From: an uncultured virus (IMG/VR IMGVR_UViG_3300032038_000017)
Lineage: Duplodnaviria > Heunggongvirae > Uroviricota > Caudoviricetes
Direction: 5' to 3' (one strand)
Length of the DNA stretch: 64,000 nucleotides
IMG/VR virus record: IMGVR_UViG_3300032038_000017
In this document: positions 1-64,000 of the stretch, one piece after another
How the letters are laid out: each line of letters starts with the position of its first letter
How positions within the stretch are numbered: position 1 is the first letter of the stretch
Translations under genes and position numbers: made by a program
The notes under the pieces: model-generated
The model's input: the letters and a program-made list of their open reading frames with translations, nothing else
What the model was told of the DNA's origin: nothing
Databases searched by the model: none

Positions 1-290
1 TTATCGTCCCTACCAAGAAATACCAATACTGGATAGACATATGAATAGCCATCGTCGTTTTCCTTACGGAACGCTAAAACGTATAGAAGGTCATTCCAAC
101 CTTTCATGTATACGTCTGTTACAGACAGTGCCCCGAAAGAATAAGGTAAGTCGTCAAACAATACCCTAAATCCGTCATTACTTGACCAAAGTTGAAGGCG
201 TTTACAGTTTACGGTTACTTCCTGTTCAAGATACCATTTGATTAGCTTGCGTCTTTTTCTACCCCTAATAAGCTTGTTTAAGATACTCAT
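1..290 (-). CDS. hypothetical protein (3' end beyond window)
   Basis: open frame from ATG at 290 (MSILNKLIRG...) to the window edge. Confidence 0.7.
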   Translation of the reverse strand, partial: MSILNKLIRGRKRRKLIKWYLEQEVTVNCKRLQLWSSNDGFRVLFDDLPYSFGALSVTDVYMKGWNDLLYVLAFRKENDDGYSYVYPVLVFLGRDD

Positions 291-292
291 AC

Positions 293-703
293 CTAGCTCC
301 TTGTGTCCATAAACGATTGTATAGAGTTGATTGTTTCCTTAGTCTTTTCTTCCTTTGTTATATCTGAAAGCAACTCGTTTAATGACTTCTTATAAAATGT
401 CAAAGTCATAAGAGTTGTGTCTACACCGTCTATTTTAGCCTTGATTAGCCCGCCACGAACTTTATTACCAATGTTGTCCTTAGTCTTGTGAAGATGAAAG
501 TAATCTAATGCAGCACTTATCCAACCCAATGCCTCTACTTCATAAAAAAGTTTTTTACTGGCTTCCGGAGACACTACCGTTACCTTACCAGACGCTTTAA
601 TCTTATTAGCCAAAGTATTTATAGACTCTTCCGAGCCTAGTTCCAGTAATGTAGATAAACCAGTATTTTCGTCTTTATCAGTTACAAGGTAGTATTTTTC
701 CAT
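293..703 (-). CDS. hypothetical protein
   Basis: ORF, degenerate element upstream. Confidence 0.8.
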   Translation of the reverse strand: MEKYYLVTDKDENTGLSTLLELGSEESINTLANKIKASGKVTVVSPEASKKLFYEVEALGWISAALDYFHLHKTKDNIGNKVRGGLIKAKIDGVDTTLMTLTFYKKSLNELLSDITKEEKTKETINSIQSFMDTRS

Positions 704-755
704 ACAATGTATATTAATTCTACACGATATTTACCTTTTAGTAATAATCACACTA

Positions 756-1016
756 CTATGCTAGAAAGAGCCGGATAGTCTTATTCAATTCTTGGGTAGA
801 CCATGAATCCTTTGAGGCTATTACCATTTTCATCTTTTCGAATGCGTCTACTGCACCCTGGATGTAACCATCCTCTGCCCCGGAAACTTCTCCGTCATTA
901 TAGGCACGGTCAGCTTCAAGTTGTGTGTCATTGTCGTATACACCAAGTGTTTGTTTTTCTTCGACTTCTTCTGCATAATGTCTTGCAGCTTCACAGATTA
1001 TGCTATGTTGACTCAT
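756..1016 (-). CDS. hypothetical protein
   Basis: ORF with AGGAG RBS. Confidence 0.8.
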   Translation of the reverse strand: MSQHSIICEAARHYAEEVEEKQTLGVYDNDTQLEADRAYNDGEVSGAEDGYIQGAVDAFEKMKMVIASKDSWSTQELNKTIRLFLA

Positions 1017-1408
1017 ACTTTCTCCTTTCCATAAATACGTTTCAAGATGGTTATTACGTCGTTCATTTTGTAAACAGACGAAGAATTGAACTTTGATTCT
1101 ATGTCGCAGTAATTTGACAACCCTGTGCGTAGCTTTCGTGAGAACAACTGCTGCTCCCTATTATTCTTCCATCTAAAGTATACACGGTAGTTATCCGTCT
1201 TAGGGTAAGCACCTTTTCCTTGTTGTTCCCACGCTCTTAATGCGTTGTTAAAATTAACCTTACCAATGTTTTGAAGTTCATACCATTCACAGACAGCCTC
1301 CCAGTCTAATTCTGGGTTAACAACAAAGGTGCCGAATCGGTTATCTTCTATTTCAAAGTTGTCCTTTTTGCACACCATAACCGTAGCTTCAAGATAGCTT
1401 GGTTTCAT
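1013..1408 (-). CDS. hypothetical protein
   Basis: ORF with GGGAG RBS, 4-nt overlaps. Confidence 0.8.
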   Translation of the reverse strand: MKPSYLEATVMVCKKDNFEIEDNRFGTFVVNPELDWEAVCEWYELQNIGKVNFNNALRAWEQQGKGAYPKTDNYRVYFRWKNNREQQLFSRKLRTGLSNYCDIESKFNSSSVYKMNDVITILKRIYGKEKV

Positions 1409-1728
1409 ATAGTACTCCCCTTGCAGAATACTCTGGCAAGTCTTCCGGCGTTTACCTTGTCCAGTTTAACACAAATGTAATCTTCAAAGCCTTCAGGTGA
1501 ATCCGAACTGTATGAATGTTCTACATAGCTATATACAATGTTGTTATTTTTGATGTAGTTGAATACGTTTCTGTTCTGTTCCCGTGTCTTAAAATACATA
1601 CGTGCAACCACGTCGTAATCCTTGTCCATAGTCAAGGTCAATGAACCCAGTAAATTACTCTTCAGATAAACGCCGTCGTCCTTTAACGAATTACGTATCT
1701 TTTCCAATACCTTAAATACGTCTGACAT
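1405..1728 (-). CDS. hypothetical protein
   Basis: ORF after element. Confidence 0.8.
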   Translation of the reverse strand: MSDVFKVLEKIRNSLKDDGVYLKSNLLGSLTLTMDKDYDVVARMYFKTREQNRNVFNYIKNNNIVYSYVEHSYSSDSPEGFEDYICVKLDKVNAGRLARVFCKGSTI

Positions 1729-1768
1729 AATCCTTATAACCCCTCATATGAATTACCCTGTAAACCAT

Positions 1769-2170
1769 TTACAACGGTTGCCAATGCTTTGTTTCTTCTG
1801 CCGTAGCCGTAAGGCTAAAGTCTTCGACATTTATAGTATCAATGTCGGTAATGTACTTTACAAGCCGTGAATACGGAATTATACCGTCAAAGCCCCACTG
1901 CTTTGCATAGTCCATGTTGTAAGTCTTCTCGGTAAATACCATAGCACCACAGTTCAGGAAATGAATACGTGCCATCCTTGAACCACCACAAGGTTTGTAT
2001 TCCAAAACGTAGACACAACTTCTTATCGGATTATCTACTAAACCAAAGCCGTTTCTGTCTACTTGGATTTCACGGTAGTCTGGTGCACCTTTATGGTCTT
2101 TAAGCCATTTTTTGCGTGTTACTTCGTTCCAATCATTTATGTGTTGTATAAATACCTGCGTTGATGCCAT
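1769..2170 (-). CDS. hypothetical protein
   Basis: start moved to the ATG after element and RBS. Confidence 0.8.
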   Translation of the reverse strand: MASTQVFIQHINDWNEVTRKKWLKDHKGAPDYREIQVDRNGFGLVDNPIRSCVYVLEYKPCGGSRMARIHFLNCGAMVFTEKTYNMDYAKQWGFDGIIPYSRLVKYITDIDTINVEDFSLTATAEETKHWQPL

Positions 2171-2240
2171 TTCGATTTTCCTTTTATCATTGTATATTAT
2201 AACTATAAAGGGCTTTACCCTGCAAACACTCAAGAACATT

Positions 2241-2266
2241 AAGCCCCCTATAAAAGAGGGCTTTTT
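2241..2266 (-). terminator. Intrinsic terminator (example of many between units)
   Basis: AGCCC..GGGCT hairpin just after the stop of ORF 2268. Confidence 0.6.
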
Positions 2267-2267
2267 A

Positions 2268-2861
2268 TTACTTGTATTCAGTAATTATGTCCGTAATATC
2301 TTCTTCACGCACTGTGTCGGTGAAATGCTTGTCTACGATGTTTATACACGCTTCACAGTCTTCGTAATCCGTCCATTCTGTTTCCAGTGTAAAGTTTACT
2401 TCAAAACGCTTCTTCAACTTGTCAAGCTCTGCAAGAAAGTCTGCCTTACGCTTTTCAAAGTCCAAGTCGCACTTGTGCTCCCTTTCCCAACGGACACCAC
2501 AGTTATACTGTTCGATACAAGAGCTGATTATGCCCTCTTCCAACTTTGAAACATTTATATCCGTAATGCCACGGCTCTTCAACTTCGACTGTATCTTGCT
2601 TGGACTGTCCCAACCAAGGTATTCCTGCTTCTTTCCGTATTCAAGTTCTGCTTCACGGCACCAATCCCACTTGTGCCAAGTGCCAAGTGAATACTGTCTT
2701 GAAGTAATACGACCCTTGTCTGCAAAGCCATCTTTACCTATGTTAAGCGATACCTTAAGAAAATAATGTAAGCCGTCAAAGCCACTTTTGTTAGAAGCAA
2801 GCTTTCTTGCATTACACAAAAATCTGTATCCATCGTCTGAAAACTCTAAATCTCGCTTCAT
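2268..2861 (-). CDS. hypothetical protein
   Basis: ORF after element. Confidence 0.85.
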   Translation of the reverse strand: MKRDLEFSDDGYRFLCNARKLASNKSGFDGLHYFLKVSLNIGKDGFADKGRITSRQYSLGTWHKWDWCREAELEYGKKQEYLGWDSPSKIQSKLKSRGITDINVSKLEEGIISSCIEQYNCGVRWEREHKCDLDFEKRKADFLAELDKLKKRFEVNFTLETEWTDYEDCEACINIVDKHFTDTVREEDITDIITEYK

Positions 2862-2914
2862 TTCGTTTACCTATTATAACCTAAGATGTGCGTTACCCTG
2901 ACAGGGCTTTAAAA

Positions 2915-3058
2915 AGGAAACAGTGGGATTTGAACCCACATAAGTTTTTCTAGAGTTAAGCGGCGTAAACCTTTGCATATGCCTTAGTTATTCTCGTTTC
3001 CACTCAAGGCTTTATAGGTCGGGAGCCGCAGCATTATCCAAAGTTATGCTATGTTTCC
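2915..3058 (-). ncRNA. tRNA-like RNA with an about 60-nt anticodon loop
   Basis: GGAAACA/TGTTTCC acceptor, GCAT..GG..ATGC D arm, GCGGC/GCCGC anticodon stem enclosing a long insert, GTGGGTTCAAATCCCAC T arm. Confidence 0.7.
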
Positions 3059-3072
3059 TTTTGACTGAACTA

Positions 3073-3279
3073 TCAATAGAAAGCGTCAGACATAGAATCT
3101 GCCAATTCCACCAACAAGTTCAACTCGTTCTCGGACATCTTTCTGCAACGGTCAATTCCGAATGTCTGCCGAATAGCATAATATGAATTATACCAACTTT
3201 CGTTGCAACCCATACTGTTTCTAGCAGTTGTTCCGACTACCGATTCAATTCCGTCCAAGATTTCTTTTTTTGTCATCAT
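3073..3279 (-). CDS. hypothetical protein
   Basis: AAGGAG RBS before MMTKK. Confidence 0.75.
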   Translation of the reverse strand: MMTKKEILDGIESVVGTTARNSMGCNESWYNSYYAIRQTFGIDRCRKMSENELNLLVELADSMSDAFY

Positions 3280-3392
3280 AATAAAACTCCTTGAAGTAGA
3301 CTTACTACTTCCCATTTCATAAGCCGTCCTAGAAGTTCTTTCTGCTTTTGACAATAATTATATTATAACCTTTACAAGGTTTACCCTGTAAA

Positions 3393-3623
3393 CTACCATC
3401 CCTCCGATTCGGCTACATCTTCGCCAGCTCCGAAAGAATCATAATAGTCGTCAAACTCTGACTTATCTTCTTCTTCGTCATAGTCGGCTCTGAATGGGTT
3501 AGGCTTTATCCAACTGTGTGGATTACCTTCCCTTTTCTTCTTCCAATAGTATTCTTTATAATAACCTTTTCGGTGTCGGTCGCCTTTCTTGTAACCGTTA
3601 TCACCTTTTTCTGTTCTGCTCAT
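3393..3623 (-). CDS. hypothetical protein, basic N-terminus and acidic C-terminus
   Basis: ORF after element and AGGGG RBS. Confidence 0.7.
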   Translation of the reverse strand: MSRTEKGDNGYKKGDRHRKGYYKEYYWKKKREGNPHSWIKPNPFRADYDEEEDKSEFDDYYDSFGAGEDVAESEGW

Positions 3624-3734
3624 TTTAATAGCCCCTATCATGTCCATTATAACCTTTTCTAATCCCTACCCTGGAAAGCAAAAAGTGGAACGGCTCCTCT
3701 GACAGAAGAACCGTCCCCCAAAGTAGGTAAGAAA

Positions 3735-4316
3735 TTAAAATGTTGTTGCCTCTACCTTTTTCTGTATTGGCTTCAACTGTTTGATTACTGCGTTAATTTC
3801 CTTACAGATGTTTGGATAATCTTTAAGGAATGGTTTCAAATAAGAATCTTTTGCCTTAATGTTTTCAAGTTCACTGATACTGCGTTCAATGTAACTTGCC
3901 ACCCAGTCACGAGCCTGAATTGCTTCTTTGTTCATACCGAAATGACTGTTAAGCATATCGACAAAGCCATCCAACTGATACTGTGAATAAGGAACGGAAA
4001 GCAATGCTTGTTTCTTGGAATGACCTCTTACATTGACGAGCTTATGTGTCCACTGTGCGTATCTGTGATTGATTGCGGAATCATCAAACTGTTCGACTGT
4101 TCTTACACCGTCACCATAGTCGTCTGCAACACGAGTTCTAGTTCCAAAGTTGTCTACGGCATAAAGTTCGATGTAATCACCTTCATCGCCATAACCTTCA
4201 CGAACAAAGAACTTTTGATTCTTGAAAGTAAATGATACGGCAACTGGGATGTCGTCATACCGAATTACACGGGTTACTTTCAGATTGTCTTTGTCAAATA
4301 AGAATTTCTGTTTCAT
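3735..4316 (-). CDS. hypothetical protein
   Basis: ORF after element. Confidence 0.85.
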   Translation of the reverse strand: MKQKFLFDKDNLKVTRVIRYDDIPVAVSFTFKNQKFFVREGYGDEGDYIELYAVDNFGTRTRVADDYGDGVRTVEQFDDSAINHRYAQWTHKLVNVRGHSKKQALLSVPYSQYQLDGFVDMLNSHFGMNKEAIQARDWVASYIERSISELENIKAKDSYLKPFLKDYPNICKEINAVIKQLKPIQKKVEATTF

Positions 4317-4350
4317 TTTAATATCCTACCTAGGTATTTATATTATAACC

Positions 4351-4656
4351 TTAGATAGATTTACCCTGTGAATCTGGCGAGTCTTCTGTTTTTTCTTCAA
4401 TGTCAGACACGGCTTCTTCTGCTTCCTTCTGTGCTTCCTCGTCCTTATTCTGTCTTTGAATTTTAGTGTAATAAGAGAACCCCTTGTTATGGTGTTCGTC
4501 TTGCCATTCGGATTTGTCGGAATGTTTTCCGTTATGCTTACCCGTGATAGCCCAAACATCGTCATCATAAATCAGTTTTCTGATTTTAGGCATCTTCTTC
4601 CAACACTTGTGTCTGTTCTTGAATTTGCGTTTAATTGATTCACTTGCCATAAACAC
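4351..4656 (-). CDS. hypothetical protein
   Basis: ORF with RBS; ends inside next element. Confidence 0.7.
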   Translation of the reverse strand: MFMASESIKRKFKNRHKCWKKMPKIRKLIYDDDVWAITGKHNGKHSDKSEWQDEHHNKGFSYYTKIQRQNKDEEAQKEAEEAVSDIEEKTEDSPDSQGKSI

Positions 4657-4697
4657 CTACCCCTTCGACATCATCAATAGTTACCCCATAAAAGGGT

Positions 4698-4952
4698 TTA
4701 GTAATAGCACTCACAGAACTCGTCTACTGTTACATACTCAAAGTTGTGTGTAGCGGCATAGCCTTCAAGTTCGTGGTAATTTATTGCAGATACGCCACCG
4801 TCAGTAGTTTCTACATCTACAATAATCAAATCGTCTTTGCCACGGTAAATGTTTATTACACCACTACCACCTGGCGAAAGCCAATTCTTAATCCATTTGT
4901 TTACATTTCGTTTTACTATTTTCTGTTCATAATTCGGTACAAATTTACTCAT
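4698..4952 (-). CDS. hypothetical protein
   Basis: AGGAG RBS. Confidence 0.8.
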   Translation of the reverse strand: MSKFVPNYEQKIVKRNVNKWIKNWLSPGGSGVINIYRGKDDLIIVDVETTDGGVSAINYHELEGYAATHNFEYVTVDEFCECYY

Positions 4953-5025
4953 ACTTTCTCCTTCCTCGTTGCCGTCCGACTATTCTCGTTCAGTCTTTTA
5001 ATTCTATTATAACCATAAGGGGAGT

Positions 5026-5289
5026 TTACCCTGCCTGACAAATTGCCTTGATTGCCACATTAAATGTCTTTTCGTTAAGCGGCACATTTACATAAAGTTC
5101 TGCAAACTCGTTTTTCTTCATACTCCTAATTACGGATTTGTAGTCCTTATGTTTTTCATTGACGCAACTTATAAAACGGTTAAGCTGCTTTAATGTTGGG
5201 TTATTCAAACAAGCCCATAGGTCTTTATTGACTTCGTAGATTTCTACCTTACCAAACAAGTCCGTATTTTTAGTAAAAAGTGTTTTCAT
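5026..5289 (-). CDS. hypothetical protein
   Basis: GAGG RBS; stop supplied by element. Confidence 0.8.
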   Translation of the reverse strand: MKTLFTKNTDLFGKVEIYEVNKDLWACLNNPTLKQLNRFISCVNEKHKDYKSVIRSMKKNEFAELYVNVPLNEKTFNVAIKAICQAG

Positions 5290-5292
5290 AAA

Positions 5293-5613
5293 TTACCTCA
5301 AGAAACTAACAAGTTCGTGCAAGATAAACTGACTGTGTGTTGTTGTAATTTTTAAGCCATCTTTACACGAAATACCTTGGTTATCAAGAGCGAACTTAAT
5401 GTCGCTCAAATCTACTTCTACTTCTTCGTCAGTTGGGATTAACATACTCGGTACGAGTTCTGCATAAACAGAAGCCTTATGAAGTTTTTTATCTGTTATA
5501 GAAACATCAAAAAAAGCACCCACCATTGTCCCTATGAATAGTTTATTGTCCATAACAAAGTCATAGATATCTTCGTAGTGTTTGTTATTGTTCTTTAAAT
5601 AAATGCCTTTCAT
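5293..5613 (-). CDS. hypothetical protein
   Basis: element and RBS. Confidence 0.8.
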   Translation of the reverse strand: MKGIYLKNNNKHYEDIYDFVMDNKLFIGTMVGAFFDVSITDKKLHKASVYAELVPSMLIPTDEEVEVDLSDIKFALDNQGISCKDGLKITTTHSQFILHELVSFLR

Positions 5614-5670
5614 AATTAACCCCTATGATTATTATATTATAACCATAAAGGAAACTTACCCTGTTAAAGA

Positions 5671-5886
5671 TTATCTACGGAATCTACCTTTATGTGACCA
5701 AGGTTTTTTAAGCGTAATGTAAATCTTATTTTCTTCGATTTTGATTACAAACTTTTGATGGTTGGAATGTTCGCCGTTTATCAATTCGTCCACTGTCAGT
5801 TCGGTGTAAAAGCCTTCGCCCATATACAAGTAATAGGTATAGTCTGCAAACCCTTCAAGGCTTTCAATCCATTTCTTTAATGTCAT
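5671..5886 (-). CDS. hypothetical protein
   Basis: element and RBS. Confidence 0.75.
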   Translation of the reverse strand: MTLKKWIESLEGFADYTYYLYMGEGFYTELTVDELINGEHSNHQKFVIKIEENKIYITLKKPWSHKGRFRR

Positions 5887-6279
5887 ACACTACTCCCTAT
5901 TATAATCTTGCCAGTTGTCTACCCTGTGGAAACAAAAGCAAGAGGCTCCGTTCAGACAGACGAACTCTCGGTGAACCTTGTTTAAGGGGGACGTCCCACC
6001 AAAAAATCATCTGACTGAATAGAGCCTCTTTATTGTATGTTATCGCAACATTCACATAAAAAGGTAAGTTTGACTCATTTCTCACTTTGAATCACTACTC
6101 GGATAACTTCAATCAAACTTGTCGTATTCAAACATAATGTTACTCAGTGCTTGTCACCCCACCATTTGGGGTCGCTATCTGCATTAGTCCGAACCGTTAC
6201 TCATTCGGTCGTCTAAAACCTTTTGTGCCTTATAGCCTCTGTCGGTGTGAGGGACAACCCTATAAGTGTGTTTCGTCTA

Positions 6280-6365
6280 GCCTAGCAAGGGAATCGAACC
6301 CTAAATGTTACACTCCTTATGGCACAGTAGCATCGTTATTCAGTAAACTGAACGCCAACCTAGGC
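6280..6365 (-). ncRNA. Degenerate tRNA-like element
   Basis: GCCTAG/CTAGGC acceptor-like stem and AGGGTTCGATTCCCT T arm; D and anticodon arms non-canonical; element copy at 6404-6431 upstream. Confidence 0.5.
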
Positions 6366-6441
6366 ATAAAAATCATTTTACTTTTTTTATCTTACACTAT
6401 TCTTATTATAACCTTGCCCAAGTTTACCCTGGGCAATGTTG

Positions 6442-6648
6442 TTATCCCAATCGACAAGGAATCTTGTTTGTTTCGCCACAACAGTTGCAAGGAATAAGCA
6501 ACCCACCGTTACGATTAACAGTTGCCGTATTACCACGACCACTTGACCAATTACCACAAGCACCACACTGAAATACAACTTTTGGACTCATGCCAAAAAG
6601 CATTGATACGCTCATAGTAAACATTTCTGCTTGTTTACAAGTTACCAT
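6442..6648 (-). CDS. small zinc-ribbon protein
   Basis: two CxxC pairs (CGAC, CNCC). Confidence 0.7.
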   Translation of the reverse strand: MVTCKQAEMFTMSVSMLFGMSPKVVFQCGACGNWSSGRGNTATVNRNGGLLIPCNCCGETNKIPCRLG

Positions 6649-6650
6649 AA

Positions 6651-6857
6651 TTATCCCCTACCGTGTTCGTCAAAGTATCTTGCGATTTCCTTTGAAGAAT
6701 CATTTTCCAAGTCTTTCCCAAGTGCATTAAGATATCTACATAATGCTTCTTGGAAATCGTCCCTTGAAGAAGAAATGTGGTTCTGAAGTTCATCATACAG
6801 ACCTACTGAGATACAGTCAAAAGCCCACCACATTGCGTCTTTTTCGTTCTTTACCAT
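6651..6857 (-). CDS. hypothetical protein
   Basis: ORF; start uncertain. Confidence 0.65.
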   Translation of the reverse strand: MVKNEKDAMWWAFDCISVGLYDELQNHISSSRDDFQEALCRYLNALGKDLENDSSKEIARYFDEHGRG

Positions 6858-6895
6858 AATTATAACATCGCCCAAGGCTTACCCTGGGCAGAATC

Positions 6896-7090
6896 TTATT
6901 TTCCGTAAAGGAAGTTAGATAAGCCTTTCTGCATATATTCCGTCAGTTCTCGGCCTCTAGCGTTCAATTCTTTCTGAAGTTTCAACTCCCACTCAAGTTC
7001 TTCCTCAGACATTAAAGGCTCTTCAACTTTTACTTCTGTTGGAGCAACCTTGTGATTTTTCCCAAAAAGTTTCTTCAAAAGTCTAATCAT
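6896..7090 (-). CDS. hypothetical protein
   Basis: GAGGGG RBS before MIRLL. Confidence 0.7.
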   Translation of the reverse strand: MIRLLKKLFGKNHKVAPTEVKVEEPLMSEEELEWELKLQKELNARGRELTEYMQKGLSNFLYGK

Positions 7091-7091
7091 A

Positions 7092-7511
7092 TTAATGCCC
7101 CTCGTGAACAATTGCAATAGGTGTACCACGCCAATCATACAACTTGAAGCCTTTTAAGACATTGTAAAGCATTGTGTCCCTACGATAAGGCTTGCCACTG
7201 TATTCTGCTTTTGACTTTTCCATATCGGCTTTAAGCCATTCGATTACCTTTTTAATGTCTTTGGTGTAGGTCAAACGCTCACCGTAAACATCTTCGTAAT
7301 GCTTGTCTTTATATGGGTCATAACCCAAACTTACTTCTGACTCTGCATTTGACAAAAAGAAATAGAAATCTTCTACTTCCTTATCAAACAACTGTTTAAA
7401 GCCGTCTGCCATTCCACGCAGTTCAATAGTCATAAGGTGTTCTGCCCAATGTGATTTTTCGTTAGTGCCTTCGTGAATTGCTACAATGTGTACTCTGTTG
7501 TCGTAGCCCAT
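7092..7511 (-). CDS. hypothetical protein
   Basis: GAGG RBS. Confidence 0.85.
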   Translation of the reverse strand: MGYDNRVHIVAIHEGTNEKSHWAEHLMTIELRGMADGFKQLFDKEVEDFYFFLSNAESEVSLGYDPYKDKHYEDVYGERLTYTKDIKKVIEWLKADMEKSKAEYSGKPYRRDTMLYNVLKGFKLYDWRGTPIAIVHEGH

Positions 7512-7680
7512 AATAGATACCTCGCTTTGCGATTAGTGTTTTAGGAAAGGCTCGAAACTCGATTGCCTTATAACATTAATATTATAACCTTTAATTGATT
7601 TACCCTGTAAACATTTTAGGGCAAAATAAAAAGCCGTCTTTTGTTTATGACGGCTCTATGATTGCTTTCAAAAAGTTGCC

Positions 7681-7794
7681 TTAGAAACTTACATAGTCTG
7701 CTCTGCAACCCTTATGGAAAGCTGCGAACTTTTTAGCGTCACTTTCCATAAAAAACTCTTTAACGGTTTTACCGTTCTTTGAAACAATCCACAT
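7681..7794 (-). CDS. 37-aa small protein (not in ORF track)
   Basis: element, AAGGAG, MWIVSKNGKTVKEFFMESDAKKFAAFHKGCRADYVSF, terminator. Confidence 0.7.
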   Translation of the reverse strand: MWIVSKNGKTVKEFFMESDAKKFAAFHKGCRADYVSF

Positions 7795-7868
7795 AGGTTT
7801 AACTCCTTATGCTACTTGTATTATAACCACAAGATAGTGTTACCCTGTGATTATTACTGCAAGTCTTT

Positions 7869-8069
7869 TTAGAACTCGCAAGCGTTGAACATTCTTATCA
7901 ATTCCTTGTCTGAATGTCCTTTCGGAGCTGGAAGAATGTAGTATCCACCAAAGCCGTATGTAGCGACTTCGCCAGTCTTTGTGTTCTTTTCAAGGGTAGT
8001 GTTTCCACGCTCTGCAAGAACTACTGTTTCATAGTAACCGTGATTTACTGTTTTGTTTGCCATAATCAT
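7869..8069 (-). CDS. hypothetical protein
   Basis: element and RBS. Confidence 0.75.
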   Translation of the reverse strand: MIMANKTVNHGYYETVVLAERGNTTLEKNTKTGEVATYGFGGYYILPAPKGHSDKELIRMFNACEF

Positions 8070-8123
8070 TGTCCCCCTTAGACAATAATTAAATTATAAC
8101 CTTATGAAATATCTACCCTGAAC

Positions 8124-8426
8124 TTACTGAACTGCACTGACAAGAACATCTGCAAGGTGTGACACACCGTTTTCGTCCTTTAACTGTGTCTGTGCAACAA
8201 CAGAACCCATTCCCATATTGCAAACTGCCGACTGATACAACTGCTCAAGGTTATGTACCTTAGCATTTGTGTAACTTGCCTTTACAAGTGCTCCATTCGG
8301 AAGTACACAATCCTTTCTTTTGGAATCAAACCAATCCCACGCTTTTTCAATGTTTGGAAAGTTGTGAACACCACCAACATTTTCTGTGGTATTGTCTTTC
8401 AGAAAATAACTTATCAAGATTCGCAT
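8124..8426 (-). CDS. hypothetical protein
   Basis: element and RBS. Confidence 0.8.
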   Translation of the reverse strand: MRILISYFLKDNTTENVGGVHNFPNIEKAWDWFDSKRKDCVLPNGALVKASYTNAKVHNLEQLYQSAVCNMGMGSVVAQTQLKDENGVSHLADVLVSAVQ

Positions 8427-8670
8427 AATGCTTTCCCCCTACTTACTAATCTAATTATAACCTTTTCAGATTCCTACCCTGAACAAATAAAAAGGGCGAC
8501 CCAATCTAACAGACTGAATCGCCCAAAAACAAGGGGTACGCTCGGCAGAACCTATTTTTTTAAGTGTAGCGGCAACACCACATTTGTCATAGGCGCAATT
8601 TTGCTTTCAACATATTCTGCTCAACCGCTATTATGTTTACTACGGTTTTATCCGTAGCAATTCGCAAAAA

Positions 8671-8847
8671 TTATGCCAACAAATCAACCTTTTGCAATTC
8701 TTGTTCCAACAAGTCTTGGAAACTAACACCACTTTCAGAAGTATTCTTTTTCTTCTGCTTAGTCTGTTTGTTAGTCTTGTTCCAATTCTGCTTGGAATAG
8801 AAGTTTGGATACTGTGTGTTTCCAATCGGTTGAATTATCGTTGTCAT
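8671..8847 (-). CDS. 58-aa protein, probably leaderless (not in ORF track)
   Basis: MTTIIQPIGNTQYPNF...SFQDLLEQELQKVDLLA, about 10 nt after the TATAAT. Confidence 0.65.
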   Translation of the reverse strand: MTTIIQPIGNTQYPNFYSKQNWNKTNKQTKQKKKNTSESGVSFQDLLEQELQKVDLLA

Positions 8848-8907
8848 ACTTTATACATTATAACCTTACTGGGTACTTACCCTGCAAGGTAAGTTGCCCC
8901 GTAAAAA

Positions 8908-9282
8908 TTAGATGTCAATTTCACCGTCATACCAATAATCACGGTCGTAAAGCCAATTAGGGTCTTTGGAAACTTCTGCTTGAAGTTCTTCGTACCACTT
9001 ATCGTCATCATCTCGCCAATTAGGAAGTCTGTCAAGAACTTCGCTTGGTGGGTCAATGTAAACATCCCATACACCGTCATACACCCACGGTTGCTTTGTG
9101 TTGAAACCAATGACTAATTCAAATCGGCCTTTGTATTCGTCATTTTTCAATTCTTCAAACTTGGGAAATTTCTTCCCTTCTGCTTTATAGAAAGCACTGT
9201 TGAAACGATAACGGTAACTACGATAAAGATAAAGCATTTCTTCATCAGTAGGTCTTGTCTTAGTTCTGTCGATTTTTCGCAT
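8908..9282 (-). CDS. hypothetical protein
   Basis: element and RBS. Confidence 0.85.
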   Translation of the reverse strand: MRKIDRTKTRPTDEEMLYLYRSYRYRFNSAFYKAEGKKFPKFEELKNDEYKGRFELVIGFNTKQPWVYDGVWDVYIDPPSEVLDRLPNWRDDDDKWYEELQAEVSKDPNWLYDRDYWYDGEIDI

Positions 9283-9459
9283 AATAATAATCTCCTTACA
9301 CGGCTATTATTATAACCACGCAAGGAGATTACCCTGACAAATGTCAGACTGTAGAGAGATTGTTTCGTAGCTCCTTTTTACAAGAGCTACTTAATGCCTA
9401 GCTCATTTTAATACTATCTATGTCCTATGTATTATAACATTGACTAGGTGTTACCCTGA

Positions 9460-9630
9460 CTATTCTTCGACTTCTACCTTTTCAATGTAGGAATGAAATG
9501 CATCCGTATCAAAGTATGCAAGCAACATTGCAATTTCTTTATCTGTGTACTTGTCTGCCGATACACCAATCTGCTTGCGTAATTCAAAGCGATAGCCGTC
9601 AATGTCTGATTTACTTATGATAAGTTTCAT
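9460..9630 (-). CDS. 56-aa hypothetical protein (not in ORF track)
   Basis: MKLIISKSDIDGYRF...; ATGA overlap with upstream ORF. Confidence 0.65.
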   Translation of the reverse strand: MKLIISKSDIDGYRFELRKQIGVSADKYTDKEIAMLLAYFDTDAFHSYIEKVEVEE

Positions 9631-9869
9631 AGCCAACTGATTTCCTTATTTGTTACTTCTGTACCGTCTGCGTGAAAGATACGAACGGATTCACAAAAAT
9701 TAAAGTCAAGGCAATGGCATGCTTGTTCTGCAAGCATCTCCAATGCTTTCATTTCATCCATTCCCCATTCTTCAATGTATAGTTCACGGACTACTTCTTT
9801 GATACAATTCTTTCTCAAGTCATAGAACTTGAAAATGTATTTCGGTCTTTGTTTCTTATTTGTACCCAT
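9627..9869 (-). CDS. hypothetical protein
   Basis: ORF directly after element. Confidence 0.75.
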   Translation of the reverse strand: MGTNKKQRPKYIFKFYDLRKNCIKEVVRELYIEEWGMDEMKALEMLAEQACHCLDFNFCESVRIFHADGTEVTNKEISWL

Positions 9870-9914
9870 AGCAAGATTATTATAACCTTGCCGGATATTT
9901 ACCCTGTGAGAAAA

Positions 9915-10481
9915 TTATTTTGTAACTTGGAACAATTCATAGCACCAAACAAAATTGATACTATCATCTTCGTCATAAATGTATTCATACTGTGGCTTTT
10001 TGACACCAATGTACTCGCCCCACTTGTGCCATCGCCAACCACCGTCTTTCGGTTGCCATTTCTTTGCGATAGGTCGCAAGGCAATTACACAATCGCCCAA
10101 ATCAATCTTGTACTTCTTTTCCAACTTCTTGAAGTGCTTAATGACTTGGCTTGCGTTATCTGATACACCATAACCAATAAAAGGTCTGTCAAAACTCCAT
10201 TCCAAAGAGGTTATCTTTTCATTCAAGAAGTCTTCGTACAAGTCTAATTGGTCACACCAATAAACACCATCAAAGTTTTTCAATGTGTCCTTAATGTCTG
10301 ACAGAATGTTTTTATTTGTTTCGTCTGTTATGACAGATTCGTATGTCGGTAGAATGTCGTCAATAGACTTTATGTACTTTGATTCATCAAAATACTGTGG
10401 ACACTCTTCGATACAACGCTTTATGTTATTGTTGTAATCTTCAATGTTCTTATCTGTCATTGTTAATTTTACTAGATTCAT
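9915..10481 (-). CDS. phage hypothetical protein with GGWRWHKWGEYIG motif
   Basis: ORF directly after element; motif recalled from uncharacterised phage proteins. Confidence 0.85.
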   Translation of the reverse strand: MNLVKLTMTDKNIEDYNNNIKRCIEECPQYFDESKYIKSIDDILPTYESVITDETNKNILSDIKDTLKNFDGVYWCDQLDLYEDFLNEKITSLEWSFDRPFIGYGVSDNASQVIKHFKKLEKKYKIDLGDCVIALRPIAKKWQPKDGGWRWHKWGEYIGVKKPQYEYIYDEDDSINFVWCYELFQVTK

Positions 10482-10599
10482 ACACGAACTATTATAACCT
10501 TGCCAGAAAACTACCCTGGATAAAAAAGAAAAGGCACAGTGCCGTTGAGTCCACTGTACCTTCCGAAAACAATTGTTTCCTTACCATCTTTATTGTGTT

Positions 10600-10674
10600 T
10601 GGGACATCTTGGATTTGAACCAAGGACCAAAGGATTATGAGACCTCTGCTCTTGTACCACTGAGCTAATATCCC
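10600..10674 (-). tRNA. tRNA with CAT anticodon (Met or Ile2)
   Basis: GGGATAT/ATGTCCC acceptor, TAGCTCAGTGGT D arm, loop CT-CAT-AA, GGTTCAAATCC T arm; no encoded CCA. Confidence 0.9.
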
Positions 10675-10961
10675 AAAAAGATTTTCGCAACCGTTGCAAA
10701 GTGGCTTACTGTTAGATTGTCTTTGCAAGGTTACTTGTGGAACTAGGCTTTAAGACTATGTGTTTTGCCTAACCACCATAGAACCGTTCCCAACTTTCTT
10801 GTGTTTAAGAATTGTTGTCACTAAAAGTTTTCCGTCTGCCGAATTAGCACCGCCACGGATTTATAGACTGATACTGCTAGGTTTTCTTCCCTTCCTAAAA
10901 GGCGCGTTACAGTATCCTAGAAAACTTTAGACAGTCCAAACACCTGAACTGTTAACGATAG

Positions 10962-11034
10962 TTCGGAAGGTAGGATTCGAACCTACGGAATAACGGCACC
11001 AAAAACCGTTGGCTTACCACTTGCCGACTTCCGA
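10962..11034 (-). tRNA. tRNA-Gln(TTG)
   Basis: TCGGAAG/CTTCCGA acceptor, ACGGT/GCCGT anticodon stem with TT-TTG-GT loop, GTAGGTTCGAATCCTAC T arm; element copy at 11048-11074 directly upstream. Confidence 0.9.
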
Positions 11035-11088
11035 ATGTATTTATTATATTATAACCATACAAGGTGATTACCCTGTAAAGGATGGTTT

Positions 11089-11303
11089 AGGTAGGGACAG
11101 AAAGACGGCAACGCTTGCCATTAGCCACCCCTACCTTTGTGTGAAGTTCTTTTTGCCACTCCATCCGACTAGAAAAACTTCAGAAACTAATCGAACTTCA
11201 CAGTAGCAGCAAATCCCTCAATGGGACTGAACGATACGCTAAAAGCGTCTTAGACCAAATGGATAGAAGTGCCGTCTAAACATCTAGTTTAGCGTATCAT
11301 TCA
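11089..11303 (-). ncRNA. Candidate structured ncRNA (three hairpins)
   Basis: Stems 11089-96/11129-36, 11140-49/11193-202, 11228-43/11288-303; no ORF with RBS; degenerate element copy upstream. Confidence 0.45.
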
Positions 11304-11371
11304 ATACCACTGAATGATTATTTTATATTAACTATAAAGGTCTTTACCCTTATGTCTTTTATATTATAACC

Positions 11372-11524
11372 TTACTGGTTTACTACCCTGCCAATTTCAA
11401 CAGTGCGTTTTCCATCAAACAATACAAAATCTGATTTTGGATTATGTCGCATAATCTTTCTGATAAGGCTTTGAAACTGTCTGAATGTTCCGACCTTAGT
11501 TGTAGTTATAGTATTAAATTCCAT
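11372..11524 (-). CDS. 50-aa hypothetical protein
   Basis: AAGGA RBS before MEFNT; ends inside element. Confidence 0.6.
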   Translation of the reverse strand: MEFNTITTTKVGTFRQFQSLIRKIMRHNPKSDFVLFDGKRTVEIGRVVNQ

Positions 11525-11540
11525 TTTTGCGTCCTTAATA

Positions 11541-11726
11541 AAGAAACAATAAAGCAAGGAACTTCATTTCGCCAATTAAGTTCATAGCCGGCATCTTAAT
11601 CGGTTACTTTACTTGGTGAGTCCAACCGAACGACCACTTCAGTTCTTCCAACGGTTTCAAGCCGTATCGTCTGCCTTGCTAGTCTTGCAGAGGTGGACTC
11701 TAAGTTCCTTCCTTTATTGTTTCCTT
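11541..11726 (-). ncRNA. Candidate about 185-nt structured RNA closed by an about 24-bp stem
   Basis: 11541-11564 pairs with 11702-11726; internal GAGTCCA/TGGACTC stem; element copy at 11738-11764. Confidence 0.5.
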
Positions 11727-11842
11727 ATGCAGATTATATTATAACCTATAAAATGTTTACCCTGCTGGACTGTGCCAATCCTACTAAACAAAAAACCCTA
11801 GCGTTTGACTGCTAGGGTAAGAATACAGAGGGGGATTCCGTA

Positions 11843-12319
11843 TTACTTGTATTTTGTCTTTACCGTCTTGAAATAAGAAGTTTTTGCGTTACTGAACTGA
11901 CTGATTTTATACTCGCCTTTTGCGTTCTTTTTTACGCTTACATACTGCTCGGTTTCTACATAGTCGCCAACTTCCCAAGTCTTTTTGACACCCTCACATT
12001 CAATCCTTGCACCATACTGACCTAATACAATAGGGTTTTCATTATCACCAATGGCACGGATAGAAAGCACATACTTTTCTGTTTTTATGTACTTGTCTGT
12101 GTCAATCTTGTCAAGTGTGTCTGTTGCTACATCTGCAACCACCAAGCCGACAATGCCACCCGTAAACAAGCCTACAAGGTTTGCACTGTCTTTGTCTACG
12201 ATAGACGCACTTTCAATGGACTTTACTTCGTAAGTCAATTTAGCGTTCTGTGTTTCCCAATGTTCACAAGAAGTAAGCATTGCAACAATAGTCGAAATAA
12301 TTAAAATAATCTTCTTCAT
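11843..12319 (-). CDS. putative lipoprotein
   Basis: MKKIILIISTIVAMLTSC lipobox; glycine-zipper-like GLFTGGIVG segment. Confidence 0.75.
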   Translation of the reverse strand: MKKIILIISTIVAMLTSCEHWETQNAKLTYEVKSIESASIVDKDSANLVGLFTGGIVGLVVADVATDTLDKIDTDKYIKTEKYVLSIRAIGDNENPIVLGQYGARIECEGVKKTWEVGDYVETEQYVSVKKNAKGEYKISQFSNAKTSYFKTVKTKYK

Positions 12320-12386
12320 AACTTTTCCTAAATTATAACCTTGCCCCGTAATTACCCTGGCAACCATTGAGTCGTCTGTTTATCAG

Positions 12387-12734
12387 TTACTTCTGCCTTA
12401 CTATTCGCCACTTTCTTCCTACCTTTTCAAAGTTACCTTTACTGAACGACAGTTCAAGTAATTGGTTTGCATAGCGTGGCATCAGTCGCTTTACCAATGC
12501 CATCTGCTTTTCTGACAGAAAGCCCTTTGTGTGATACTGTTCGGCAAAACTTGAAAGTATGCCACTGTCAACCCCACTGAAACCCATTCCGTTATATTCA
12601 ATGGTGTGACCGTCACATTGTTCTTCGTCTGTCTGATATGAATACACGGTCATTAAAGCGTGTATTGCTTTATTGTCATTTGTGGCAATCTGCTTTTTAA
12701 GCATTTCTTTAAGTTCTGCTTTTGTGTATTCCAT
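12387..12734 (-). CDS. phage hypothetical protein
   Basis: ORF directly after element, no SD. Confidence 0.85.
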   Translation of the reverse strand: MEYTKAELKEMLKKQIATNDNKAIHALMTVYSYQTDEEQCDGHTIEYNGMGFSGVDSGILSSFAEQYHTKGFLSEKQMALVKRLMPRYANQLLELSFSKGNFEKVGRKWRIVRQK

Positions 12735-13228
12735 ACTGATTATATTATAACCTTATGGTTTGTTTACCCTGCATAGGGATTGTCACCAAGTTTCTTTTTA
12801 TGAATCACCTTGACATTCTTGAATGTTTCAAACTTTGGAGGATTCGATTTCCATTCCTTCTGAAGTTCTGTCAAGCCTTTTGGCTCGTCAAATTCAATGT
12901 CTATCACATACATTGTAGGGCTTGTAGGTAAGCGACCTTTATAGACCCTTACGCTTTTGCAAAAGAACTGTGGGTCTCTACCTATCGGTGTAGGTGGGTT
13001 TATTACTTCGCCACCTCAAGTTGTCTGTGGAAGTATTTCATACCTTCGGTATTTTACGATAGGACTGTAATAAGCAATCGTGTCCTCGTCTCTTGTTATG
13101 TAAAAATTAGCCATAGTTATCACCCCTATCTGCAATAACTATTATAACCTTATGTATAATTTACCCTGCAAATTGCAACAGAGCAAGTAAAGCCTAGCAG
13201 TGAAATGCTAGGCTAATTTCGTTTTTGT

Positions 13229-13786
13229 TTAGATTACGATAGAATAGTCCATCATACAACAGTTTGTCTGTTTTGAACGATAAAGGTCTGATTTGCTTTC
13301 TACCTTGCCGCCGATAGAATCAATGTACTTTACAAATTCTCCGTGGCTTGGAAAGCCCTTCCAATACTCGCCATTACGATGAACGACAATGCTTGACTCA
13401 CCATCCCACCACATAGCAACGAATTTCTGTGCTTTTGGTGTTGGCTTGCGTTTATACAAGGTCTGACGGATTTTTGCCTTATCAGAACCAATGTAGATGC
13501 CGAGGTCGTCTGCAATACATTCTGCAATCAAGTGACCACGAGTTTTCATGTTGTCTGAAACCAAGGTATAACCACTTACGCCCCAGTCCCAACTGTAACT
13601 GTTGTTCTTTTCGCCATGCCAAACCGTGCAAGTATGGTCTGAGCCTTTTGTAAGACGGAACATAGTTTCATCACCATTGAAACAACCGAGTGCAATCAAG
13701 TTTGTAAACTGATTCTTTTTTACCTTCAAGATTACACATTCTTCATTGTTTTCTGAAATAGTAACCAACTGTGAAAGTTTCTTCAT
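13229..13786 (-). CDS. hypothetical protein
   Basis: element and AGGGGG RBS. Confidence 0.85.
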   Translation of the reverse strand: MKKLSQLVTISENNEECVILKVKKNQFTNLIALGCFNGDETMFRLTKGSDHTCTVWHGEKNNSYSWDWGVSGYTLVSDNMKTRGHLIAECIADDLGIYIGSDKAKIRQTLYKRKPTPKAQKFVAMWWDGESSIVVHRNGEYWKGFPSHGEFVKYIDSIGGKVESKSDLYRSKQTNCCMMDYSIVI

Positions 13787-14024
13787 AGTGTTAAGCCCCC
13801 TTATACACAAGATAGATTATAACCCTGAGCAGTTCTTACCCTGGAAGGAAACTAGCATTTACACTCGATGTCAAAATCCGAAAATACTATTTTCAGACCA
13901 TTAGCACCCCAAGCGTTATAATAACCTTTACTGTTAAACGAAGTGATTTTTACTACTCGTGTAGTGTAGCCTTCCATAAGACGCACTGTATCACCAAGTT
14001 TGTATTTTTTGCAGAATCTGTTGT

Positions 14025-14231
14025 TTAGCATTTTCGTTTCCTTATTAAGTTCAAAAATTTTGTCAAGGTCTTGTAGGAAGTGTCAACCGTGTTTGTCTTT
14101 GGAATAACGACTCCAATGTTGTTGACAAACACTTTGATAGATTTATCAGTATTCTGAACTTCCGTGATGTCTTCACTTTTCAATAAGACCTTACACACCG
14201 CATTGAACTGACTGATTTCCCTATTGTTCAT
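14025..14231 (-). CDS. hypothetical protein
   Basis: element and RBS. Confidence 0.7.
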   Translation of the reverse strand: MNNREISQFNAVCKVLLKSEDITEVQNTDKSIKVFVNNIGVVIPKTNTVDTSYKTLTKFLNLIRKRKC

Positions 14232-14307
14232 ACTTTCCCACCCCTATAACATAGTATAATTTATAACCCTTCCAGTAGTCTACCCTGTAAGAATTATTGA
14301 CCAAACA

Positions 14308-14330
14308 TAAAGGCGACCGAAGTCGCCTAA
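14308..14330 (-). terminator. Intrinsic terminator
   Basis: AGGCGAC-CGAA-GTCGCCT hairpin with T-run on minus strand. Confidence 0.75.
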
Positions 14331-14337
14331 GAACCAC

Positions 14338-14802
14338 CTAATCAGACAATTTGCTTTTCAAATCGCTTATACGCTTGTAAAAGCCACTTGTATGTGGACT
14401 AGCACCAAGTTTCAAGTATGTCATATCGTAGTGGTGAATGTATTCGTGCAACAAGACATCTGTAAGTGTTTTAATGGCAACTGTTTTTTTCTGAATTGCC
14501 GTTTTATTGTAAAGCGTGATAACCATAGACATAGTTCTGTAGTTACCGAGTTCCTTGCTTTTAAGCGAACCCCTTGCATTAGTTGCGTGAGGTTGAGCCT
14601 TATCAGTTACAATCACTTTGCAAGAAGGCATCCCAAACTTTTCATTCAGATAATCACACAACGCTTGTGCATTTTTCTGTCGGTCTGTTGTGGTGTCTTT
14701 GCTTGCAAGCATTTTTGCAAATTCTTTTTTACTGAACTTGTTTAATGCAACGGTTTCGATTCTGTTTGACCTTTCGTAGTCTTTTGTTTCAAGTCTATTC
14801 AT
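14338..14802 (-). CDS. SprT-like / zincin metalloprotease
   Basis: LLHEYIHH (HExxH) plus downstream HTSGF. Confidence 0.75.
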   Translation of the reverse strand: MNRLETKDYERSNRIETVALNKFSKKEFAKMLASKDTTTDRQKNAQALCDYLNEKFGMPSCKVIVTDKAQPHATNARGSLKSKELGNYRTMSMVITLYNKTAIQKKTVAIKTLTDVLLHEYIHHYDMTYLKLGASPHTSGFYKRISDLKSKLSD

Positions 14803-14929
14803 AGCATTTAGCCCCCTTGCTATACCTAATAGATTATAACCCTATAGCTAATTTACCCTGTTAAAACTGAAGCAACGAAAAGCAACCGATTTTTAGTCGG
14901 TTGCCTAACGAGGAAGGTTAGTATGAACT

Positions 14930-15265
14930 TTAATACTTAATGTCGTCTATCTTTTCGCCACAACCCCATTTTTTTGTTTTTGAATTGTAGCGAAGGATTC
15001 CAAGTTCATTCATTTTGGAAGTTACCCAACAGTTCTGACCACGAAAAGCCGTGTTCATAGATTCCATCTCACCCTTCCAATTTTTCTTACCATTGAATCG
15101 GTTGAGGTCTGAAATGTTCCAATAACCACTTTTTACAAACAAATCAATCCTACTGAATTCTTCTGTTCGATGTGCCTTTACAAAGTCGATTAACTTTGTG
15201 TACTTCGTCAACTGACCTAATTCGTTCTTAGGTCTTGTAAGCGTGTAAGAATTAAATACCCCCAT
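14930..15265 (-). CDS. hypothetical protein
   Basis: element and RBS. Confidence 0.8.
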   Translation of the reverse strand: MGVFNSYTLTRPKNELGQLTKYTKLIDFVKAHRTEEFSRIDLFVKSGYWNISDLNRFNGKKNWKGEMESMNTAFRGQNCWVTSKMNELGILRYNSKTKKWGCGEKIDDIKY

Positions 15266-15372
15266 AGCGTATCCCCTTATTATTTGTATTATTATAACCT
15301 TGTTTTATACTTACCCTGGCAAACATTTTAAAATACAAAAAGCGTGGGCATTGAATTACCCACGCTAGTTTT

Positions 15373-15552
15373 TTAGCCTTCGATGTACATAACCAAATCA
15401 ACACTATCTGCAAAGTTCTTTTCTTCAAGACTGCTCATAAGCGTGTCACGGTCTGATTCAGAAAGGCTTTCAATCTGCCTTACCAATCTACCGTAAAAGC
15501 CTTGACTCTTTGCCAAACTTCTGAAAGTGTCCATAATCTGATTTCTATCCAT
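15373..15552 (-). CDS. 59-aa hypothetical protein (not in ORF track)
   Basis: element, AGGGGG, MDRNQIMDTFRSLAKSQGFYGRL... Confidence 0.75.
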   Translation of the reverse strand: MDRNQIMDTFRSLAKSQGFYGRLVRQIESLSESDRDTLMSSLEEKNFADSVDLVMYIEG

Positions 15553-15671
15553 AGTATGTGTCCCCCTTAGACATCTATAAGATTATAACCCTAGACAGTG
15601 TTTACCCTGCGATAAATTTTTAAAATAAATTATCGGCAAGGCTTTTGTATTACCTTACCGATTTTCTGCTT

Positions 15672-16289
15672 TTATGCTACCATAGAAGAATCAAACATTC
15701 CGAATCTTTCATAGAAGTCCAACTGTCTTTTACCTTCGTCTGTAATGTGGTGTGTGGCATCGTGTCCAAGATTATCTCTTGTAATCCAACCAAGTGCATT
15801 GAAGTATTTGATAGGAAAACCAAGTCTCTGACCAAGTTCACAAGCCTTTACTTCGGTCTTTTTATAAACCAAGTTTTCAAGTTCGCTTTCGGTGTATGAC
15901 CCACTAGCGATAGCATTTAAGATAGCAAAGGCTCTTTTGCGTGTACGAATCCCATTCCAAGCCTCATTGCCTTCGATTTTTTCTGCATAAGACTTCAAAG
16001 CGTTTGAATAGTTTTCTTTTGCGTCTAAAAGTTCTGAAGCCCTTGCCTTGTATGACTGTGAATCGGCATCACAACGCTTTTTAGCGATTTCTGAATAAGC
16101 ACGGTTTTTGCGTTCGATTGACCAACTAGGGTCTACTGATGCAAGTGCTTTTTTGTATTCTTCCTTGTGGAGTTCTTTTTCCATTTTGATTTCTGATTCA
16201 ATCTTTGCGATTATGTCCGAAAGTTCTTTTCCTTTTGGTGTGTCGTTGAATGACTTGCCATAAGTTCCGATAATGTCTTTCTTTGCCAT
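15672..16289 (-). CDS. hypothetical protein, possible C-terminal winged helix
   Basis: coiled N-terminus; ends ...LGWI..HHITDEGK. Confidence 0.8.
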   Translation of the reverse strand: MAKKDIIGTYGKSFNDTPKGKELSDIIAKIESEIKMEKELHKEEYKKALASVDPSWSIERKNRAYSEIAKKRCDADSQSYKARASELLDAKENYSNALKSYAEKIEGNEAWNGIRTRKRAFAILNAIASGSYTESELENLVYKKTEVKACELGQRLGFPIKYFNALGWITRDNLGHDATHHITDEGKRQLDFYERFGMFDSSMVA

Positions 16290-16409
16290 AGTATTTATTC
16301 CCCCTTACTATTGCTTTATACCTTTATATTATTAACCATGTGAATAGTCTATCCTGCAAGAAACAATAAAAGCGTAAACTTTTTTACAGTCTACGCTTTT
16401 ACAAAATTC

Positions 16410-16691
16410 CTAGTTTGTTTCAAGCAGTTTGAGTGTTTCGTTTTCCAAGTCAATCCCAAGCCGTTCCATAGTGTCAAAGTCACAATGTCCGTCTACTACT
16501 ATTGACTTTTCAAATTCTTCGTAGTTCGGCTCAATGCCGTTTTTCCAACACCAACATTCATAATCACCCCAATCTGCAAAGTTCTGAATGTAATGTGTTT
16601 CCTTATCGTAACTAGGTGCAAATTCAGTTTCATTTGCGTAAACGCTACTGATTGCCACGATTGCGATAATTACAGATACCAATTTTTTCAT
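16410..16691 (-). CDS. secreted hypothetical protein
   Basis: MKKLVSVIIAIVAISSVYA signal peptide. Confidence 0.75.
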   Translation of the reverse strand: MKKLVSVIIAIVAISSVYANETEFAPSYDKETHYIQNFADWGDYECWCWKNGIEPNYEEFEKSIVVDGHCDFDTMERLGIDLENETLKLLETN

Positions 16692-16853
16692 TTTTGTTTC
16701 CTTATGTGGAAACATCCTTGTTTCGTTTTTAGTTTTACAATTCCGTTTGTACCTTTATTATTATAACCTTACGCATTATTTACCCTGCAAAGGTTTCCGA
16801 ACAAAATAAAACCCTAGCACTTTGCTAGGGTATTCCGTTTGACTTTTTACAGT

Positions 16854-17132
16854 TTAACGGATGTTTTCTTTTTTGAATGTACGGAAAGCAACTGACCAAT
16901 CTTCATTGAAGTTTGGAATAGGGTTTGCTTTTGACTTGCCGAATGTTACGACACCACTGATTTCGTGGTCTTTAAGGGCAGACTGTACTTTTTTCTGCTC
17001 ATCCTCAGACAAGTAAGAAAAGTCCAAGCCACGAAGATAGTCGCTAGACTCTGCCATAACGAATACAGTTCTTTTTGCAACTGTACCATCTGCCTTAGCG
17101 TAAGTGAATGAACGAACAACTGATTTTGCCAT
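16854..17132 (-). CDS. hypothetical protein, paralog of 28623..28889
   Basis: shared YAKADGTVAKRTVFVMAE and AFRTFKKENIR. Confidence 0.88.
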   Translation of the reverse strand: MAKSVVRSFTYAKADGTVAKRTVFVMAESSDYLRGLDFSYLSEDEQKKVQSALKDHEISGVVTFGKSKANPIPNFNEDWSVAFRTFKKENIR

Positions 17133-17230
17133 AATTAAATCCCCCTATGGTCTTTTATCTTTTTAAGGCTTTTTGCCTTACACCCTTATTATTATAACCT
17201 TATGATAATTCTATCCTGATAACTGTTTGT

Positions 17231-17257
17231 CAGGGTAAACATTTGATATGTTATAAG
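17231..17257 (+). promoter_or_regulatory. Inverted copy of the element, back-to-back with the copy at 17191-17218
   Basis: CAGGGTAAACATTTGATATGTTATAAG on + strand. Confidence 0.7.
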
Positions 17258-17408
17258 ATTGTGTCTGACTAATCAATCTTTTTGAAAATTACTTGACAAA
17301 AATAAAAGCGTGACCTAAAATAAAAGGTACACGCTTTATTTTATTTTAAATAAAAAACTCTAGAAAAATAAATAAAAAAGGCAAGGTTTTTAGCCTTGCC
17401 ATTTTCTT

Positions 17409-17657
17409 TTACAGAACTTCGATTCCGAATCGTTTTATTGGGTCTTTTTCAGTCGTAATACCAAAACTATTGTCTTGATTATACCAATAGTTGATAAAGC
17501 CAACCAAACCATTAAGGTCATTTGTAGTAACCGAAATGTGTCCGAAATCTTTTGGGTCATCTTTTATGTGGTATGAACCACCATTTTCTGCAAGTTTTTT
17601 TGCGTCTGCAAAGAAATCTTTTTCACTTTCTGTGAACCGACATTCAAACTTGAACAT
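17409..17657 (-). CDS. hypothetical protein
   Basis: element and RBS. Confidence 0.8.
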   Translation of the reverse strand: MFKFECRFTESEKDFFADAKKLAENGGSYHIKDDPKDFGHISVTTNDLNGLVGFINYWYNQDNSFGITTEKDPIKRFGIEVL

Positions 17658-17775
17658 ACATTGTCCCCCTTTATGTATTCAAGATTATAACCTTGCCAGT
17701 TCCTTACCCTGGAAACGAGAAAAGGCACGGACTTTTAATCTCGTGCCTAAAAGTGAAAATCTTAAAAGGGGGATT

Positions 17776-18003
17776 TTAAGATTCAAATTTTCTGTTAAGT
17801 TTATTGAACTTTTTGTAAATGTCGATTGCCAACTTTTCTGCGTCTTTGAACGAATCAGACTTTGACAATTTGCCGTTAAGACATTTCACGGCATACTTGC
17901 CGTCTTTTGTCTTTTCAATCATCGGCATGTGTTCGTGTGAAGTACATACAATGTACCACTTGCCGTTAATCTGTTCTTTGCCCCATTTGTAAGCCTTTGC
18001 CAT
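17776..18003 (-). CDS. hypothetical protein
   Basis: GAGG RBS before MAKAY. Confidence 0.75.
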   Translation of the reverse strand: MAKAYKWGKEQINGKWYIVCTSHEHMPMIEKTKDGKYAVKCLNGKLSKSDSFKDAEKLAIDIYKKFNKLNRKFES

Positions 18004-18072
18004 AGTTGTTTTACCTCTTGTTCCATTTATTATAACCACAAAGCATTTCTACCCTGTGGCTTTCCACATTTT

Positions 18073-18351
18073 CTACGCTACCTTCGCAAGTGCCATCATA
18101 GCGTGTGCAATCTTTTCTGCTTGTGGAACAAACACGCTATCAATCTGATTATCTGTCAAAGCGTCAAGAATGTTCTGACATTCACTGACAACCTTTTCCA
18201 TAGATTGATTTATTGCGTTATACTGAAAGTCGTTAAACTTCCCATTAAGGAAATCACCGAACGCTTGAATCTGTGTCAAAATGGCTCGGTCTTTCATTGC
18301 CTTGACATTTTCGATAATGTCTGAACTAATACAAACTTTTTCGTTAGCCAT
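18073..18351 (-). CDS. hypothetical protein
   Basis: element and RBS. Confidence 0.8.
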   Translation of the reverse strand: MANEKVCISSDIIENVKAMKDRAILTQIQAFGDFLNGKFNDFQYNAINQSMEKVVSECQNILDALTDNQIDSVFVPQAEKIAHAMMALAKVA

Positions 18352-18479
18352 AGGTCAAATCCCCTTATACCCAAAAGATTATAACCATATGACAATGCTA
18401 CCCTGATAGGTAAAACTTTTTAGGATTTAGCAACTGTCACTTTTTTTATTTAGACAGTTAGTAAACCCTAAACTGAAAG

Positions 18480-18875
18480 TTAGCACGAAAGTGTATTATG
18501 AATACCGTCTGTGTATGGTACAAGATTTGCGTCAATTTCCATTTCTTCTGACACTTCCAAGTCAAATGTACCACCACACTTTTCTGCAACTTCTTCGCAA
18601 ATTCTTTTCAAGTCTGCACAATCATAAGTATCGCTTGTATGACAACCACAACTGTGAAGAATAGTACGGAAGTCCATTGGGTGCAAGTAGATAGAACCTT
18701 GAACACCTACCAAGTATTCTGTGTCATCAAGTCTTGCGTGATGCCAAAAAACACTTTTAATTTCGTTCCAAGCGTTATGCCAAGCATTAGCCGTTTCTAA
18801 ATCACGATAGCCTTTACCCCAAAAGTAAATGTTGTTGAATGTCCCTCTTACAACTACTAATTTTTCCTTTAACAT
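18480..18875 (-). CDS. hypothetical protein
   Basis: element and RBS. Confidence 0.85.
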   Translation of the reverse strand: MLKEKLVVVRGTFNNIYFWGKGYRDLETANAWHNAWNEIKSVFWHHARLDDTEYLVGVQGSIYLHPMDFRTILHSCGCHTSDTYDCADLKRICEEVAEKCGGTFDLEVSEEMEIDANLVPYTDGIHNTLSC

Positions 18876-18988
18876 AGTTGAATCCCCCTTATACTGATTA
18901 CATTATAACCTTGCCAGAACTTACCCTGGACAAACAAAAACGGCTTACAACTTAATGCAAGCCATTTCGGATTTTTTAGGTTTATGGT

Positions 18989-19483
18989 TTAGTAACCGAT
19001 GCCCCACCAAACATTATTACCCCAACTTCGCAAGTCACCTTCAAACTCATTGATTTCGGTATCATAGGCATAATGATTTTTGCCTTCAAACTTCCAATCG
19101 TGTTCGTGGTGCTTTCGGTATTCGTGGTATTTTCCGTTAGTCCAAGCCTTCAAGTCATACTGAATGAATGGCTCGCCCTCGTAAACACCGATTGATTTTT
19201 CCAACTGACCCTCGTGCTTACAAGCCATAATAGTCAATTCAGAAATGCCATAAGCGTAATTGCCTTTGTGGTTTCTGTCTGCAACCTTGTCAAGTTTATC
19301 TTTGTCATTCAGAACAACCTTAAAGATTGCCGAACAAACTCCGTCTGTGTCAACGCTTTCAAGTTTTACAGTGCCGACTGACTTGAAAACTGAATTGATT
19401 GTTTTCTCAAGTGCTTTCAACTCTGTGTCATCAAAAGCCATAAACTTCTTGCCAACGAACTTTCCAAACTTTGCCATAATCAA
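18989..19483 (-). CDS. hypothetical protein
   Basis: element and RBS. Confidence 0.85.
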   Translation of the reverse strand: MIMAKFGKFVGKKFMAFDDTELKALEKTINSVFKSVGTVKLESVDTDGVCSAIFKVVLNDKDKLDKVADRNHKGNYAYGISELTIMACKHEGQLEKSIGVYEGEPFIQYDLKAWTNGKYHEYRKHHEHDWKFEGKNHYAYDTEINEFEGDLRSWGNNVWWGIGY

Positions 19484-19602
19484 AATCCCCCTTGATTTCG
19501 TTTATACCTTATACATTATAACCTTATGGGATGTTTACCCCGTGAACAAACAATTAGAGCCTTGCATTTTATCTGCAAGGCTTATTCATTTTTCAGATTG
19601 TT

Positions 19603-20067
19603 TTAGTCAAGTGGAATGACTTCTGCAAGTCCTTTTTCTTTCAATTCAAAAAAAGACTTACATTCCAAGTCAATCAAAAAGCCATAATCGTCACCGAAAA
19701 CACGGCTCAATCTTTTGTCTGCTCTTTCGCAAGCCTTGTAAATCTTTTCTGCTTTGCGTGAATTCGTATCATAACCGAGATTGTAGCAAAAGTCGGTAAG
19801 GTTTATGCTACTACGGAAAGCCATACCGTCAGACGCATAGCAAGAAATGGCACTGATTGCACCGTCGCCATCTTCTGCATTAGGGTCTACGATTGAACCC
19901 CAAAAATCAAACGAAAATCTCTTGCGTGTCTTGCAATTCATTACAGAAACACGGTTGTGCTGGTTTGCCGAAGAATCCCAATAAGGATTGTCCTTTTCAC
20001 AAGCGTGGTCAACAAGAATACGGATTGTTTCGTTGTTGTTTTCGTTTTTAAGTTTAAGACCAAACAT
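19603..20067 (-). CDS. hypothetical protein
   Basis: degenerate element and RBS. Confidence 0.85.
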   Translation of the reverse strand: MFGLKLKNENNNETIRILVDHACEKDNPYWDSSANQHNRVSVMNCKTRKRFSFDFWGSIVDPNAEDGDGAISAISCYASDGMAFRSSINLTDFCYNLGYDTNSRKAEKIYKACERADKRLSRVFGDDYGFLIDLECKSFFELKEKGLAEVIPLD

Positions 20068-20291
20068 AACTTTGTCCCCCTATGCCTTATATATTGTAAC
20101 ATTAACGGTGTCTATCCTGCAAGTTTTTCAACAATCTTTGGGAAGAAGAATAATTCCCCAAAGTAAAGAATCCAAAAAACAACATCAAACAAGATACATC
20201 CCAAGATTGCCTTAAAGAATCTTTTATCGTTTTTGAATACACCGATAAAAAAGAAAACTACTCCCAAAGTCATTAAAAGCATAAGCAACCC

Positions 20292-20474
20292 CTAGAAAAA
20301 CATTTTTCTAAGTTTTTTAGAAACACAAACGGCAACCACGCAACCCAATGTAAATGCACAAAAGCCAAGTGCGAACGGTGAACCGTCAAACCAATTATTG
20401 AAAGCGTAAGCGTGTCCTTCGAAAGAACCACAAGCAAACAACCAATCAAAACCTTTTTCCATAACTTCCAACAT
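20292..20474 (-). CDS. small membrane protein
   Basis: hydrophobic C-terminal segment; element and RBS. Confidence 0.65.
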   Translation of the reverse strand: MLEVMEKGFDWLFACGSFEGHAYAFNNWFDGSPFALGFCAFTLGCVVAVCVSKKLRKMFF

Positions 20475-20638
20475 AATTTTTAACCCCCTAATTATCGTTG
20501 ATACCTTATCTATTATAACCTTAGACAGTATTTACCCTGATAAAAAGAAAGGGGCAAGCACGGCATAGGAAAGGGGGATTTCCTAAGAAAAAAGCCGTGA
20601 ACTTGCCCCGAAAAATTTTTCTGTTAATTATGTATTTT

Positions 20639-20863
20639 TCAGATAGCCGTTTCAAGGCTATTGATTTCCCTTATCAAATCTGAACAGATACAAGCCATGT
20701 CTTTCAAGTCGCTTTTTGTAGCGTTTACATTATCCGTTACAAAAATAGTCCTAGCAAAATGACTGTAAAACTTATCAAATTGTTCTTTCAAATTTGCAAT
20801 GTAATTCAAGTGTGTACTTGAAGATGGGTTTTCGTGAATCATTGTCTGAACTGTTTTTTCCAT
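20639..20863 (-). CDS. hypothetical protein
   Basis: ORF directly after element. Confidence 0.7.
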   Translation of the reverse strand: MEKTVQTMIHENPSSSTHLNYIANLKEQFDKFYSHFARTIFVTDNVNATKSDLKDMACICSDLIREINSLETAI

Positions 20864-20920
20864 AGCAATACCTTTATTATAACCTAGCGTGAAATCTACC
20901 CCGAAGGGTAGAATTTGTTT

Positions 20921-21328
20921 TTAGCCTTTTACACGCTTAATGTAGCACAGTTCGGAATCGCCACCGTACTGAACACCGTGATACTTCTTGTCGCCAATCT
21001 TGAACCAAACATTTCTCTGAATGTAAGCAATGTTATGATAACCAACAGAACCATAAGCCTTTATTTTCAAAGTTCCTGGCCAATTGCGAATTTCATAGCT
21101 TTCAGAGTTCGCATAGCCACTTCTGAACTTGTAAGGGTTTACGGCATTTTCGACATGAAGATACTGAACAACACGCTCGCCTTCTTTAAGGTTTTCAAGT
21201 TCCTTCAAGTCACGCTTGCCACAACAAGCAAAGCACACCTTGTGTCCGTCTTTATCAGTTCCGTACCCAGTGTCAAAATCGTAATGCTTTACGAACTTGC
21301 CACCACAGTCAAAACAAACTTCTTCCAT
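20921..21328 (-). CDS. hypothetical protein with two CxxC pairs
   Basis: CFDC and CFACC; element and RBS. Confidence 0.85.
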   Translation of the reverse strand: MEEVCFDCGGKFVKHYDFDTGYGTDKDGHKVCFACCGKRDLKELENLKEGERVVQYLHVENAVNPYKFRSGYANSESYEIRNWPGTLKIKAYGSVGYHNIAYIQRNVWFKIGDKKYHGVQYGGDSELCYIKRVKG

Positions 21329-21372
21329 TGTAATTCTCCTTATACCTTACAGATTATAACCCTACAAGTTTT

Positions 21373-21597
21373 CTACCCTGCAAGTTGAAGTTTTTCGACT
21401 TCTTGATAAGAATAAGAACTTACATATGGAAATGGGTCATAGAATGGGTCGTCCTCATCCATAGAATAGGCTTCCAATTCTTCTTCTGCCGTTTTGTTCT
21501 GACAGTATTTTTTTACTTCTTCTTCGGTACATTCGATAACACCATTCAAGTATTTGTGTCCGTCTAATGTTTCCCAAATTACAAAAGTCTTTTTCAT
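21373..21597 (-). CDS. hypothetical protein
   Basis: element and RBS; stop inside next element. Confidence 0.75.
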   Translation of the reverse strand: MKKTFVIWETLDGHKYLNGVIECTEEEVKKYCQNKTAEEELEAYSMDEDDPFYDPFPYVSSYSYQEVEKLQLAG

Positions 21598-21651
21598 TGG
21601 TATTTTCCCCCACGCTAGATTTATTATAACCTAGCGTGGGGTTTACCCTGA

Positions 21652-21783
21652 CTACTTCCAAAGAAGTGCTTGTGGGTATTCGGCAATTCGTTCTGCCGTG
21701 TGTTCGATTGCTTTAACCCAATCGTAAGTTCCGTTTTTGATTGCCTTTTTGATAGCAATTACTTTTTCTGACTTTTTAGCCAT
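21652..21783 (-). CDS. 43-aa FlgM-like (anti-sigma-28 C-terminal) peptide (not in ORF track)
   Basis: MAKKSEKVIAIKKAIKNGTYDWVKAIEHTAERIAEYPQALLWK; GGGG RBS; matches the EKV..IK.AI..G.Y pattern of FlgM. Confidence 0.6.
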   Translation of the reverse strand: MAKKSEKVIAIKKAIKNGTYDWVKAIEHTAERIAEYPQALLWK

Positions 21784-21787
21784 AGTG

Positions 21788-22147
21788 TTACCCCATGTAT
21801 GTGAATTTTTTGCCTACATTATAGCGAAGTCTTGAACTAACCCCACTACGCATAAGGCTTTCATAGTTTTCTGCTTTTTCAATGTATTCCATAGGAATCT
21901 TTACAGTAGCAGTACCTTTACATTCCCAATCACCACTTGTGTAGCCAACTGAAACAAAATAACCACAACCACTTGAAACTTGCTTCATCCCTTTTTTCCA
22001 AACTTCAAATTTAAGTGTGTTACCTTTTCGTGAAAGATACTTGAACTTGTATGAGGGACTGTGCCAGTCCCAATCGTCCCAAACCCAACCTTTTTCACTG
22101 TATGATTTTACTTCTTTGTTCCGTGAATTGATTGTTTTGATGTCCAT
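21788..22147 (-). CDS. hypothetical protein
   Basis: element and RBS. Confidence 0.8.
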   Translation of the reverse strand: MDIKTINSRNKEVKSYSEKGWVWDDWDWHSPSYKFKYLSRKGNTLKFEVWKKGMKQVSSGCGYFVSVGYTSGDWECKGTATVKIPMEYIEKAENYESLMRSGVSSRLRYNVGKKFTYMG

Positions 22148-22190
22148 TGTATTGTCCCCCTTGACACCTTATTTATTATAATCTTACGGA

Positions 22191-22463
22191 TTATTTACCC
22201 CGATAGCCAATTCTACCTTCTTTATCAGTGAAGATTGACTGAATGTGTTTTTTTACATCGGCTATATCTTCTTTTTTCAAATCTGTTGACACCAAGCAAC
22301 CACCAAGATAAAAACCAACCTTTTTCGGTATGTAATCATAACCGTAAACACGGTATTCCTTAAACATTCTGTCATATTCATAGCCAACAAGTGCTAATTC
22401 GTGATAAATGTATGGGTCTTTATCGTCAAAGACATCTTCAAAGTATGTATAATTCTTTTTCAT
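22191..22463 (-). CDS. hypothetical protein
   Basis: element upstream; ends inside next element. Confidence 0.75.
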   Translation of the reverse strand: MKKNYTYFEDVFDDKDPYIYHELALVGYEYDRMFKEYRVYGYDYIPKKVGFYLGGCLVSTDLKKEDIADVKKHIQSIFTDKEGRIGYRGK

Positions 22464-22954
22464 TGTTGACACCTTATAGTATATTTATTATAACCTTATC
22501 GGAAATTTATCCTGACAACTTTAATAAAAAAGCAAGGGTGGCAAGGACACCGAAGTCACTTACCACCCCAAAATGCAAGTCACACGATTTGCGACTATTC
22601 GCGGCTAAAATCTCATTATACTTATAATCTACCTTAAAACTTTTATGTTACGGATAGTGCATAAGCGTTTCCTTTCAAAACTGTTGTCGCACCGTTGCGA
22701 CTTTTGTCGGTTACAGAACCCATAGCATCCACCGTCTACTTCGTCTGCAACCTTGAATTAAGTTCTAATACTCGTCATAATTATAAACTACTAAAACCTA
22801 ATTCTGCTAAGTCATAAGCCGTCCTTCCACGCTTGTGGTACTTAAACTCATTACTTCTCGATTAGTTGCCGATTGTGGTCTCTTACCACCAACAACATCC
22901 TATTCGCTGCTATGCCTTTATTATTATAACCTTTTCGGTGTTTACCCTGCAAGG

Positions 22955-23128
22955 TTAAAATTCGATTTTGTCAAGTTCTGCACGAATCTTGTTCAACTTG
23001 CTTTCAACAGTTTCAACATAGAAATTGTTTACTTCACCAACTTTTCCACCGTCTGTAAGCGATTTCTGAATAGCGTCAAGTTCCTTACGAATGTTCCGTT
23101 CGATAAGTGCCAAATCTTTTCCTTTCAT
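22955..23128 (-). CDS. 57-aa hypothetical protein (not in ORF track)
   Basis: element, AGGGG, MKGKDLALIERNIRKELD... Confidence 0.7.
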   Translation of the reverse strand: MKGKDLALIERNIRKELDAIQKSLTDGGKVGEVNNFYVETVESKLNKIRAELDKIEF

Positions 23129-23305
23129 TTCGTTGCCCCTTATACCTTTATTATTATAACCTTATCTGTATTTACCCTGGAAGCCCAGTAAACTCCCAAG
23201 CCTTTATATATACGCATATATAATAAATAATAATTAAAAATAAATAAAAATAAAAAAGCCGAAAAAAACAATAAAAAAGGCTAGGAATTTTCCTAGCCGT
23301 TATCT

Positions 23306-24193
23306 TTATGCGTTCTTTAATCCACTTAAAAGGTATTCGATTACCTTTACAGTCCAACCGTTGCCAACCCCATAGATACGCTTACTGTCTGACTTCAAGA
23401 CTTTTGTGTAATTGTCTGGAAGTGTCTGCAAGCGTTCTGCCTCAATCGGATGGATGTAGCGATATGAAGTGCCACCAAGCCAAATGTTACACTTATCACG
23501 ACCACAAGCCGTAATAGTAGGCATTTTGCCGTCAATCCTTGCCCTATTCTGTTGTGAATACCAACCTTTGCCACTTGAGTCCCATTTTACTACACAACCG
23601 TCTGCCGACACTTTCATAGTGTCTTTGTACTTGTCAAATGACTTTACCTTGTAGGTATTGTCATAAATGATTGACTGAACTGTGTCTGTGCAAGGTTTCG
23701 GCTTTGCACCTAATGGAATGTTAGTCCAATAGTAACGGTGTCTTACTTGTGCCGAGAAGTCTGCCGAATTCAATTCGATAGGCTCGTGTCCGAAGGCTTT
23801 TGTGATTTCTGCCTTAATTTCGTCTGACATACTTGCATTGTTTTCATACAAGTAGTATTTAGGCTTTGCCTCACGCAAGGCTCGCATATACTGATTGAAC
23901 AATTCAAAACCAAAACCACTTGAAGTAGTTTCACGGTTATTGCTACCACGACTGATAGACCAATAAGTGCAAGGCGAGCCACCAATAAGCAAGTCATAAA
24001 CACCCTCTTTGTATTCTGCATTGAATACATCGCCTTTGTGTTCAATGTCCTTCCAATTATCTTCTGAAACGGCAATAGCATTTTCGTCAATTTCATAAGC
24101 CGTGTACTTGCCAACTTTCAAACCAAGTCTGTCAAGTGCAACACGACCACAACTGATTCCGTCAAACAAAGATAATACATTAACTATTTCCAT
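23306..24193 (-). CDS. DNA (cytosine-5)-methyltransferase
   Basis: motif I SLFDGISCG, catalytic GGSPC, motif VI YENN, QVRHRYYW, EAERLQTLPDNYT, GNGW. Confidence 0.93.
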   Translation of the reverse strand: MEIVNVLSLFDGISCGRVALDRLGLKVGKYTAYEIDENAIAVSEDNWKDIEHKGDVFNAEYKEGVYDLLIGGSPCTYWSISRGSNNRETTSSGFGFELFNQYMRALREAKPKYYLYENNASMSDEIKAEITKAFGHEPIELNSADFSAQVRHRYYWTNIPLGAKPKPCTDTVQSIIYDNTYKVKSFDKYKDTMKVSADGCVVKWDSSGKGWYSQQNRARIDGKMPTITACGRDKCNIWLGGTSYRYIHPIEAERLQTLPDNYTKVLKSDSKRIYGVGNGWTVKVIEYLLSGLKNA

Positions 24194-24430
24194 TGTTAGT
24201 TAATCCCCCAAATTTGATTTATACTTTATAAATTATAACCTTGAAAGAGTTCTACCCTGATATATTAATAAAGGCACGGATTTTATTTCTCCGTGCCGTT
24301 TATTCTTACTTTCTTAAAACCCAAGTGGCTTTAATACTGTCTGTCGGAATGATTGGTGTAACCCACGCTTTGTAAACATCGTTAGCCAACAACTCCTTCC
24401 AATTAGGCTTTTTAGCCTTTTTCTTTTTCA

Positions 24431-24676
24431 TTAGCACTCCAAGCCAAGTTTCTTCATAAGAACACGACCAACGGCAAATTTAATGTCGTCATCGTTCCAA
24501 GTACCATTTTCTTTGAAAGCCGAGGTTTCTACAACATCTGCAACTACTTCGTCAAGAATAGCACGGCGAATGTCATAAACATAATCGTCTGAAATTGCCG
24601 ACTTCAAGTTTCTGTCCAAGAAGTAGTGAACATCGTCTTTGAGTCTTTCATAGTCTGTCTTAATCTCTGGCCACAT
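24431..24676 (-). CDS. hypothetical protein
   Basis: element and RBS. Confidence 0.8.
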   Translation of the reverse strand: MWPEIKTDYERLKDDVHYFLDRNLKSAISDDYVYDIRRAILDEVVADVVETSAFKENGTWNDDDIKFAVGRVLMKKLGLEC

Positions 24677-24766
24677 AGTTTATCCCCCTATACGATTATT
24701 ATTATAACCATACCAGTTGTTTACCCTGGCAAAGTGGTAAGGACATAAATGTCCCTACCAAACTTT

Positions 24767-25111
24767 TTACTTATTCAAGATTTCTTTAAGCATGCCTTTA
24801 ATTGTTCGTGTATCACCAACCAACTTGAATTCCTTTGTTTCAAAGTTGTCGCCACAAACAAGCGTTACGACATTATTTTCCAAACAGAATCCATAGTCGA
24901 TGTAGTGTTCAAAGTCATCGTATGGGTCATTAGGTTGCTCTTCAATCCCACAAATTTTCTGCAATTCCTTAGTAGGATTGAAATTCAGTTCTGCAATTTT
25001 GCCGTCCTCGCCCATGTCAATAATCATTGTATCCGTAAGTGCCTTGACATACTTTTTTACAAAATCACCAAAGTTTTTCATTTCGATTGTAGGTAATTTT
25101 TCTTTTGCCAT
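24767..25111 (-). CDS. hypothetical protein
   Basis: element and RBS. Confidence 0.8.
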   Translation of the reverse strand: MAKEKLPTIEMKNFGDFVKKYVKALTDTMIIDMGEDGKIAELNFNPTKELQKICGIEEQPNDPYDDFEHYIDYGFCLENNVVTLVCGDNFETKEFKLVGDTRTIKGMLKEILNK

Positions 25112-25221
25112 TATGTTTATTCCTTTACATTTACAAGATTATAACCTTATGGTATATTTACCCCGTGTGAATAACAAAAAGGCAAGCAACCAATTAAGGT
25201 CACTTGCCTAGCAATTCTTTT

Positions 25222-25641
25222 TTAGTTACCACCCCAACCTTGATTTGGGTCATCCCAACAAGGTTTTGCACTTTCGTAAGGGATTTCATACTGAACAATT
25301 TTCAACGGATACTTCATAGTTGCCGTTGTGTTGTAGTTACCCTTTGCAAACTTGCTTATGTTTTTGTCCTTTGGTGTGAAGTACAAGTCTATGCCGTCAA
25401 TTCTGTCGTCACCCAATCCGTTCCACTTTGCCAAAACGGAATAAGCGTCTACGGCATTGCCGTCATCGTCATAGAATTCGCCATAACCTTCGTAGTTATG
25501 CTTTACCTTGTAAGAACCACCACCGAACTCCTTTGGAATTAAAAGGAAAGCGTCTTTTGTGCAATTCTGCAATCCTTTACGGATGTCGTGGCAAACAAGT
25601 GCGTGTTCTGAATCAGAACAAATCCAACTGAACATTCCCAT
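25222..25641 (-). CDS. phage hypothetical protein (MGMFSW..YEGYGEF..DPNQGW type)
   Basis: element and RBS. Confidence 0.85.
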   Translation of the reverse strand: MGMFSWICSDSEHALVCHDIRKGLQNCTKDAFLLIPKEFGGGSYKVKHNYEGYGEFYDDDGNAVDAYSVLAKWNGLGDDRIDGIDLYFTPKDKNISKFAKGNYNTTATMKYPLKIVQYEIPYESAKPCWDDPNQGWGGN

Positions 25642-25678
25642 AGTTTAGTTATCTCCTTATGCCGATAAGATTATAACC

Positions 25679-25915
25679 TTAAAGGTTACTTACCCTGATA
25701 GCATCTTCGATTGACATAACGCTTGCCGTATCACGATAATAAGGCAACCTTAACAAAGTGAACATAGCACCCAAACAAGTCTTGAATTTCTGTGCGTAGG
25801 TCAAATCAGAAATACATTCAACAACAAGTTTGTCTTTTTTCTGCAAGAACATAGCACGATGATTGCCATTCTGCATTTTTGTTTTACCTACATAGATAAC
25901 ATACTTCTTTTCCAT
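25679..25915 (-). CDS. hypothetical protein
   Basis: ORF ending inside element. Confidence 0.7.
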   Translation of the reverse strand: MEKKYVIYVGKTKMQNGNHRAMFLQKKDKLVVECISDLTYAQKFKTCLGAMFTLLRLPYYRDTASVMSIEDAIRVSNL

Positions 25916-25958
25916 AGTTTTCCCTAGACTAAAAGGGCGATTGCTCGCCCCTTGCGTT

Positions 25959-26144
25959 TTAGTCGTCTAAATCGTCAATCGCATCCTTCAAGTAAGGGAT
26001 AAGATTGTTGATAACTTCTTCTTTGGTAGAACCATTTACAGAAATACCACTTTCGTTATCGCCACCCAAGAAGATTGAGTATCCACTCTCACCACCTTCT
26101 TCCCACTTTACGAATGAAATGCCTTTGTCGATTACATTTTCCAT
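25959..26144 (-). CDS. hypothetical protein
   Basis: element and RBS. Confidence 0.75.
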   Translation of the reverse strand: MENVIDKGISFVKWEEGGESGYSIFLGGDNESGISVNGSTKEEVINNLIPYLKDAIDDLDD

Positions 26145-26204
26145 AGTGCTTTATCTCCTATGCCTTATCTATTATAACCCTATGGGGTGTTTACCCCGTA
26201 GAAG

Positions 26205-26423
26205 TTATTTCTTTTCCTTACGGATTTCAAGCATTTTATCTGCCAAGTCGTATGCCATTCGTACAGTTTCGTCTGCACTGTTCATAGGTTTCTGCAACAA
26301 AGCGTTTAATGCGTTCATAGCAAATTGGTCACGCAATGTCGGTGTATTTTCCCTAATGGCATCACTTGCCATTGCCATTCTTTCGGCTAACACATAGCCT
26401 TCCTTAGTTTCCCAAACATTCAT
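26205..26423 (-). CDS. phage hypothetical protein (TLRDQFAM..AYDLADKML type)
   Basis: GGAG RBS. Confidence 0.8.
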   Translation of the reverse strand: MNVWETKEGYVLAERMAMASDAIRENTPTLRDQFAMNALNALLQKPMNSADETVRMAYDLADKMLEIRKEKK

Positions 26424-26426
26424 AAG

Positions 26427-26603
26427 TTATCTCCACTGATGGATTGTTACGGCAAATTCCCTTCCGTCTTTTGTCTGCATTACAAAGCCGACATCGTGTG
26501 TGCAATAGCCACTATCTTCGATAGCAACGATTGACTGAACATCGTCCTCGAACTCATCTGAACAAATGTCCATTAACTGTTCTTTGATTGTGTATTCATC
26601 CAT
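26427..26603 (-). CDS. 58-aa hypothetical protein (not in ORF track)
   Basis: element, AAGGAG, MDEYTIKEQLMDIC... Confidence 0.7.
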   Translation of the reverse strand: MDEYTIKEQLMDICSDEFEDDVQSIVAIEDSGYCTHDVGFVMQTKDGREFAVTIHQWR

Positions 26604-26674
26604 AGGTTTAATCTCCTTATACCTATAAAATTATAACCTTGCAAGGTATTTACCCTGACAAGGCTATTTTCAGT

Positions 26675-26932
26675 TTAGCAACCCCAAAGGTCGTCTACTT
26701 CTGTCTTGCGTTCGAGCAACTGTGAAACAATTGAACAGTATCGGTCGTATTCGGAACTGTTAGGGTCACAAGCACTCATTCCCTTACTGTAGAAATTGAT
26801 TGCCGAACCCCTTGCCATTTCTTTTGTTTCACGATAGCAAGTTACCTTTACTTTTTCGTTTAATTCGTCTGCCGAAAAACGAACCTTACCACTGTCGGTT
26901 ACATACACGCAAGCCTTTCTGAACTTTGCCAT
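26675..26932 (-). CDS. hypothetical protein
   Basis: element and RBS. Confidence 0.8.
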   Translation of the reverse strand: MAKFRKACVYVTDSGKVRFSADELNEKVKVTCYRETKEMARGSAINFYSKGMSACDPNSSEYDRYCSIVSQLLERKTEVDDLWGC

Positions 26933-27021
26933 AGATTATCTCCTATACCCATAAAATTATAACCTTGCCAGTTGTTTACCCTGAATAAAATAAAAAAGGG
27001 GCAAGTTCTGCCCCTTGTTGT

Positions 27022-27549
27022 TTATGCAACAATTTCAAGTTTTTTTGTAAGTTCTTCGTGTTCTTTGGCAAGTCGGAATTCGATTGACTTTTTTGCAAGT
27101 TCCATCCAACCCTTGCCATCAGACTCAAGTGCAATTCTTAATTCTGTTAGAACTTGTTTAATTTCAGAATCACTAGGTTTTGTCTTTGAAGATTGACCCT
27201 CATACTCGTACTTGCCAATCCATTCAGGAATAGTAGGAATAATCAAGTTGTTAAAAAAGTAGAGCGTATCATCTTTAGGCTCATAACGGAGCTTATTGAA
27301 CCAAACCCCTATTACAATGTTATTGTGTTCGTCACAATTAAACAGAAATCTCGCTCCGTCTTTTCGTAAATCTTCGGAATTTGCGTATTCTGTGTATTGC
27401 TTACAGAAATCGAAAACTTCCTTCATTATTGTTGCCAATCTGTCGGCAAGTTGATACACTTCCAAGTCACGCTCTGCGATTTTTTCTGCAATTTCAAAAC
27501 GCAACTTATCGTTTGATTTTTTCAAATCTTCTAGGTAATTGTCTTTCAT
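27022..27549 (-). CDS. hypothetical protein
   Basis: element and RBS. Confidence 0.85.
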   Translation of the reverse strand: MKDNYLEDLKKSNDKLRFEIAEKIAERDLEVYQLADRLATIMKEVFDFCKQYTEYANSEDLRKDGARFLFNCDEHNNIVIGVWFNKLRYEPKDDTLYFFNNLIIPTIPEWIGKYEYEGQSSKTKPSDSEIKQVLTELRIALESDGKGWMELAKKSIEFRLAKEHEELTKKLEIVA

Positions 27550-27606
27550 TGTTTCCCCCTTATGCTAGGATAATTATAACCCTAGCATTGGTTTACCCTG
27601 GGCAGT

Positions 27607-27834
27607 TTAGATAATAAAGTTTTTACGAATTTCTTCGTCAAAGAACATCTGTGTTTTCAATGAGAAAGCCTTCGCATTTTTCTTTACATAGGTTGCCGAC
27701 CAATTACTTGTAGAACAAATGTCAAATCCGTCTTTATTGTTTATAATGGCGATTTTCAATCCGTTCTTTGTCTTATTGACCTTCAATTCACAACCAACTG
27801 TTTTTGCCCTTTTTGCGTAATCCTTAATGTTCAT
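27607..27834 (-). CDS. hypothetical protein
   Basis: element and RBS. Confidence 0.75.
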   Translation of the reverse strand: MNIKDYAKRAKTVGCELKVNKTKNGLKIAIINNKDGFDICSTSNWSATYVKKNAKAFSLKTQMFFDEEIRKNFII

Positions 27835-27929
27835 AATGTTTCCTTGTGCAAAATAAATTATAACCTTACAATAGAACTACCCTGAATAAAATAAAAGCCT
27901 ACCCTATTGTTAGGGTAGACTATCCGATT

Positions 27930-28217
27930 TTATTCTTCTTCGATTTTGTCTTTGAAGAACTCGGCAATTTCTTTTTTGGAATAAGAACCGATGCTTACGC
28001 CTTCTTGTTTCAAAAATTCCTTGACATGGCGAAGGGTTGTATCGCTTGCATCCCAAGAAGTTGTAAGTGCAACATTTCCATTACGGATTCTGACAACTTC
28101 ATGTCCGTAGGAAATTAAAGCCTTGTCGCCATTAGGCTCAACAGAAACAAGTGCCTTGCCATAAAAAGATTTTCTTGCATCAAATCTTGCAGAAAGTTCG
28201 TAATAATTTCTTTTCAT
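27930..28217 (-). CDS. phage hypothetical protein (SFYGKA..LISY..TTLRHV type)
   Basis: element and RBS. Confidence 0.85.
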   Translation of the reverse strand: MKRNYYELSARFDARKSFYGKALVSVEPNGDKALISYGHEVVRIRNGNVALTTSWDASDTTLRHVKEFLKQEGVSIGSYSKKEIAEFFKDKIEEE

Positions 28218-28286
28218 TGTTTGTATCTCCTATACACCCATTAGATTATAACCTTGCAATGTTGCTACCCTGCAAGGATTTTGGAA

Positions 28287-28502
28287 TTACTTGTGGCTTG
28301 TTCCAAAGTTGCGTTTATGCCATTTTGCAAAGCCTTCAACGCTACAAGGATTACCCCAATTTTCAAACTGTTTTACAGTGATTTCTCCGTCACGGCAAAG
28401 TCCGTCTGTAAAAAATGTCCAAGACTGTTGCATTTCATAGTAGTCGTTGAACCCACCTTCAGAAAGATTTACAAAAGATTTCAAAGCGTTTGCCTTAGTC
28501 AT
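28287..28502 (-). CDS. hypothetical protein
   Basis: element and RBS. Confidence 0.8.
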   Translation of the reverse strand: MTKANALKSFVNLSEGGFNDYYEMQQSWTFFTDGLCRDGEITVKQFENWGNPCSVEGFAKWHKRNFGTSHK

Positions 28503-28622
28503 AACTTGTATCTCCTTATACCTTTCTTATTATAACCTTGCCGAGTTTCTACCCTGCAATAAAAAAGAAAAGCCACCAAAAAAGGTGGCTAGTCTTTTGC
28601 AGTAGATTTCCGTCAGAAAAAA

Positions 28623-28889
28623 CTAACGGATGTTTTCTTTTTTGAAGGTACGGAAAGCACCTTTCCAAGCGTCATCAAATCCTTCGATTTTATGACCGTC
28701 ACCTTTGCCGAAAGTTACGACATCGGAAACCTTGTGGTTTGCCAAATTTGTCTGAACCTTCTTCTGCTCGTCCTCAGACAAGTGTGCGAAGTCCAAGCCA
28801 CGGATGTAGTTTGAATCTTCTGCCATTACGAACACTGTGCGTTTTGCAACAGTTCCATCTGCCTTAGCGTAAACAAATGTCTTAACCAT
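28623..28889 (-). CDS. hypothetical protein, paralog of 16854..17132
   Basis: shared blocks; element and RBS. Confidence 0.88.
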   Translation of the reverse strand: MVKTFVYAKADGTVAKRTVFVMAEDSNYIRGLDFAHLSEDEQKKVQTNLANHKVSDVVTFGKGDGHKIEGFDDAWKGAFRTFKKENIR

Positions 28890-28951
28890 TATCGGTTCTC
28901 CTTATGCTTTATCTATTATAACCTTATGGGGTTGTTACCCCGATAAAGTTT

Positions 28952-29218
28952 TTATGCCTTGTGAAAGTTCCATTCGCCTTTGTACTCGTCAACAAATGTT
29001 CCGTAGCACAACTGTAAACCATCGTTAAAAAATTCTTCTGCCTTTGCAGAATCTTCCTTGTCGATTGCGAAAGCCCAATCTTGATAGTCGTCATTTTCCA
29101 ATGTTGCGTGAATCAAAATGTTTTCGCAAATCAAGTAAACCTTATCACCATGAAAGCAAACATTTCCATCTGCGTCAACTGGAAGGCTTGCTTTAAGTTT
29201 ATCCAAATCTACTTCCAT
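28952..29218 (-). CDS. hypothetical protein
   Basis: element and RBS. Confidence 0.8.
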   Translation of the reverse strand: MEVDLDKLKASLPVDADGNVCFHGDKVYLICENILIHATLENDDYQDWAFAIDKEDSAKAEEFFNDGLQLCYGTFVDEYKGEWNFHKA

Positions 29219-29270
29219 AGCGTATCTCCTTATGCCCTACAGATTATAACCATAGGGCAACGCTACCCTG

Positions 29271-29501
29271 TTAAGGAAGTTCGTAAACCTTTCCTTCTTC
29301 GTCAGAAACATTAAGCCATTCTTTTGGAATGGAAAGTTTTCTTCTCATGTATGACACATCGGCTAAATCACGAAAAAAAGCGTAACAAGTCTTTTCTTCT
29401 ATGTCGCCGTAAAAACCACCATTTTCTTCCATTCTTGCCAAGAAGTATAAGCGTGTTGGTCTGTCAATTTCTTCATTAGGTCTGAAATGAACCATTAGCA
29501 T
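29271..29501 (-). CDS. hypothetical protein
   Basis: element and RBS. Confidence 0.8.
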   Translation of the reverse strand: MLMVHFRPNEEIDRPTRLYFLARMEENGGFYGDIEEKTCYAFFRDLADVSYMRRKLSIPKEWLNVSDEEGKVYELP

Positions 29502-29602
29502 AGTTTTAATCTCCTTGTAACTTTTTTATTATAACCTTTCCGGATTTCTACCCTGAAACAAAAAGCAACCGATTTTTGAAGTCGGTTGCTAGAAAAGTTC
29601 AA

Positions 29603-30232
29603 TTAAAAAACTGACAGATAACCGTCTGTTTTCAAGTCGGCTACAAGTTCACGGCTTGCAAGGTTATCAAATGACTTATTCATAAGTCGGCAATTTGTTT
29701 CACGCAAGCAAGGCTCACCGTTCAAGTTCTTTGTTTCACACAAAAGAATGTAGTTCTTTATGTTCTTGCTTGTGTAAGGCTTTTTCTGAACACGGATGTA
29801 AAAGTCTGTGTTTTCTGCAACCTTTACACCGTTACCCCATTCAATGTCGTATTTTGCACGGCACTTTACAATGTCTCCAATCTTGAATGTTTTTGCCGTT
29901 GCTTTCTTTTCTGCAAGAGCCTTCAACTGTTTTTCAACCCACACTTTATCGTCATCGTTTGACGGCTTGAAGGCTTTAAGTATGCTTGAAGGAACACCAC
30001 TTTCATAAGGATTGCACTGAATGTCCTTATAGTAGAATTCACCTTTGCTTTTTGAACCCTTCATCAAAAGAACCCAATCTTCACCTTTTGGACTTTCCAT
30101 AAGGTAGTAGAAATTGTTTCCTTTCTGAACTGATTTCTTAATCTTGTGATTGTACTTTGGAAACTTTGCCATTTCATCTGCCATACAATCTTTAAGGCTT
30201 TTAGAGCCAACATAGTAACTTGTCCAACCCAT
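29603..30232 (-). CDS. hypothetical protein
   Basis: element and RBS. Confidence 0.85.
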   Translation of the reverse strand: MGWTSYYVGSKSLKDCMADEMAKFPKYNHKIKKSVQKGNNFYYLMESPKGEDWVLLMKGSKSKGEFYYKDIQCNPYESGVPSSILKAFKPSNDDDKVWVEKQLKALAEKKATAKTFKIGDIVKCRAKYDIEWGNGVKVAENTDFYIRVQKKPYTSKNIKNYILLCETKNLNGEPCLRETNCRLMNKSFDNLASRELVADLKTDGYLSVF

Positions 30233-30332
30233 AGTGGAACCCCCTTATAGCAAACAGATTATAACCTTACGAAATGTCTACCCTGCAATAAAAGTAAAAG
30301 CCTTGCCAACTGACTGACAAGGCTTATTTTGA

Positions 30333-30818
30333 TTACAGATTTTCTTCGATGTAACGCTTTGCGATATCACACAGTACATTATTGTCAAGATTGTCAAATG
30401 CCCAATCTTCGTCAATGTCGTCTTTATCTACAAATCCGTTATCGCCTGCCCAATCACGAGCTGCGTTGTTAAATGCATCTGAACTCTTGCTATTTTTAAT
30501 AGCGTCAATGATACCTTCGCAAGAATCTTCGCTTACTTCGTCATCATTGATAATGTCAATTGCACGGTCGATGACTGTTTCGTTTTCTGCCGTTGCGTAT
30601 TCGTTTTCGTCACCGATTTCAAATCCGTTCTGTCTTGCAACCTTAATGATTTCATTGAAAGTTGCTTGTGTGATTCCGTTGTTGTGTGAACCCATCTGCA
30701 AGTGGTCGATAACCATAGCAACTGAACTGTCGATAGTCGGCTTGTTTGCGACTACACGCTTTTCAACAATCTGCTCGATAGAATCTGCGAGTTCTGACAA
30801 GATTTCTGACTTTTCCAT
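30333..30818 (-). CDS. acidic hypothetical protein
   Basis: element and RBS; D/E-rich. Confidence 0.85.
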   Translation of the reverse strand: MEKSEILSELADSIEQIVEKRVVANKPTIDSSVAMVIDHLQMGSHNNGITQATFNEIIKVARQNGFEIGDENEYATAENETVIDRAIDIINDDEVSEDSCEGIIDAIKNSKSSDAFNNAARDWAGDNGFVDKDDIDEDWAFDNLDNNVLCDIAKRYIEENL

Positions 30819-30880
30819 TGTGTTAATCTCCTTATGTCTTAATTATTATAACCTTGTGGGGATTTTACCCCGACAAGTTT

Positions 30881-31264
30881 TTACGCTACCAAAACTTCTT
30901 TTGGAAAGACCCATTCGCTAGTGTCAATGTGATTTTCTGCGTCAAGTCCAAAGATTTCTGCAAAAAATCCACTTTTCTTTGCAAGGTCACCAAAGATTTC
31001 TTTGTCGCCTATGTGCAAGTCAAATTCACTTCCGTCTTTTGTCTTAAAAGAAGTCCAAAGTTCATTCTGTGAAATTGGCCAATAGTCTGTAAAATCAATT
31101 ACTTCTGAAAAGCCGTCTTTGTTAGGATTAAGCATTACACCTATTCCAACCTTTACAACCTTACAAGTATGCTTTATACCACCTCTTTCAAGTTCCTTAT
31201 CAAAGGGTACTGACTGAAAGCCAAAAACAACAGTTGATTCGCTAGAAATGTCTTTAAGTTCCAT
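30881..31264 (-). CDS. hypothetical protein
   Basis: element and RBS. Confidence 0.8.
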   Translation of the reverse strand: MELKDISSESTVVFGFQSVPFDKELERGGIKHTCKVVKVGIGVMLNPNKDGFSEVIDFTDYWPISQNELWTSFKTKDGSEFDLHIGDKEIFGDLAKKSGFFAEIFGLDAENHIDTSEWVFPKEVLVA

Positions 31265-31332
31265 AGCATTATCTCCTTATGCCTATAAAATTATAACCTT
31301 GTCCAAGTCTTACCCTGGACAAGGTCACTTGC

Positions 31333-31548
31333 TTAAAGACCTAAGATGGATTTTGCGTTTTCGATTTCACGATTGAAAGCGATTACGGAGTCTTTTTTAC
31401 CCCTAGTCTGAAACTTGATGTGTCCGTTCCAAGTACATTCGTACCAATGTCTTTCTGACATAGGCTTAAGACGAAGTTCTACATACTTTCCGTCTTTTGT
31501 TATGTACTGATACCAACCAGTGCCATTCATAAGTGCTTTTGTTGCCAT
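31333..31548 (-). CDS. hypothetical protein
   Basis: element and RBS. Confidence 0.8.
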   Translation of the reverse strand: MATKALMNGTGWYQYITKDGKYVELRLKPMSERHWYECTWNGHIKFQTRGKKDSVIAFNREIENAKSILGL

Positions 31549-31607
31549 AGATTAGCCCCCTTATGCCTATAAGATTATAACCTTACTCGGAATCTACCCT
31601 GCAAGGT

Positions 31608-31790
31608 TTATTCTTCGTCATCTTCATCGATATCTGAATAAGACTCTTCCCATTCGATATCTTCTGCAGGACCGAAATCTGCATCGCACATAAACTGCTC
31701 GGCTTTTTCGTGAGCCTCTTTCGCATTTTCTGCATCGACATAGACTTCAACTTTTGCCGTCATACGATAAGTAACACAATACTTTTTCAT
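31608..31790 (-). CDS. small acidic protein, similar to 33126..33326
   Basis: VEVYVDAENAKEAHEKA pattern. Confidence 0.8.
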   Translation of the reverse strand: MKKYCVTYRMTAKVEVYVDAENAKEAHEKAEQFMCDADFGPAEDIEWEESYSDIDEDDEE

Positions 31791-31826
31791 AGTGTTTTAT
31801 CTCCTTACACCTTAAAGATTATAACC

Positions 31827-32327
31827 TTACGCAACTTCTACCCCGTAAAAAGTTGCACGGATTTCGTCTGCTTTTTCGTTTGCCAATGTCCAATTATCTT
31901 TTCCCCTAGAAAAATCAGAAAAAATTGAGTTTATCGCATAGATTTCTACAAGGGTGTGCTTTGCATACAGTTCGTCTACAAAGTCCAGGCAACGCTCAAA
32001 AGCGTGTGGTTTTAAGTCTTTGTTAGGAAACTTCAATTCGCCAATGTCGTAAACATACACTGAAAGCAAATCTTCAAAGACTTCTGCCTTCTGCTTTTTA
32101 TGATTGTAATGAACGAACGCAAGAACCATCATTCCAGCACAAAGTTCTTCTTCGCTTACTTCGCTTTCCTCAATGTCCTTTTTTGACAACTGTGGTTTGA
32201 CGATGTTTTCCCAAACGGCTTTTCTTTCCTTGTCGTTGTCAAATGCAATATGCAACTTAATTCTATCATAGTCATTGCCGATTTTAAGGTCTGCAATTTC
32301 TACTTCGTCTATTTCTGAAATGTTCAT
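31827..32327 (-). CDS. hypothetical protein
   Basis: element and RBS; ends inside next element. Confidence 0.85.
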   Translation of the reverse strand: MNISEIDEVEIADLKIGNDYDRIKLHIAFDNDKERKAVWENIVKPQLSKKDIEESEVSEEELCAGMMVLAFVHYNHKKQKAEVFEDLLSVYVYDIGELKFPNKDLKPHAFERCLDFVDELYAKHTLVEIYAINSIFSDFSRGKDNWTLANEKADEIRATFYGVEVA

Positions 32328-32426
32328 TGTTTTCTCCTTATGCCATTATAATTATAACCTTACTTATTTCTTACCCTGTATAAATAAAAATAAAGGCAAG
32401 GTTTTTAAGCCTTGCCGTAGGGGGTC

Positions 32427-32846
32427 TTAGTCAAGAATCTTTACTAAAAAATTTCCACAAAGTTGTGGTATTTCAAAAGACAACTGTAAGTTGATTGCGT
32501 TCAAGATTCTGTCAAAAGCGTCATCTTCGTCAAGTTCGTAACTGTCGTCAAAGTAAACGGCTTGAATACCTTCCGTGCCACCATAGTAGCCGAACACCAA
32601 CTGAATTCCGTCATTGTCAAACAGTCTTACAGTAGTAATTCCGTATGTGGCGGCGGCTAGGTCATAAGCCTTTTCAAGTTCTTTTTCGCCCATTTTGCTT
32701 GCCTCAAGTGGTGTGGGTGTATCTTCTACCTTAAAGTCGATAGTTCCAAAGCCGTCAACTTTTCCGTCAAAGACTTCTTTTACACGAGCCACAACCAACT
32801 TTGCAAGGTCGGCTTTACTTTCGCAAAAAGCGTAATTTGATACCAT
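32427..32846 (-). CDS. hypothetical protein
   Basis: element and RBS. Confidence 0.85.
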   Translation of the reverse strand: MVSNYAFCESKADLAKLVVARVKEVFDGKVDGFGTIDFKVEDTPTPLEASKMGEKELEKAYDLAAATYGITTVRLFDNDGIQLVFGYYGGTEGIQAVYFDDSYELDEDDAFDRILNAINLQLSFEIPQLCGNFLVKILD

Positions 32847-32924
32847 TGTATTTCTCCTTATGCCTTACCTATTATAACCTTGCAGAATATTTACCCTGCA
32901 AGGTTATACGGCTAATCTTTCAAG

Positions 32925-33116
32925 TCACTTTCCAACGAAGTTCATTGTGCGACCTAACTTGCACTGATAGGCTCGCATTTCAACACTTCCTGTATTTTCG
33001 AATTCTGAAAGACATTCTTCTTTCAGTTCTTCTGCGGAAAGGCGAGTCTTAAATTGTTCTTTCGCCCACTTATTCCACCAAGACTTCAAACCGTTTAGTT
33101 TATCAGTTCTTTTCAT
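32925..33116 (-). CDS. hypothetical protein
   Basis: GAGGG RBS. Confidence 0.7.
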   Translation of the reverse strand: MKRTDKLNGLKSWWNKWAKEQFKTRLSAEELKEECLSEFENTGSVEMRAYQCKLGRTMNFVGK

Positions 33117-33125
33117 ACCAACCCT

Positions 33126-33326
33126 CTAGTAAGAATTGTCCCATTCTTCTGTAAGGTCATCATAGGTGTCGCCATCTTCGATTGAATCAATTTCAATGTA
33201 ATCTGCCGACATTTCCTTTTTAGCCTTTTCAGAATAAAGTTCCATTGCCTCAAACTTTTCTTTTGCCTCGGCTACTGAACTTGCATCAATGTAGACTTCG
33301 CTACGAAATGTTACTCTAACTGTCAT
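33126..33326 (-). CDS. small acidic protein, similar to 31608..31790
   Basis: SEVYIDASSVAEAKEKF pattern. Confidence 0.8.
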   Translation of the reverse strand: MTVRVTFRSEVYIDASSVAEAKEKFEAMELYSEKAKKEMSADYIEIDSIEDGDTYDDLTEEWDNSY

Positions 33327-33397
33327 TGTTTTATCCCCTATACTAACAACATTATAACCTTATCCAGTTGTTACCCTGAACAAGGTTATTTTTGTTT

Positions 33398-33700
33398 TTA
33401 GTTGATTCCACCTACCAACTTGCCTTCTTCCAACTTGTAGTAAAAAATTTCTTCGGACTGCAAGTATTTTTTCAAGCCGTCAATGTCGTCTGCCTTAACA
33501 AACTCTTCCATCTTATACAACTGCTCACGAGTAGGATAAAAAACTACTTGATTATCCAAATCACCACCAAGTTCACTGTTAGCCGTGATTGCGTCTTCCA
33601 ATTCTTCTTCTGCAAAGTAATTGTATGCACCGTCAATCATAACTTCCAATGTCAAGTAGTCATTGCCGTCAAAAGTAATACTTCCAATACCTTTATTCAT
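33398..33700 (-). CDS. hypothetical protein
   Basis: GGAG RBS before MNKG. Confidence 0.75.
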   Translation of the reverse strand: MNKGIGSITFDGNDYLTLEVMIDGAYNYFAEEELEDAITANSELGGDLDNQVVFYPTREQLYKMEEFVKADDIDGLKKYLQSEEIFYYKLEEGKLVGGIN

Positions 33701-33971
33701 ACCATTCTCCATTGTAAAGCAAAGGTTCTGTAATTGTATATCCACGCTCAAGTTCTTTTGCAAAAACTTCGTGCATATAATCATTCAAGAATCTTTCAAG
33801 TCTTTCCTTTTTGTCTTTTCTGTCTTGACCCATTTTCAATGTGCCGTAGTATTTTGACCATCGCCCCGTAGGTGTCTTTAATGGTACAAGAACTAACACT
33901 GTGTCTACTGCGGTACAAAAATAAGGTCTATGCTTTTTAGCGTATTCTGACTCGTGAAACTTTGTCATCAT
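33693..33971 (-). CDS. hypothetical protein
   Basis: element and RBS. Confidence 0.75.
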   Translation of the reverse strand: MMTKFHESEYAKKHRPYFCTAVDTVLVLVPLKTPTGRWSKYYGTLKMGQDRKDKKERLERFLNDYMHEVFAKELERGYTITEPLLYNGEWYE

Positions 33972-34033
33972 TTGCCCCCTATACCTAATAAATTATAACC
34001 TTGCAGAGTTTCTACCCTGCAAGGTTATTTGGC

Positions 34034-34453
34034 TTATGCGGCAAGGTCTGACATTTTCATGTATTCGTCTTTATGACTATTCCAACATTTCAAAAGGTAG
34101 TCCATCGCACTTTCAATGTCATCTTCGCTTTCAATGAAATAGTCTACATCGTAGACTTCGCCTTCTGTCGGTTCATAAGGCATAGTCCAGTCACAGTCAA
34201 AGTCACATTGCATAATGTTCTTATGCGACTGATAGGCAATCTTTGCACAAAGTTGATAACCGTCTTTGTGAAACGGTGTGTCATTGTCGCAACCGTTATC
34301 ACCGTCATAAGTCCAACCAAGAACGATAGCAAAGTCATTCTTTTCAGTTTGACCATCTGCAAGCCACCAAAAGTATGTACCCTCTTCACCACCTTTCAAA
34401 GACTGAACGGCATTACGGAAACCATCTTTGAACTCAGAAAGTTTTTTCGTCAT
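34034..34453 (-). CDS. hypothetical protein
   Basis: element and RBS. Confidence 0.85.
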   Translation of the reverse strand: MTKKLSEFKDGFRNAVQSLKGGEEGTYFWWLADGQTEKNDFAIVLGWTYDGDNGCDNDTPFHKDGYQLCAKIAYQSHKNIMQCDFDCDWTMPYEPTEGEVYDVDYFIESEDDIESAMDYLLKCWNSHKDEYMKMSDLAA

Positions 34454-34514
34454 AGTTTATCTCCTATACCTACAAGATTATAACCTTACGGAAATCTTAC
34501 CCTGTAATAGAATC

Positions 34515-34545
34515 AAAAAGGCTTGCAAATCAAATTGCAAGCCGT
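34515..34545 (-). terminator. Intrinsic terminator
   Basis: GGCTTGCAA..TTGCAAGCC hairpin followed by TTTTT on minus strand. Confidence 0.75.
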
Positions 34546-34550
34546 TCTTT

Positions 34551-35351
34551 TTACCATACCAAGCCAAGACTATCGTAAGCCTTGCCGATTTTTTCCTTTA
34601 ACTTGTCTTTAAGTTCGTCAAAAGTTTCATAAGCAAACTCATCCAAGTAAATGTAATGATTGCCAATGTCTGAACCGTCTGCCGAAGTCATACCCATAAG
34701 CCTTGCCCAACTACCAATACTTTCACGACCATAACTTAAATCGTCATTGAAGTAACTTTCAAGGCGAGCCAAGTGCTTGCCGTTCTTCAAGTCATTACGA
34801 TAATTGTCATTGTCATACAACTTCAACTGAACTCCGATAAAAGCTGGGGTGTCTGCATAGTAGTCGTGGTCAAAGTCGTTGAACTCATCCCAAAGTTTAT
34901 CGTGCTTAGGGTCAAGTGTAAACTTTTCATTTTTGTCAAACAAAGACGGTGTAGGGTCAACCTGATACGGTGTATAATTATCATACCAATTTTTGAACTC
35001 GTCAAAAGTCGGAAATTCTTTAAGCCATTCTGCATTTTCGTCTTTGCCTTTAATGTTCCAATCATAGAAATCATACAAAGCTGGCGAAAGCAGATTGTCC
35101 AAAATCAACTGTGCATTTTTGGCACGATTTTTCTGCTCTTCATTACCACCGTCTTTGAATGTCAATTCACTATCCCAATGTGGTGTGTAATTTGCAGAAA
35201 TAGTTACAAAGCCGTCTGTGAAGTTTATAAAGCCATCATAACTTGAACCGTCAGAAACATTGACATTCGGATAGAAGTCGTTGTTTTCAAACTTGTCGCC
35301 ATCAAGCATAATGTCCTTAAGCTCTTCCATAGCGTTCATTTCTTTAATCAT
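34551..35351 (-). CDS. acidic hypothetical protein
   Basis: element and RBS. Confidence 0.88.
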   Translation of the reverse strand: MIKEMNAMEELKDIMLDGDKFENNDFYPNVNVSDGSSYDGFINFTDGFVTISANYTPHWDSELTFKDGGNEEQKNRAKNAQLILDNLLSPALYDFYDWNIKGKDENAEWLKEFPTFDEFKNWYDNYTPYQVDPTPSLFDKNEKFTLDPKHDKLWDEFNDFDHDYYADTPAFIGVQLKLYDNDNYRNDLKNGKHLARLESYFNDDLSYGRESIGSWARLMGMTSADGSDIGNHYIYLDEFAYETFDELKDKLKEKIGKAYDSLGLVW

Positions 35352-35435
35352 TGTTTAAGTCCCCCTATTTGATTTCGTTTACACCTATAAAATTATAACC
35401 TTACAAGGTTGTTACCCTGCAAGGTTAAAATCTTT

Positions 35436-35744
35436 TTAGCCGTTGTATTCCAAGTCACAGTTGTTGTCGAAGTCAAACACCCAATCAACCCCCGACCGTT
35501 CCCATTCCCATTCCCAACCGTTCTTGTCGCAAGCATCGTCAAAAGCACACTCAACAGAACCGTCAGATTCGTCTGAATAGTTTGCGGCTTTTACTTCTTC
35601 CTTTACAGTGTCAAGTTTTACACCGTTAGGAACAAGAACTCGAATGTTACCATACTTGCGTGACCTTCCGTACTCATCTTCCATGTAAATGGAAACAACA
35701 TAGCGTGTGTGGTCTTTTGTTACAAGACCGTCTGATTTAATCAT
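35436..35744 (-). CDS. hypothetical protein
   Basis: start after element and RBS. Confidence 0.8.
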   Translation of the reverse strand: MIKSDGLVTKDHTRYVVSIYMEDEYGRSRKYGNIRVLVPNGVKLDTVKEEVKAANYSDESDGSVECAFDDACDKNGWEWEWERSGVDWVFDFDNNCDLEYNG

Positions 35745-35811
35745 AGTGTATCTCCTTATGTTAGATTTATTATAACCTTGCACAAGTTCTACCCTGTGCA
35801 AGAAGGTTGTG

Positions 35812-36051
35812 TTACCACCAATTTACTTCTTCAAATGTGGAGCCGTCATTCAGTTCGTTACGGTCGTCTGCAAGATAAACTTCAATGTGGTCGCTATCTT
35901 TTCCAATAGTTCTTTCGACATTGGCAACGATACCACGCACACGCTTGTCATCTGCAACACCAACTTGCAAATCTTCGCCGACAGTAGGAACTGTCATTAC
36001 TTTAACCTTGTAGACATTTCCTTTCCAATCAATTACCTTAATGCGAATCAT
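35812..36051 (-). CDS. hypothetical protein
   Basis: element and RBS. Confidence 0.8.
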   Translation of the reverse strand: MIRIKVIDWKGNVYKVKVMTVPTVGEDLQVGVADDKRVRGIVANVERTIGKDSDHIEVYLADDRNELNDGSTFEEVNWW

Positions 36052-36140
36052 AGATTATCTCCTTACAGTTTATAGTTTATAACCTTATAAGGTTTTTACC
36101 CTGGCAAACAAAAAAGGTGGCTTTTAAGCCACCCTTAATT

Positions 36141-36728
36141 TTAAGCACCAAGTCTGTCGAAACTTGCTTGAATGTAGTCCTTGCCGTTTACCATTTCATT
36201 CAGAACATCCCAACCGTTTGTTCCAATCCGATTCCAAGCACGGTCTAAATAGAACCCACGCATTGAATCAATCATGTCCAAAAGGTTTGCGATTGCAGAA
36301 AGTTTTTCCTTTACTTTTGTGCCGTCCATGTAACGGCAATTAGGAACGATTTCTGTCAAAAGGCAAGCACCAAGTCCGTATGAAATAATGTCCGACAAAT
36401 CCAAGTCGTCATCGTCATCCAAGCCACAAGACTGTCTTACACGGTTACGAACCGTTTCATTCATAGAACTTTCAGACGGAATAAGATAAAGGTCGATTGC
36501 TACCTTTCCTTTATAATCGTCATCCCCCGTAAGTTCATACAAATCTTCGACACGAACGACATACTTGTATTCAAAGTTAAGACCATCCTCTTCGTGCTTG
36601 TAAGTCTTTTTTGTTTCGTAGTATGTTTCAGTTGAGTAGTCAATGTAAAATGGAAACATTCTTTTGAATGACTTTGCTCTTCCGTTGATTGTAGCAACAT
36701 TATCTGCAAAAACCAATTTCTTAGACAT
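36141..36728 (-). CDS. hypothetical protein
   Basis: element and RBS. Confidence 0.88.
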   Translation of the reverse strand: MSKKLVFADNVATINGRAKSFKRMFPFYIDYSTETYYETKKTYKHEEDGLNFEYKYVVRVEDLYELTGDDDYKGKVAIDLYLIPSESSMNETVRNRVRQSCGLDDDDDLDLSDIISYGLGACLLTEIVPNCRYMDGTKVKEKLSAIANLLDMIDSMRGFYLDRAWNRIGTNGWDVLNEMVNGKDYIQASFDRLGA

Positions 36729-36788
36729 TGTTAAGCCCCCTTATGCCTATCTTATTATAACCATAGGGTATTTCTACCCTGTGGCTTT

Positions 36789-37145
36789 TTAGCAATAACG
36801 GATTCCGTCTAATGCGTGAAACTCAGTGTCAATATGTTCTGCTATGGCTTTTGCCATTTCTTTTGAAGTCTTGAAATTTTCAAAAGAAAAATGCTTGCTT
36901 TTGCGTGTTTTTTCAGTCGTGGCTTGCGACCAACCGTCACAAGTTTTTACTACAATGTCGTTTTCGTCTTTACGGATTGCATAAAAGAATGAAGTTGTCT
37001 GACCTTTATAGTCCCAAACTTGAACCATTCTTTTAGGCAAGTTGTCTGACATTACACTACCACCAAGTCGGCTTGTCAAATCCAAGCCTAAATTATTCAC
37101 TACTGTATAGTAAGATGACGCTTTCATAGTTTTCCTCACATCCAC
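36789..37145 (-). CDS. hypothetical protein
   Basis: ORF; start may be at MKASS. Confidence 0.75.
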   Translation of the reverse strand: MDVRKTMKASSYYTVVNNLGLDLTSRLGGSVMSDNLPKRMVQVWDYKGQTTSFFYAIRKDENDIVVKTCDGWSQATTEKTRKSKHFSFENFKTSKEMAKAIAEHIDTEFHALDGIRYC

Positions 37146-37148
37146 GAA

Positions 37149-37385
37149 TCAAAACGAATCGAATTCTTTTCTGCAATCACGCCAACCCTCTACATAGGCA
37201 TTGTTGATTGCTAACGCAACAGTCACCATCATTTCTACAAAATCGTGACATCCACTTGCTTTGAGGCTTTCACCATTTTTGTAGACGATTTCAAGATTTT
37301 TTCCATAGCGATTGATTGTATTTATTTCTGCTATTGGAAGTTCTACACTTGTTCCATAGTGTGTGTATGTAACTGTTTTCCTCAT
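37149..37385 (-). CDS. hypothetical protein
   Basis: element and RBS. Confidence 0.8.
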   Translation of the reverse strand: MRKTVTYTHYGTSVELPIAEINTINRYGKNLEIVYKNGESLKASGCHDFVEMMVTVALAINNAYVEGWRDCRKEFDSF

Positions 37386-37454
37386 TGTTTTATTCTCCTT
37401 ACCTTTAAAAAATTATAACCTTGCAAAGTATTTACCCTGCAAGGTTATTTTATT

Positions 37455-37838
37455 TTAGTCCAAAGATTTTACATAATCCAAGCCGTCTTTGACCCAAGCC
37501 TTTAATGGCTCAAGGTCGCCAACAACTTCAAATGTTTCTTCTTCAACATCACCGTCATAATCGTATGGGTGGGAAACTTCAATAAAAAATTTCCCATTAT
37601 CTGCTACAATTAACTCGGTGTCCCAAGAACCGTCTGGAGCGTGGTCATCCAAATCTTTCAAAAAATCTTCCTTAGACTTGAACATTCCACAGTCTGCAAA
37701 AAAAGAATCATAAACGGCTAACAGAAAATTATAGCCTTTTCCATAATCGCAGTTTTCGTCTAATGGAAGGATTTCCCTTTCGTCATAGTCAAAAAAGTTC
37801 TTACTGATAAAGTCTGCATTTACTTCAATCTTCTTCAT
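37455..37838 (-). CDS. acidic hypothetical protein
   Basis: AAGGA RBS before MKKIE. Confidence 0.8.
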   Translation of the reverse strand: MKKIEVNADFISKNFFDYDEREILPLDENCDYGKGYNFLLAVYDSFFADCGMFKSKEDFLKDLDDHAPDGSWDTELIVADNGKFFIEVSHPYDYDGDVEEETFEVVGDLEPLKAWVKDGLDYVKSLD

Positions 37839-38019
37839 CGAGTCCTTCCTTTTCGATTCCTTCGATTTTTTCAATGTAGAACTGACCAATCTGTGAACCG
37901 AAGTCCTTCAAGTCGGTTGACTGTGCGATAAGGTCATTACCTGCATATGCGTAGTATTTCTTTATACCGTTGCAATAATGCTCACACTGAATGTTTAACA
38001 AATCAGTAAACAAATCCAT
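37825..38019 (-). CDS. hypothetical protein
   Basis: element and RBS. Confidence 0.75.
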   Translation of the reverse strand: MDLFTDLLNIQCEHYCNGIKKYYAYAGNDLIAQSTDLKDFGSQIGQFYIEKIEGIEKEGLDEED

Positions 38020-38087
38020 AGTTTTTCTCCTATGCCATTTAAATTATAACCCTACAAGGTTTTTACCCCGTAAGGTCTTTCAGATTA

Positions 38088-38549
38088 TTAGAAGTCAAAC
38101 CAAGCGATTGCAGAATAGAAACCAAACTTGACACCAAAAAGGTCTGAAACCTTTTTAATAGCGTTCATAGTTGTTTCATTCTGAATCTTGTTAAGACTTT
38201 CCATTTCGTCACCATTCTCCAAAGGAATACCAATAAGGTAGTAGTCCTCATCGCCTGGTGTGAAATAGATAGATGTTTGCAAACCAAGTTTGTTTCCAAC
38301 AGAACCAACAATGTCACGACCACAAACAGAGTCCATGTAACCTTCGTTTTCGATAAGTTCGTCTACTGTTTCGTAGTCGTATTCGCCCTTCATACAGTCC
38401 ATAATAATTGAACCGTATTCTTCCGATTTCTGATAATCTTTGCAGAACTTCATAAGTTCGTCATTGCTGATACCGATTCCAAAGTAACTGATAGATTCGC
38501 ACTGATTCGACTGTGGCTCTACAAAAATCTGTGGAACTTTCTTTTCCAT
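38088..38549 (-). CDS. hypothetical protein
   Basis: element and RBS. Confidence 0.85.
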   Translation of the reverse strand: MEKKVPQIFVEPQSNQCESISYFGIGISNDELMKFCKDYQKSEEYGSIIMDCMKGEYDYETVDELIENEGYMDSVCGRDIVGSVGNKLGLQTSIYFTPGDEDYYLIGIPLENGDEMESLNKIQNETTMNAIKKVSDLFGVKFGFYSAIAWFDF

Positions 38550-38642
38550 TGTTCTAGTCTCCTTATGTCCCATTTATTATAACCTTGCAGTATACCTACC
38601 CTGCCAATAAAAAAGGTGGTCTATAAAAGACCACCAAGATTT

Positions 38643-38915
38643 TTACAGATAAACTTTTCCCAAAAGTTTTTCGCCGGCTCCACTCTCAACAAGCAAGCGT
38701 TTCAAGAACTTTCGCAACTTGTAACCGTTTCGGCTTTCGTAGTCGTCTGCGATTTCCCATTCTTCGTCATCCTTGTCGTAGTCTGGGTTTGAATCGTCAA
38801 AGTAGGTTTCAATGTCGCCATTGTCCATGTCCAAAGCAATCATTCTGATTGAACCGTCAAGAATCTTTGCAAGTTCTTCGTCAATTTCGATAGTTACTTT
38901 GCATTTTTCTGCCAT
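38643..38915 (-). CDS. acidic hypothetical protein
   Basis: element and RBS. Confidence 0.8.
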   Translation of the reverse strand: MAEKCKVTIEIDEELAKILDGSIRMIALDMDNGDIETYFDDSNPDYDKDDEEWEIADDYESRNGYKLRKFLKRLLVESGAGEKLLGKVYL

Positions 38916-38963
38916 AGGTTTTATCTCCTCTTATACTAGGGTTATTATAACCCTAGCGTATTG

Positions 38964-39458
38964 TTACCCTGTGTAAGATTCGTCAAGGTCGTCAAGTTTT
39001 TCTGCAAGTTCGTCATAGTTCAATTTGAAGAAAGAAAATTCTCCGTCATTGTCGCTATTTTCAAAACTTGATACACCAAGTTCGTTATTGATAAACCTTA
39101 CAAGTTTATCAACCAAGTAGTCTTGCATTTCTTTGTCTACATTTTTGTCCTTATTGACCATGTTCTCAGTAGGAAACATAATGCAAGCGTTATCAAGCAA
39201 TCCTGTTCCGTCTACAAGCACAAAATCGGCATGACCTTCTTCGCTTGAAGTAGCATTGCAAACACCGATAAACAAATGTTCGTCAATGTCAATTCTGCGT
39301 GGAAGTTCCTTAGACCAAAAATGCTTTGCAAGAACACCGTTAAGTTTGTCCAAAACATTTTCGACCGACAAAACATCATACATACGATAAAGTGTTTTTT
39401 TGTTTTTGTCGCTGTCTTGCAGACATTCGTGTTCCAAAAATCTTTCTTTGAAGTCCAT
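38964..39458 (-). CDS. hypothetical protein
   Basis: element and RBS; stop inside next element. Confidence 0.85.
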   Translation of the reverse strand: MDFKERFLEHECLQDSDKNKKTLYRMYDVLSVENVLDKLNGVLAKHFWSKELPRRIDIDEHLFIGVCNATSSEEGHADFVLVDGTGLLDNACIMFPTENMVNKDKNVDKEMQDYLVDKLVRFINNELGVSSFENSDNDGEFSFFKLNYDELAEKLDDLDESYTG

Positions 39459-39553
39459 AGTTTAATCTCCTTTACACCAATGTAATTATAACCTTAATAG
39501 GTTCTTACCCTGAATAAAATAATAAAAGGGTCTTTATCAGACCCAAAAATAAC

Positions 39554-39826
39554 TTACTTATAGATTGCAAGTGATTCGTCAGTAATGTCTACTGTAATTT
39601 TTAGCATTGTGCCGTGTGTTCCGTAAACGCTGCCAACATCCAAAACTTGAACATTCGGAATCTGCTCCAACTGTCTGTAGCTCATTACCACAAACTTATC
39701 GCAATTTTCGGCTTTGGCAATGTCGCTAGTAGGAACATTATCCTTTGTTACAAGTGCCGTATTGCCGACAACATACCTTGCGTCTGAACTACTGTTGATT
39801 ACTGTCAAAAGTTCTCGTATACGCAT
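39554..39826 (-). CDS. hypothetical protein
   Basis: element and RBS. Confidence 0.75.
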   Translation of the reverse strand: MRIRELLTVINSSSDARYVVGNTALVTKDNVPTSDIAKAENCDKFVVMSYRQLEQIPNVQVLDVGSVYGTHGTMLKITVDITDESLAIYK

Positions 39827-39895
39827 TGTCTTTTTCTCCTTACACAAAATACATTATAACCATACAAGGTTTCTACCCCGTATGGCTTTTAGGAC

Positions 39896-40228
39896 TTATG
39901 CAGTTTTTTCAGACTTGTTTGCCATATACTTGAATTCGATGTGTTCTGCAACAACAAAGACCTTTGAAAACTCCTTGTCGCCTTCTGTCCATCTGTTCTG
40001 CTTTAAGCGACCAACAAGACGGATTTCACGACCAATCTTGCCTTTTTCTTCAAAGAGTCTTGCCAACTGTCCGTAAACTTCGGTATCAAAGTAAGAAACT
40101 TCTTCAACCATTTCGCCTTCTGCATTTTTGTAAAAACGCTTTACGGAAATTGTAGCATTGATTACATCGTCTACCTTTTCTATCTTTTCGATAGAACCTT
40201 CAAGAATGATAGAATTAAGTTGATTCAT
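39896..40228 (-). CDS. ssb: single-stranded DNA-binding protein (short, no acidic tail)
   Basis: MNQLNSIILEG..EVSYFD..GREIRLVGRLKQNRW..SKVFVVAEHIEFK OB-fold pattern. Confidence 0.9.
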   Translation of the reverse strand: MNQLNSIILEGSIEKIEKVDDVINATISVKRFYKNAEGEMVEEVSYFDTEVYGQLARLFEEKGKIGREIRLVGRLKQNRWTEGDKEFSKVFVVAEHIEFKYMANKSEKTA

Positions 40229-40329
40229 AGCTTTATCTCCTTATACCGTATTTATTATAACCTTACGGAATTGCTACCCTGCAACAAAGTAAAAAGGCAA
40301 CCAACTTTTTAGGTTGATTGCCTTCGTCT

Positions 40330-40902
40330 TTATTCTTCGTCAGAATCTTCTTCGTTTTCAAGCGACTCTTCGAATTCGTCAGAATCCATTTCGCCATCCC
40401 ACTTTTCAACGATTGCTTTTACCTTGTTAAAGCAAACTTCACAATAGTCATAGTACAATGACCAATTTGTACTGCCGTGAACAAACTTTACAAGTTTATC
40501 ACGGAAATCTTCGGACAAGTCAAGTTCTTCGCACCATTCTTCAAGTCCGTAAACGGCATCGGCAGACTCACCACATTCGTCACAAGTAAGTTCGTCAAAG
40601 TCAAGTTCTCTTTCAAGTTCTTCTGCATAGGTATCCCAACTGTCGCAAGTTGTAAGGTTTCCATAGCCGTCAATTTCGTAGTAATCGTCGCTCATGTTGT
40701 TAATTATATCACTGATACAACAAGCAACACCTTGCCAACCACCACTTTCAAGACGGTTACGAACAAACTCGTCCAAATCGTCATCGTTAGCAATAAGGTC
40801 GTCAAAAAGTTCTTCGTGACCTTCATCATTTGCAAGGTCTTTCAACGCACCAAAATCGTTACGATTTTTTGATTTCCATTCTTCCCATTCTTCTCTTGTC
40901 AT
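40330..40902 (-). CDS. very acidic hypothetical protein
   Basis: element and RBS; DDYYEIDGYGNL; two CxxC pairs. Confidence 0.85.
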   Translation of the reverse strand: MTREEWEEWKSKNRNDFGALKDLANDEGHEELFDDLIANDDDLDEFVRNRLESGGWQGVACCISDIINNMSDDYYEIDGYGNLTTCDSWDTYAEELERELDFDELTCDECGESADAVYGLEEWCEELDLSEDFRDKLVKFVHGSTNWSLYYDYCEVCFNKVKAIVEKWDGEMDSDEFEESLENEEDSDEE

Positions 40903-40967
40903 AGTATCTTATCTCCTTACGCTTATAACATTATAACCTTACGGAGTTTTTACCCCGTAAGAATTAT

Positions 40968-41228
40968 TTATGCTTTGTAAAATGCCTTTGTGTAAATACA
41001 GTCAGACGATTTTGCAAATTCATTGAATGGGTCGTTTGAACGATACCCACAACGGTCAAGGTAGTTTTCTGCCTCGATTTCGTTTTCAAAGCCACATACA
41101 ACCAACTGATTACGAACATTGTCGCTAGTAGTCAAAACCACCTTATGTGTTTTCAACATTTCCTTGCAGACCTTGTTAATTGTTACAAGTCGGTTTTTCT
41201 TTCCGAATTTTTTTACTACTGACTTCAT
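40968..41228 (-). CDS. hypothetical protein
   Basis: element and RBS. Confidence 0.75.
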   Translation of the reverse strand: MKSVVKKFGKKNRLVTINKVCKEMLKTHKVVLTTSDNVRNQLVVCGFENEIEAENYLDRCGYRSNDPFNEFAKSSDCIYTKAFYKA

Positions 41229-41385
41229 ATAAAGCCCCCTACACTACCTTAATTATAACCTTGTGAGACTTTTACCCTGTATGTGATTTTTTATAGGAAT
41301 TAACTATTATAATAGAAGGAAAATTTAAAATAAAAATTTAATAAAAAAAGATAAAAAAAGGTGGCAAAAAATGCCACCCTTGATT

Positions 41386-42072
41386 TTAGTTATTAGCCTT
41401 GTTATAAATGTCTTGGAAGTCTGACTTGTCAAACAAATGGTCAGATTTCAATTCGTGGTGTGTAGCGAAGTCTACACCGTTAGTAGCAAAACTGTGGTCT
41501 AATGCCGAAGGCTTTTTAGGATTAACTGTTGAAGTAGAATAAAGGTCATTTTTTGTGGCTGGTCTTGTGCCATTAAAAATGTCGTCTTTTTCGCCCTTGT
41601 AATTGTCGTTTGTAACTTCACCAACCCCTGTTCCTGGTCTGTGAACATGAACCGACCACTGTGTAAAATCACCTACAAGTTTCTTTCCGAAATCATAAAG
41701 TTCGTCAAAATCTACTTCTTCGATTTCACCGTCTTTAATCTTCATAGGGAATACCATAAATGATTTTTCACTTTCACCTTCAAATACACCCCAAACTTTC
41801 TTGAAACTGAAACCACTTTTTTCAAGTTCCTTTTTAAGTTCGTTTGTGCGTTGTCCGTTGTCCAAACCTTTTCCGTCACCGTGAATTACATCGGCAGAAT
41901 TGATGTATTGGTCAGTAAGATAGCGAACTGGCTCGCCGTTCTCGTCTGTTATTACATTGCCATTTTCATCTTCAAGTGTTTCTGTTGTAGAAATGCTTGC
42001 AGAGATAATAATGTAACCCAACTTATCCCATCTTGCAAGGTCATTTTTAATATTTTCTGTAAGTCTAATCAT
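41386..42072 (-). CDS. putative SAM lyase-like (T3 SAMase / DUF3293-type) protein
   Basis: IISA..N.QRTNELKKEL..SG..F..V.G...E.EKSFMV..F.Q.SV pattern; lacks the element. Confidence 0.5.
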   Translation of the reverse strand: MIRLTENIKNDLARWDKLGYIIISASISTTETLEDENGNVITDENGEPVRYLTDQYINSADVIHGDGKGLDNGQRTNELKKELEKSGFSFKKVWGVFEGESEKSFMVFPMKIKDGEIEEVDFDELYDFGKKLVGDFTQWSVHVHRPGTGVGEVTNDNYKGEKDDIFNGTRPATKNDLYSTSTVNPKKPSALDHSFATNGVDFATHHELKSDHLFDKSDFQDIYNKANN

Positions 42073-42123
42073 AAATAATTAGTAAAAAATAAACCCACAC
42101 ATTTCTGCGTGGGTCTTGTAATT

Positions 42124-42459
42124 TTACTTTTTTTGTCGTTCTTCGTGCCATTTTCGCCAAGTCATAGGCTCTTCCGAAGTGATTGTCTTTGGTTCGTCAA
42201 TCAGAACAACTTCGATTTTGTTTTCATAAGCAGAAATGTCTGACACCCCAAACTGTGTAAGAATGTTTACCATATCGTCATTCAATACAGTAAAGTTCTT
42301 TTCATAGTTCTCACGGCTTTCATAGTCTTTAACAAAAGAACATTCACGCTTTACTGCCATAATTGCGTGTTTCTTTACTTCACCAACTGTAAGTCCTTTG
42401 ATAGAACCGTTTAACTTGTTACCATTGTAAATGGTAAAGTTTTCTGCAACTCTAAACAT
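42124..42459 (-). CDS. hypothetical protein
   Basis: GAGGAG RBS. Confidence 0.8.
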   Translation of the reverse strand: MFRVAENFTIYNGNKLNGSIKGLTVGEVKKHAIMAVKRECSFVKDYESRENYEKNFTVLNDDMVNILTQFGVSDISAYENKIEVVLIDEPKTITSEEPMTWRKWHEERQKK

Positions 42460-42621
42460 ACTAATTTCTCCTCTTTTAGCACTTTGTTTTAAGGTGGCAA
42501 GTTAAGGAACTAAATCACCTTTTTATCTATTCATATATTATAACCATACAAATAATTTACCCTGTAAGATTATTAATATATTAAAGAAGGTGGCTAACAT
42601 TTAATTAGCCACCTTCTTATT

Positions 42622-42924
42622 TTAATAGCACTTTACACGAACCTTTGTCTTACGCAAATCACGATTTGAAATCTTTGCGATTACGCTTGACATTTTGTTT
42701 GGGTCTACATTGACAGTGATAACTTCGCCATCGTTGAAGTTAAGTTTCAGTGTTTCATTGTTTACCTTCTTGTAGCCGATGTAGCCTGAAAGGTCAACTT
42801 CCTGGTGAACCTCACCGTCATCCATTTCGCCTTCGTCATACTCTACACCATACTGGTCGTAGTAGTCTTTAAGATTGAAGTCGTCTGTCTTAATCTCATT
42901 CTTTTCTTTGAACTGTAATACCAT
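42622..42924 (-). CDS. hypothetical protein
   Basis: element and RBS. Confidence 0.8.
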   Translation of the reverse strand: MVLQFKEKNEIKTDDFNLKDYYDQYGVEYDEGEMDDGEVHQEVDLSGYIGYKKVNNETLKLNFNDGEVITVNVDPNKMSSVIAKISNRDLRKTKVRVKCY

Positions 42925-43008
42925 AGCTTTATCTCCTTATGCTACATAAATTATAACCTTTGCTATTTTTTACCCTGCAAGCTGCTAGGGGCTTTCGCCC
43001 CTACAAGA

Positions 43009-43392
43009 TTACATTCTGTCGAACAAGTCGTTCATTTCTGATTCCAACTCGTCATAAGAACAGTAACGGTTTGCACCACCACTGTAATCTTTTTCGCTTG
43101 ACGCAGTTCTGTAAAGAACATTGTCATACCAATTACCATTGTAGCGAACGTCACCGACATGAACATAAATGAACTTGTCTGACTTCTTGAAGAACGCAGA
43201 ATATTCAAAGTAGTTTCCACTGAAAGTCAATTCTGCACCAAGTTTCTTTGCAAGGCTTCTGAATTCCTTCTTTGCGATTGGAAGGAACTCGTGTTTGAAG
43301 AAGTTTGCGTGTGGGTAGTCGCCATAGTATTTTGGGTCTACATTGCAATTCTCAAAGTCATAGTCCTTGAAAGATTTAACTGTCTTTGCCAT
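43009..43392 (-). CDS. phage hypothetical protein (LYRTA..KDYSGG.N type)
   Basis: element and RBS. Confidence 0.85.
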   Translation of the reverse strand: MAKTVKSFKDYDFENCNVDPKYYGDYPHANFFKHEFLPIAKKEFRSLAKKLGAELTFSGNYFEYSAFFKKSDKFIYVHVGDVRYNGNWYDNVLYRTASSEKDYSGGANRYCSYDELESEMNDLFDRM

Positions 43393-43453
43393 AGTGTTTT
43401 ATCTCCTTACACTTTCAAGATTATAACCTTGGGGTATTTCTACCCCGTAAGGT

Positions 43454-43735
43454 TTAACCTCTCATTCCTTTACCCATCTGCAAGCCAAGACACATTCCAC
43501 TCTGAAAACCAGCGTCGTAGAAGTTAAACAGACTGTCAATGTCGTCTTGTTCCATATCTACAAAGATTTTCTTGTTACCTTCTACCAACTTTATCCAATC
43601 GTTCCAACAAGGTGAAGTATTGATTGTTCCCTTGTGTGTAATAGGGTCGATAGGCTTGTTGTAACGAGTTCTGTCCATAGCATAGTCAAAACCGTTGTCG
43701 TAAGTTTTTCCGTTGTCACCTTTGTATGTTTCCAT
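43454..43735 (-). CDS. hypothetical protein
   Basis: element and RBS. Confidence 0.8.
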   Translation of the reverse strand: METYKGDNGKTYDNGFDYAMDRTRYNKPIDPITHKGTINTSPCWNDWIKLVEGNKKIFVDMEQDDIDSLFNFYDAGFQSGMCLGLQMGKGMRG

Positions 43736-43830
43736 AGTTTTATCTCCTTATACTAAACAGATTATAACCTTGCCGGATTTTTACCCTGCAAGAAATAATA
43801 AAGGCTAGGTTTTTAGCCTAGCCTTTTATC

Positions 43831-44259
43831 TTATCTGCCCCAATTAAAATCAAAATGGTCTGTGCAACTGTATTCGACTTCCCTTTGTGGTTTGTGCTTT
43901 ACGATTGCTTTATCCCATACAATCTGTTGTTCTTCGCTTAGGTCGTTGCCACAAGCAAAGTATTCGTCAATGTCGTCATCTTCGATTTTACCACAACTAC
44001 GATTGATTACGCTTGTCTGTGCAAACATCCAAGCCAAATCCGTTTCGTATGACCATTCAGTAGGTCTTTGATAGTCCTTATGGGTTCTAATGTAGTCGTT
44101 GTAGCGTTTTTCGTGCCATTCTTCGACACTTCTACCCCAACTATCCATAAAGTCGTCATCACGACTTCGCCAACAGATAATGTCCGACAAGATTTCGTCA
44201 AGGGTTAAAAGTTCTTCCCCATTCAGTCCGTCTGTGTTACAAGAATACCTATCCCTCAT
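43831..44259 (-). CDS. hypothetical protein
   Basis: RBS; overlaps upstream ORF. Confidence 0.8.
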   Translation of the reverse strand: MRDRYSCNTDGLNGEELLTLDEILSDIICWRSRDDDFMDSWGRSVEEWHEKRYNDYIRTHKDYQRPTEWSYETDLAWMFAQTSVINRSCGKIEDDDIDEYFACGNDLSEEQQIVWDKAIVKHKPQREVEYSCTDHFDFNWGR

Positions 44260-44467
44260 AAGTACCTACCTTGTCGCCATATTCATAGCCCATAATACCG
44301 TGTTCAACATTACGAGCATCGTCAAATGGACTGTTTGCAACAATTTCTGCAACGGATATCGGCAGACCATCTTTTGGGTCTGTCCTAGCATGAATCCTTA
44401 CACCGTACTGCTTACAGAGTTTGTCAAGTTTAGCAACAAATCTGTCAAGTTTTACACTGTCTTTCAT
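44249..44467 (-). CDS. hypothetical protein
   Basis: element and RBS. Confidence 0.78.
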   Translation of the reverse strand: MKDSVKLDRFVAKLDKLCKQYGVRIHARTDPKDGLPISVAEIVANSPFDDARNVEHGIMGYEYGDKVGTYEG

Positions 44468-44707
44468 AGTTTAATCTCCTTTTCATTTAAAGATTATAAC
44501 CTTATAAGTTTATTACCCTGATTAAATTTCTCTATATATAAATTTTGAGTTCAAATCTAAATTTAGAAAATTCAAATCTTAAAAATTCCTACCTACCCCT
44601 CATTATATGTATAACTGAAATTCTAAAAAAATTCACCTTTTTAAATAAAAATTTACAAAAAAATAATAAAAAAATCCCCTAGAAAAACTAGGGGTTGGAA
44701 ACAACTT

Positions 44708-45364
44708 CTATCTGTAACGATAGAACTTCTTTGTATCTTTGTCAAGGGTAAAACTGTTTTTCTTTCCCTTTACGGCAATACGGAAGTAAACTTCGTGTCC
44801 ACGGCTTTCATAATGTCCAACTTCAACAAGGTCAAGGTCAGACATTTTTGTTGTCTTAAAGCCTTGAAACTTCTTTATGACTTCAAGAACTTTTGGTGTA
44901 GCCTTGAAAGTGTGTGCTTTCTGAAGATAGCGACTGTCATGGCGACTGTAATGCTTTTTGTTGCAATCACTAAGGAAGTTCAAGTCAGTTGTGTAAGTTG
45001 TCCACGGATTCATTTCATAGACATTTCGCTTACGGTCAAGCAGATAGAATCTCTGCTCATTGATTTTGTTTCCTTTTCCGTTCCAAAGGGTACTACCGAA
45101 TTCCGAAGTATTGAACTCTTCTTCGATAATGGTAAGGAAGTCAAAACTGTCGAAACTGTCAAGGTCACGGTTGTATTCATGTCCACGGTCAATGTAGATT
45201 CTGCGAACAGTCTTGCCACCGTCTTTTGTCAAATCCATTCTGCCGTATTCACCTTGCGTTCCAGGCATTGTACGAGGGTTCATAACATAACCCATCTGCA
45301 AAAGTTCTGAAAGGCGATTAGTGTAAATCTTGCTAATCTCGTTAAGTTTGATGATGTTTTCCAT
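44708..45364 (-). CDS. hypothetical protein
   Basis: element and RBS. Confidence 0.88.
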   Translation of the reverse strand: MENIIKLNEISKIYTNRLSELLQMGYVMNPRTMPGTQGEYGRMDLTKDGGKTVRRIYIDRGHEYNRDLDSFDSFDFLTIIEEEFNTSEFGSTLWNGKGNKINEQRFYLLDRKRNVYEMNPWTTYTTDLNFLSDCNKKHYSRHDSRYLQKAHTFKATPKVLEVIKKFQGFKTTKMSDLDLVEVGHYESRGHEVYFRIAVKGKKNSFTLDKDTKKFYRYR

Positions 45365-45434
45365 AGTGTTATCTCCTTATATCTTTTAGATTATAACCTT
45401 GTCGGATGTTTACCCTGACAAGGTTATTGATTTC

Positions 45435-45725
45435 TTAAAACATTTGGTAGATTACATAATCCAAGTCTTCTATCATCTGTTGTGAATCTGTATAGAACAT
45501 TTTGATTATCCCTTCCAAATAAGTACAGAACGAATCCTTTTCGTCTGTGCAATGACAGTCTGACAGAATACCTTCCAACAAAGACAATGCGTTTTCAAGG
45601 TCACGGTTTTCAAGATAGCCGAAAGATTTCTTGACAAGAACAAGTTCTCGGTCTGAAAGAATCGGAAGATAACCGTAGCCGTTTGGCTCGTCAGTCTTTT
45701 CTGACATAAGATATTTGTATTCCAT
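45435..45725 (-). CDS. hypothetical protein
   Basis: RBS. Confidence 0.78.
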   Translation of the reverse strand: MEYKYLMSEKTDEPNGYGYLPILSDRELVLVKKSFGYLENRDLENALSLLEGILSDCHCTDEKDSFCTYLEGIIKMFYTDSQQMIEDLDYVIYQMF

Positions 45726-45737
45726 ACGCTGCCTACC

Positions 45738-46208
45738 TTATGCCACAATGCTAGGAACGAACTTGTCAAAGTCGATTTTAGCAACCAATTCGTCTGCAAG
45801 TTTCTGAGCAGATTCAATGTCGCTTACCTTGCCGTTAGCCTTGACCCATTCTTCTGCAACTTCGTCTGCGATAGTAGCACGGATGTCCATAAGAATTGAA
45901 TGATACATTCCTTTGTATTCTTCGCGGTCACATTCGTCTTCTGTTTCCTTGAACTTTCCGTAATCCAAGTTTTCGTCAAGCATACGGAACATTGTGTCAA
46001 GTTTCCAAGTTGTTTGGTAGTCTTGATTCTCGTATTCACCGATTGGGAAATTATCTTCCTCGTCAATCTCACCCCAACCATTGTCCTCATAAGAGTCGTT
46101 TTTGGTAGCGGCAAAATCTTGGCAACAAATCAAAGAGGTAAGACCACTTTGGTTTACTTCCTTTTCCAACTTTTCCCAAGACTTAATTAAATCATTTTTC
46201 TGAATCAT
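45738..46208 (-). CDS. acidic hypothetical protein
   Basis: element and RBS. Confidence 0.85.
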   Translation of the reverse strand: MIQKNDLIKSWEKLEKEVNQSGLTSLICCQDFAATKNDSYEDNGWGEIDEEDNFPIGEYENQDYQTTWKLDTMFRMLDENLDYGKFKETEDECDREEYKGMYHSILMDIRATIADEVAEEWVKANGKVSDIESAQKLADELVAKIDFDKFVPSIVA

Positions 46209-46282
46209 AGTGTTTAATCCTCTTCTTGTACCTTATAAATTATAACCTTGCAAAGGTCTTACCCCGTGCAAGGCTACAAATC

Positions 46283-46804
46283 TTAGTATGTGTTATCCCT
46301 TAGAATATCTTCGTCAGAATCAAAGCAAATAATAAATTCGCTTACGATTTTATCAATGCAGTTGTCAATGCCGATACGCTTTTCGTTAAGGTCTACAAAT
46401 GCAAGTCCTTTATTGCAGAACTTTTCCTCTGCTTTATCATAAGCACGGCGGACACGGTTCTGAATTGTAAAAAGGTCAGACTTCACAACCAGACATCTTG
46501 TGTCATCAATACCTTTTTCAACGATTTCGTCAAGATAGAAATTCAATTCGTCTACCACTTTGTAGAATTCCTTTTTGTAGGCTTCCATAAACGAGTCTAC
46601 ATCAACATCGTTGGTTTCCTTTGCAATGTAGTCGCAGTAGTCCATAAAACGAACACGCAGGTTGTTAAGCAAATCCACTACAGTTTTAGTTTTTGTGATA
46701 GCGTCAAACTTTCTTTTGAAGATAGCCAACTTATCTTCATCAGATACCTTGTTGCTTGTCAAGTCTGTATATTCAGACTGTGTAAATTCAAACTCAATTT
46801 TCAT
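46283..46804 (-). CDS. hypothetical protein
   Basis: element and RBS. Confidence 0.85.
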   Translation of the reverse strand: MKIEFEFTQSEYTDLTSNKVSDEDKLAIFKRKFDAITKTKTVVDLLNNLRVRFMDYCDYIAKETNDVDVDSFMEAYKKEFYKVVDELNFYLDEIVEKGIDDTRCLVVKSDLFTIQNRVRRAYDKAEEKFCNKGLAFVDLNEKRIGIDNCIDKIVSEFIICFDSDEDILRDNTY

Positions 46805-46898
46805 AGTGTTTATCTCCTTATGCCTTAAAGATTATAACCTTTCTCTAATCTTACCCCGTAGACAATAAAAAAGGGTCTTTTTGCAAGACCCTTAACCA

Positions 46899-47165
46899 TT
46901 ACAGAATTCCTAATTCAGAAAGTGTGGACTCAACTTCGCCATAAAATTCTTCCGTAGTAGGAAGTGATTCAAAGTAGCCAATGTTCTTTTTTACAGTTGA
47001 GAACAAAGCATCTCGTTGTTCTTCCGACAGTTTTTCCCAAGCCTTTTCGTCATTCAACTTTTCGTTCACGGCTGTAATAAGGTCTGCCTTACCAAAGATT
47101 GCATAATCCATTACATCTTCGATAACATCAGTTCTTCCGTTTTCCCAATCCAATGTGATTTTCAT
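46899..47165 (-). CDS. hypothetical protein
   Basis: element and RBS. Confidence 0.8.
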   Translation of the reverse strand: MKITLDWENGRTDVIEDVMDYAIFGKADLITAVNEKLNDEKAWEKLSEEQRDALFSTVKKNIGYFESLPTTEEFYGEVESTLSELGIL

Positions 47166-47232
47166 AGTATTATCTCCTTACAAGTTTTTTATTATAACCT
47201 CGCAAGGTTGTTACCCTGCAAGGCTTTCGGAA

Positions 47233-47568
47233 TTAACATTCGTAGTCGAACTCACGGATTCCTCCGTGTTCGTCTATGATTGTGTTAATCTTTTGGTCAA
47301 TAGTTGCGTCTTTTGTCCAACCGTCACCACCAACACCATTGAATACATTTGTGTATTCGTAATCATCAATGGCAGCATAAACCATTTCACAAACATTCTC
47401 AAGACTTGTATTTAACATAATGACTTGATTGTTTGGTCTTTCAGAGCGTTTCAAGATTGAATAAGCAATCCAATCCATATCACACCATTCAGACTTTGGC
47501 ATTTTCTCGTATTCCTTTACGGAATTAAAAGGAGTCCACTGACCCCAAGTGTTTACTGTCTTTGACAT
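47233..47568 (-). CDS. hypothetical protein
   Basis: element and RBS. Confidence 0.8.
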   Translation of the reverse strand: MSKTVNTWGQWTPFNSVKEYEKMPKSEWCDMDWIAYSILKRSERPNNQVIMLNTSLENVCEMVYAAIDDYEYTNVFNGVGGDGWTKDATIDQKINTIIDEHGGIREFDYEC

Positions 47569-47635
47569 TGTTGTATCTCCTTATACCATATAAATTATAA
47601 CCTTGCCAAAGTTCTACCCTGACAAGGTTTTAACT

Positions 47636-47986
47636 TTACGCTACTTTATCTGCTACAAAATAGCAAGTGTCAAGTATTGCAGAATACATTGACTGTGCCA
47701 CATCCACACCGTTTACGATAGGATTGTCAAAGTCTATCAATTCTTGTTCCTTCCAAGAATTGTCAAGAGTCCAATCCGAATCGAACTTACCTTCAATGTC
47801 CGTGTCAAACACTTCGTTTGCTACTTGACGAATCTGCTCGTCTGTCAGTGGCTTGTAACCATCTTCTTCCAACATTTCGTCAAAAGATTCACGATTGTCA
47901 AACAGATAATCAAGCATTGACTTATACTCATAAGTTCTGCCATAGTCTGCTCGGCTTGTGTTTTTTACTGTCAGTGAAATAGTCAT
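47636..47986 (-). CDS. acidic hypothetical protein
   Basis: element and RBS. Confidence 0.8.
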   Translation of the reverse strand: MTISLTVKNTSRADYGRTYEYKSMLDYLFDNRESFDEMLEEDGYKPLTDEQIRQVANEVFDTDIEGKFDSDWTLDNSWKEQELIDFDNPIVNGVDVAQSMYSAILDTCYFVADKVA

Positions 47987-48053
47987 AGTTTTATCTCCTT
48001 ATCTGTTTAAAAAATTATAACCTTGCAAGGCTTTTACCCTGCAAGGTTTTGCA

Positions 48054-48668
48054 TTATTCGGCAGCCATACCAATTACATAGTATTTGTGGATTTCACGAA
48101 CCACTGAACCACTTTTTACAGTCTTTGGCTTAGACTTTGACTTCTTTACGACAAGGGTAAACTTTGCCTTATCTTCTGAACCACTGACAAGAACTTTTGT
48201 CTTTTCCCACCAAGCGTCATTTCCACTGTTGATAGTGTACTTTTTTGCTTTACTGTCGGCAAGTGTCTGTGTGCTTTCAACACCAATTTCCTTTTTACGC
48301 ATATCGTTATCATAGCCATAGATAACAAAGCGTGTCTGATAAATCGGCTTTTTGACATTTGTAGCCTTTGCCTTTTTTACAGACCAAGTTTCATAGCCAA
48401 CTACTCCCAAGTCGAAAACTTCGCTAGACCATTTGCTCATTGCGTCAAATCTGTCATCGACCATTTTCTGATACTTTTTCATTGTCTGAAACTTTTTAAA
48501 GTTTGACTCAGTGCATTTGTCGAAAACCTTATGCACCTTGCGAATACTTGCACAAGTGTTCCAATCACCACTGTAACTGTCGTCACTGTGCGACCAAGAA
48601 TTGATTTCTGAAGAAGTCATAAACTCCTTAGCCAAACTTACACATCTACTGATACCACAAGCACCCAT
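48054..48668 (-). CDS. hypothetical protein
   Basis: element and RBS. Confidence 0.88.
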   Translation of the reverse strand: MGACGISRCVSLAKEFMTSSEINSWSHSDDSYSGDWNTCASIRKVHKVFDKCTESNFKKFQTMKKYQKMVDDRFDAMSKWSSEVFDLGVVGYETWSVKKAKATNVKKPIYQTRFVIYGYDNDMRKKEIGVESTQTLADSKAKKYTINSGNDAWWEKTKVLVSGSEDKAKFTLVVKKSKSKPKTVKSGSVVREIHKYYVIGMAAE

Positions 48669-48736
48669 AGTTTTATCTCCTTATGCTTTATTTATTATAA
48701 CCTTACAAGGTGTTTACCCCGTAAGGCTTATTGTCC

Positions 48737-48955
48737 TTAGTATCTTACTACCTTGAACTTTGTGTAGACAGACGAACCAGCAAAATCATAGCCGTCCTCT
48801 TCCAACTTTGTTTTGAAAGCGTCTGCCTCTTTTTTGGTGTAGAACTTTGTAGCGTATTCCTTTTTTGTTGTTGTATCGTTCAACAAGTTCAACCAATGTG
48901 GACTTGAAGAAGATACATACTCTCTGTGACCATCGTTAATGCGAATTACAAACAT
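48737..48955 (-). CDS. hypothetical protein
   Basis: GGGAG RBS. Confidence 0.75.
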   Translation of the reverse strand: MFVIRINDGHREYVSSSSPHWLNLLNDTTTKKEYATKFYTKKEADAFKTKLEEDGYDFAGSSVYTKFKVVRY

Positions 48956-48958
48956 AAC

Positions 48959-49210
48959 TTAGATTCTCCCTACTTCTTCTTCATAACCTTTACAAGCACC
49001 CATAACAAAGTTATAAAGTTTTGTAAAGTCAGTTCCTTTTTCGCTTATAACAAACGAAGGAACTAAGCACAACAAATCGTCATCGATAGTCCACAGATAA
49101 AACCTTTTGTCCTTGTCATCTGACCGTTTTCTGCGAACTTCGTATTCCCAACCATTATCACTTACAAAATGAAGTGTAAGGTTAAGCAGAAAAATGTCTT
49201 TTTTGTCCAT
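48959..49210 (-). CDS. hypothetical protein
   Basis: element and RBS. Confidence 0.78.
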   Translation of the reverse strand: MDKKDIFLLNLTLHFVSDNGWEYEVRRKRSDDKDKRFYLWTIDDDLLCLVPSFVISEKGTDFTKLYNFVMGACKGYEEEVGRI

Positions 49211-49264
49211 TACAAGTTCCTCCTTATGCCTTATAGATTATAACCCTACAAGGTTTCTACCCTG

Positions 49265-49513
49265 TTACCAAGAAACTTTTATTGCCCCTGTAGGACAACC
49301 AAAGCAATCCAAACACCACTTCCATTTATAGCCGTTCTTTTCCAAATTGGAATAAAGCCAACCATTTCTTTCAGAGGGGTCGTCAAAGTAACTGTCAAAA
49401 TAGTGAATTGTAACACTTTTTTCGCCTTTTGCATTTGCGGATTTTATAGCCTTTGTAACAATTTCGTCTGCCTTGATAGCACCTTTGGAACCCAAAGAAC
49501 TTGCACTTATCAT
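49265..49513 (-). CDS. hypothetical protein
   Basis: start after element and RBS. Confidence 0.78.
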   Translation of the reverse strand: MISASSLGSKGAIKADEIVTKAIKSANAKGEKSVTIHYFDSYFDDPSERNGWLYSNLEKNGYKWKWCLDCFGCPTGAIKVSW

Positions 49514-49584
49514 AATTGTTTTCTCCTTACGCTTTAAAAAATTATAACCTTGTTCAAGTTTTACCCTGGACAAGGTTAATTCCC

Positions 49585-49899
49585 CTAGAACGCTATTTTA
49601 GGACTTGCAATACCACAACATTCTGCACACTTTGAAATGTTATATTTTCCGTGCAACCACAAGTTGTAGATTTCACCATAATCACCTTTTGCGTACAATT
49701 CAGAAAGCGCAGAAAAAATTCTTTCACGAACGATAGAATCACCTACACCAATCAAATCGTAAACATCACGACCCTTTCTCATTCCTTGCATTAACTTTGA
49801 GAAAGTAATTTCGCCATCGAGTTCCTTTCCCAATTCATCGTCTTTGTAACTTTCTGCCGTTGTATACCAATCACGGATTTTTGTTTTCTTTGTAACCAT
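49585..49899 (-). CDS. hypothetical protein
   Basis: element and RBS. Confidence 0.8.
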   Translation of the reverse strand: MVTKKTKIRDWYTTAESYKDDELGKELDGEITFSKLMQGMRKGRDVYDLIGVGDSIVRERIFSALSELYAKGDYGEIYNLWLHGKYNISKCAECCGIASPKIAF

Positions 49900-50006
49900 A
49901 GTAGTTTTCTCCTTATGCCATTATAATTATAACCTTGCCAGACCTTTACCCTGTAAATAAAAAAATCCTACCGAATCTTGTAAAAGTTCAGTAGGATTTT
50001 CAATTC

Positions 50007-50261
50007 TTAGTAATGGTAAATTTCCTTTAAGGGTCCTTTACTTTTCTTTGACTGACCATAATGTGTGACATGGTAAAAGCCACAGTCATTACAGTAGTAT
50101 GCCCTTTTAGGCTTGTCGTTTCCTCTTCCAATGTGCGAAGAAGTTCTGTGTCCTTTTAGTCTAGCAAGTTGCTCGCCAGCCTCACGCTTAGTCAAGCACT
50201 GTTTGCCACAAGTGCAATACTTGATTTTAGACTGACCAAAATCTCCAATAAAATCTTTCAT
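50007..50261 (-). CDS. small Cys/His putative zinc-binding protein
   Basis: CGK..EA..RAYYCNDCGFYHVT. Confidence 0.78.
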   Translation of the reverse strand: MKDFIGDFGQSKIKYCTCGKQCLTKREAGEQLARLKGHRTSSHIGRGNDKPKRAYYCNDCGFYHVTHYGQSKKSKGPLKEIYHY

Positions 50262-50395
50262 AGTTCCCTACTATGCCAAGATAACCAATTAAATAAATGA
50301 CCACCAAAATCAATCTCGGCTAGTAATAAAGGTAGCCAAACCAACCAATAAAAAATCCCAAGAAAAACCACCGAAAAAATCGGTGGTAGTTTCCG

Positions 50396-51022
50396 TTATT
50401 TTTTGTTAGGGATTTCAGAATCCCAAGCCAACTGACGCTCAAAATCTTCTTTGTTGCGTTCAAGTCGTCTTGCTTTTTCTGTCCGAATTTCCCAACCCTT
50501 TTCTTCCGAATAGAAAGCGTAGCCTAATTCAACACCGTTTGAACCACCGTTCCAAGTCGTGTAAGAATAGTGAATGTCGATTGAAAATCCGATTTCTGCA
50601 TCCTTTGTAGTGTCAATGTCCTCGTATTCCCAACCACCATAGTGCTTTTCTTTTGCACCTTCTTTACCGAAGAAACGAATCCAAGTGTGACCATAGTTGA
50701 AACAACCAACCTTGATTTCGCTAAATGCCGCGTTAAGGTAAAGGCTTTCACGATTAAGGTTTTTGCTTTCGTAGTCAACACCCAAACCTTCACGACCTTG
50801 AACAACAGTAAAGTTGAAGATAGTGTTAAAGCCAAAAGTCTTGTTGATAAGGTCGAACAGTTCCTTCATAATCTTGCTTGAACTGTTTGTTACCTTACTG
50901 AACAATTCTTCTTCACGGCGCAACTGACCATTGTACCATTCTGCAAAAGGCTTTGCCCATTCTTCGCCCTTTTCTTCTACCAATCTGTCGTAAGACCAAT
51001 CACCTTTCTCAAGTCTACTCAT
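50396..51022 (-). CDS. hypothetical protein
   Basis: element and RBS. Confidence 0.88.
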   Translation of the reverse strand: MSRLEKGDWSYDRLVEEKGEEWAKPFAEWYNGQLRREEELFSKVTNSSSKIMKELFDLINKTFGFNTIFNFTVVQGREGLGVDYESKNLNRESLYLNAAFSEIKVGCFNYGHTWIRFFGKEGAKEKHYGGWEYEDIDTTKDAEIGFSIDIHYSYTTWNGGSNGVELGYAFYSEEKGWEIRTEKARRLERNKEDFERQLAWDSEIPNKK

Positions 51023-51084
51023 AGTGTTTATCTCCTTATGTCTATTGTATTATAACCTTGCAGGGTGTCTACCCTGCAACCAAC

Positions 51085-51357
51085 TTACAAGTTTATACCG
51101 TCAAGGTATCTGCCGTTTTCCCATTCGTTCGGAATGTCAAACTTTTTCAATTCTGCCGATTCAAGAACACGGTCAGTGTATACGACAGTCAAATTGTTTG
51201 ACAAGCAAACGGAACGGATTATTCCAACGTCACTAGGAAGTGTCATTGGACCCAAACCGTGTTTAAGAATGTATTGGAAACCGTCATTTGCTTTCTTGCC
51301 ATAAGAAATACGATTCGGATTTCCACCACCCTTATTGTCAGAAAGAATCTTTATCAT
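51085..51357 (-). CDS. DarA C-terminal-like small protein (tentative)
   Basis: YILKHGLGPMTLP...YTDRVLESAELKKFDI resembles the Y...GPG..P...Y.R.L...E...Y/F pattern. Confidence 0.4.
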   Translation of the reverse strand: MIKILSDNKGGGNPNRISYGKKANDGFQYILKHGLGPMTLPSDVGIIRSVCLSNNLTVVYTDRVLESAELKKFDIPNEWENGRYLDGINL

Positions 51358-51451
51358 TGTAGTTATCTCCTTATGCCTATAGGATTATAACCTTACTAGG
51401 TGTTTACCCTGACATAAGAAAAAAGACGGCAGAAAAGCCGTCTTAATTGTT

Positions 51452-52423
51452 TTAGTTTCCGATAGGTGTATCGTCTCTAAGTGCAAGGGCAAGCGACATA
51501 TGCTCTTTATTGATTGTATCGCTTTCGTCAAAGTCTGCAAGAGTCCTAGCAACTTTTATAAGGCTTTTTCTTCCCCTTGTAGACATACCCGATACATCGC
51601 AAAATGCGTCAAGGTCTTTCAAAGCGTCATTGTTTAAATGGCAGAATCTTTCCATTTCAGATTCAGACAAGTCTGCATTAAGTTTACCTTGTCTTTCATA
51701 CTGAATTGTCTGCGCCCTTGCGATTTTATCACGCAATTCGTCAAGTGTAAAACTGAACTTGTCAGTCAGTTCTTCTTTGGTGTATTCTGCGTTAAAGTTG
51801 AAACGAATGTCTATACGGTCAAGAAGTGGTCCACTGAACTTTTTCCAATACAGTTCAATCGACCTTGCGGAACAAAGGCAAACCCTTTCCTTGTTGCCAT
51901 AGTTTCCACAAGGGCAAGAATTCACCGACATAGCCAACTGAAACTTTGCGGGGTACACTGTTGTTCTACCTGCACGGCAAAGCGTAATCTGATGGTTTTC
52001 AAGTGGAACACGCAACATTTGCAAGACCGAAGTTCTGAACTCCGCCGCCTCGTCAAGGAACAACATACCGTTGTGTGCAAGACTGATTTCACCAGGTCTG
52101 CAATTCGGACCGCCACCACACATTCCTTCAATAGAGGAAGTCTGATGTGGCATACGGAATGGTCTGTTGTCTGATTCGACAATGGTTGAAAGTCCAGCCA
52201 AATCGTAGATTCTTTTTACTGATTCCTTTTCGTCTGCCGTAAGTTTAGGCATAAGCAAAGGAAACTTAGTCATAAGCAAAGACCGACCACATCCAGGACT
52301 ACCAAAGTCCAAGATGTTGTGGCGACCAGCAACGGCTACTGTCATAGCAAACTTCATAGCGTTGTAGTTTCGACCTTTCAAGTTGTCAAAGTCTTTTGCG
52401 TCTGCTTTATCAAACTCTATCAT
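51452..52423 (-). CDS. YifB/ComM-family Mg-chelatase-like AAA+ ATPase lacking the N-terminal domain
   Basis: HNI..GSPGCGRS Walker A, RPFRMPHQTSS, PGEISLAHNGMLFLDE, CPCG..CLCS, SGPLLDRID, VARTLAD. Confidence 0.92.
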   Translation of the reverse strand: MIEFDKADAKDFDNLKGRNYNAMKFAMTVAVAGRHNILDFGSPGCGRSLLMTKFPLLMPKLTADEKESVKRIYDLAGLSTIVESDNRPFRMPHQTSSIEGMCGGGPNCRPGEISLAHNGMLFLDEAAEFRTSVLQMLRVPLENHQITLCRAGRTTVYPAKFQLAMSVNSCPCGNYGNKERVCLCSARSIELYWKKFSGPLLDRIDIRFNFNAEYTKEELTDKFSFTLDELRDKIARAQTIQYERQGKLNADLSESEMERFCHLNNDALKDLDAFCDVSGMSTRGRKSLIKVARTLADFDESDTINKEHMSLALALRDDTPIGN

Positions 52424-52522
52424 AGTTTAACTCCTTATACTTAATGTATTATAACCACACAACAATTTTACCCTGCAAGAAATTAAAAAGGGGCAACTTC
52501 TTTTCGTTGCCCCGTAATTTCG

Positions 52523-52822
52523 TTAGTACTCTGTGGAACCTCTGACTACTTCGCTGTTTGTTGTTTTTTCAAACTTTTCAAGAAACATATCACGGATTTC
52601 TGAAATGTCGTCACTGAAATCGTCCCAAGTTACTGTCTGCCCAAAGATTTCTCCGAGCAGCTTGAATGTTTCAAACACTTTGTCGCAAAGCTCGTCTTCA
52701 TAAGCCAAACAAGACCCACAAAGCAGATACTTCTTGCCTTCTACTTCAACAGTATGTGTTTCACACATTCCAAGTCCTTTAGCTTTTTCTACCAAAGCAG
52801 ACTTCAAATCTTTTAATGCCAT
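52523..52822 (-). CDS. hypothetical protein
   Basis: element and RBS. Confidence 0.8.
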   Translation of the reverse strand: MALKDLKSALVEKAKGLGMCETHTVEVEGKKYLLCGSCLAYEDELCDKVFETFKLLGEIFGQTVTWDDFSDDISEIRDMFLEKFEKTTNSEVVRGSTEY

Positions 52823-52881
52823 AGTTATCTCCTTTATAACTTACAGATTATAACTTTACGGGGCTTTTACCCCGTAGAAGT

Positions 52882-53262
52882 TTATTTTTCTGCAATAATC
52901 TGTTTGATTTCCAAGTCGGATTTTTTCTCGTCTAAAAGCAGATTGATTTTTTCAACATACTTTTCGTCAAGTGTATCCAAGTATCTCAAATGACAGTTCT
53001 GCCAAATGTCAAACAGTGTGTTATAAAGGTTGCTTTTCTTCAAAGCTGGGAAATCGTTTCCCAAGTCGTCTATACACTGACCACAGTAAACATAGTCAGT
53101 TTTTCGACCATTCCACAATCCACCACCTAATGCCACACGAAATCTGTCGTCGTCTTTGTCAAGGCGAATGTCTATCTCGGCTTCGTTAATTTTTCTGCCA
53201 CGACCCGAATAGTCCCACTTACCTAAACTGAATGACCTTTTCTTGTAGTCAAGTATCATCAT
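52882..53262 (-). CDS. hypothetical protein, paralog of the N-terminus of 55723..56349
   Basis: shared GK..Y.G..RKIN and WN.R.TD....GQCID. Confidence 0.85.
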   Translation of the reverse strand: MMILDYKKRSFSLGKWDYSGRGRKINEAEIDIRLDKDDDRFRVALGGGLWNGRKTDYVYCGQCIDDLGNDFPALKKSNLYNTLFDIWQNCHLRYLDTLDEKYVEKINLLLDEKKSDLEIKQIIAEK

Positions 53263-53332
53263 AGTTTAATATCCTTATGCTAATAAAATTATAACCTTGC
53301 ACAAGTTCTACCCTGCACAAGGTTATTGGATT

Positions 53333-53584
53333 TTACCAAACATGGCCAACGGAAAATTCGTCAAGACCTTCTTCCAAGATTTTCAAATCAACCTTGTCGG
53401 CATCAATGTCTGTTGCACGAATAAGGAACGAATTGTTGTCTGAATGGTACATAATGTCCAACTTGCCAGTCTCTTCGTTAAGAACGACATCAACATTGTC
53501 TGAACTGTATTCATTCAGTTCTTCTTCCACCATTGACACAATTCTGTTTGCCAATCTTTCAGTCATAGGATAAACTTTGCTCAT
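53333..53584 (-). CDS. hypothetical protein
   Basis: element and RBS. Confidence 0.8.
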   Translation of the reverse strand: MSKVYPMTERLANRIVSMVEEELNEYSSDNVDVVLNEETGKLDIMYHSDNNSFLIRATDIDADKVDLKILEEGLDEFSVGHVW

Positions 53585-53652
53585 AGTCTTTATCTCCTTA
53601 CACTATATAAATTATAACCTTGCAAGATGTCTACCCTGCAAGGTCATTTGTT

Positions 53653-54426
53653 TTAGTCCTCAAATATTTCCCAACCAAGTCGGTCTTGAATCTCTTTGGT
53701 CTTTGCCGTCATAAGAGAATCAATCTCTTCGTAGACTTCAAGCATCTTGTCAAGTTCAGTTTCAGAAGGCATACGGTGATGGAAAGTTTTGCACCATTCC
53801 TTGTCCAAGGCACTTGCACCGTTCCAACCAACTATGGCAAACATTTCAATACCAAAGTCGCCATACTTGTTGCAGAGTTCTTTAATCTGCCTTGCTTTCT
53901 GTGTTTTTGTGTCGTGGTCGTAGAAGTATTTCATTTCCAAGTCCCTCTTTTCTTCCAAGACATCGTGAAACCAAAGGTCTACGATACGACCATCCTCGTC
54001 ATAGTATGGGGTGTAATCACTTGAACCCCAAAGAGTTCTAGGGGTCTTAGAACCAAAGTCCGTATACTCACGACCACCAAATGAATAGTTTCCATAATGG
54101 TAATGGTCGTCTACAATGCCCCAAGGGTCGTTTCTTTTCAACCACGCTTTAAGCGAATTAACCTTTACACAGCCCCAACTGTCCTTTTTCAAGGTGTCCT
54201 TTTCTGCGTTGTATTTGTCCATAAGGTTGAGCATATAAGTAGCCCCACCTTCGTGTCCACGCAGAAGATAATTCTTGTCGATAAAGTCAATCTTTTCTTT
54301 TTCAGAAAGTTTTACTTCATCTTCGTAAATGTAGTATCTGCAAGCGTTAGGTTGTCTGTCGTTTACTCTGGCGATAGCGTCACACTTTTCCTTGTAATAC
54401 TTCAAATCAGAAACATTGTATTCCAT
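53653..54426 (-). CDS. hypothetical protein
   Basis: element and RBS. Confidence 0.88.
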   Translation of the reverse strand: MEYNVSDLKYYKEKCDAIARVNDRQPNACRYYIYEDEVKLSEKEKIDFIDKNYLLRGHEGGATYMLNLMDKYNAEKDTLKKDSWGCVKVNSLKAWLKRNDPWGIVDDHYHYGNYSFGGREYTDFGSKTPRTLWGSSDYTPYYDEDGRIVDLWFHDVLEEKRDLEMKYFYDHDTKTQKARQIKELCNKYGDFGIEMFAIVGWNGASALDKEWCKTFHHRMPSETELDKMLEVYEEIDSLMTAKTKEIQDRLGWEIFED

Positions 54427-54456
54427 AGTTATCTCCTTACAGATTACATTATAACC

Positions 54457-55140
54457 TTACAGTTTCTTTACCCTGCTGCCGTAAACTTTTGACCAATACT
54501 TACCCTTGAATTCCCCTTCGGTCATTTTCGCCTTGTTGTCTGTGTTTACGAACTTCATTCCAAGTTTTTCAAGTTCTGCCCTTAAAGCCTTTGTAACGAC
54601 ATTTGAAGGCAATACAACATCACTGTCATCAAACAATGCCTTGATAGACACGGCAACTTCATTGTCTGGAACAATGCGAATCGGCTTGTCCCACCTTGTA
54701 AGATAAACAAGTCTTGTGCCAGTCATAAGTCCACGAACCAATCCTGCCTTCCACTTCTTTATGCCTACTGAATCTTTTGCTTTTTCTGCCTTGTATGGAT
54801 TTTTGCTTTCCAATTCAGACATAGGGATTTCAACTTCCATAATAGCCAAGTTGTCACGGTCTTGTGCCGAACTGAATTGGTCATTAAGCATAAAGTTTGA
54901 ACTGTGAATGTATGGATTGTATTTTGCCTTAATCTTTTTGCCGTTTCCTTTGTCCAAAACAAAGTAGCCTTTTTCGTCTACCATAGACGGATTTTCTTCT
55001 GACTGTTCCCATACATTGAACTGAATAGGGTCACGAAGTTTTCCGTTTACCTTAGCACTTACGGCTGGATAAGGTTTTCCGTCAATAATCTGAACGGCTC
55101 TGTAAGCCTTCATAGTTTTTACATTATCTAAGTTAATCAT
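54457..55140 (-). CDS. hypothetical protein; YNPY.HSS..LNDQF domain recalled from large polyvalent phage proteins
   Basis: element and RBS; family recall unverified. Confidence 0.8.
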   Translation of the reverse strand: MINLDNVKTMKAYRAVQIIDGKPYPAVSAKVNGKLRDPIQFNVWEQSEENPSMVDEKGYFVLDKGNGKKIKAKYNPYIHSSNFMLNDQFSSAQDRDNLAIMEVEIPMSELESKNPYKAEKAKDSVGIKKWKAGLVRGLMTGTRLVYLTRWDKPIRIVPDNEVAVSIKALFDDSDVVLPSNVVTKALRAELEKLGMKFVNTDNKAKMTEGEFKGKYWSKVYGSRVKKL

Positions 55141-55232
55141 TGTTTTATCTCCTTATGTTTTATAGATTATAACCCTATAGGTGTTTTACCCCGTATAAAA
55201 TTAAAGCCGACCTATAGAAGTCGGCTTATTCT

Positions 55233-55631
55233 TTAGCAAGGCTTGATTTCTGCTTTGAAGAACGCTTTGATTTTGTTGTAGTAGTCGATTGCCTCAGTCA
55301 GTTCTGTAAAGAACTTGTCTGTCTGTGGAAATCCCTTACTTGCAACTGTTGCGTCTACTTCGTAAACAACCCCAATTTCTATGTCGTCATCGACACTTGC
55401 AAGAATTCCCATACTTGCGGCTGGCACAACGTCACCAATGCCAATCTGTGTCATTGTGATGTCGAATATACCGAATTCACCGTCTACTGAATAAGACGCT
55501 ACACGGTTTGCCATCCAATATTCGATATCCTTGTCGCCCTTTTTACGAGTAATGTAGCCTTCTTCACGAAGGTGTTCCATATCGCCTTTTTCAAGTGGAA
55601 TGAACTTCAACTGACCTCTTCTAACTTCCAT
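55233..55631 (-). CDS. hypothetical protein
   Basis: element and RBS. Confidence 0.82.
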   Translation of the reverse strand: MEVRRGQLKFIPLEKGDMEHLREEGYITRKKGDKDIEYWMANRVASYSVDGEFGIFDITMTQIGIGDVVPAASMGILASVDDDIEIGVVYEVDATVASKGFPQTDKFFTELTEAIDYYNKIKAFFKAEIKPC

Positions 55632-55722
55632 AGTTTAATCCCCTTATAGTTTTATTATTATAACCTTGTAGATTGTTTACCCTGAATAAAATTAAAGGTG
55701 GCTATGAAAGCCACCTACATTT

Positions 55723-56349
55723 TTACTTGTAAAGTTCGTCCTCTTTGTAAAGGAAGTCTACAGACAAATCCTTGTCAAGAATCGCACGAATCTTGTTCAA
55801 GTCTTTTTCGGGGATTGCACGATACAACCAACCGTGTCCGTATTTGTAAGGCTTTCCGTCTACTTCAACTTCATACAGTCCGTGTCTTTTCAAAAGTTCA
55901 CAATCAACAGAATAACTGTTCCAAGCAGAACCGTGCCAATTCTGCCATTCCTTGAAATAGTTATCACTGTAACCAATTTCGGCTTTGGCTTTTTCCCAAG
56001 CAGACTTGCGAAGTTCCTCACGGATTGTGTCTTTCTCGCTTGCAAAGTCTTTAAGACAGTTTTCTTGTTCAACAGTTCCGGCGTTCATGTCGTTCAAGTG
56101 ATACTTGCCCCACAAGTCTGCAATCAGATTGTAAAGACGGTCGTTCTTGAAGTATCTTTTGATACTGTCGATACACTGACCACCAGCAACACAATCCGTA
56201 TGGCGAGAGTTCCAAACAAAACCACAAACACTGAATGTTGGTTTGTCTGTATCTGCATTACGAAGTTCAATGTCCAATCTTACGGCATTGATTTTTCTGT
56301 TGCCATTGTAGGCAATCTTGCCAAAGTCAATCTTTCGTTTCAAATCCAT
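55723..56349 (-). CDS. hypothetical protein, paralog of 52882..53262
   Basis: element and RBS; HLNDM.AG and YKYGHGW. Confidence 0.88.
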   Translation of the reverse strand: MDLKRKIDFGKIAYNGNRKINAVRLDIELRNADTDKPTFSVCGFVWNSRHTDCVAGGQCIDSIKRYFKNDRLYNLIADLWGKYHLNDMNAGTVEQENCLKDFASEKDTIREELRKSAWEKAKAEIGYSDNYFKEWQNWHGSAWNSYSVDCELLKRHGLYEVEVDGKPYKYGHGWLYRAIPEKDLNKIRAILDKDLSVDFLYKEDELYK

Positions 56350-56403
56350 AGTAGTTATCTCCTTATGGCAAGTTTATTATAACCTTGCCAAATGCTTACC
56401 CTG

Positions 56404-56844
56404 TTAAACTTTCCAACCTTTTATGTCATCAAGATTGATTTTATACATACTTGCAAGTGTAGCAACATAAAAAGCCGTAAGCCGTACAAATACATAATCC
56501 GTAGCACTGCAAGCCACTGACCATTCACCGTCTTTGAACAAATAAAAGTATCCAATGTCCCAACCTTCTTTCAAGATTTTGTCAAGTTTCTTAGCCTTGT
56601 GGACTACTTCTTTTTGGTCGTCATACGGCTTGTCATCGTCAAATGTAGAACGGTCACCGATAGCAACAAGTTCACGAGCATTTCTGTCGTTGTATTCTTC
56701 TGCATAGTTTGGGTTTGTAGAATAACATTCTTCAAGGATTCTTGCACCTACCCCGTTTGGTCGAACATAGCCGTCATTATGAATGTAACTGTAAGTGTAA
56801 GTTCCGTCTTTCTCTGCGTAGATAACATAGCATCTTGTACTCAT
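56404..56844 (-). CDS. phage hypothetical protein (MSTR..YIHNDGY type)
   Basis: element and RBS. Confidence 0.85.
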   Translation of the reverse strand: MSTRCYVIYAEKDGTYTYSYIHNDGYVRPNGVGARILEECYSTNPNYAEEYNDRNARELVAIGDRSTFDDDKPYDDQKEVVHKAKKLDKILKEGWDIGYFYLFKDGEWSVACSATDYVFVRLTAFYVATLASMYKINLDDIKGWKV

Positions 56845-56963
56845 AGTTTAATCTCCTTATGCTCCTATAAATTATAACCTTTATGTTATACTACCCTGTA
56901 AGGATTATAACTTATAGGTTATAAAAAAATCGGCAACACTATTAAAGAATTGCCGATAAAAAA

Positions 56964-57314
56964 TTAAAAATTATTGTTGTTTTTCAAGGCTTCAACTGTC
57001 TTGTTAAAGACATCCAATGCCTTGTCAAAAGCGTCAGAAGGGAAGAACAAGTCGTGTCCTACACCTGCCGCGTTCATAATGGAAACAAGAAAGCCTTCCC
57101 TTGTTGAGACCATTACATCTATCGGCAACTGAACAATTGCGTTTTCTTCTGTTGCCGTCAGAACAACTGAATTGTAGATGTCACCATCAATCTGTTTCTT
57201 TTGGGGTGTATCACACCAAGAAAAAAGTGGACAAATAACACTAAGTCCTTCTACCTCACCCAGTTCTTTCCACTGTTTGCTTTCTTTTGCCGTAAAACTT
57301 CTAAGTTCTTTCAT
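56964..57314 (-). CDS. hypothetical protein
   Basis: start after element and RBS. Confidence 0.8.
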   Translation of the reverse strand: MKELRSFTAKESKQWKELGEVEGLSVICPLFSWCDTPQKKQIDGDIYNSVVLTATEENAIVQLPIDVMVSTREGFLVSIMNAAGVGHDLFFPSDAFDKALDVFNKTVEALKNNNNF

Positions 57315-57386
57315 AGTTTGGTTTCTCCTTATGTCTGTTGTATTATAACCTATCAAGGTATCTACCCTGATAGGCTTTTCAGTATT

Positions 57387-57932
57387 TTAGCAACCGTAAA
57401 CTTTCTTTGCGTAATGCAGATTTACACTGTAACCCTTGCTCCACAACTTTTCGTGTAATGTCTGTGGGTCATCGTATTCGTGTCTGTCAAAATATTCAAC
57501 ACCACGCTTTGTAAGTTTCTTTACTTCCCAACAGTTTGTTCCATCGTGGTGATAGCCGTGAATGTTGAATACACCTTTATCATCAAAGATTTTCATAGCG
57601 TCAACATTGCCCCAAGCCTTAGACAAGTCATTGTAATTCTTTACAACAAAACCACCACGATGCCGCCCATCCCAAAGTCCAGCAGAACCAACCAAGATAA
57701 AAATGCTACCGTCATTGAAGAAATTTTTAAGGTTTGACGCTTCTTCTTCCCAAGCAATTTCGTTACAGTCATAGATTTCTTGACTGATTTCTTCGTTAGA
57801 AGGCTCCCAATCTTTATCTTCCGGAAAGTCTTCCAAGTGTCGGTCAATACAATACTGCCTTGCATCATCCCAATCGTAGCCGTCATAATTATCAAAAATT
57901 ACAACTTCCGTTTTCTTCTGTTTGTTACTCAT
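57387..57932 (-). CDS. phage hypothetical protein (GLWDG..HHDGTN type)
   Basis: element and RBS. Confidence 0.88.
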   Translation of the reverse strand: MSNKQKKTEVVIFDNYDGYDWDDARQYCIDRHLEDFPEDKDWEPSNEEISQEIYDCNEIAWEEEASNLKNFFNDGSIFILVGSAGLWDGRHRGGFVVKNYNDLSKAWGNVDAMKIFDDKGVFNIHGYHHDGTNCWEVKKLTKRGVEYFDRHEYDDPQTLHEKLWSKGYSVNLHYAKKVYGC

Positions 57933-58028
57933 AGTAGTTTATCTCCTTATGCTTTACAGATTATAACCCTAAGGTATGTCTACCCTGTATAAATTAAAAA
58001 CGGACAGATTTCTCTGTCCGTATAACTT

Positions 58029-58433
58029 TTAGTCTTCTTCGTTTTCTGTTTCAAGATGACCAAAACTGAATACCAAAATCTGATTTGGTTCAATTCCAAC
58101 TTCTTTACCGTCGTAGTCAATGATTTTCTTTGTTTCGGAACAAAGGTTCTTTACATAGACATAATCGCTGAAATACTTGTCAAAGTATGTTTCGTGGCGG
58201 AAGTCAACCGATTCTTCGATGAAGTACGGTTTATTGAACTCGCCTTCGTATTCAAAGTTATTGGCATTGAACTCTTCCACTTCACGAACAAGGTCGTCTT
58301 TATTGTTGACTCTTCCGAGTCTTTCAATAACTTCTGGTCCGTGTCCGTTCTTTGTGTTGTACATGTCACCATTGAACTCGTATGAGGTGAACATACCCTC
58401 ATCTGTGATAATCGCAAACTTTCCTCTTGTCAT
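58029..58433 (-). CDS. hypothetical protein
   Basis: element and RBS. Confidence 0.85.
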   Translation of the reverse strand: MTRGKFAIITDEGMFTSYEFNGDMYNTKNGHGPEVIERLGRVNNKDDLVREVEEFNANNFEYEGEFNKPYFIEESVDFRHETYFDKYFSDYVYVKNLCSETKKIIDYDGKEVGIEPNQILVFSFGHLETENEED

Positions 58434-58498
58434 AGCAACTCCTTATGGTATCTGTATTATAACCATACAAGGCATTTACCCCGTATGGTTTTACATGC

Positions 58499-58765
58499 TT
58501 ACGCAACAAGTTCCACTCTTGCGAACGGCAGATTTGTTCCTAAATCCCAAAACTCGAAATAGTCTGGTGAGCAAGAATGGTCTACATCGATGTTATCAAG
58601 GTATTCTTTATTCAAGAAACCTTTGTCGGCACAAGCCTTCATAATGTCATCAATAGACGCATCTTCGCCTACTTCGATTGGCTTTTCTGAAAACTTCATA
58701 ATGTTGTTTACTTCATAATCGTTTTCATCGCCCCAAACATCATAGGTATAAAAGATATATTTCAT
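58499..58765 (-). CDS. hypothetical protein
   Basis: element and RBS. Confidence 0.82.
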   Translation of the reverse strand: MKYIFYTYDVWGDENDYEVNNIMKFSEKPIEVGEDASIDDIMKACADKGFLNKEYLDNIDVDHSCSPDYFEFWDLGTNLPFARVELVA

Positions 58766-58927
58766 AGATTTAATCTCCTTATAGTTCTTTTTATTATAAC
58801 CATAGTTTGTGTTACCCTGATAAGCCGTTCGGCTTTATCTTCTGTATAATAGAAGGAATTTGTTCGTTCGGCTATGAAAAAATTATCTATAATAGAAAGA
58901 AAAAATCCGATAAAAAATAAAAATAAT

Positions 58928-58954
58928 CGGGGTAAAAAAATCTTGAATTATAAT
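58928..58954 (+). promoter_or_regulatory. Plus-strand copy of the element upstream of ORF 58976
   Basis: CGGGGTA-N14-TATAAT followed by AAGGAG and ATG. Confidence 0.8.
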
Positions 58955-58975
58955 ATACTTTGCAAGGAGTAAACT

Positions 58976-59419
58976 ATGGAAATTAAAGACGAAGAACTCT
59001 TGAAAAAAATCGTAAGAAGATTCTCAGAAACATTCCATGTCGGTCAGTGTGGCGAACCTACGATGCCGACAGAAGATAAGGTTGTTCTCACATTTGGTTT
59101 CATTGGAGACGAAATGTCAGACTATAAAATTTACCTTGCTATTTATGACAATGGCTTTACCGTAAGTGTCCGTTACGAAAACGAAGCCCGAAAAAAATTC
59201 CACGAAAATTATGTTTCTAAAGCATACTATTCAGACATTAAATCCTCCGAAGACTTTTGCAAGAAAATAGCCGCCGCTATCTTTGTAGAAATTCACACAT
59301 TCTGCGACGGCGACATTATCCCTCACTTGGTAGATTGGATTCATGTTGCCGGACTTGGAGCAGGCTCTGACCCTATCAAAGTAATGAAAGAATACTCTGA
59401 AAAAAATCTCAACGCATAA
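58976..59419 (+). CDS. hypothetical protein
   Basis: plus-strand element and AAGGAG. Confidence 0.85.
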   Translation: MEIKDEELLKKIVRRFSETFHVGQCGEPTMPTEDKVVLTFGFIGDEMSDYKIYLAIYDNGFTVSVRYENEARKKFHENYVSKAYYSDIKSSEDFCKKIAAAIFVEIHTFCDGDIIPHLVDWIHVAGLGAGSDPIKVMKEYSEKNLNA

Positions 59420-59428
59420 GGAAAAAAC

Positions 59429-59653
59429 ATGACTGTTTATCAGCTTTATCTGAAAGGGAAATCGGCAGTCTTTGAAGAGCCATTCAAGGCAGCTTGTCAG
59501 ACCGTCACAAAACATTATCCTACGGAAGAAGAAAAGCAGGACTTTATCAAGTCTTGCCAAGATAAGTCATACTTAAACTTTCTCGATGTGTCTACAGAAA
59601 AGGCTCGTGAACTCCTGGAAGTAAAAGTTCTGGAGCTAACGCTTAAAGACTAG
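59429..59653 (+). CDS. hypothetical protein
   Basis: AAGGA RBS. Confidence 0.78.
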   Translation: MTVYQLYLKGKSAVFEEPFKAACQTVTKHYPTEEEKQDFIKSCQDKSYLNFLDVSTEKARELLEVKVLELTLKD

Positions 59654-59688
59654 AAAAAAAATATAACTCTGCAAGAAAAAAAATCTTG

Positions 59689-59715
59689 CAGGGTAAGAAA
59701 TAATAAGGTTATAAT
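59689..59715 (+). promoter_or_regulatory. Plus-strand copy of the element upstream of ORF 59739
   Basis: CAGGGTAAGAAATAATAAGGTTATAAT, then GAGG and ATG; overlapped by hairpin CTGCAAGA..TCTTGCAG. Confidence 0.88.
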
Positions 59716-59738
59716 ATTTTTTTTGACGAGGTAAAACT

Positions 59739-60818
59739 ATGAAGAAAAAAATTCTATTTTTACTTACATTTTTATTCGTTCTCATTAGCAATACATTTGC
59801 CTATCAGATTGTCCTTGAACGCCGTGTAGACAACAAGGTTTGTCGTTACGCCGACAAGAAATGGTTTGAGGAACACGGAACTGTCAAAATCTATTGTAAC
59901 GAATTTGCCAGTGCCAATGGTAAGGAAAAGTTCGGCTGGGCTTTTGGTATTGACTCTGACCTTATTAATAATGCCTCAACAACAGAAGGGTATAAGCAGA
60001 TTGGACTTCGTGGAGAAGACGACTGTCCACTTATGTATTACATAAAAGACGGCAGATTCTACATCGGTTGGGTATGGACTAACGGATATGATTCTGAGGT
60101 GACTATGGTTCATACATTTTACGACTTCGATGAAAAAAATGGCTACGATTTGTATTTTTTGTATGCCTATGCTTGTGCCGTAAATCATTTGCTTACATAC
60201 GGTAATAACATCACATTCCACGAAAAAAAAGATTCAAATGGTCGAAATTTCTTCTGGTCTTCTGAAAATGAACTTAAACCAGACATGTCTTTCAGTACCA
60301 AAAGCTTTCCAGAATACGTAAACCATTCAAACTTTCGCCTTGAAAACGGATGTATCGACGGTGATAGGGTTTGGCTTGACGGTGAATGGCGAAACATTGT
60401 AGGTAGAAAGTATACGGATAAAACTGGTTTGGTTTGGATAGCTTTCTATGATTCCATAGGGTATCACGTCCAGAACACCAGCGATAAAAACCTTTATAGA
60501 TGGTTTGAACCAATGGTTACTTTCCAGACTTATCGAACCGTAAAAATGGTTCTGATAAAGACCGTTGATACTAATAGCAGTGTAGACGCTGGCAAAAGAA
60601 TTGCAGATAATCTGATAAAAAACGGATTATGGAAAGCAAAGAAACCAATGTACCCTGGCGACGGATGTTCATTAGGTGAAAAAGGTCCAATGGAAGGTGT
60701 AATTACTTGTTGGTATGAACCGTTCGTATATCAAGGCTATGATTATAACGGATTGGGCGATTCCCCTAATAAGAGCCAGCTTATTGATTACGCCAAAGTT
60801 ACTGTAAAAAGAAATTAA
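59739..60818 (+). CDS. secreted hypothetical protein
   Basis: MKKKILFLLTFLFVLISNTFA signal peptide; plus-strand element. Confidence 0.88.
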   Translation: MKKKILFLLTFLFVLISNTFAYQIVLERRVDNKVCRYADKKWFEEHGTVKIYCNEFASANGKEKFGWAFGIDSDLINNASTTEGYKQIGLRGEDDCPLMYYIKDGRFYIGWVWTNGYDSEVTMVHTFYDFDEKNGYDLYFLYAYACAVNHLLTYGNNITFHEKKDSNGRNFFWSSENELKPDMSFSTKSFPEYVNHSNFRLENGCIDGDRVWLDGEWRNIVGRKYTDKTGLVWIAFYDSIGYHVQNTSDKNLYRWFEPMVTFQTYRTVKMVLIKTVDTNSSVDAGKRIADNLIKNGLWKAKKPMYPGDGCSLGEKGPMEGVITCWYEPFVYQGYDYNGLGDSPNKSQLIDYAKVTVKRN

Positions 60819-60837
60819 GAAGACATTTAAAAATAAA

Positions 60838-60875
60838 ATTACCCCAAAAGCTTATAAAAGCCTTGGGGTATTTTC
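60838..60875. terminator. Probable bidirectional terminator at the convergence of ORFs 59739(+) and 60931(-)
   Basis: TACCCCAA..TTGGGGTA hairpin flanked by A- and T-runs. Confidence 0.65.
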
Positions 60876-60930
60876 GTTTTAAATTTTTCGTTTTTCGTTT
60901 CGTTTTTCGTTTTTTAAAAAACGAGAATTT

Positions 60931-62196
60931 TTAGGTGGTAGGTTCTTCGTCGTTATGTAAATCAGTCAATTCTGGTTCGTCTTGTGTATCCTTATCGGGA
61001 TTTTCTTTCTTGAAAAGACTCTTTTTATTGTAATTACCTTTCGAATGGTACTTTTCTTTCTTATCAGAATCTTTATCCTTACTCTTACCTACTCTCTTTT
61101 CCTGACTACCTAATGGGCTTCCTGCATTAGAAAGTACTTTACCTGCTCGGCGACCCCACAAAGCAAGTTTAGATAAGTACTGGGCATAGTAGCTTCCACC
61201 GGGAATAAATGCACCTAAGCCATATGTAAATGCACCGAATGCCAAAGAAGCAGCAGATAACGAACCACCTGCACCGATAAGCAGTGAATTTCTACGTGCG
61301 TCTAATGTCTTGATAAACTTCTGGTTATCTTTCAAGAACTTCTTGTAGTTCTTTTCCAATTCAGTAAACTCTTTAATAGCGTCTTTGAATGTTTCCTGTA
61401 CGTCTTCAGGTTTTATTTTTGAAACACTTGTTGCATTAATGTCTGTTTCGATAGACATAACTAAACTAAGCCAAGTCAATGCGTCCAGTTCTGTACTATA
61501 AATAAAATCTGGGTTTTCACCGGCTACGAATGTTTCGTCCATCCATTCCAGTCCTGGGTCTATCTTCTTAAAGAAATCTTTTGCCGAAGCATTTCCGTCA
61601 AGGAAAGACTTATACTCTGCTTCTGCTTTCTCAAAAAGCTCTTCGTCGAGAACCTTTCCGGTCTTTTCGTTTGAAACTGCTTTACGTTTTTTCAAATAAA
61701 AATTTTTAAAAGCTTCCTTAATCTTTTGTTTACTTTCGGCAGACGCTTTTTGGGCTTTTAATAATGCCTTTGAGTATTCTTCAACATAATATACTCTTAA
61801 ATTGCCGGTTACACCAAAAGAGTTCAAGATAAGACCTAGCATAGGTTCTTTTTCTTCTTTTGCACCACAAGCCCTAACAATTTTGATAACGTTTTCTTTA
61901 TTTTTCAAGCTTTCCCTATTAGCTATTGCCTGTGCTTCTGGTTCAGCTACGCCGTTTTCTACAAGTGAATCTTTCCATACAACAAGAATTTCTGCAAGTT
62001 CTGTGTCATTATCATTAAGAGACAATGGTTTTTTAACGATACCGTCCATGTCTAAACCGTTCTTAAATCTAACGGTCTTGATAGCGTCAATTAAAAGACC
62101 AAATACAGTATTTTCCTGGTCTTCTGTATATATTTTTTTTGTTTCGTCTTCTATAAGCTTTGAGAGGTTCTCGCGGTAAATGTTTGCAAAGTTCAT
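60931..62196 (-). CDS. hypothetical protein with one hydrophobic Gly/Ala segment (possible virion protein)
   Basis: 421-aa ORF, no element. Confidence 0.85.
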   Translation of the reverse strand: MNFANIYRENLSKLIEDETKKIYTEDQENTVFGLLIDAIKTVRFKNGLDMDGIVKKPLSLNDNDTELAEILVVWKDSLVENGVAEPEAQAIANRESLKNKENVIKIVRACGAKEEKEPMLGLILNSFGVTGNLRVYYVEEYSKALLKAQKASAESKQKIKEAFKNFYLKKRKAVSNEKTGKVLDEELFEKAEAEYKSFLDGNASAKDFFKKIDPGLEWMDETFVAGENPDFIYSTELDALTWLSLVMSIETDINATSVSKIKPEDVQETFKDAIKEFTELEKNYKKFLKDNQKFIKTLDARRNSLLIGAGGSLSAASLAFGAFTYGLGAFIPGGSYYAQYLSKLALWGRRAGKVLSNAGSPLGSQEKRVGKSKDKDSDKKEKYHSKGNYNKKSLFKKENPDKDTQDEPELTDLHNDEEPTT

Positions 62197-62513
62197 TATT
62201 CTGCTTCCCCCTTAGTTTCTTGATTTGTATTTAAGTCTTCTACCGGAGCTTGTGGGTCTTGATGGACTGCCTTACGTATTTCCGGGCTATTAATTTTTTT
62301 CAAAACATTTTTTGCAGAATTAATGAATCCGTTAAGCTCACCAATTTCGTTCCTATTCTTGTAACGGTCTTCTATTGTTTCATTAAACTCAGAAACCTGT
62401 GAAATAAACTTGTTCAATTTTTCATTAAGCTCTTTCCAGTTTTCTTCGTTGAGTTTACCGTCTTCAAGTTTTTCTTGAAGCTTATTTAAGAAAAATACTT
62501 CTTCGAAATCCAT
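62196..62513 (-). CDS. hypothetical protein
   Basis: GGAG RBS before MDFEE. Confidence 0.78.
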   Translation of the reverse strand: MDFEEVFFLNKLQEKLEDGKLNEENWKELNEKLNKFISQVSEFNETIEDRYKNRNEIGELNGFINSAKNVLKKINSPEIRKAVHQDPQAPVEDLNTNQETKGEAE

Positions 62514-62517
62514 AAAA

Positions 62518-62886
62518 TTACTCCGCCTTAGCTTCTTGTTCCTGGTTAACTGGTGTTTCGTCCAACTGGATGTTAACATCAATGTTCATCACTTTCTGCT
62601 TCAATGTTACAAGAGCCTGGGTGTCTTTCTGTCGCTGTTCTGGCGTAACATTTGGAGCTTTTGCAGTGCCCACTGCCTTAATCATACCGTCAAGCTGCTT
62701 GATAATGTCGGCTTTCTGTTTCTGCAATTTTTTAAGGTTATTGGCGGGTGAGCCAAACTTAGCCAGAATGCTTTGGATAATGCCAGCTTCTTCAAGCTTT
62801 TGAACGTATATGTCTTGCTGAGATTCTGTCATCTTAGCCAAGTGATTATTTATTTTTTCAATCTGTTTTTCTGTTATCTCTTTCAT
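62518..62886 (-). CDS. hypothetical protein
   Basis: ORF preceded by TTTACTAATTA motif. Confidence 0.8.
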   Translation of the reverse strand: MKEITEKQIEKINNHLAKMTESQQDIYVQKLEEAGIIQSILAKFGSPANNLKKLQKQKADIIKQLDGMIKAVGTAKAPNVTPEQRQKDTQALVTLKQKVMNIDVNIQLDETPVNQEQEAKAE

Positions 62887-62953
62887 AGTTAATTAGTAAA
62901 AAATAAAAAAAGCCTACGCATTACACGCAGGCTTCTCACAAGGAAATAAAGGC

Positions 62954-63763
62954 TTATCCTTCGATAGACTCACCGAGTCTTTCTTGTTCCTCTTCGTCGT
63001 TTATGTCCTTTACGTTACCGTTTTTTCCGGCTTCATTATCTTCGACTTTCTTGTCTGTATCTTCGCCGTCCTTAGGCTCTTCTGTTGTAGATTCACCCTC
63101 AGGTTTTTCTTCAGTAGCTTCTGCTGTTCCGGCAGTTTCAAGCTTCTTGTTTACATCGTCAAGAAGCTCCTGTTCTGCTTCCCCACCATTTTCTGGGTCA
63201 ACCTTTTTAGCTTCCTGAATCTTCTGTTCAAGCTCGGTTTTGATTTTCTGAAGCTCTTCTGGATTCTCGGCGTTTGTATCAATTCTATTTTTGATTTCGT
63301 CAAGAACTTTTTCTTCCTGTGCAACTTCTGCTGCCATAGCTTGTTCTGATTTAACAATCTGTGGCTCAAACTTCTTCTTAGCTTCGTTGTATTTTGCCTG
63401 GGCATTCGTAACACCCTGTGTTGCAGTTGTTACTTGTGCCTTAAACTTCTGAATGTACTGAAGGTCACGTTGCTTACGTCCTTCGTCTGCCAAAGGTGAA
63501 GTCTGGATAATCTGTTCCATTCCTGCCAAAGCTTCCATGATTTTTTGGGTAGAACTTTCAACAGTTGGTGTACCTTTGTCCATCCACTTAGCAAACTTGT
63601 AGAACGCCTTAGTGAACACATTTCCACCTTTGTCACCACCTTGGGCAGCAACTGGTGCATCTTCTTTCAAGTAATCTTCAAAGAAACGACTTTTAGCAGA
63701 TTCACTTACTTCAAGGGATTCATAAAGTTCTTTTAAGTAATCTGTATTAAACTTATCTTTCAT
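62954..63763 (-). CDS. acidic coiled-coil hypothetical protein
   Basis: GAGG RBS; E/K-rich. Confidence 0.85.
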   Translation of the reverse strand: MKDKFNTDYLKELYESLEVSESAKSRFFEDYLKEDAPVAAQGGDKGGNVFTKAFYKFAKWMDKGTPTVESSTQKIMEALAGMEQIIQTSPLADEGRKQRDLQYIQKFKAQVTTATQGVTNAQAKYNEAKKKFEPQIVKSEQAMAAEVAQEEKVLDEIKNRIDTNAENPEELQKIKTELEQKIQEAKKVDPENGGEAEQELLDDVNKKLETAGTAEATEEKPEGESTTEEPKDGEDTDKKVEDNEAGKNGNVKDINDEEEQERLGESIEG

Positions 63764-64000
63764 TCTTCAAACCTCTTTAAAATCATATGTTCCCCATAAC
63801 ACACAAGTATGGGGAACATTTTTTAATTAGAACAATCCAAGTGATGCAGCAAGTGAATCAACTTGATTATTCGTTGTGTTTCCTTCATAGAAGTCAGAAG
63901 TTTTTCCCTCTGTTGGAACATAAGTTGTGCTTTCGTCAAGCTGTCCAGCGTTTTCGAGTTCACGTGCAACTGACATAAACATTCTCTGTGCTTCACGGAG

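What the first reader, a model, noticed from the sequence alone, without database searches (positions are those of the whole stretch)
1733..59715. A 57-kb array of about 115 single-gene cassettes, each headed by the same 27-28 bp element
Seen: the unit [CAGGGTA-N14/15-TATAAT] - short leader with SD - small ORF (occasionally two) - often a terminator repeats about every 500 bp across 57 kb. The cargo is almost all unrelated: Ssb, ComM-like ATPase, methyltransferase, protease, a tRNA, non-coding units. Copies flip strand with the genes (58928, 59689). Known: TATAAT is the sigma70 -10 box, but the upstream block is not TTGACA. Repeated promoter/stem-loop cassettes that shuffle modules (PeSL elements) have been described in T4-type phages, and integrons store single genes between attC sites. 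Inference: a phage-specific early promoter that also serves as the junction through which genes are captured, excised or reordered, making an integron-like accessory gene bank. No recombinase is visible in this window.
Basis: partly seen in the sequence, partly recalled or inferred. Interest (0 to 1): 0.92.

Follow-up and report, generated by a model that had tools for sequence, protein, structure and literature searches.

The report
Phage array of 114 promoter-terminator cassettes
A 57-kb stretch of an uncultured giant virus of cattle-gut bacteria puts nearly every small gene behind its own copy of one 28-base start signal that often doubles as a stop hairpin, and related viruses have lost whole genes exactly between copies, a known style of phage genome plasticity seen here at far higher copy number and with an unusual upstream box.

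Summary
CAGGGTA-N14/15-TATAAT occurs 91 times (0 expected). A weight matrix finds 114 copies on the minus strand between 1733 and 58819. 101 of 114 sit about 26 nt before a ribosome site, a start codon and a small ORF.

I read it as a phage-specific composite promoter, leader and terminator cassette, like the PeSLs of T4-type phages. It has a perfect extended -10 and an upstream box that is not TTGACA. In 47 of 114 copies the box and spacer form a hairpin of about 12 pairs (7.75 in shuffles).

Contigs from another sample lack 901, 732 and 840 bp, each matching a promoter-to-promoter distance to within 1 nt. Two other indels in a related MAG contig are not of that kind.

Nothing supports an integron-like, recombinase-driven system. 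No transcription start was mapped, and the factor that reads the box is unknown.

The element lies in a probable ~290-kb rumen phage that is absent from the phage collections searched. The scan has noted PeSL-like cassettes on other phage DNA before, in arrays of five to about fifteen copies.

Verdict: a new variant of a known kind, of moderate to high interest.

The parts
1733..58819 (-). Array of 114 copies of the 27/28-nt element, all on the minus strand. Element coordinates: 1733-1760,2196-2222,2873-2900,3362-3388,3646-3673,4342-4368,5006-5033,5636-5663,5899-5926,6405-6431,6859-6886,7581-7607,7820-7847,8093-8120,8454-8481,8857-8884,9309-9336,9431-9458,9879-9906,10491-10518,11048-11075,11363-11390,11738-11764,12332-12359,12744-12771,13141-13168,13816-13843,14260-14287,14833-14860,15291-15318,15582-15609,16760-16787,17191-17218,17684-17711,18029-18056,18378-18405,18902-18928,19515-19542,20093-20119,20512-20539,20876-20903,21353-21380,21623-21650,22175-22202,22487-22514,22923-22949,23153-23179,24232-24259,24701-24728,25138-25165,25670-25697,26171-26198,26630-26657,26956-26983,27573-27600,27857-27884,28245-28272,28529-28556,28915-28942,29243-29270,29528-29555,30258-30285,30845-30872,31290-31317,31574-31601,31818-31845,32351-32378,32871-32898,33351-33378,33992-34019,34477-34504,35392-35419,35769-35796,36076-36103,36754-36781,37412-37439,38043-38070,38576-38603,38944-38971,39485-39512,39853-39880,40254-40281,40930-40957,41252-41279,42537-42564,42950-42977,43420-43447,43761-43788,44493-44520,45390-45417,46239-46266,46831-46858,47191-47218,47594-47621,48014-48041,48694-48721,49237-49264,49541-49568,49926-49953,51049-51076,51384-51411,52448-52475,52847-52874,53288-53315,53611-53638,54448-54475,55166-55193,55657-55684,56376-56403,56871-56898,57342-57369,57960-57987,58456-58483,58793-58819
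   Evidence: Weight-matrix scan, cut 12 bits, best shuffle score 2.5; 90 of the 114 are exact matches.
48014..48048 (-). Model copy. AACCTTG + CAGGGT pairs with GCCTTGCAAGGTT (13 pairs, loop AAAA). TATAAT follows at 48019-48014, then TTTTTAAACAGATAAGGAGATAAAACT and the ATG of gene 47636-47986.
   Evidence: -20.4 kcal/mol; listed as terminator-like, 13 pairs.
53611..53647 (-). Copy whose hairpin reaches 15 pairs, running from ATGACCTTG upstream into TTAT of the -10 box.
   Evidence: 53647-53614, 15 pairs, T-rich tail.
59689..59715 (+). Exact 27-nt copy on the plus strand, 23 nt before the ATG of the plus-strand gene 59739-60818.
58928..58954 (+). Variant copy (CGGGGTA-N14-TATAAT with GAATTATAAT) on the plus strand before gene 58976-59419. 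It lies back to back with the last minus-strand copy at 58793-58819.
   Evidence: Read; below the matrix cut.
17231..17257 (+). Weak plus-strand copy (19.7 bits, TATAAG), back to back with 17191-17218.
10961..11075 (-). Element 11048-11075 followed 13 nt later by tRNA-Gln (10961-11034). tRNA-Met (10599-10675) lies downstream in the same unit.
12387..12771 (-). Element 12744-12771 with the ATG of gene 12387-12734 exactly 9 nt after TATAAT (leaderless type). The copies at 8857, 9879 and 10491 have the same geometry.
   Evidence: listing. The PHROG match covers residues 7-97 against profile 9-99 of 103, which supports this start.
38043..38943 (-). 901 bp (two genes and one promoter) absent from an 11.4-kb contig of run X8. 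Both ends lie at the TATAAT end of elements 38043-38070 and 38944-38971.
   Evidence: table 8, record 25 (record positions 2432/2433 are contiguous).
43750..44492 (-). 743 bp (genes 43831-44259 and 44249-44467 plus promoter 43761-43788) replaced by 10 nt in the same X8 contig. Net loss is 733 bp; the promoter-to-promoter distance is 732.
   Evidence: tables 5c and 8, record 25.
52432..53271 (-). 840 bp (genes 52523-52822 and 52882-53262) absent from an 8.2-kb X8 contig. The ends lie 17 and 16 nt after the TATAAT of elements 52448-52475 and 53288-53315.
   Evidence: table 8, record 28.
23306..24193 (-). Cargo: C5 cytosine DNA methyltransferase.
   Evidence: Pfam PF00145, E 1.6e-25; phrog_116.
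39896..40228 (-). Cargo: single-strand DNA-binding protein.
   Evidence: Pfam PF00436, E 1.7e-10.
51452..52423 (-). Cargo: ComM/YifB-type Mg-chelatase-like AAA ATPase.
   Evidence: PF01078, E 4e-67; TIGR00368, E 3.5e-91, below its cut-off.
293..1728 (-). Downstream flank of the array: tightly packed or overlapping small genes with no element.
   Evidence: The same layout continues for 2.1 kb further in locus L200.

Best explanation
The repeat is a phage-specific composite regulatory cassette. It gives almost every gene of a 57-kb block of small, mostly orphan genes its own transcription unit. Read on the minus strand, a cassette runs as follows. First comes the end of the previous gene; the box's TA plus its 8th base (always A or G) is itself a stop codon. 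Next is the upstream box C(A/G)GGGTA, then a 14/15-nt spacer, then the extended -10 GGTTATAAT. About 9 nt further is a conserved G-Y-A-T, where I place the transcription start. Then comes a short leader (ATAAGGAGATAAACT or a GGGGG variant) and the ATG. The -10 is the kind read by a sigma-70-family holoenzyme. The box sits where a -35 element or a T4 MotA box would sit but is not TTGACA. I therefore infer that a phage-made or phage-modified specificity factor reads it. In about half the copies, six bases upstream plus CAGGGT pair with the last 12 bases of the spacer. I infer that this hairpin, followed by the U-rich -10 and discriminator in read-through RNA, stops or attenuates transcription from the previous unit. 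The cassette would then be terminator and promoter in one, like a PeSL. Because about 115 near-identical direct repeats lie 0.1-1.3 kb apart, homologous recombination or slippage between them deletes whole units and presumably inserts them. This contributes to gene-content differences between strains. Shown: the repeat, its geometry, the hairpin's excess stability and covariation, and three promoter-to-promoter deletions in another sample. Inferred: promoter activity, the start site, the terminator role, the reading factor and the recombination mechanism.
For: Repeat and geometry: 91 exact copies against 0 expected and 114 minus-strand copies by matrix. 101 of 114 are followed by SD, start and an ORF of at least 30 aa, with TATAAT-to-start median 26 nt (10th-90th percentile 23-30). 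Copies flip with gene direction at 59689 and 58928. One copy lies 13 nt before tRNA-Gln. Four genes start exactly 9 nt after TATAAT, one with family support for that start. The same G-Y-A-T occupies +8..+11 in SD-type copies. Not a host-type promoter: the sigma-70 consensus scan of 44001-64000 finds 48 sites against 47.3 +/- 7.7 expected and picks none of the elements. The strict 28-nt pattern hit 91 stretches across 185,579 species genomes; only two contigs of one MAG, both pieces of this phage, carried more than one match. Constraint: between orthologous copies the two boxes differ at 4 of 224 positions (1.8%), against 4.35% in coding sequence, 7.9% in the spacer and 7.7% in the leader (core against CDS p = 0.06). 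Hairpin: 47 of 114 copies fold at -8 kcal/mol or lower, against 7.75 (max 12) when flank and spacer letters are shuffled. Mean energy is -8.76 against -4.06 +/- 0.20. Swapping upstream flanks among copies gives -7.80 +/- 0.20 against -9.56 observed. In fixed register, 64.6% of cells pair against 63.2 +/- 0.4 (0 of 500 shuffles), and at most 53.6% when slid. Box position 2 (A/G) covaries with a spacer T/C: AU 34, GC 11, GU 6. The independent scan lists four of these hairpins as terminator-like, and terminator-like sites number 32 against 13.5 +/- 3.3. Separate upstream terminators occur at 39 of 114 elements against 47 of 500 random positions. They are rarer at hairpin copies (16 of 63 against 23 of 51, p = 0.03). 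Recombination: three deletions with kilobase flanks in X8 contigs remove 901, 733 net and 840 bp, where the promoter-to-promoter distances are 901, 732 and 840. 10 of 15 listed joints have both ends in or within 20 nt of an element (compared). Precedent: PeSLs of T4-type phages have the same parts and the same proposed role (PMC2839356, sections 13 and 16 read; PMC4122927, abstract and passages read).
Against: No transcription start or end was observed. All runs are kept as contigs, which cannot show RNA ends, and RNA libraries may contain DNA. The upstream box matches no promoter element I can name, and no sigma, MotA, AsiA or HTH family was found among the window's proteins, so the reading factor is a guess. 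A start at the 10th base after TATAAT is further than the usual 7th (recalled sigma-70 geometry). Hairpins are strong in only 47 of 114 copies. The tail after them is no more T-rich than in other copies (2.30 against 2.20 T in six bases, p = 0.83). The count of pairs with changes on both sides is not above shuffles (4 against 4.2). Copies related by descent can also inflate covariation. In the one related MAG contig with indels, 0 of 2 array indels are promoter-to-promoter. One is a promoter-less ORF abutting the box; the other is an ORF inserted just after TATAAT. Two further gene-sized indels lie where there is no element. Gene-level indels therefore do not need the element. Most listed joints have a short side of 22-41 nt and may come from the aligner placing one promoter on another copy. 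Neighbouring copies are barely more alike than distant ones (0.575 against 0.588). Only 3 paralogous pairs exist, so there is no sign of recent copy-and-paste.
Confidence: 0.6

Rival explanations
1. It is a promoter (with or without a terminator) and nothing more. Strain differences fall at the element only because it fills nearly all intergenic space and selection keeps only whole-gene indels.
For: Intergenic gaps are tiny; the upstream stop lies a median 16 nt before the box. 2 of 2 array indels in L200 merely abut an element, and 2 gene-sized indels occur without any element. There is no excess similarity of neighbouring copies and there are few paralogs.
Against: Three deletions in X8 have both ends at equivalent positions of two elements, and their lengths match the promoter-to-promoter distance to within 1 nt. 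Random intergenic breaks would rarely give that.
Confidence: 0.22
2. It is an integron-like site for a dedicated site-specific recombinase that captures and excises single-gene cassettes.
For: The layout is a long one-directional array of single unrelated genes separated by a conserved, partly palindromic site.
Against: No recombinase family was found in 64 kb. The site lies at the 5' end of each gene with SD and start at a fixed distance, whereas attC sites lie at the 3' end of cassettes that typically have no promoter (recalled). The sequence has no RYYYAAC...GTTRRRY pair (read). Half the copies lack the hairpin. There is no reliable circle junction: the two 'goes back' joints have sides of 31-40 nt and one sits at the end of the laid stretch.
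Confidence: 0.03
3. It is a hairpin promoter for a phage-encoded or virion RNA polymerase, like the N4 virion enzyme, rather than for a sigma-70-type holoenzyme.
For: The element carries 34.7 bits. The box is part of a hairpin in many copies. The apparent start is unusually far from TATAAT. The phage is probably of jumbo size, and jumbo phages such as AR9 carry their own polymerases (PMC5312081, abstract and passages read).
Against: The two-block layout with a perfect TATAAT and a 15-nt spacer is the sigma-70 pattern. The hairpin is missing or weak in more than half the copies. AR9-type early promoters are a single AT-rich block, AAATATATATTAT-N6-G (PMC5312081). No polymerase gene lies in the window.
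Confidence: 0.1
4. It acts at the RNA level, as processing or stabilising hairpins in long polycistronic transcripts. TATAAT would then be incidental.
For: Hairpins are present in about half the copies, and the whole array has one orientation.
Against: The most conserved letters (CAGGGTA, GGTTATAAT) are invariant even in copies that cannot fold. The spacer arm drifts fastest between orthologues. tRNA and leaderless genes sit directly behind copies.
Confidence: 0.04

Closest known systems
PeSLs (promoter-early stem-loops) of T4-type phages (Arbiol et al. 2010, PMC2839356; Comeau et al. 2014, PMC4122927)
   Same: Both are repeated intergenic cassettes of about 60-100 bp. Each holds the stop of the upstream gene, a T/AT-rich stretch, -35 and -10 boxes, a stem-loop lying between or over the boxes, and the SD and start of the next gene. 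Both concentrate before orphan genes in plastic regions, and indels between close relatives fall at or between cassettes. The G-run/C-run stems reported for RB49/phi1 recur here in the CGGGGTA...CCCC copies.
   Different: This window holds 114 copies in 57 kb, against 52 and 51 per whole genome in phi1 and RB49. The -35 region is not a sigma-70 consensus. The stem is built from the box itself. The carrier shows no T4-like gene in the window and comes from cattle-gut metagenomes. Promoter and terminator activity and mini-circles were shown experimentally for PeSLs but not here.
PmSLs and T4 middle promoters (Mot box TGCTT plus a -10 box; PMC4122927, passage read; MotA/AsiA mechanism recalled)
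   Same: A good sigma-70-type -10 is combined with a non-sigma upstream box centred near -30 that replaces the -35 hexamer. In nt-1 this promoter type also comes as stem-loop cassettes.
   Different: The box sequence is unrelated (CAGGGTA against TGCTT). No MotA or AsiA family was found in the window. The timing class is unknown.
Integron attC sites and gene cassettes
   Same: Both form long one-way arrays of single unrelated genes separated by a conserved, partly self-complementary site.
   Different: This site heads the gene and carries its promoter and ribosome site. There are no attC core sites, no integrase, and no evidence of site-specific excision.
Early promoters of jumbo phages read by virion RNA polymerases (AR9: AAATATATATTAT-N6-G, 41 copies; PMC5312081)
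   Same: Both are highly conserved, phage-specific, many-copy promoters before early genes of a very large phage.
   Different: Those are a single AT-rich block ending 6 nt before the start. This element is two blocks with sigma-70-type spacing and nearly three times as many copies.

Membership tests
PeSL-type composite promoter/terminator cassette | Repeated intergenic motif with -35 and -10 boxes followed by the SD and start of the next gene | tested here: met
   114 copies; 101 of 114 with SD and start at a median 26 nt.
PeSL-type composite promoter/terminator cassette | Stem-loop within, overlapping or beside the promoter boxes | tested here: met
   47 of 114 copies at -8 kcal/mol or lower against 7.75 in shuffles. 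There is covariation at box position 2. Four copies are flagged as terminator-like by the scan. A separate upstream terminator is present at 39 of 114.
PeSL-type composite promoter/terminator cassette | Promoter boxes close to the host sigma-70 consensus (TTGACA-N17-TATAAT or a near variant) | tested here: not met
   The -10 is perfect but the upstream box is C(A/G)GGGTA with a 14/15-nt spacer. The sigma-70 scan shows no enrichment and does not pick the elements.
PeSL-type composite promoter/terminator cassette | Concentrated before orphan genes in plastic regions; indels between close relatives at or between cassettes | tested here: inconclusive
   The cargo is mostly orphan genes. 3 of 5 well-flanked array indels are exact promoter-to-promoter events; 2 of 5 are not.
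PeSL-type composite promoter/terminator cassette | Mini-circles formed by exchange between neighbouring cassettes | not testable with these tools
   Only contigs could be laid. The two 'goes back' joints are short-sided.
PeSL-type composite promoter/terminator cassette | Carried by a T4-like myovirus | tested here: inconclusive
   No T4-like or other hallmark gene was found in 64 kb. The rest of the genome is not held.
Integron cassette array | attC site with inverse core and core (RYYYAAC ... GTTRRRY) at the 3' end of each cassette | tested here: not met
   The alignment of 103 copies shows no such pair; GTTATAA does not fit GTTRRRY. The element lies at the 5' end of genes.
Integron cassette array | Adjacent tyrosine-recombinase integrase with attI and Pc | tested here: not met
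   No recombinase family was found among 138 window proteins. The genome outside the window was not searchable.
T4 middle (MotA/AsiA-dependent) promoter | Sigma-70 -10 plus an activator box centred near -30 in place of the -35 | tested here: met
   If the start lies 7 nt after TATAAT, the box spans -34..-28. This is geometry only.
T4 middle (MotA/AsiA-dependent) promoter | Mot box sequence (TGCTT) and MotA and AsiA proteins | tested here: not met
   The box is CAGGGTA. No MotA_activ or AsiA Pfam hit in the window at E up to 0.01.
N4-type hairpin promoter for a virion RNA polymerase | Obligatory short hairpin (5-7 bp stem, 3-nt loop; recalled) in every promoter | tested here: not met
   The stem is about 12 bp with a 4-nt loop, and it is absent or weak in more than half of the copies.

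The most novel reading that the evidence does not exclude
The CAGGGTA box defines a new promoter class. It would be read by an as yet unseen phage factor (a sigma, or a MotA-like sigma-appropriation pair) in a ~290-kb phage of rumen Bacillota. The box is woven into a hairpin, so each cassette both ends the previous transcript and starts the next. The resulting array of about 115 identical direct repeats would be an actively recombining gene bank that sheds and takes up one- or two-gene circles. That would make it the largest PeSL-type system known and, as far as I know, the first outside T4-like phages.
Probability: 0.3. Interest if true: 0.78.

Novelty: new variant of a known kind. Interest (0 to 1): 0.6.

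Why it matters
If the reading holds, this is the largest array known to me of a phage giving each gene its own insulated transcription unit. There are 114 near-identical promoters over 57 kb, in a virus lineage with no cultured or catalogued relative. Three things follow.

1. The non-canonical upstream box predicts an unknown transcription factor or sigma in a gut Bacillota phage. It could be found once a full genome is in hand.

2. The array extends the PeSL idea from T4-like phages of Gram-negative hosts to a quite different phage. In that idea, regulatory cassettes double as recombination points that shuffle orphan genes. Population data here already show whole units missing between cassettes.

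3. A set of more than 100 natural variants of one compact promoter-terminator-leader module is a ready-made parts list for measuring how spacer and hairpin changes tune expression.

Tried and rejected
1. My pattern scans of viral contigs and metagenome contigs were mis-specified. I wrote a 17-nt spacer instead of 15. Their hits (L001-L121) are chance matches, and 0 of 121 loci hold the true motif. The single metagenome scan was thereby spent, so relatives in metagenome contigs could not be fetched.

2. The corrected pattern in viral contigs gave 7 single matches and no array.

3. No similarity was found in the phage record collection. Megablast of 20 kb gave nothing. tblastn of the 421-aa protein gave nothing. 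blastn of one cassette gave 3 insignificant hits.

4. The search for related loci with the 421-aa protein and with an 8-sequence alignment found nothing in viral contigs.

5. A search of 301 genomes of G001's family with that protein, and of G001 with window 58900-64000, found nothing.

6. No whole genome is held, so a sigma, polymerase or recombinase elsewhere in the phage could not be sought.

7. Column-by-column mutual information did not reveal the hairpin. Copy-swap and folding tests did.

8. The idea that hairpin copies have a more T-rich tail was not supported. Nor was the idea that they sit at the tightest gene junctions (Mann-Whitney p = 0.90).

9. RNA-library contigs (X15) cover all 30 bins, but contigs cannot show RNA ends or prove transcription. 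Loose ends cannot be used, because contigs from other parts of the phage align by their promoter.

10. The high-depth spots at about 41320-41358 and 44640-44675 are AT-rich low-complexity tails of terminators, not a mobile repeat.

11. The paper search for the box sequence returned only unrelated primer matches in the 20 of 933 papers listed. The protein atlas gave no usable lead.

12. P0091's STAS domain belongs to a 902-bp chimeric-looking contig, not to the window's protein.

Full report
**Observation.** The pattern CAGGGTA-N14/15-TATAAT occurs 91 times in the window, 90 times on the minus strand and once on the plus strand. None was found in 100 dinucleotide-preserving shuffles.

I built a weight matrix from the 80 exact 28-nt copies and cut it at 12 bits. 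The best score in three shuffled windows was 2.5. The matrix finds 117 sites, 114 of them on the minus strand between 1733 and 58819.
- The minus-strand boxes are CAGGGTA 93, CGGGGTA 18 and CAGGATA 3.
- GGTTATAAT is intact in 104 of 114.
- 103 copies are 28 nt long and 11 are 27 nt.
- The 28-nt element carries 34.7 bits.
- Spacing is median 462 and mean 505 bp.

The copy at 59689 is exact; the one at 58928 is a CGGGGTA variant.

**Anatomy.** When the copies are aligned on TATAAT, conservation runs beyond the 28 nt.
- Upstream there is a T-rich stretch.
- Downstream there is a G-Y-A-T at +8..+11, then ATAAGGAG(AT) or a G-run, then the start codon.
- 101 of 114 elements are followed by SD, a start and an ORF of at least 30 aa. 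The distance from TATAAT to the start is tightly set: median 26 nt, 10th-90th percentile 23-30.
- Four genes (behind the copies at 8857, 9879, 10491 and 12744) start exactly 9 nt after TATAAT. For one of them a PHROG profile aligns from residue 7, which supports that start.
- These four look leaderless, so transcription should begin no later than the 10th base. That base is the conserved A of G-Y-A-T in the other copies. This start site is inferred, not observed.
- One copy lies 13 nt before tRNA-Gln, with tRNA-Met further downstream.
- The 8th base of the element is always A or G (77 and 37), so the box ends in TAA or TAG. In 10 of 114 copies this is where the longest upstream frame stops.
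- By my rough gene calls, 83 units hold one gene, 18 hold two and 13 hold none. Some of the 13 are miscalls on the wrong strand, tRNA units or leaderless units.

**Hairpin.** In many copies the six bases before the box plus CAGGGT pair with the last twelve bases of the spacer around a 4-nt loop. An example is ACCTTGCAGGGT-AAAA-GCCTTGCAAGGT at 48014.
- 47 of 114 copies fold at -8 kcal/mol or lower, against a mean of 7.75 (maximum 12) when flank and spacer letters are shuffled within each copy. Mean energy is -8.76 against -4.06 +/- 0.20.
- Swapping the upstream flank among copies weakens the fold, from -9.56 to -7.80 +/- 0.20. The pairing is therefore specific to each copy.
- On a gap-free alignment of the 103 28-nt copies (11 27-nt copies left out), 64.6% of cells pair in the stated register. 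Shuffles give 63.2 +/- 0.4 (0 of 500 reach the observed value) and slid registers give at most 53.6%.
- Box position 2 covaries with its spacer partner: A-U 34, G-C 11, G-U 6.
- The number of pairs with changes on both sides is not above shuffles (4 against 4.2).
- The tool's own scan of 44001-64000 lists four of these hairpins as terminator-like (13-15 pairs with a T-rich tail). It finds 32 terminator-like sites against 13.5 +/- 3.3 expected.
- A separate hairpin plus T-run lies within 90 nt upstream of 39 of 114 elements, against 47 of 500 random positions.
- Such separate terminators are rarer at hairpin copies: 16 of 63 against 23 of 51, p = 0.03.
- 83 of 114 copies have one or the other.

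I infer that the hairpin ends or attenuates the previous transcript. Against this, the tail is no more T-rich in hairpin copies.

**What reads it.** The -10 is a perfect sigma-70-type hexamer with G at -14. The upstream block, however, is not TTGACA.
- The consensus scan for sigma-70 promoters shows no enrichment (48 against 47.3 +/- 7.7) and does not pick the elements.
- The strict 28-nt pattern matched 91 stretches across one genome for each of 185,579 species. Only two contigs of one MAG carried more than one match, and both are pieces of this same phage. Elsewhere in that 5-Mb MAG there is one chance match.
- So the element is specific to the phage and does not copy a host promoter type.
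- If the start is taken 7 nt after TATAAT, the box spans -34..-28. That is the place of a -35 hexamer or of a T4 MotA box.
- I therefore favour a sigma-70-family holoenzyme steered by a phage-made sigma or activator.
- No such protein is visible in the window at Pfam E up to 0.01, and the rest of the genome is not held.
- Between orthologous copies in the MAG contigs, the two boxes differ at 4 of 224 positions (1.8%). Coding sequence differs at 4.35%, the spacer at 7.9% and the leader at 7.7% (core against CDS p = 0.06). This points to constraint on the boxes, but weakly.

**Carrier and cargo.** Of 138 predicted proteins, only three reach a Pfam family cut-off: a C5 methyltransferase, an SSB and a ComM/YifB-like ATPase.
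- A dozen match PHROGs of unknown function.
- A SprT-like/HExxH signal at 14338-14802 is sub-threshold.
- Only 3 paralogous pairs exist among 146 ORFs. Self-similarity at the DNA level is otherwise limited to stretches under 125 bp at the cassettes.
- The stretch occurs in bovine-gut metagenome runs of 13 studies, including six RNA libraries.
- The 421-aa protein just outside the array has 94 relatives. Those at about 75% identity sit on contigs of up to 289,278 bp. I infer a phage of roughly 290 kb.
- Two small contigs of the phage were binned in a MAG whose title says Bacillota. Together with the strong AAGGAG/GGGGG ribosome sites, this hints at a Bacillota host.
- Beyond the array's downstream end, small genes are packed head to tail with no element (window 293-1728, and 2.1 kb more in L200). 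One promoter per gene is therefore a property of this block, not of the whole genome.

**Is it a recombination junction?** I laid contigs of three DNA runs and one RNA run on 35000-54999.

Two long contigs of run X8 differ from the window by three clean deletions.
- 38043-38943 is missing (901 bp). Both ends are at the TATAAT end of elements 38043 and 38944, which share 12 identical bases there.
- 43750-44492 is replaced by 10 nt. The net loss is 733 bp, and the promoter-to-promoter distance is 732.
- 52432-53271 is missing (840 bp). The ends lie 17 and 16 nt after two TATAATs, and the distance is 840.
- Each deletion removes two genes.
- The copies concerned do not share a 31-mer in the window, so a de Bruijn mis-join is unlikely. 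That is my inference.

Of the 15 joints listed, 10 have both ends in or within 20 nt of an element. Most of these have a short side of 22-41 nt, so they may reflect the aligner placing a promoter on a look-alike copy.

The MAG contigs give a more mixed picture.
- L202 is colinear with 37801-41477 at 95.6% identity.
- L200 has four indels. Two lie outside the array at gene boundaries.
- One is a 368-bp promoter-less ORF ending exactly at the 5' edge of a box.
- One is a 287-bp ORF inserted just after a TATAAT.

So 3 of 5 well-flanked array indels are exact promoter-to-promoter events. This fits homology-driven loss between direct repeats. It also shows that gene-sized indels happen without the element.
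- The two 'goes back' joints are short-sided, and one lies at the end of the laid stretch, so I have no evidence of circles.
- Neighbouring cassettes are hardly more alike than distant ones.

**Comparison with what is known.** The closest known system is the PeSL of T4-type phages.
- A PeSL is a motif of about 100 bp holding the upstream stop, an AT-rich stretch, sigma-70 boxes, a stem-loop between or over the boxes, and the SD and start.
- PeSLs lie before orphan genes in plastic regions. There are 52 in phi1 and 51 in RB49. Promoter and terminator activity have been shown, and mini-circles detected (PMC2839356, sections 13 and 16 read).
- A later paper adds Mot-box versions, called PmSLs (PMC4122927, abstract and passages read).
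- The present element has the same parts and the same kind of strain differences.
- It differs in the box sequence, in building the stem from the box itself, in copy number and density, and in its carrier.
- It fails the defining features of integron attC sites. It is unlike the single-block early promoters of AR9-type jumbo phages (PMC5312081, passages read).
- Earlier notes of this scan describe PeSL-like cassettes in other phages, with five to about fifteen copies. I did not test those notes.

**Limits.**
- No RNA ends, no full genome and no raw reads were available.
- My two mis-typed pattern scans cost the only metagenome scan.
- Gene calls are my own rough ones.
- The supplementary files of the PeSL papers were not opened.

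Noticed in passing
window 2915-3058 (-): A tRNA model match spans 144 nt (35.9 bits against a gathering score of 29). ARAGORN did not call it. It looks like a tRNA gene interrupted by an insert of about 70 nt, possibly an intron.
   Followed up: partly
window 41320-41358 and 44640-44675: AT-rich low-complexity tails after two terminators collect very high contig depth (364 and 210 in run X1) and many loose ends. This is probably k-mers shared with other organisms, not a mobile repeat.
   Followed up: partly
window 16854-17132 (-) and 28623-28889 (-): This is the only close paralogous pair in the array (68% amino-acid identity and 72.6% nucleotide identity over 252 nt), sitting 11.8 kb apart, each copy behind its own cassette.
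   Followed up: no
window 53653-54426 (-): Contigs of runs X8 and X15 match only islands inside this 257-aa gene (joints 53751>53950 and 53976>54276), with a stretch of similar length in between. The gene appears to be a mosaic or fast-evolving gene.
   Followed up: no
window 1733-20000 versus 30000-58800: The leader type changes along the array. GGGG-type ribosome sites and the four leaderless starts cluster in the first 20 kb. AAGGAG leaders dominate from 30 kb on (0-2 per 10 kb against 11-15). The array may hold sub-blocks with different histories or timing.
   Followed up: partly
window 17191-17257: A minus-strand copy with CAGGATA and a weak plus-strand copy (TATAAG) lie back to back 12 nt apart, in the middle of the one-directional array. 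Whether the plus-strand ORF 17491-17865 is real was not checked.
   Followed up: no
window 35404-35431 (+): This weak plus-strand matrix hit (14.9 bits) is the reverse reading of the near-palindromic element 35392-35419. It is most likely not a separate site.
   Followed up: partly
protein P0091 (relative of window 60931-62196): A 250-aa protein on a 902-bp contig is 91% identical to the first 44% of the window's 421-aa protein and then continues into a STAS domain that the window protein lacks. It is either a chimeric assembly or a recombinant.
   Followed up: partly
locus L200 5421-5788 and 6033-6319 (-): The related MAG contig carries two extra small ORFs that the window lacks: a membrane-like ORF of about 120 aa and one of about 96 aa. 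Neither has its own cassette.
   Followed up: partly

Follow-up and report, generated by a model that had tools for sequence, protein, structure and literature searches.

The window, the whole stretch of DNA analysed here (64,000 nt), comes from an uncultured, phage-like element and carries on its minus strand 107 copies of one predicted promoter cassette. In 22 of these copies under a strict cut-off (up to 36 under a lenient one), the sequence upstream of the −35-like box is the reverse complement of the copy's own spacer and −10 region. We consider it probable that these hairpin copies are intrinsic terminators fused with the next promoter. This reading fits every test that was run and is favored because of the mutual exclusion of strong hairpins and separate terminators, the position of the upstream ORF stop, the T-runs behind the −10 box, the wobble pairs on the sense strand, and an independent terminator scan.

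The array holds more than 100 tiny phage-like genes, mostly orphans, and a cassette precedes nearly every one of them. Each cassette is ordered as C(A/G)GGGTA, a spacer of 12 nt (98 copies) or 11 nt (nine copies), GGTTATAAT, a leader of about 8 nt, the ribosome site (G)CATAAGGAGAT, and ATG. The string TTATAACC occurs 109 times, compared with 2.8 ± 1.8 times in shuffled sequence. The −10 element is a perfect TATAAT; the −35-like box, CAGGGTA, does not match a host-type hexamer, and a scan for TTGACA-type promoters did not pick up the cassette. A promoter role is suggested by the copy at 11049, which lies directly upstream of genes for tRNA-Gln and tRNA-Met and has no ribosome site. The motif occurs at chance level only across 185,579 reference genomes and is absent from the remainder of a Bacillota metagenome-assembled genome (MAG) that holds two related contigs. 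Based on these two contigs and the strong AAGGAG sites, the host is probably a Gram-positive bacterium of the gut. The element is present in runs labelled bovine gut; in the RNA-library runs that hold it (contigs only), depth is as flat as in the DNA run.

Three kinds of gene junction occur among the 107 copies. In 40, a separate terminator, that is, a GC-rich stem with a T-run, is followed by the promoter; in the 22 strict fused hairpins, a near-perfect palindrome begins just past the stop codon and reaches the −10 box; in the remaining 45, which have neither signal, the stop codon adjoins the promoter, and transcription presumably reads through. The first-pass annotation had claimed that the full hairpin occurs where the upstream ORF stops close by and no separate terminator is present, and this holds throughout: the upstream ORF ends 11–27 nt before the box in 22 of 22 strong hairpin copies, and a stand-alone terminator is found at 0 of these 22 compared with 40 of the 85 others (Fisher p = 9.4e-6), an exclusion that is partly geometric because the same 12 nt have no room for both a T-tract and a 5′ arm. 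In relatives, the counts are 0 of 27 hairpin copies and 42 of 87 others (p = 5e-7), many of the members being orthologs of window copies. The four copies named earlier as preceded by a stand-alone terminator (34478, 38577, 40255, and 55658) indeed have one upstream and only a weak promoter stem.

The 22 strong hairpins have 11–16 pairs and, in 15 cases, a loop of 4 nt, with main-helix free energies of −15.2 to −23.6 kcal/mol (Table 1). The mirrored spacers listed in the first-pass annotation (32873–32908, 31296–31325, 45393–45427, 40938–40961, and 58461–58490) are all present in the sequence at these positions, and strong hairpins were also found at the further copies it mentioned (33995, 37414, 39860, 49545, and 53291). 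The spacer is mirrored as described, but the TACCC core across which it is mirrored is more than a loop: at minimum energy, the GGGT in the box is base-paired with the ACCY in the spacer.

Table 1. Positions of the array, of the fused hairpins, and of related signals in the window
Feature	Position	Strand	Details
Promoter-cassette array	1734..58830	−	107 copies
Lone copy of the same promoter	59690..59714	+	before ORF 59739-60818; marks array end
Fused hairpin, outside range of first-pass annotation	6410..6440	−	12 pairs, −16.0 kcal/mol
Fused hairpin, outside range of first-pass annotation	26633..26667	−	15 pairs, −18.0 kcal/mol, tail AATTTTATAGGT
Fused hairpin	31293..31328	−	15 pairs, 6-nt loop, −23.6 kcal/mol, tail AATTTTATAGGC; 16 nt from end of upstream ORF to box
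Fused hairpin	32873..32908	−	16 pairs, 4-nt loop, −20.4 kcal/mol; no T-run, tail ATAGGTAAGGCA
Fused hairpin	33354..33389	−	14 pairs including G.U, 8-nt loop, −17.7 kcal/mol
Fused hairpin	33995..34028	−	15 pairs, 4-nt loop, −21.7 kcal/mol, tail AATTTATTAGGT
Fused hairpin	35396..35427	−	14 pairs, 4-nt loop, −18.9 kcal/mol, tail TAATTTTATAGG
Fused hairpin	35776..35803	−	11 pairs, −15.7 kcal/mol
Fused hairpin	37415..37448	−	15 pairs, 4-nt loop, −19.0 kcal/mol, tail AATTTTTTAAAG
Fused hairpin	38048..38077	−	13 pairs, 4-nt loop, −16.9 kcal/mol
Fused hairpin	39858..39887	−	13 pairs, 4-nt loop, −17.0 kcal/mol
Fused hairpin	45393..45427	−	15 pairs, 4-nt loop, −17.5 kcal/mol
Fused hairpin	46240..46279	−	16 pairs, 6-nt loop, −21.7 kcal/mol
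Fused hairpin	47196..47225	−	13 pairs, 4-nt loop, −19.3 kcal/mol
Fused hairpin	47599..47629	−	14 pairs, 3-nt loop, −16.6 kcal/mol
Fused hairpin	48019..48048	−	13 pairs, AAAA loop, −19.9 kcal/mol, tail ATAATTTTTTAA
Fused hairpin	48699..48728	−	13 pairs, 4-nt loop, −16.6 kcal/mol
Fused hairpin	49545..49578	−	13 pairs, one internal mismatch, −15.2 kcal/mol, tail TAATTTTTTAAA
Fused hairpin	53291..53326	−	15 pairs including two G.U, −20.0 kcal/mol
Fused hairpin	53614..53647	−	15 pairs, 4-nt loop, −19.3 kcal/mol
Fused hairpin	57347..57376	−	13 pairs, 4-nt loop, −17.8 kcal/mol
Fused hairpin	58461..58490	−	13 pairs, 4-nt loop, −17.1 kcal/mol
Stand-alone terminator	34520..34543	−	GC-rich stem followed by TTTTTGATTC; immediately upstream of promoter 34478, which itself has a weak stem
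Stand-alone terminator	38615..38635	−	upstream of promoter 38577
7-pair stem CTTACGG/CCGTAAG	40938..40961	−	GGGGTA box variant; intermediate class, duplex −12.5 kcal/mol

As in intrinsic (Rho-independent) terminators, a stable hairpin stands right behind the stop codon and is followed by an A/U-rich stretch. The fused stems match the stability of the array's stand-alone terminators (−10 to −23 kcal/mol) and are longer and richer in A/U. A TTT run directly after GGTTATAA is present in 12 of 22 hairpin copies and in 12 of 86 others (p = 1.7e-4, for a criterion picked after the data had been seen). An independent, generic terminator scan called seven of the fused hairpins (31–51 kb) terminator-like. 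Whereas intrinsic terminators have a clean U-tract, the tail here consists of UAUAAU and a variable T-run; the TTT run is missing in 10 of 22 copies, and the longest stem (32873–32908) is followed by an atypical tail, AUAGGUAAGG.

Judging from these signals, the hairpin would terminate transcription of the preceding gene, so that transcripts would both end and start at the cassette. RNA polymerase coming from the upstream gene would transcribe the −35-like box, spacer, and −10 box of the next promoter, and the nascent RNA would fold into the hairpin, usually capped by a tetraloop. The A/U-rich run behind it (UAUAAU, with UUU in about half of the copies) would then release the transcript. The same duplex DNA would act as promoter of the next gene, with the transcript starting about 7 nt past the −10 box. 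Fusion shortens the distance between stop codon and box, the median of which is 48.5 nt in the terminator class and 16 nt in hairpin copies.

An RNA hairpin in this position could also be a 3′ stability element or processing site in transcripts that read through, for example, by stopping an exonuclease or by being cut by a double-strand RNase, so that cleavage would define the ends of single-gene messages. The site right behind the stop codon and the sense-strand wobbles described below would suit this equally, as would the exclusion with true terminators, which likewise protect 3′ ends, and the missing T-runs. However, a stability element does not need the T-run enrichment after the −10 box, the combination of stem, tetraloop, and A/U-rich tail is the usual terminator pattern, and typical RNase III sites are longer than stems of 11–16 pairs. 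We therefore regard this alternative as unlikely.

The claim that the spacer covaries with its flank was borne out for individual copies. The duplex of a flank with its own spacer has a mean of −8.75 kcal/mol, and with swapped partners the mean is −7.09 kcal/mol (z = −8.5, not approached in any of 10,000 permutations over all copies); 18 own pairs reach −14 kcal/mol or lower where 5.6 are expected. With the spacer alone z is −5.6, and within the hairpin class, defined for this swap by the 5′ flank only, it is −5.7 (0 of 5000). In fixed columns the signal is weak: in an R-scape-like count over the 98 copies with a 12-nt spacer, 58.8% of cells are paired, compared with 57.8 ± 0.3% in controls (1 of 500), and the covariation score is 0.152 compared with 0.139 (2 of 500). 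This is because the register of the palindrome shifts by 1–3 nt from copy to copy. Part of the mirror image stems from two conserved motifs, AACCTTG and CAAGGTT, and is not covariation. Wobbles are tolerated on the mRNA-sense strand, with G.T to A.C ratios among stem mismatches of 13:2 (window) and 18:0 (relatives), but the swapped control also gives 77:7, because many wobbles face the invariant GGTTAT, so that the bias counts for less as evidence than the raw ratio would imply. Between ortholog stems, 16 single and two double changes keep a pair, two gain one, and 14, mostly at stem ends, lose one. In L109, the ortholog of 35776..35803, the stem is kept through a two-sided change (A-T to C-G) and three wobble changes.

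These data bear on the idea that the palindrome has no selected function and arose by inverted copying or template switching at a promoter, after which a palindromic subfamily spread by recombination. Hairpin copies do share a tighter consensus (spacer aaaaCCTTGCAA) and they cluster, with 21 of the 24 copies at −12 kcal/mol or lower lying within 31–59 kb, so that part of the hairpin pattern may reflect common descent of those cassettes; moreover, cassettes recombine at promoters. Yet the arms vary among copies while matching inside each copy, even within the class, and 16 of 29 single ortholog changes keep a pair, compared with about a quarter or less reckoned for a neutral Watson–Crick pair. 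G.T also lies far above A.C, and ties to absent terminators and to T-runs are unexpected from a mutational by-product. We consider this reading quite unlikely.

In related metagenome contigs, single genes are gained, lost, and reordered exactly at the cassettes, and 19 of the 42 judged junction sides lie at the invariant −10 box. The first-pass annotation had offered, besides the fused terminator-promoter, an attC-like recombination site: a cruciform or folded single strand would be recognized by a recombinase, and each gene would be a mobile cassette. As in integrons, imperfect, variable inverted repeats with AAC...GTT arm ends lie between single-gene cassettes, and the gene content of the array differs between relatives. 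This reading is not supported and is highly unlikely, because a scan of 112 ORFs revealed no integrase and no other recombinase family, every cassette has its own predicted promoter, GTTATAA does not fit the attC core consensus GTTRRRY, and mosaic junctions also occur at hairpin-less copies (e.g., 10492 and 9880) and at more than one place within the cassette. A cruciform also predicts no strand asymmetry, yet the wobbles are one-stranded.

It is very improbable that the hairpin acts in promoter recognition or control, either extruded, as in promoters of the N4 virion RNA polymerase, which likewise overlap an inverted repeat, or bound by a dimeric regulator: a special factor may read the cassette, given its non-host-type box and the chance-level occurrence or absence of the motif elsewhere, but promoter identity does not depend on the hairpin, since only 22–36 of 107 copies carry it while the boxes are common to all, the compensated variation of the arms would be incompatible with a protein that reads their sequence, and N4 hairpins are few, essential, and read on the template strand, with 5–7 pairs and a 3-nt loop, unlike the long, optional hairpins seen here, whose wobbles are tolerated on the non-template strand.

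The closest parallel to a fused terminator-promoter is the PeSL (promoter-early stem-loop) cassette of the T4-type phages RB49/phi1, T4/PST, and KVP40/nt-1, in which a stem-loop containing G-T pairs lies between −35 and −10 or overlaps −10 (Arbiol et al. 2010, PMC2839356; Comeau et al. 2014, PMC4122927). PeSL shares with the present cassette a short intergenic motif of composite structure that recurs many times where small orphan genes abound, the order of upstream stop codon, stem-loop with promoter, Shine–Dalgarno, and ATG, a stem-loop placed in this way and containing G-T pairs, gene insertions, deletions, and swaps between relatives at these motifs, and a GGGG...CCCC inner stem, here in the GGGGTA variant. 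Unlike in PeSL, a perfect TATAAT is combined with a non-canonical −35-like box, the copies are far more numerous (107 in 59 kb compared with 31–33 in RB49/phi1), the fused hairpin is limited to about a fifth to a third of them, with a separate terminator or none at the others, and the stem mirrors the copy's own spacer and −10 region rather than a fixed motif. The host is probably not a proteobacterium, the window showed no T4-like core gene, and promoter and terminator are here predicted from sequence.

Termination is not obligatory at the junctions of the array, as 45 of 107 have no terminator or strong hairpin. The three forms of gene junction are interchangeable; the same downstream gene is preceded by a hairpin in the window (33352) and by a separate terminator and a non-pairing spacer in L170. 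By analogy with PeSL, the fused form is most likely a compact signal that stops and restarts transcription, for which T4-type phages offer a precedent.

The small genes of the window form a minus-strand array that runs in one direction; the GC content is about 38%, and the GC skew of the plus strand is steadily negative. The motif TTATAACC occurs 109 times, 107 of these on the plus strand, against 2.8 ± 1.8 occurrences in shuffled sequences. Read on the minus strand, all 107 copies form one cassette, in which an (A/G)GG(G/A)TA box (89 AGGGTA, 16 GGGGTA, and 2 AGGATA) is followed by a spacer of 12 nt (98 copies, referred to as N12 copies) or 11 nt (nine copies) and by GGTTATAA. Downstream of GGTTATAA, most copies continue with a T, approximately 8 nt, (G)CATAAGGAGAT, and ATG. 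A lone plus-strand cassette lies at 59690, ahead of an ORF at 59739-60818. Nearly every copy has a perfect TATAAT as its -10 box, the conserved box has its centre near -31, and 20 to 30 nt downstream there is a strong ribosome site; judged from the sequence, the layout is that of a promoter with a leader. The upstream box, CAGGGTA, does not resemble TTGACA and points to a recognition factor. A scan with the sigma-70 consensus gave no excess of sites (48 versus 50.5 ± 8.2) and did not pick the cassettes. Copy 11049 (copies are named by their window coordinate) stands directly before the genes for tRNA-Gln and tRNA-Met and has no ribosome site, which supports a transcriptional rather than a translational role of the cassette.

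Some copies differ from the common pattern in what follows or precedes them. Six (6406, 7582, 11364, 11739, 22924, and 42538) have no ORF of at least 25 codons within 60 nt downstream, and their products may be small RNAs or very short peptides. Upstream of promoter 56872, an extra inverted TTATAACC provides the -10 region with a further inverted repeat, which is of longer range. Spacer positions 5 to 7 are pyrimidines able to pair with the invariant GGG of the box in 76 to 78% of the 98 N12 copies, including copies behind separate terminators, and this short inner stem may be of use to the promoter itself.

The structures were predicted by folding the stretch from -24 through the end of GGTTATAA. 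The 22 strongest copies form a single helix of 11 to 16 pairs, with energies of -15.2 to -23.6 kcal/mol, and 15 of them have a loop of 4 nt. The palindrome spans approximately -42 to -9 of the promoter, and its register varies by 1 to 3 nt among copies. With a lenient score, 36 of the 98 N12 copies qualify as hairpins, the rest having none or a short inner stem only. The first-pass annotation had listed copies in which the variable spacer is mirrored across a TACCC core, and all these examples were found in the sequence as described. The hairpin itself stands; the core is not a large loop but sits in the stem, because GGGT of the box pairs with ACCY of the spacer.

Covariation between flank and spacer was assessed with a register-free test, in which each upstream flank was paired with its own spacer and -10 region and, for comparison, with the partners of other copies. 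Own pairing amounted to -8.75 kcal/mol versus -7.09 kcal/mol for swapped partners (z = -8.5, all copies), and the variable spacer alone gave z = -5.6. Since the mirror image consists partly of two conserved motifs, AACCTTG upstream and CAAGGTT at the -10 box, the test was repeated within 37 copies that had been chosen by the flank motif CCTT/CTTG alone, which gave z = -5.7 (0 of 5000 permutations). In an R-scape-like check with fixed columns and one register, covariation was detectable in the 98 N12 copies but weak, because the palindrome register shifts among copies: 58.8% of cells were paired versus 57.8 ± 0.3 (1 of 500), and the covariation score was 0.152 versus 0.139 (2 of 500), the top value among slid controls. 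The clearest covarying pair, and the only one to stand out in the fixed columns, joins box position 1 (A or G) to position 8 of the spacer, which is C in 9 of 16 G-copies versus 17 of 82 A-copies (Fisher, 0.01). Stem changes in 15 ortholog pairs kept the base pair in 18 cases (16 single and 2 double changes), created one in 2, and removed it in 14, the losses falling mainly on outermost or innermost stem positions. A clean compensatory change is seen between copy 35770 and the related metagenome locus L109.

Junctions between genes were classified using a duplex energy of -13.5 kcal/mol or lower for strong promoter hairpins and a finder for stand-alone terminators (hairpin of -10 kcal/mol or lower with a T-rich tail, at most 30 nt from the box). 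The 107 junctions comprise 40 with a stand-alone terminator upstream, 22 with a strong promoter hairpin, and 45 with neither. As the first-pass annotation had proposed, the two stop signals avoid each other, a terminator being found at 0 of 22 hairpin copies versus 40 of the 85 others (Fisher, 9.4e-6), and the full hairpin occurs where the upstream ORF stops close by, with the ORF ending 11 to 27 nt before the box in all 22 cases. In the 114 cassettes of relatives among the matches listed, terminators occur at 0 of 27 hairpin copies versus 42 of 87 other copies, a sample that is not independent because many of these cassettes are orthologs. The median distance from stop codon to box is 16 nt in the hairpin class, 48.5 nt in the terminator class, and 8.5 nt in the remainder. 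The exclusion is forced in part by geometry: in the hairpin copies, the coding region reaches the hairpin and there is no space for another stop signal. We considered whether TAA within the arm ATAACC serves as the upstream stop codon and rejected this, the real stop usually lying a few nucleotides further upstream. Hairpins are clustered, and copies at -12 kcal/mol or lower (n = 24) include 21 of the 50 copies at 31-59 kb and 3 of the 57 at 1-31 kb. At 33352, a single downstream gene lies behind a hairpin in the window and behind a separate terminator and a non-pairing spacer in the related locus L170; hence, hairpin and separate terminator are interchangeable in nature, and the spacer moves with the upstream flank.

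Several features bear on whether the fused stem-loop, formed by a copy's own flank, spacer, and -10 region, stops transcription. Like an intrinsic terminator, it is a stable stem-loop directly downstream of a coding region. Of the 22 hairpin copies, 12 have a TTT run just behind GGTTATAA (at most 6 nt from the -10 box), versus 12 of 86 others (p = 1.7e-4), by a criterion picked after inspection of the copy list; simply counting T in 9 nt gives 4.05 versus 3.36 (p = 0.048). The tails of the other 10 hairpin copies have no T-run and are A/U-rich, but contain no U-tract. A generic terminator scan returned 45 sites versus 11 ± 3 expected, and seven fused hairpins (31-51 kb) are among its top-ranked sites. 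Concerning the strand that tolerates wobbles, internal stem mismatches on the mRNA-sense strand show G.T over A.C (window, 13:2; relatives among the matches listed, 18:0), which lends weak support to RNA structure; swapped partners are equally biased (77:7), since many of the wobbles lie opposite the invariant GGTTAT, and we therefore dropped the ratio as a clean proof. The 10 tails that have no T-run and the 45 junctions with neither stop signal count against the terminator reading. Parts of the element occur in six runs labelled RNA, and in the three examined as contigs the depth is flat, like that of a DNA run. Contig breaks at cassettes may be an assembly effect of the repeat. Taken on its sequence features, the fused stem-loop is a predicted terminator or attenuator of the upstream transcript.

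A similar arrangement has been described for the promoter-early stem-loop (PeSL) cassettes of T4-type phages. The reports give the order stop codon, stem-loop, promoter, Shine-Dalgarno, and ATG, place the stem-loop between the -35 box and the -10 box or so that it overlaps the latter, note G-T pairs in the stems, show termination by lacZ fusions, and describe gene swapping between related T4-type phages at the cassettes (PMC2839356, PMC4122927). Composition and behaviour are shared with the window cassettes, whose terminator activity is predicted. The shared traits are a short motif repeated among small genes (107 copies on one strand over 59 kb), a stem-loop in or overlapping the promoter (the 22 strong hairpins span box, spacer, and -10 region), a Shine-Dalgarno sequence and start codon at the end (ATAAGGAGAT and then ATG in most copies), and use as an exchange point at which related genomes gain, lose, and swap genes. 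The window cassettes differ in their CAGGGTA promoter box, in a much higher copy number, in that the fused hairpin is optional and mirrors the promoter's own spacer and -10 region, and in a host that is probably Gram-positive. Our literature search found PeSL-type cassettes described for T4-like phages only, apart from passing mentions, and a search by the motif letters returned unrelated papers only.

Relatives were sought with the motif pattern. IMG/VR viral contigs gave seven single matches only, which we took as chance, and a scan of one genome per species in 185,579 species gave 91 stretches, nearly all single and at chance level. The exception was two short contigs in one Bacillota MAG that are 95-96% identical to the window; these hold all 10 matches, the motif being absent from the rest of that MAG. 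The metagenome scan yielded at least 151 stretches with the motif; among the matches listed, 51 loci have at least two cassettes and align with parts of the window at 67-99% identity. Cassettes were called mosaic when just one side of the relative's cassette matches the window, or when its two sides correspond to different window cassettes. Among the matches listed, 37 distinct cassettes are mosaic, and 33 others are collinear. Of the 42 junction sides that could be judged among these matches, 19 coincide with the -10 box, 3 are upstream of the box and retain the spacer, and 20 are outside the core. Indels in the relatives are positioned at cassettes, and contigs of other samples, one DNA run included, join far-apart cassettes (for example, 32344 to 49541 and 40288 to 47575). 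Two related loci, L141 (versus window 43750) and L128 (versus window 8126), have approximately 180 to 215 bp extra exactly at a cassette, and these insertions are small single-gene gains or losses.

On a further, improbable reading, the array is a promoter-delimited system of gene cassettes, with units exchanged between genomes preferentially at AAGGTTATAAT and the hairpins acting as exchange points or being read by a factor. A unit would then consist of leader, ORF, stop signal, -35-like box, and spacer, bounded by the invariant 11-nt AAGGTTATAAT. Palindromic copies would extrude as hairpins in replication or transcription, and exchange would favour these points, or a dedicated phage factor, one that recognises CAGGGTA as well, would read them. 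If true, the array would shuffle genes in the manner of an integron but with no integrase, and would do so with more than 100 self-expressed genes. Junctions are also found at hairpin-less copies, such as 10492 and 9880, and the junction pattern fits recombination at short conserved blocks, which does not call for a structure-specific recombinase. In promoters of the N4 type, the hairpin is needed for recognition and is part of every promoter, whereas 85 of the 107 copies have the same boxes without a strong hairpin, and a hairpin promoter of this kind is very unlikely. Integron arrays adjoin the tyrosine recombinase IntI and attI, attC sites share the conserved cores RYYYAAC ... GTTRRRY and a single set crossover point, and most of the cassettes have no promoter of their own, a common one driving their expression. 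The attC-like site that the first-pass annotation had offered as an alternative is not supported: the core reads GTTATAA, junction sides are scattered, the scan of 112 ORFs of the window turned up neither an integrase nor a recombinase family, and each gene is preceded by its own promoter-like cassette.

The carrier element is phage-like. No T4-like core genes were found in the 64-kb window, no near DNA match among 50,697 phage records, and no match for a 421-aa protein in phage records. A few ORFs match PHROG families, and at E ≤ 0.001 Pfam matched 2 of 100 small ORFs (SSB and CLN5), of which SSB alone passes the curated cut-off. For the ComM/Mg-chelatase-like protein, the matches are to unannotated "Bacteriophage sp." contigs, with no more than 41% identity; together with the C5 methylase and the SSB, it makes up the recognisable proteins in approximately 59 kb of orphan genes. 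Of the words sampled from 31-41 kb, a fraction of up to 0.77 is present in runs labelled as bovine gut metagenome. A tRNA-like gene gives a match to the full Rfam tRNA model (35.9 bits) and no ARAGORN call, has approximately 59 nt in place of the anticodon loop and a long variable region, and may be an intron-containing or interrupted tRNA. At the array end, cassette 58794, the last on the minus strand, and the sole cassette of the plus strand (59690) are divergent, and the GC skew flattens in the approximately 0.9 kb between them; this may be a boundary or origin-like region.

Positions of annotated genes and other features in the window
Feature	Position	Strand
ComM/Mg-chelatase-like ATPase, without the usual N-terminal part	51452-52423	-
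C5 cytosine DNA methylase	23306-24193	-
Short SSB	39896-40228	-
tRNA-Met(CAT), downstream of copy 11049	10599-10675	-
tRNA-Gln(TTG), directly downstream of copy 11049	10961-11034	-
tRNA-like gene	2915-3058	-
Extra inverted TTATAACC at promoter 56872	56868-56925	-
Array end	58800-59740	

With the hairpin copies read as terminators fused with the next promoter, the array is a natural series in which one gene junction is solved by a separate terminator, by a terminator folded from the promoter, or by neither, and it suits tests of what hairpin and tail are needed and of how promoter and terminator share bases. The composite promoter/terminator cassette, documented in the literature for T4-type phages that infect Gram-negative bacteria, is thereby extended to an unrelated uncultured gut element with a different promoter, very dense cassettes, and more than 100 self-contained single-gene units. 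In this element, the cassettes mark the sites at which orphan genes are gained and lost.
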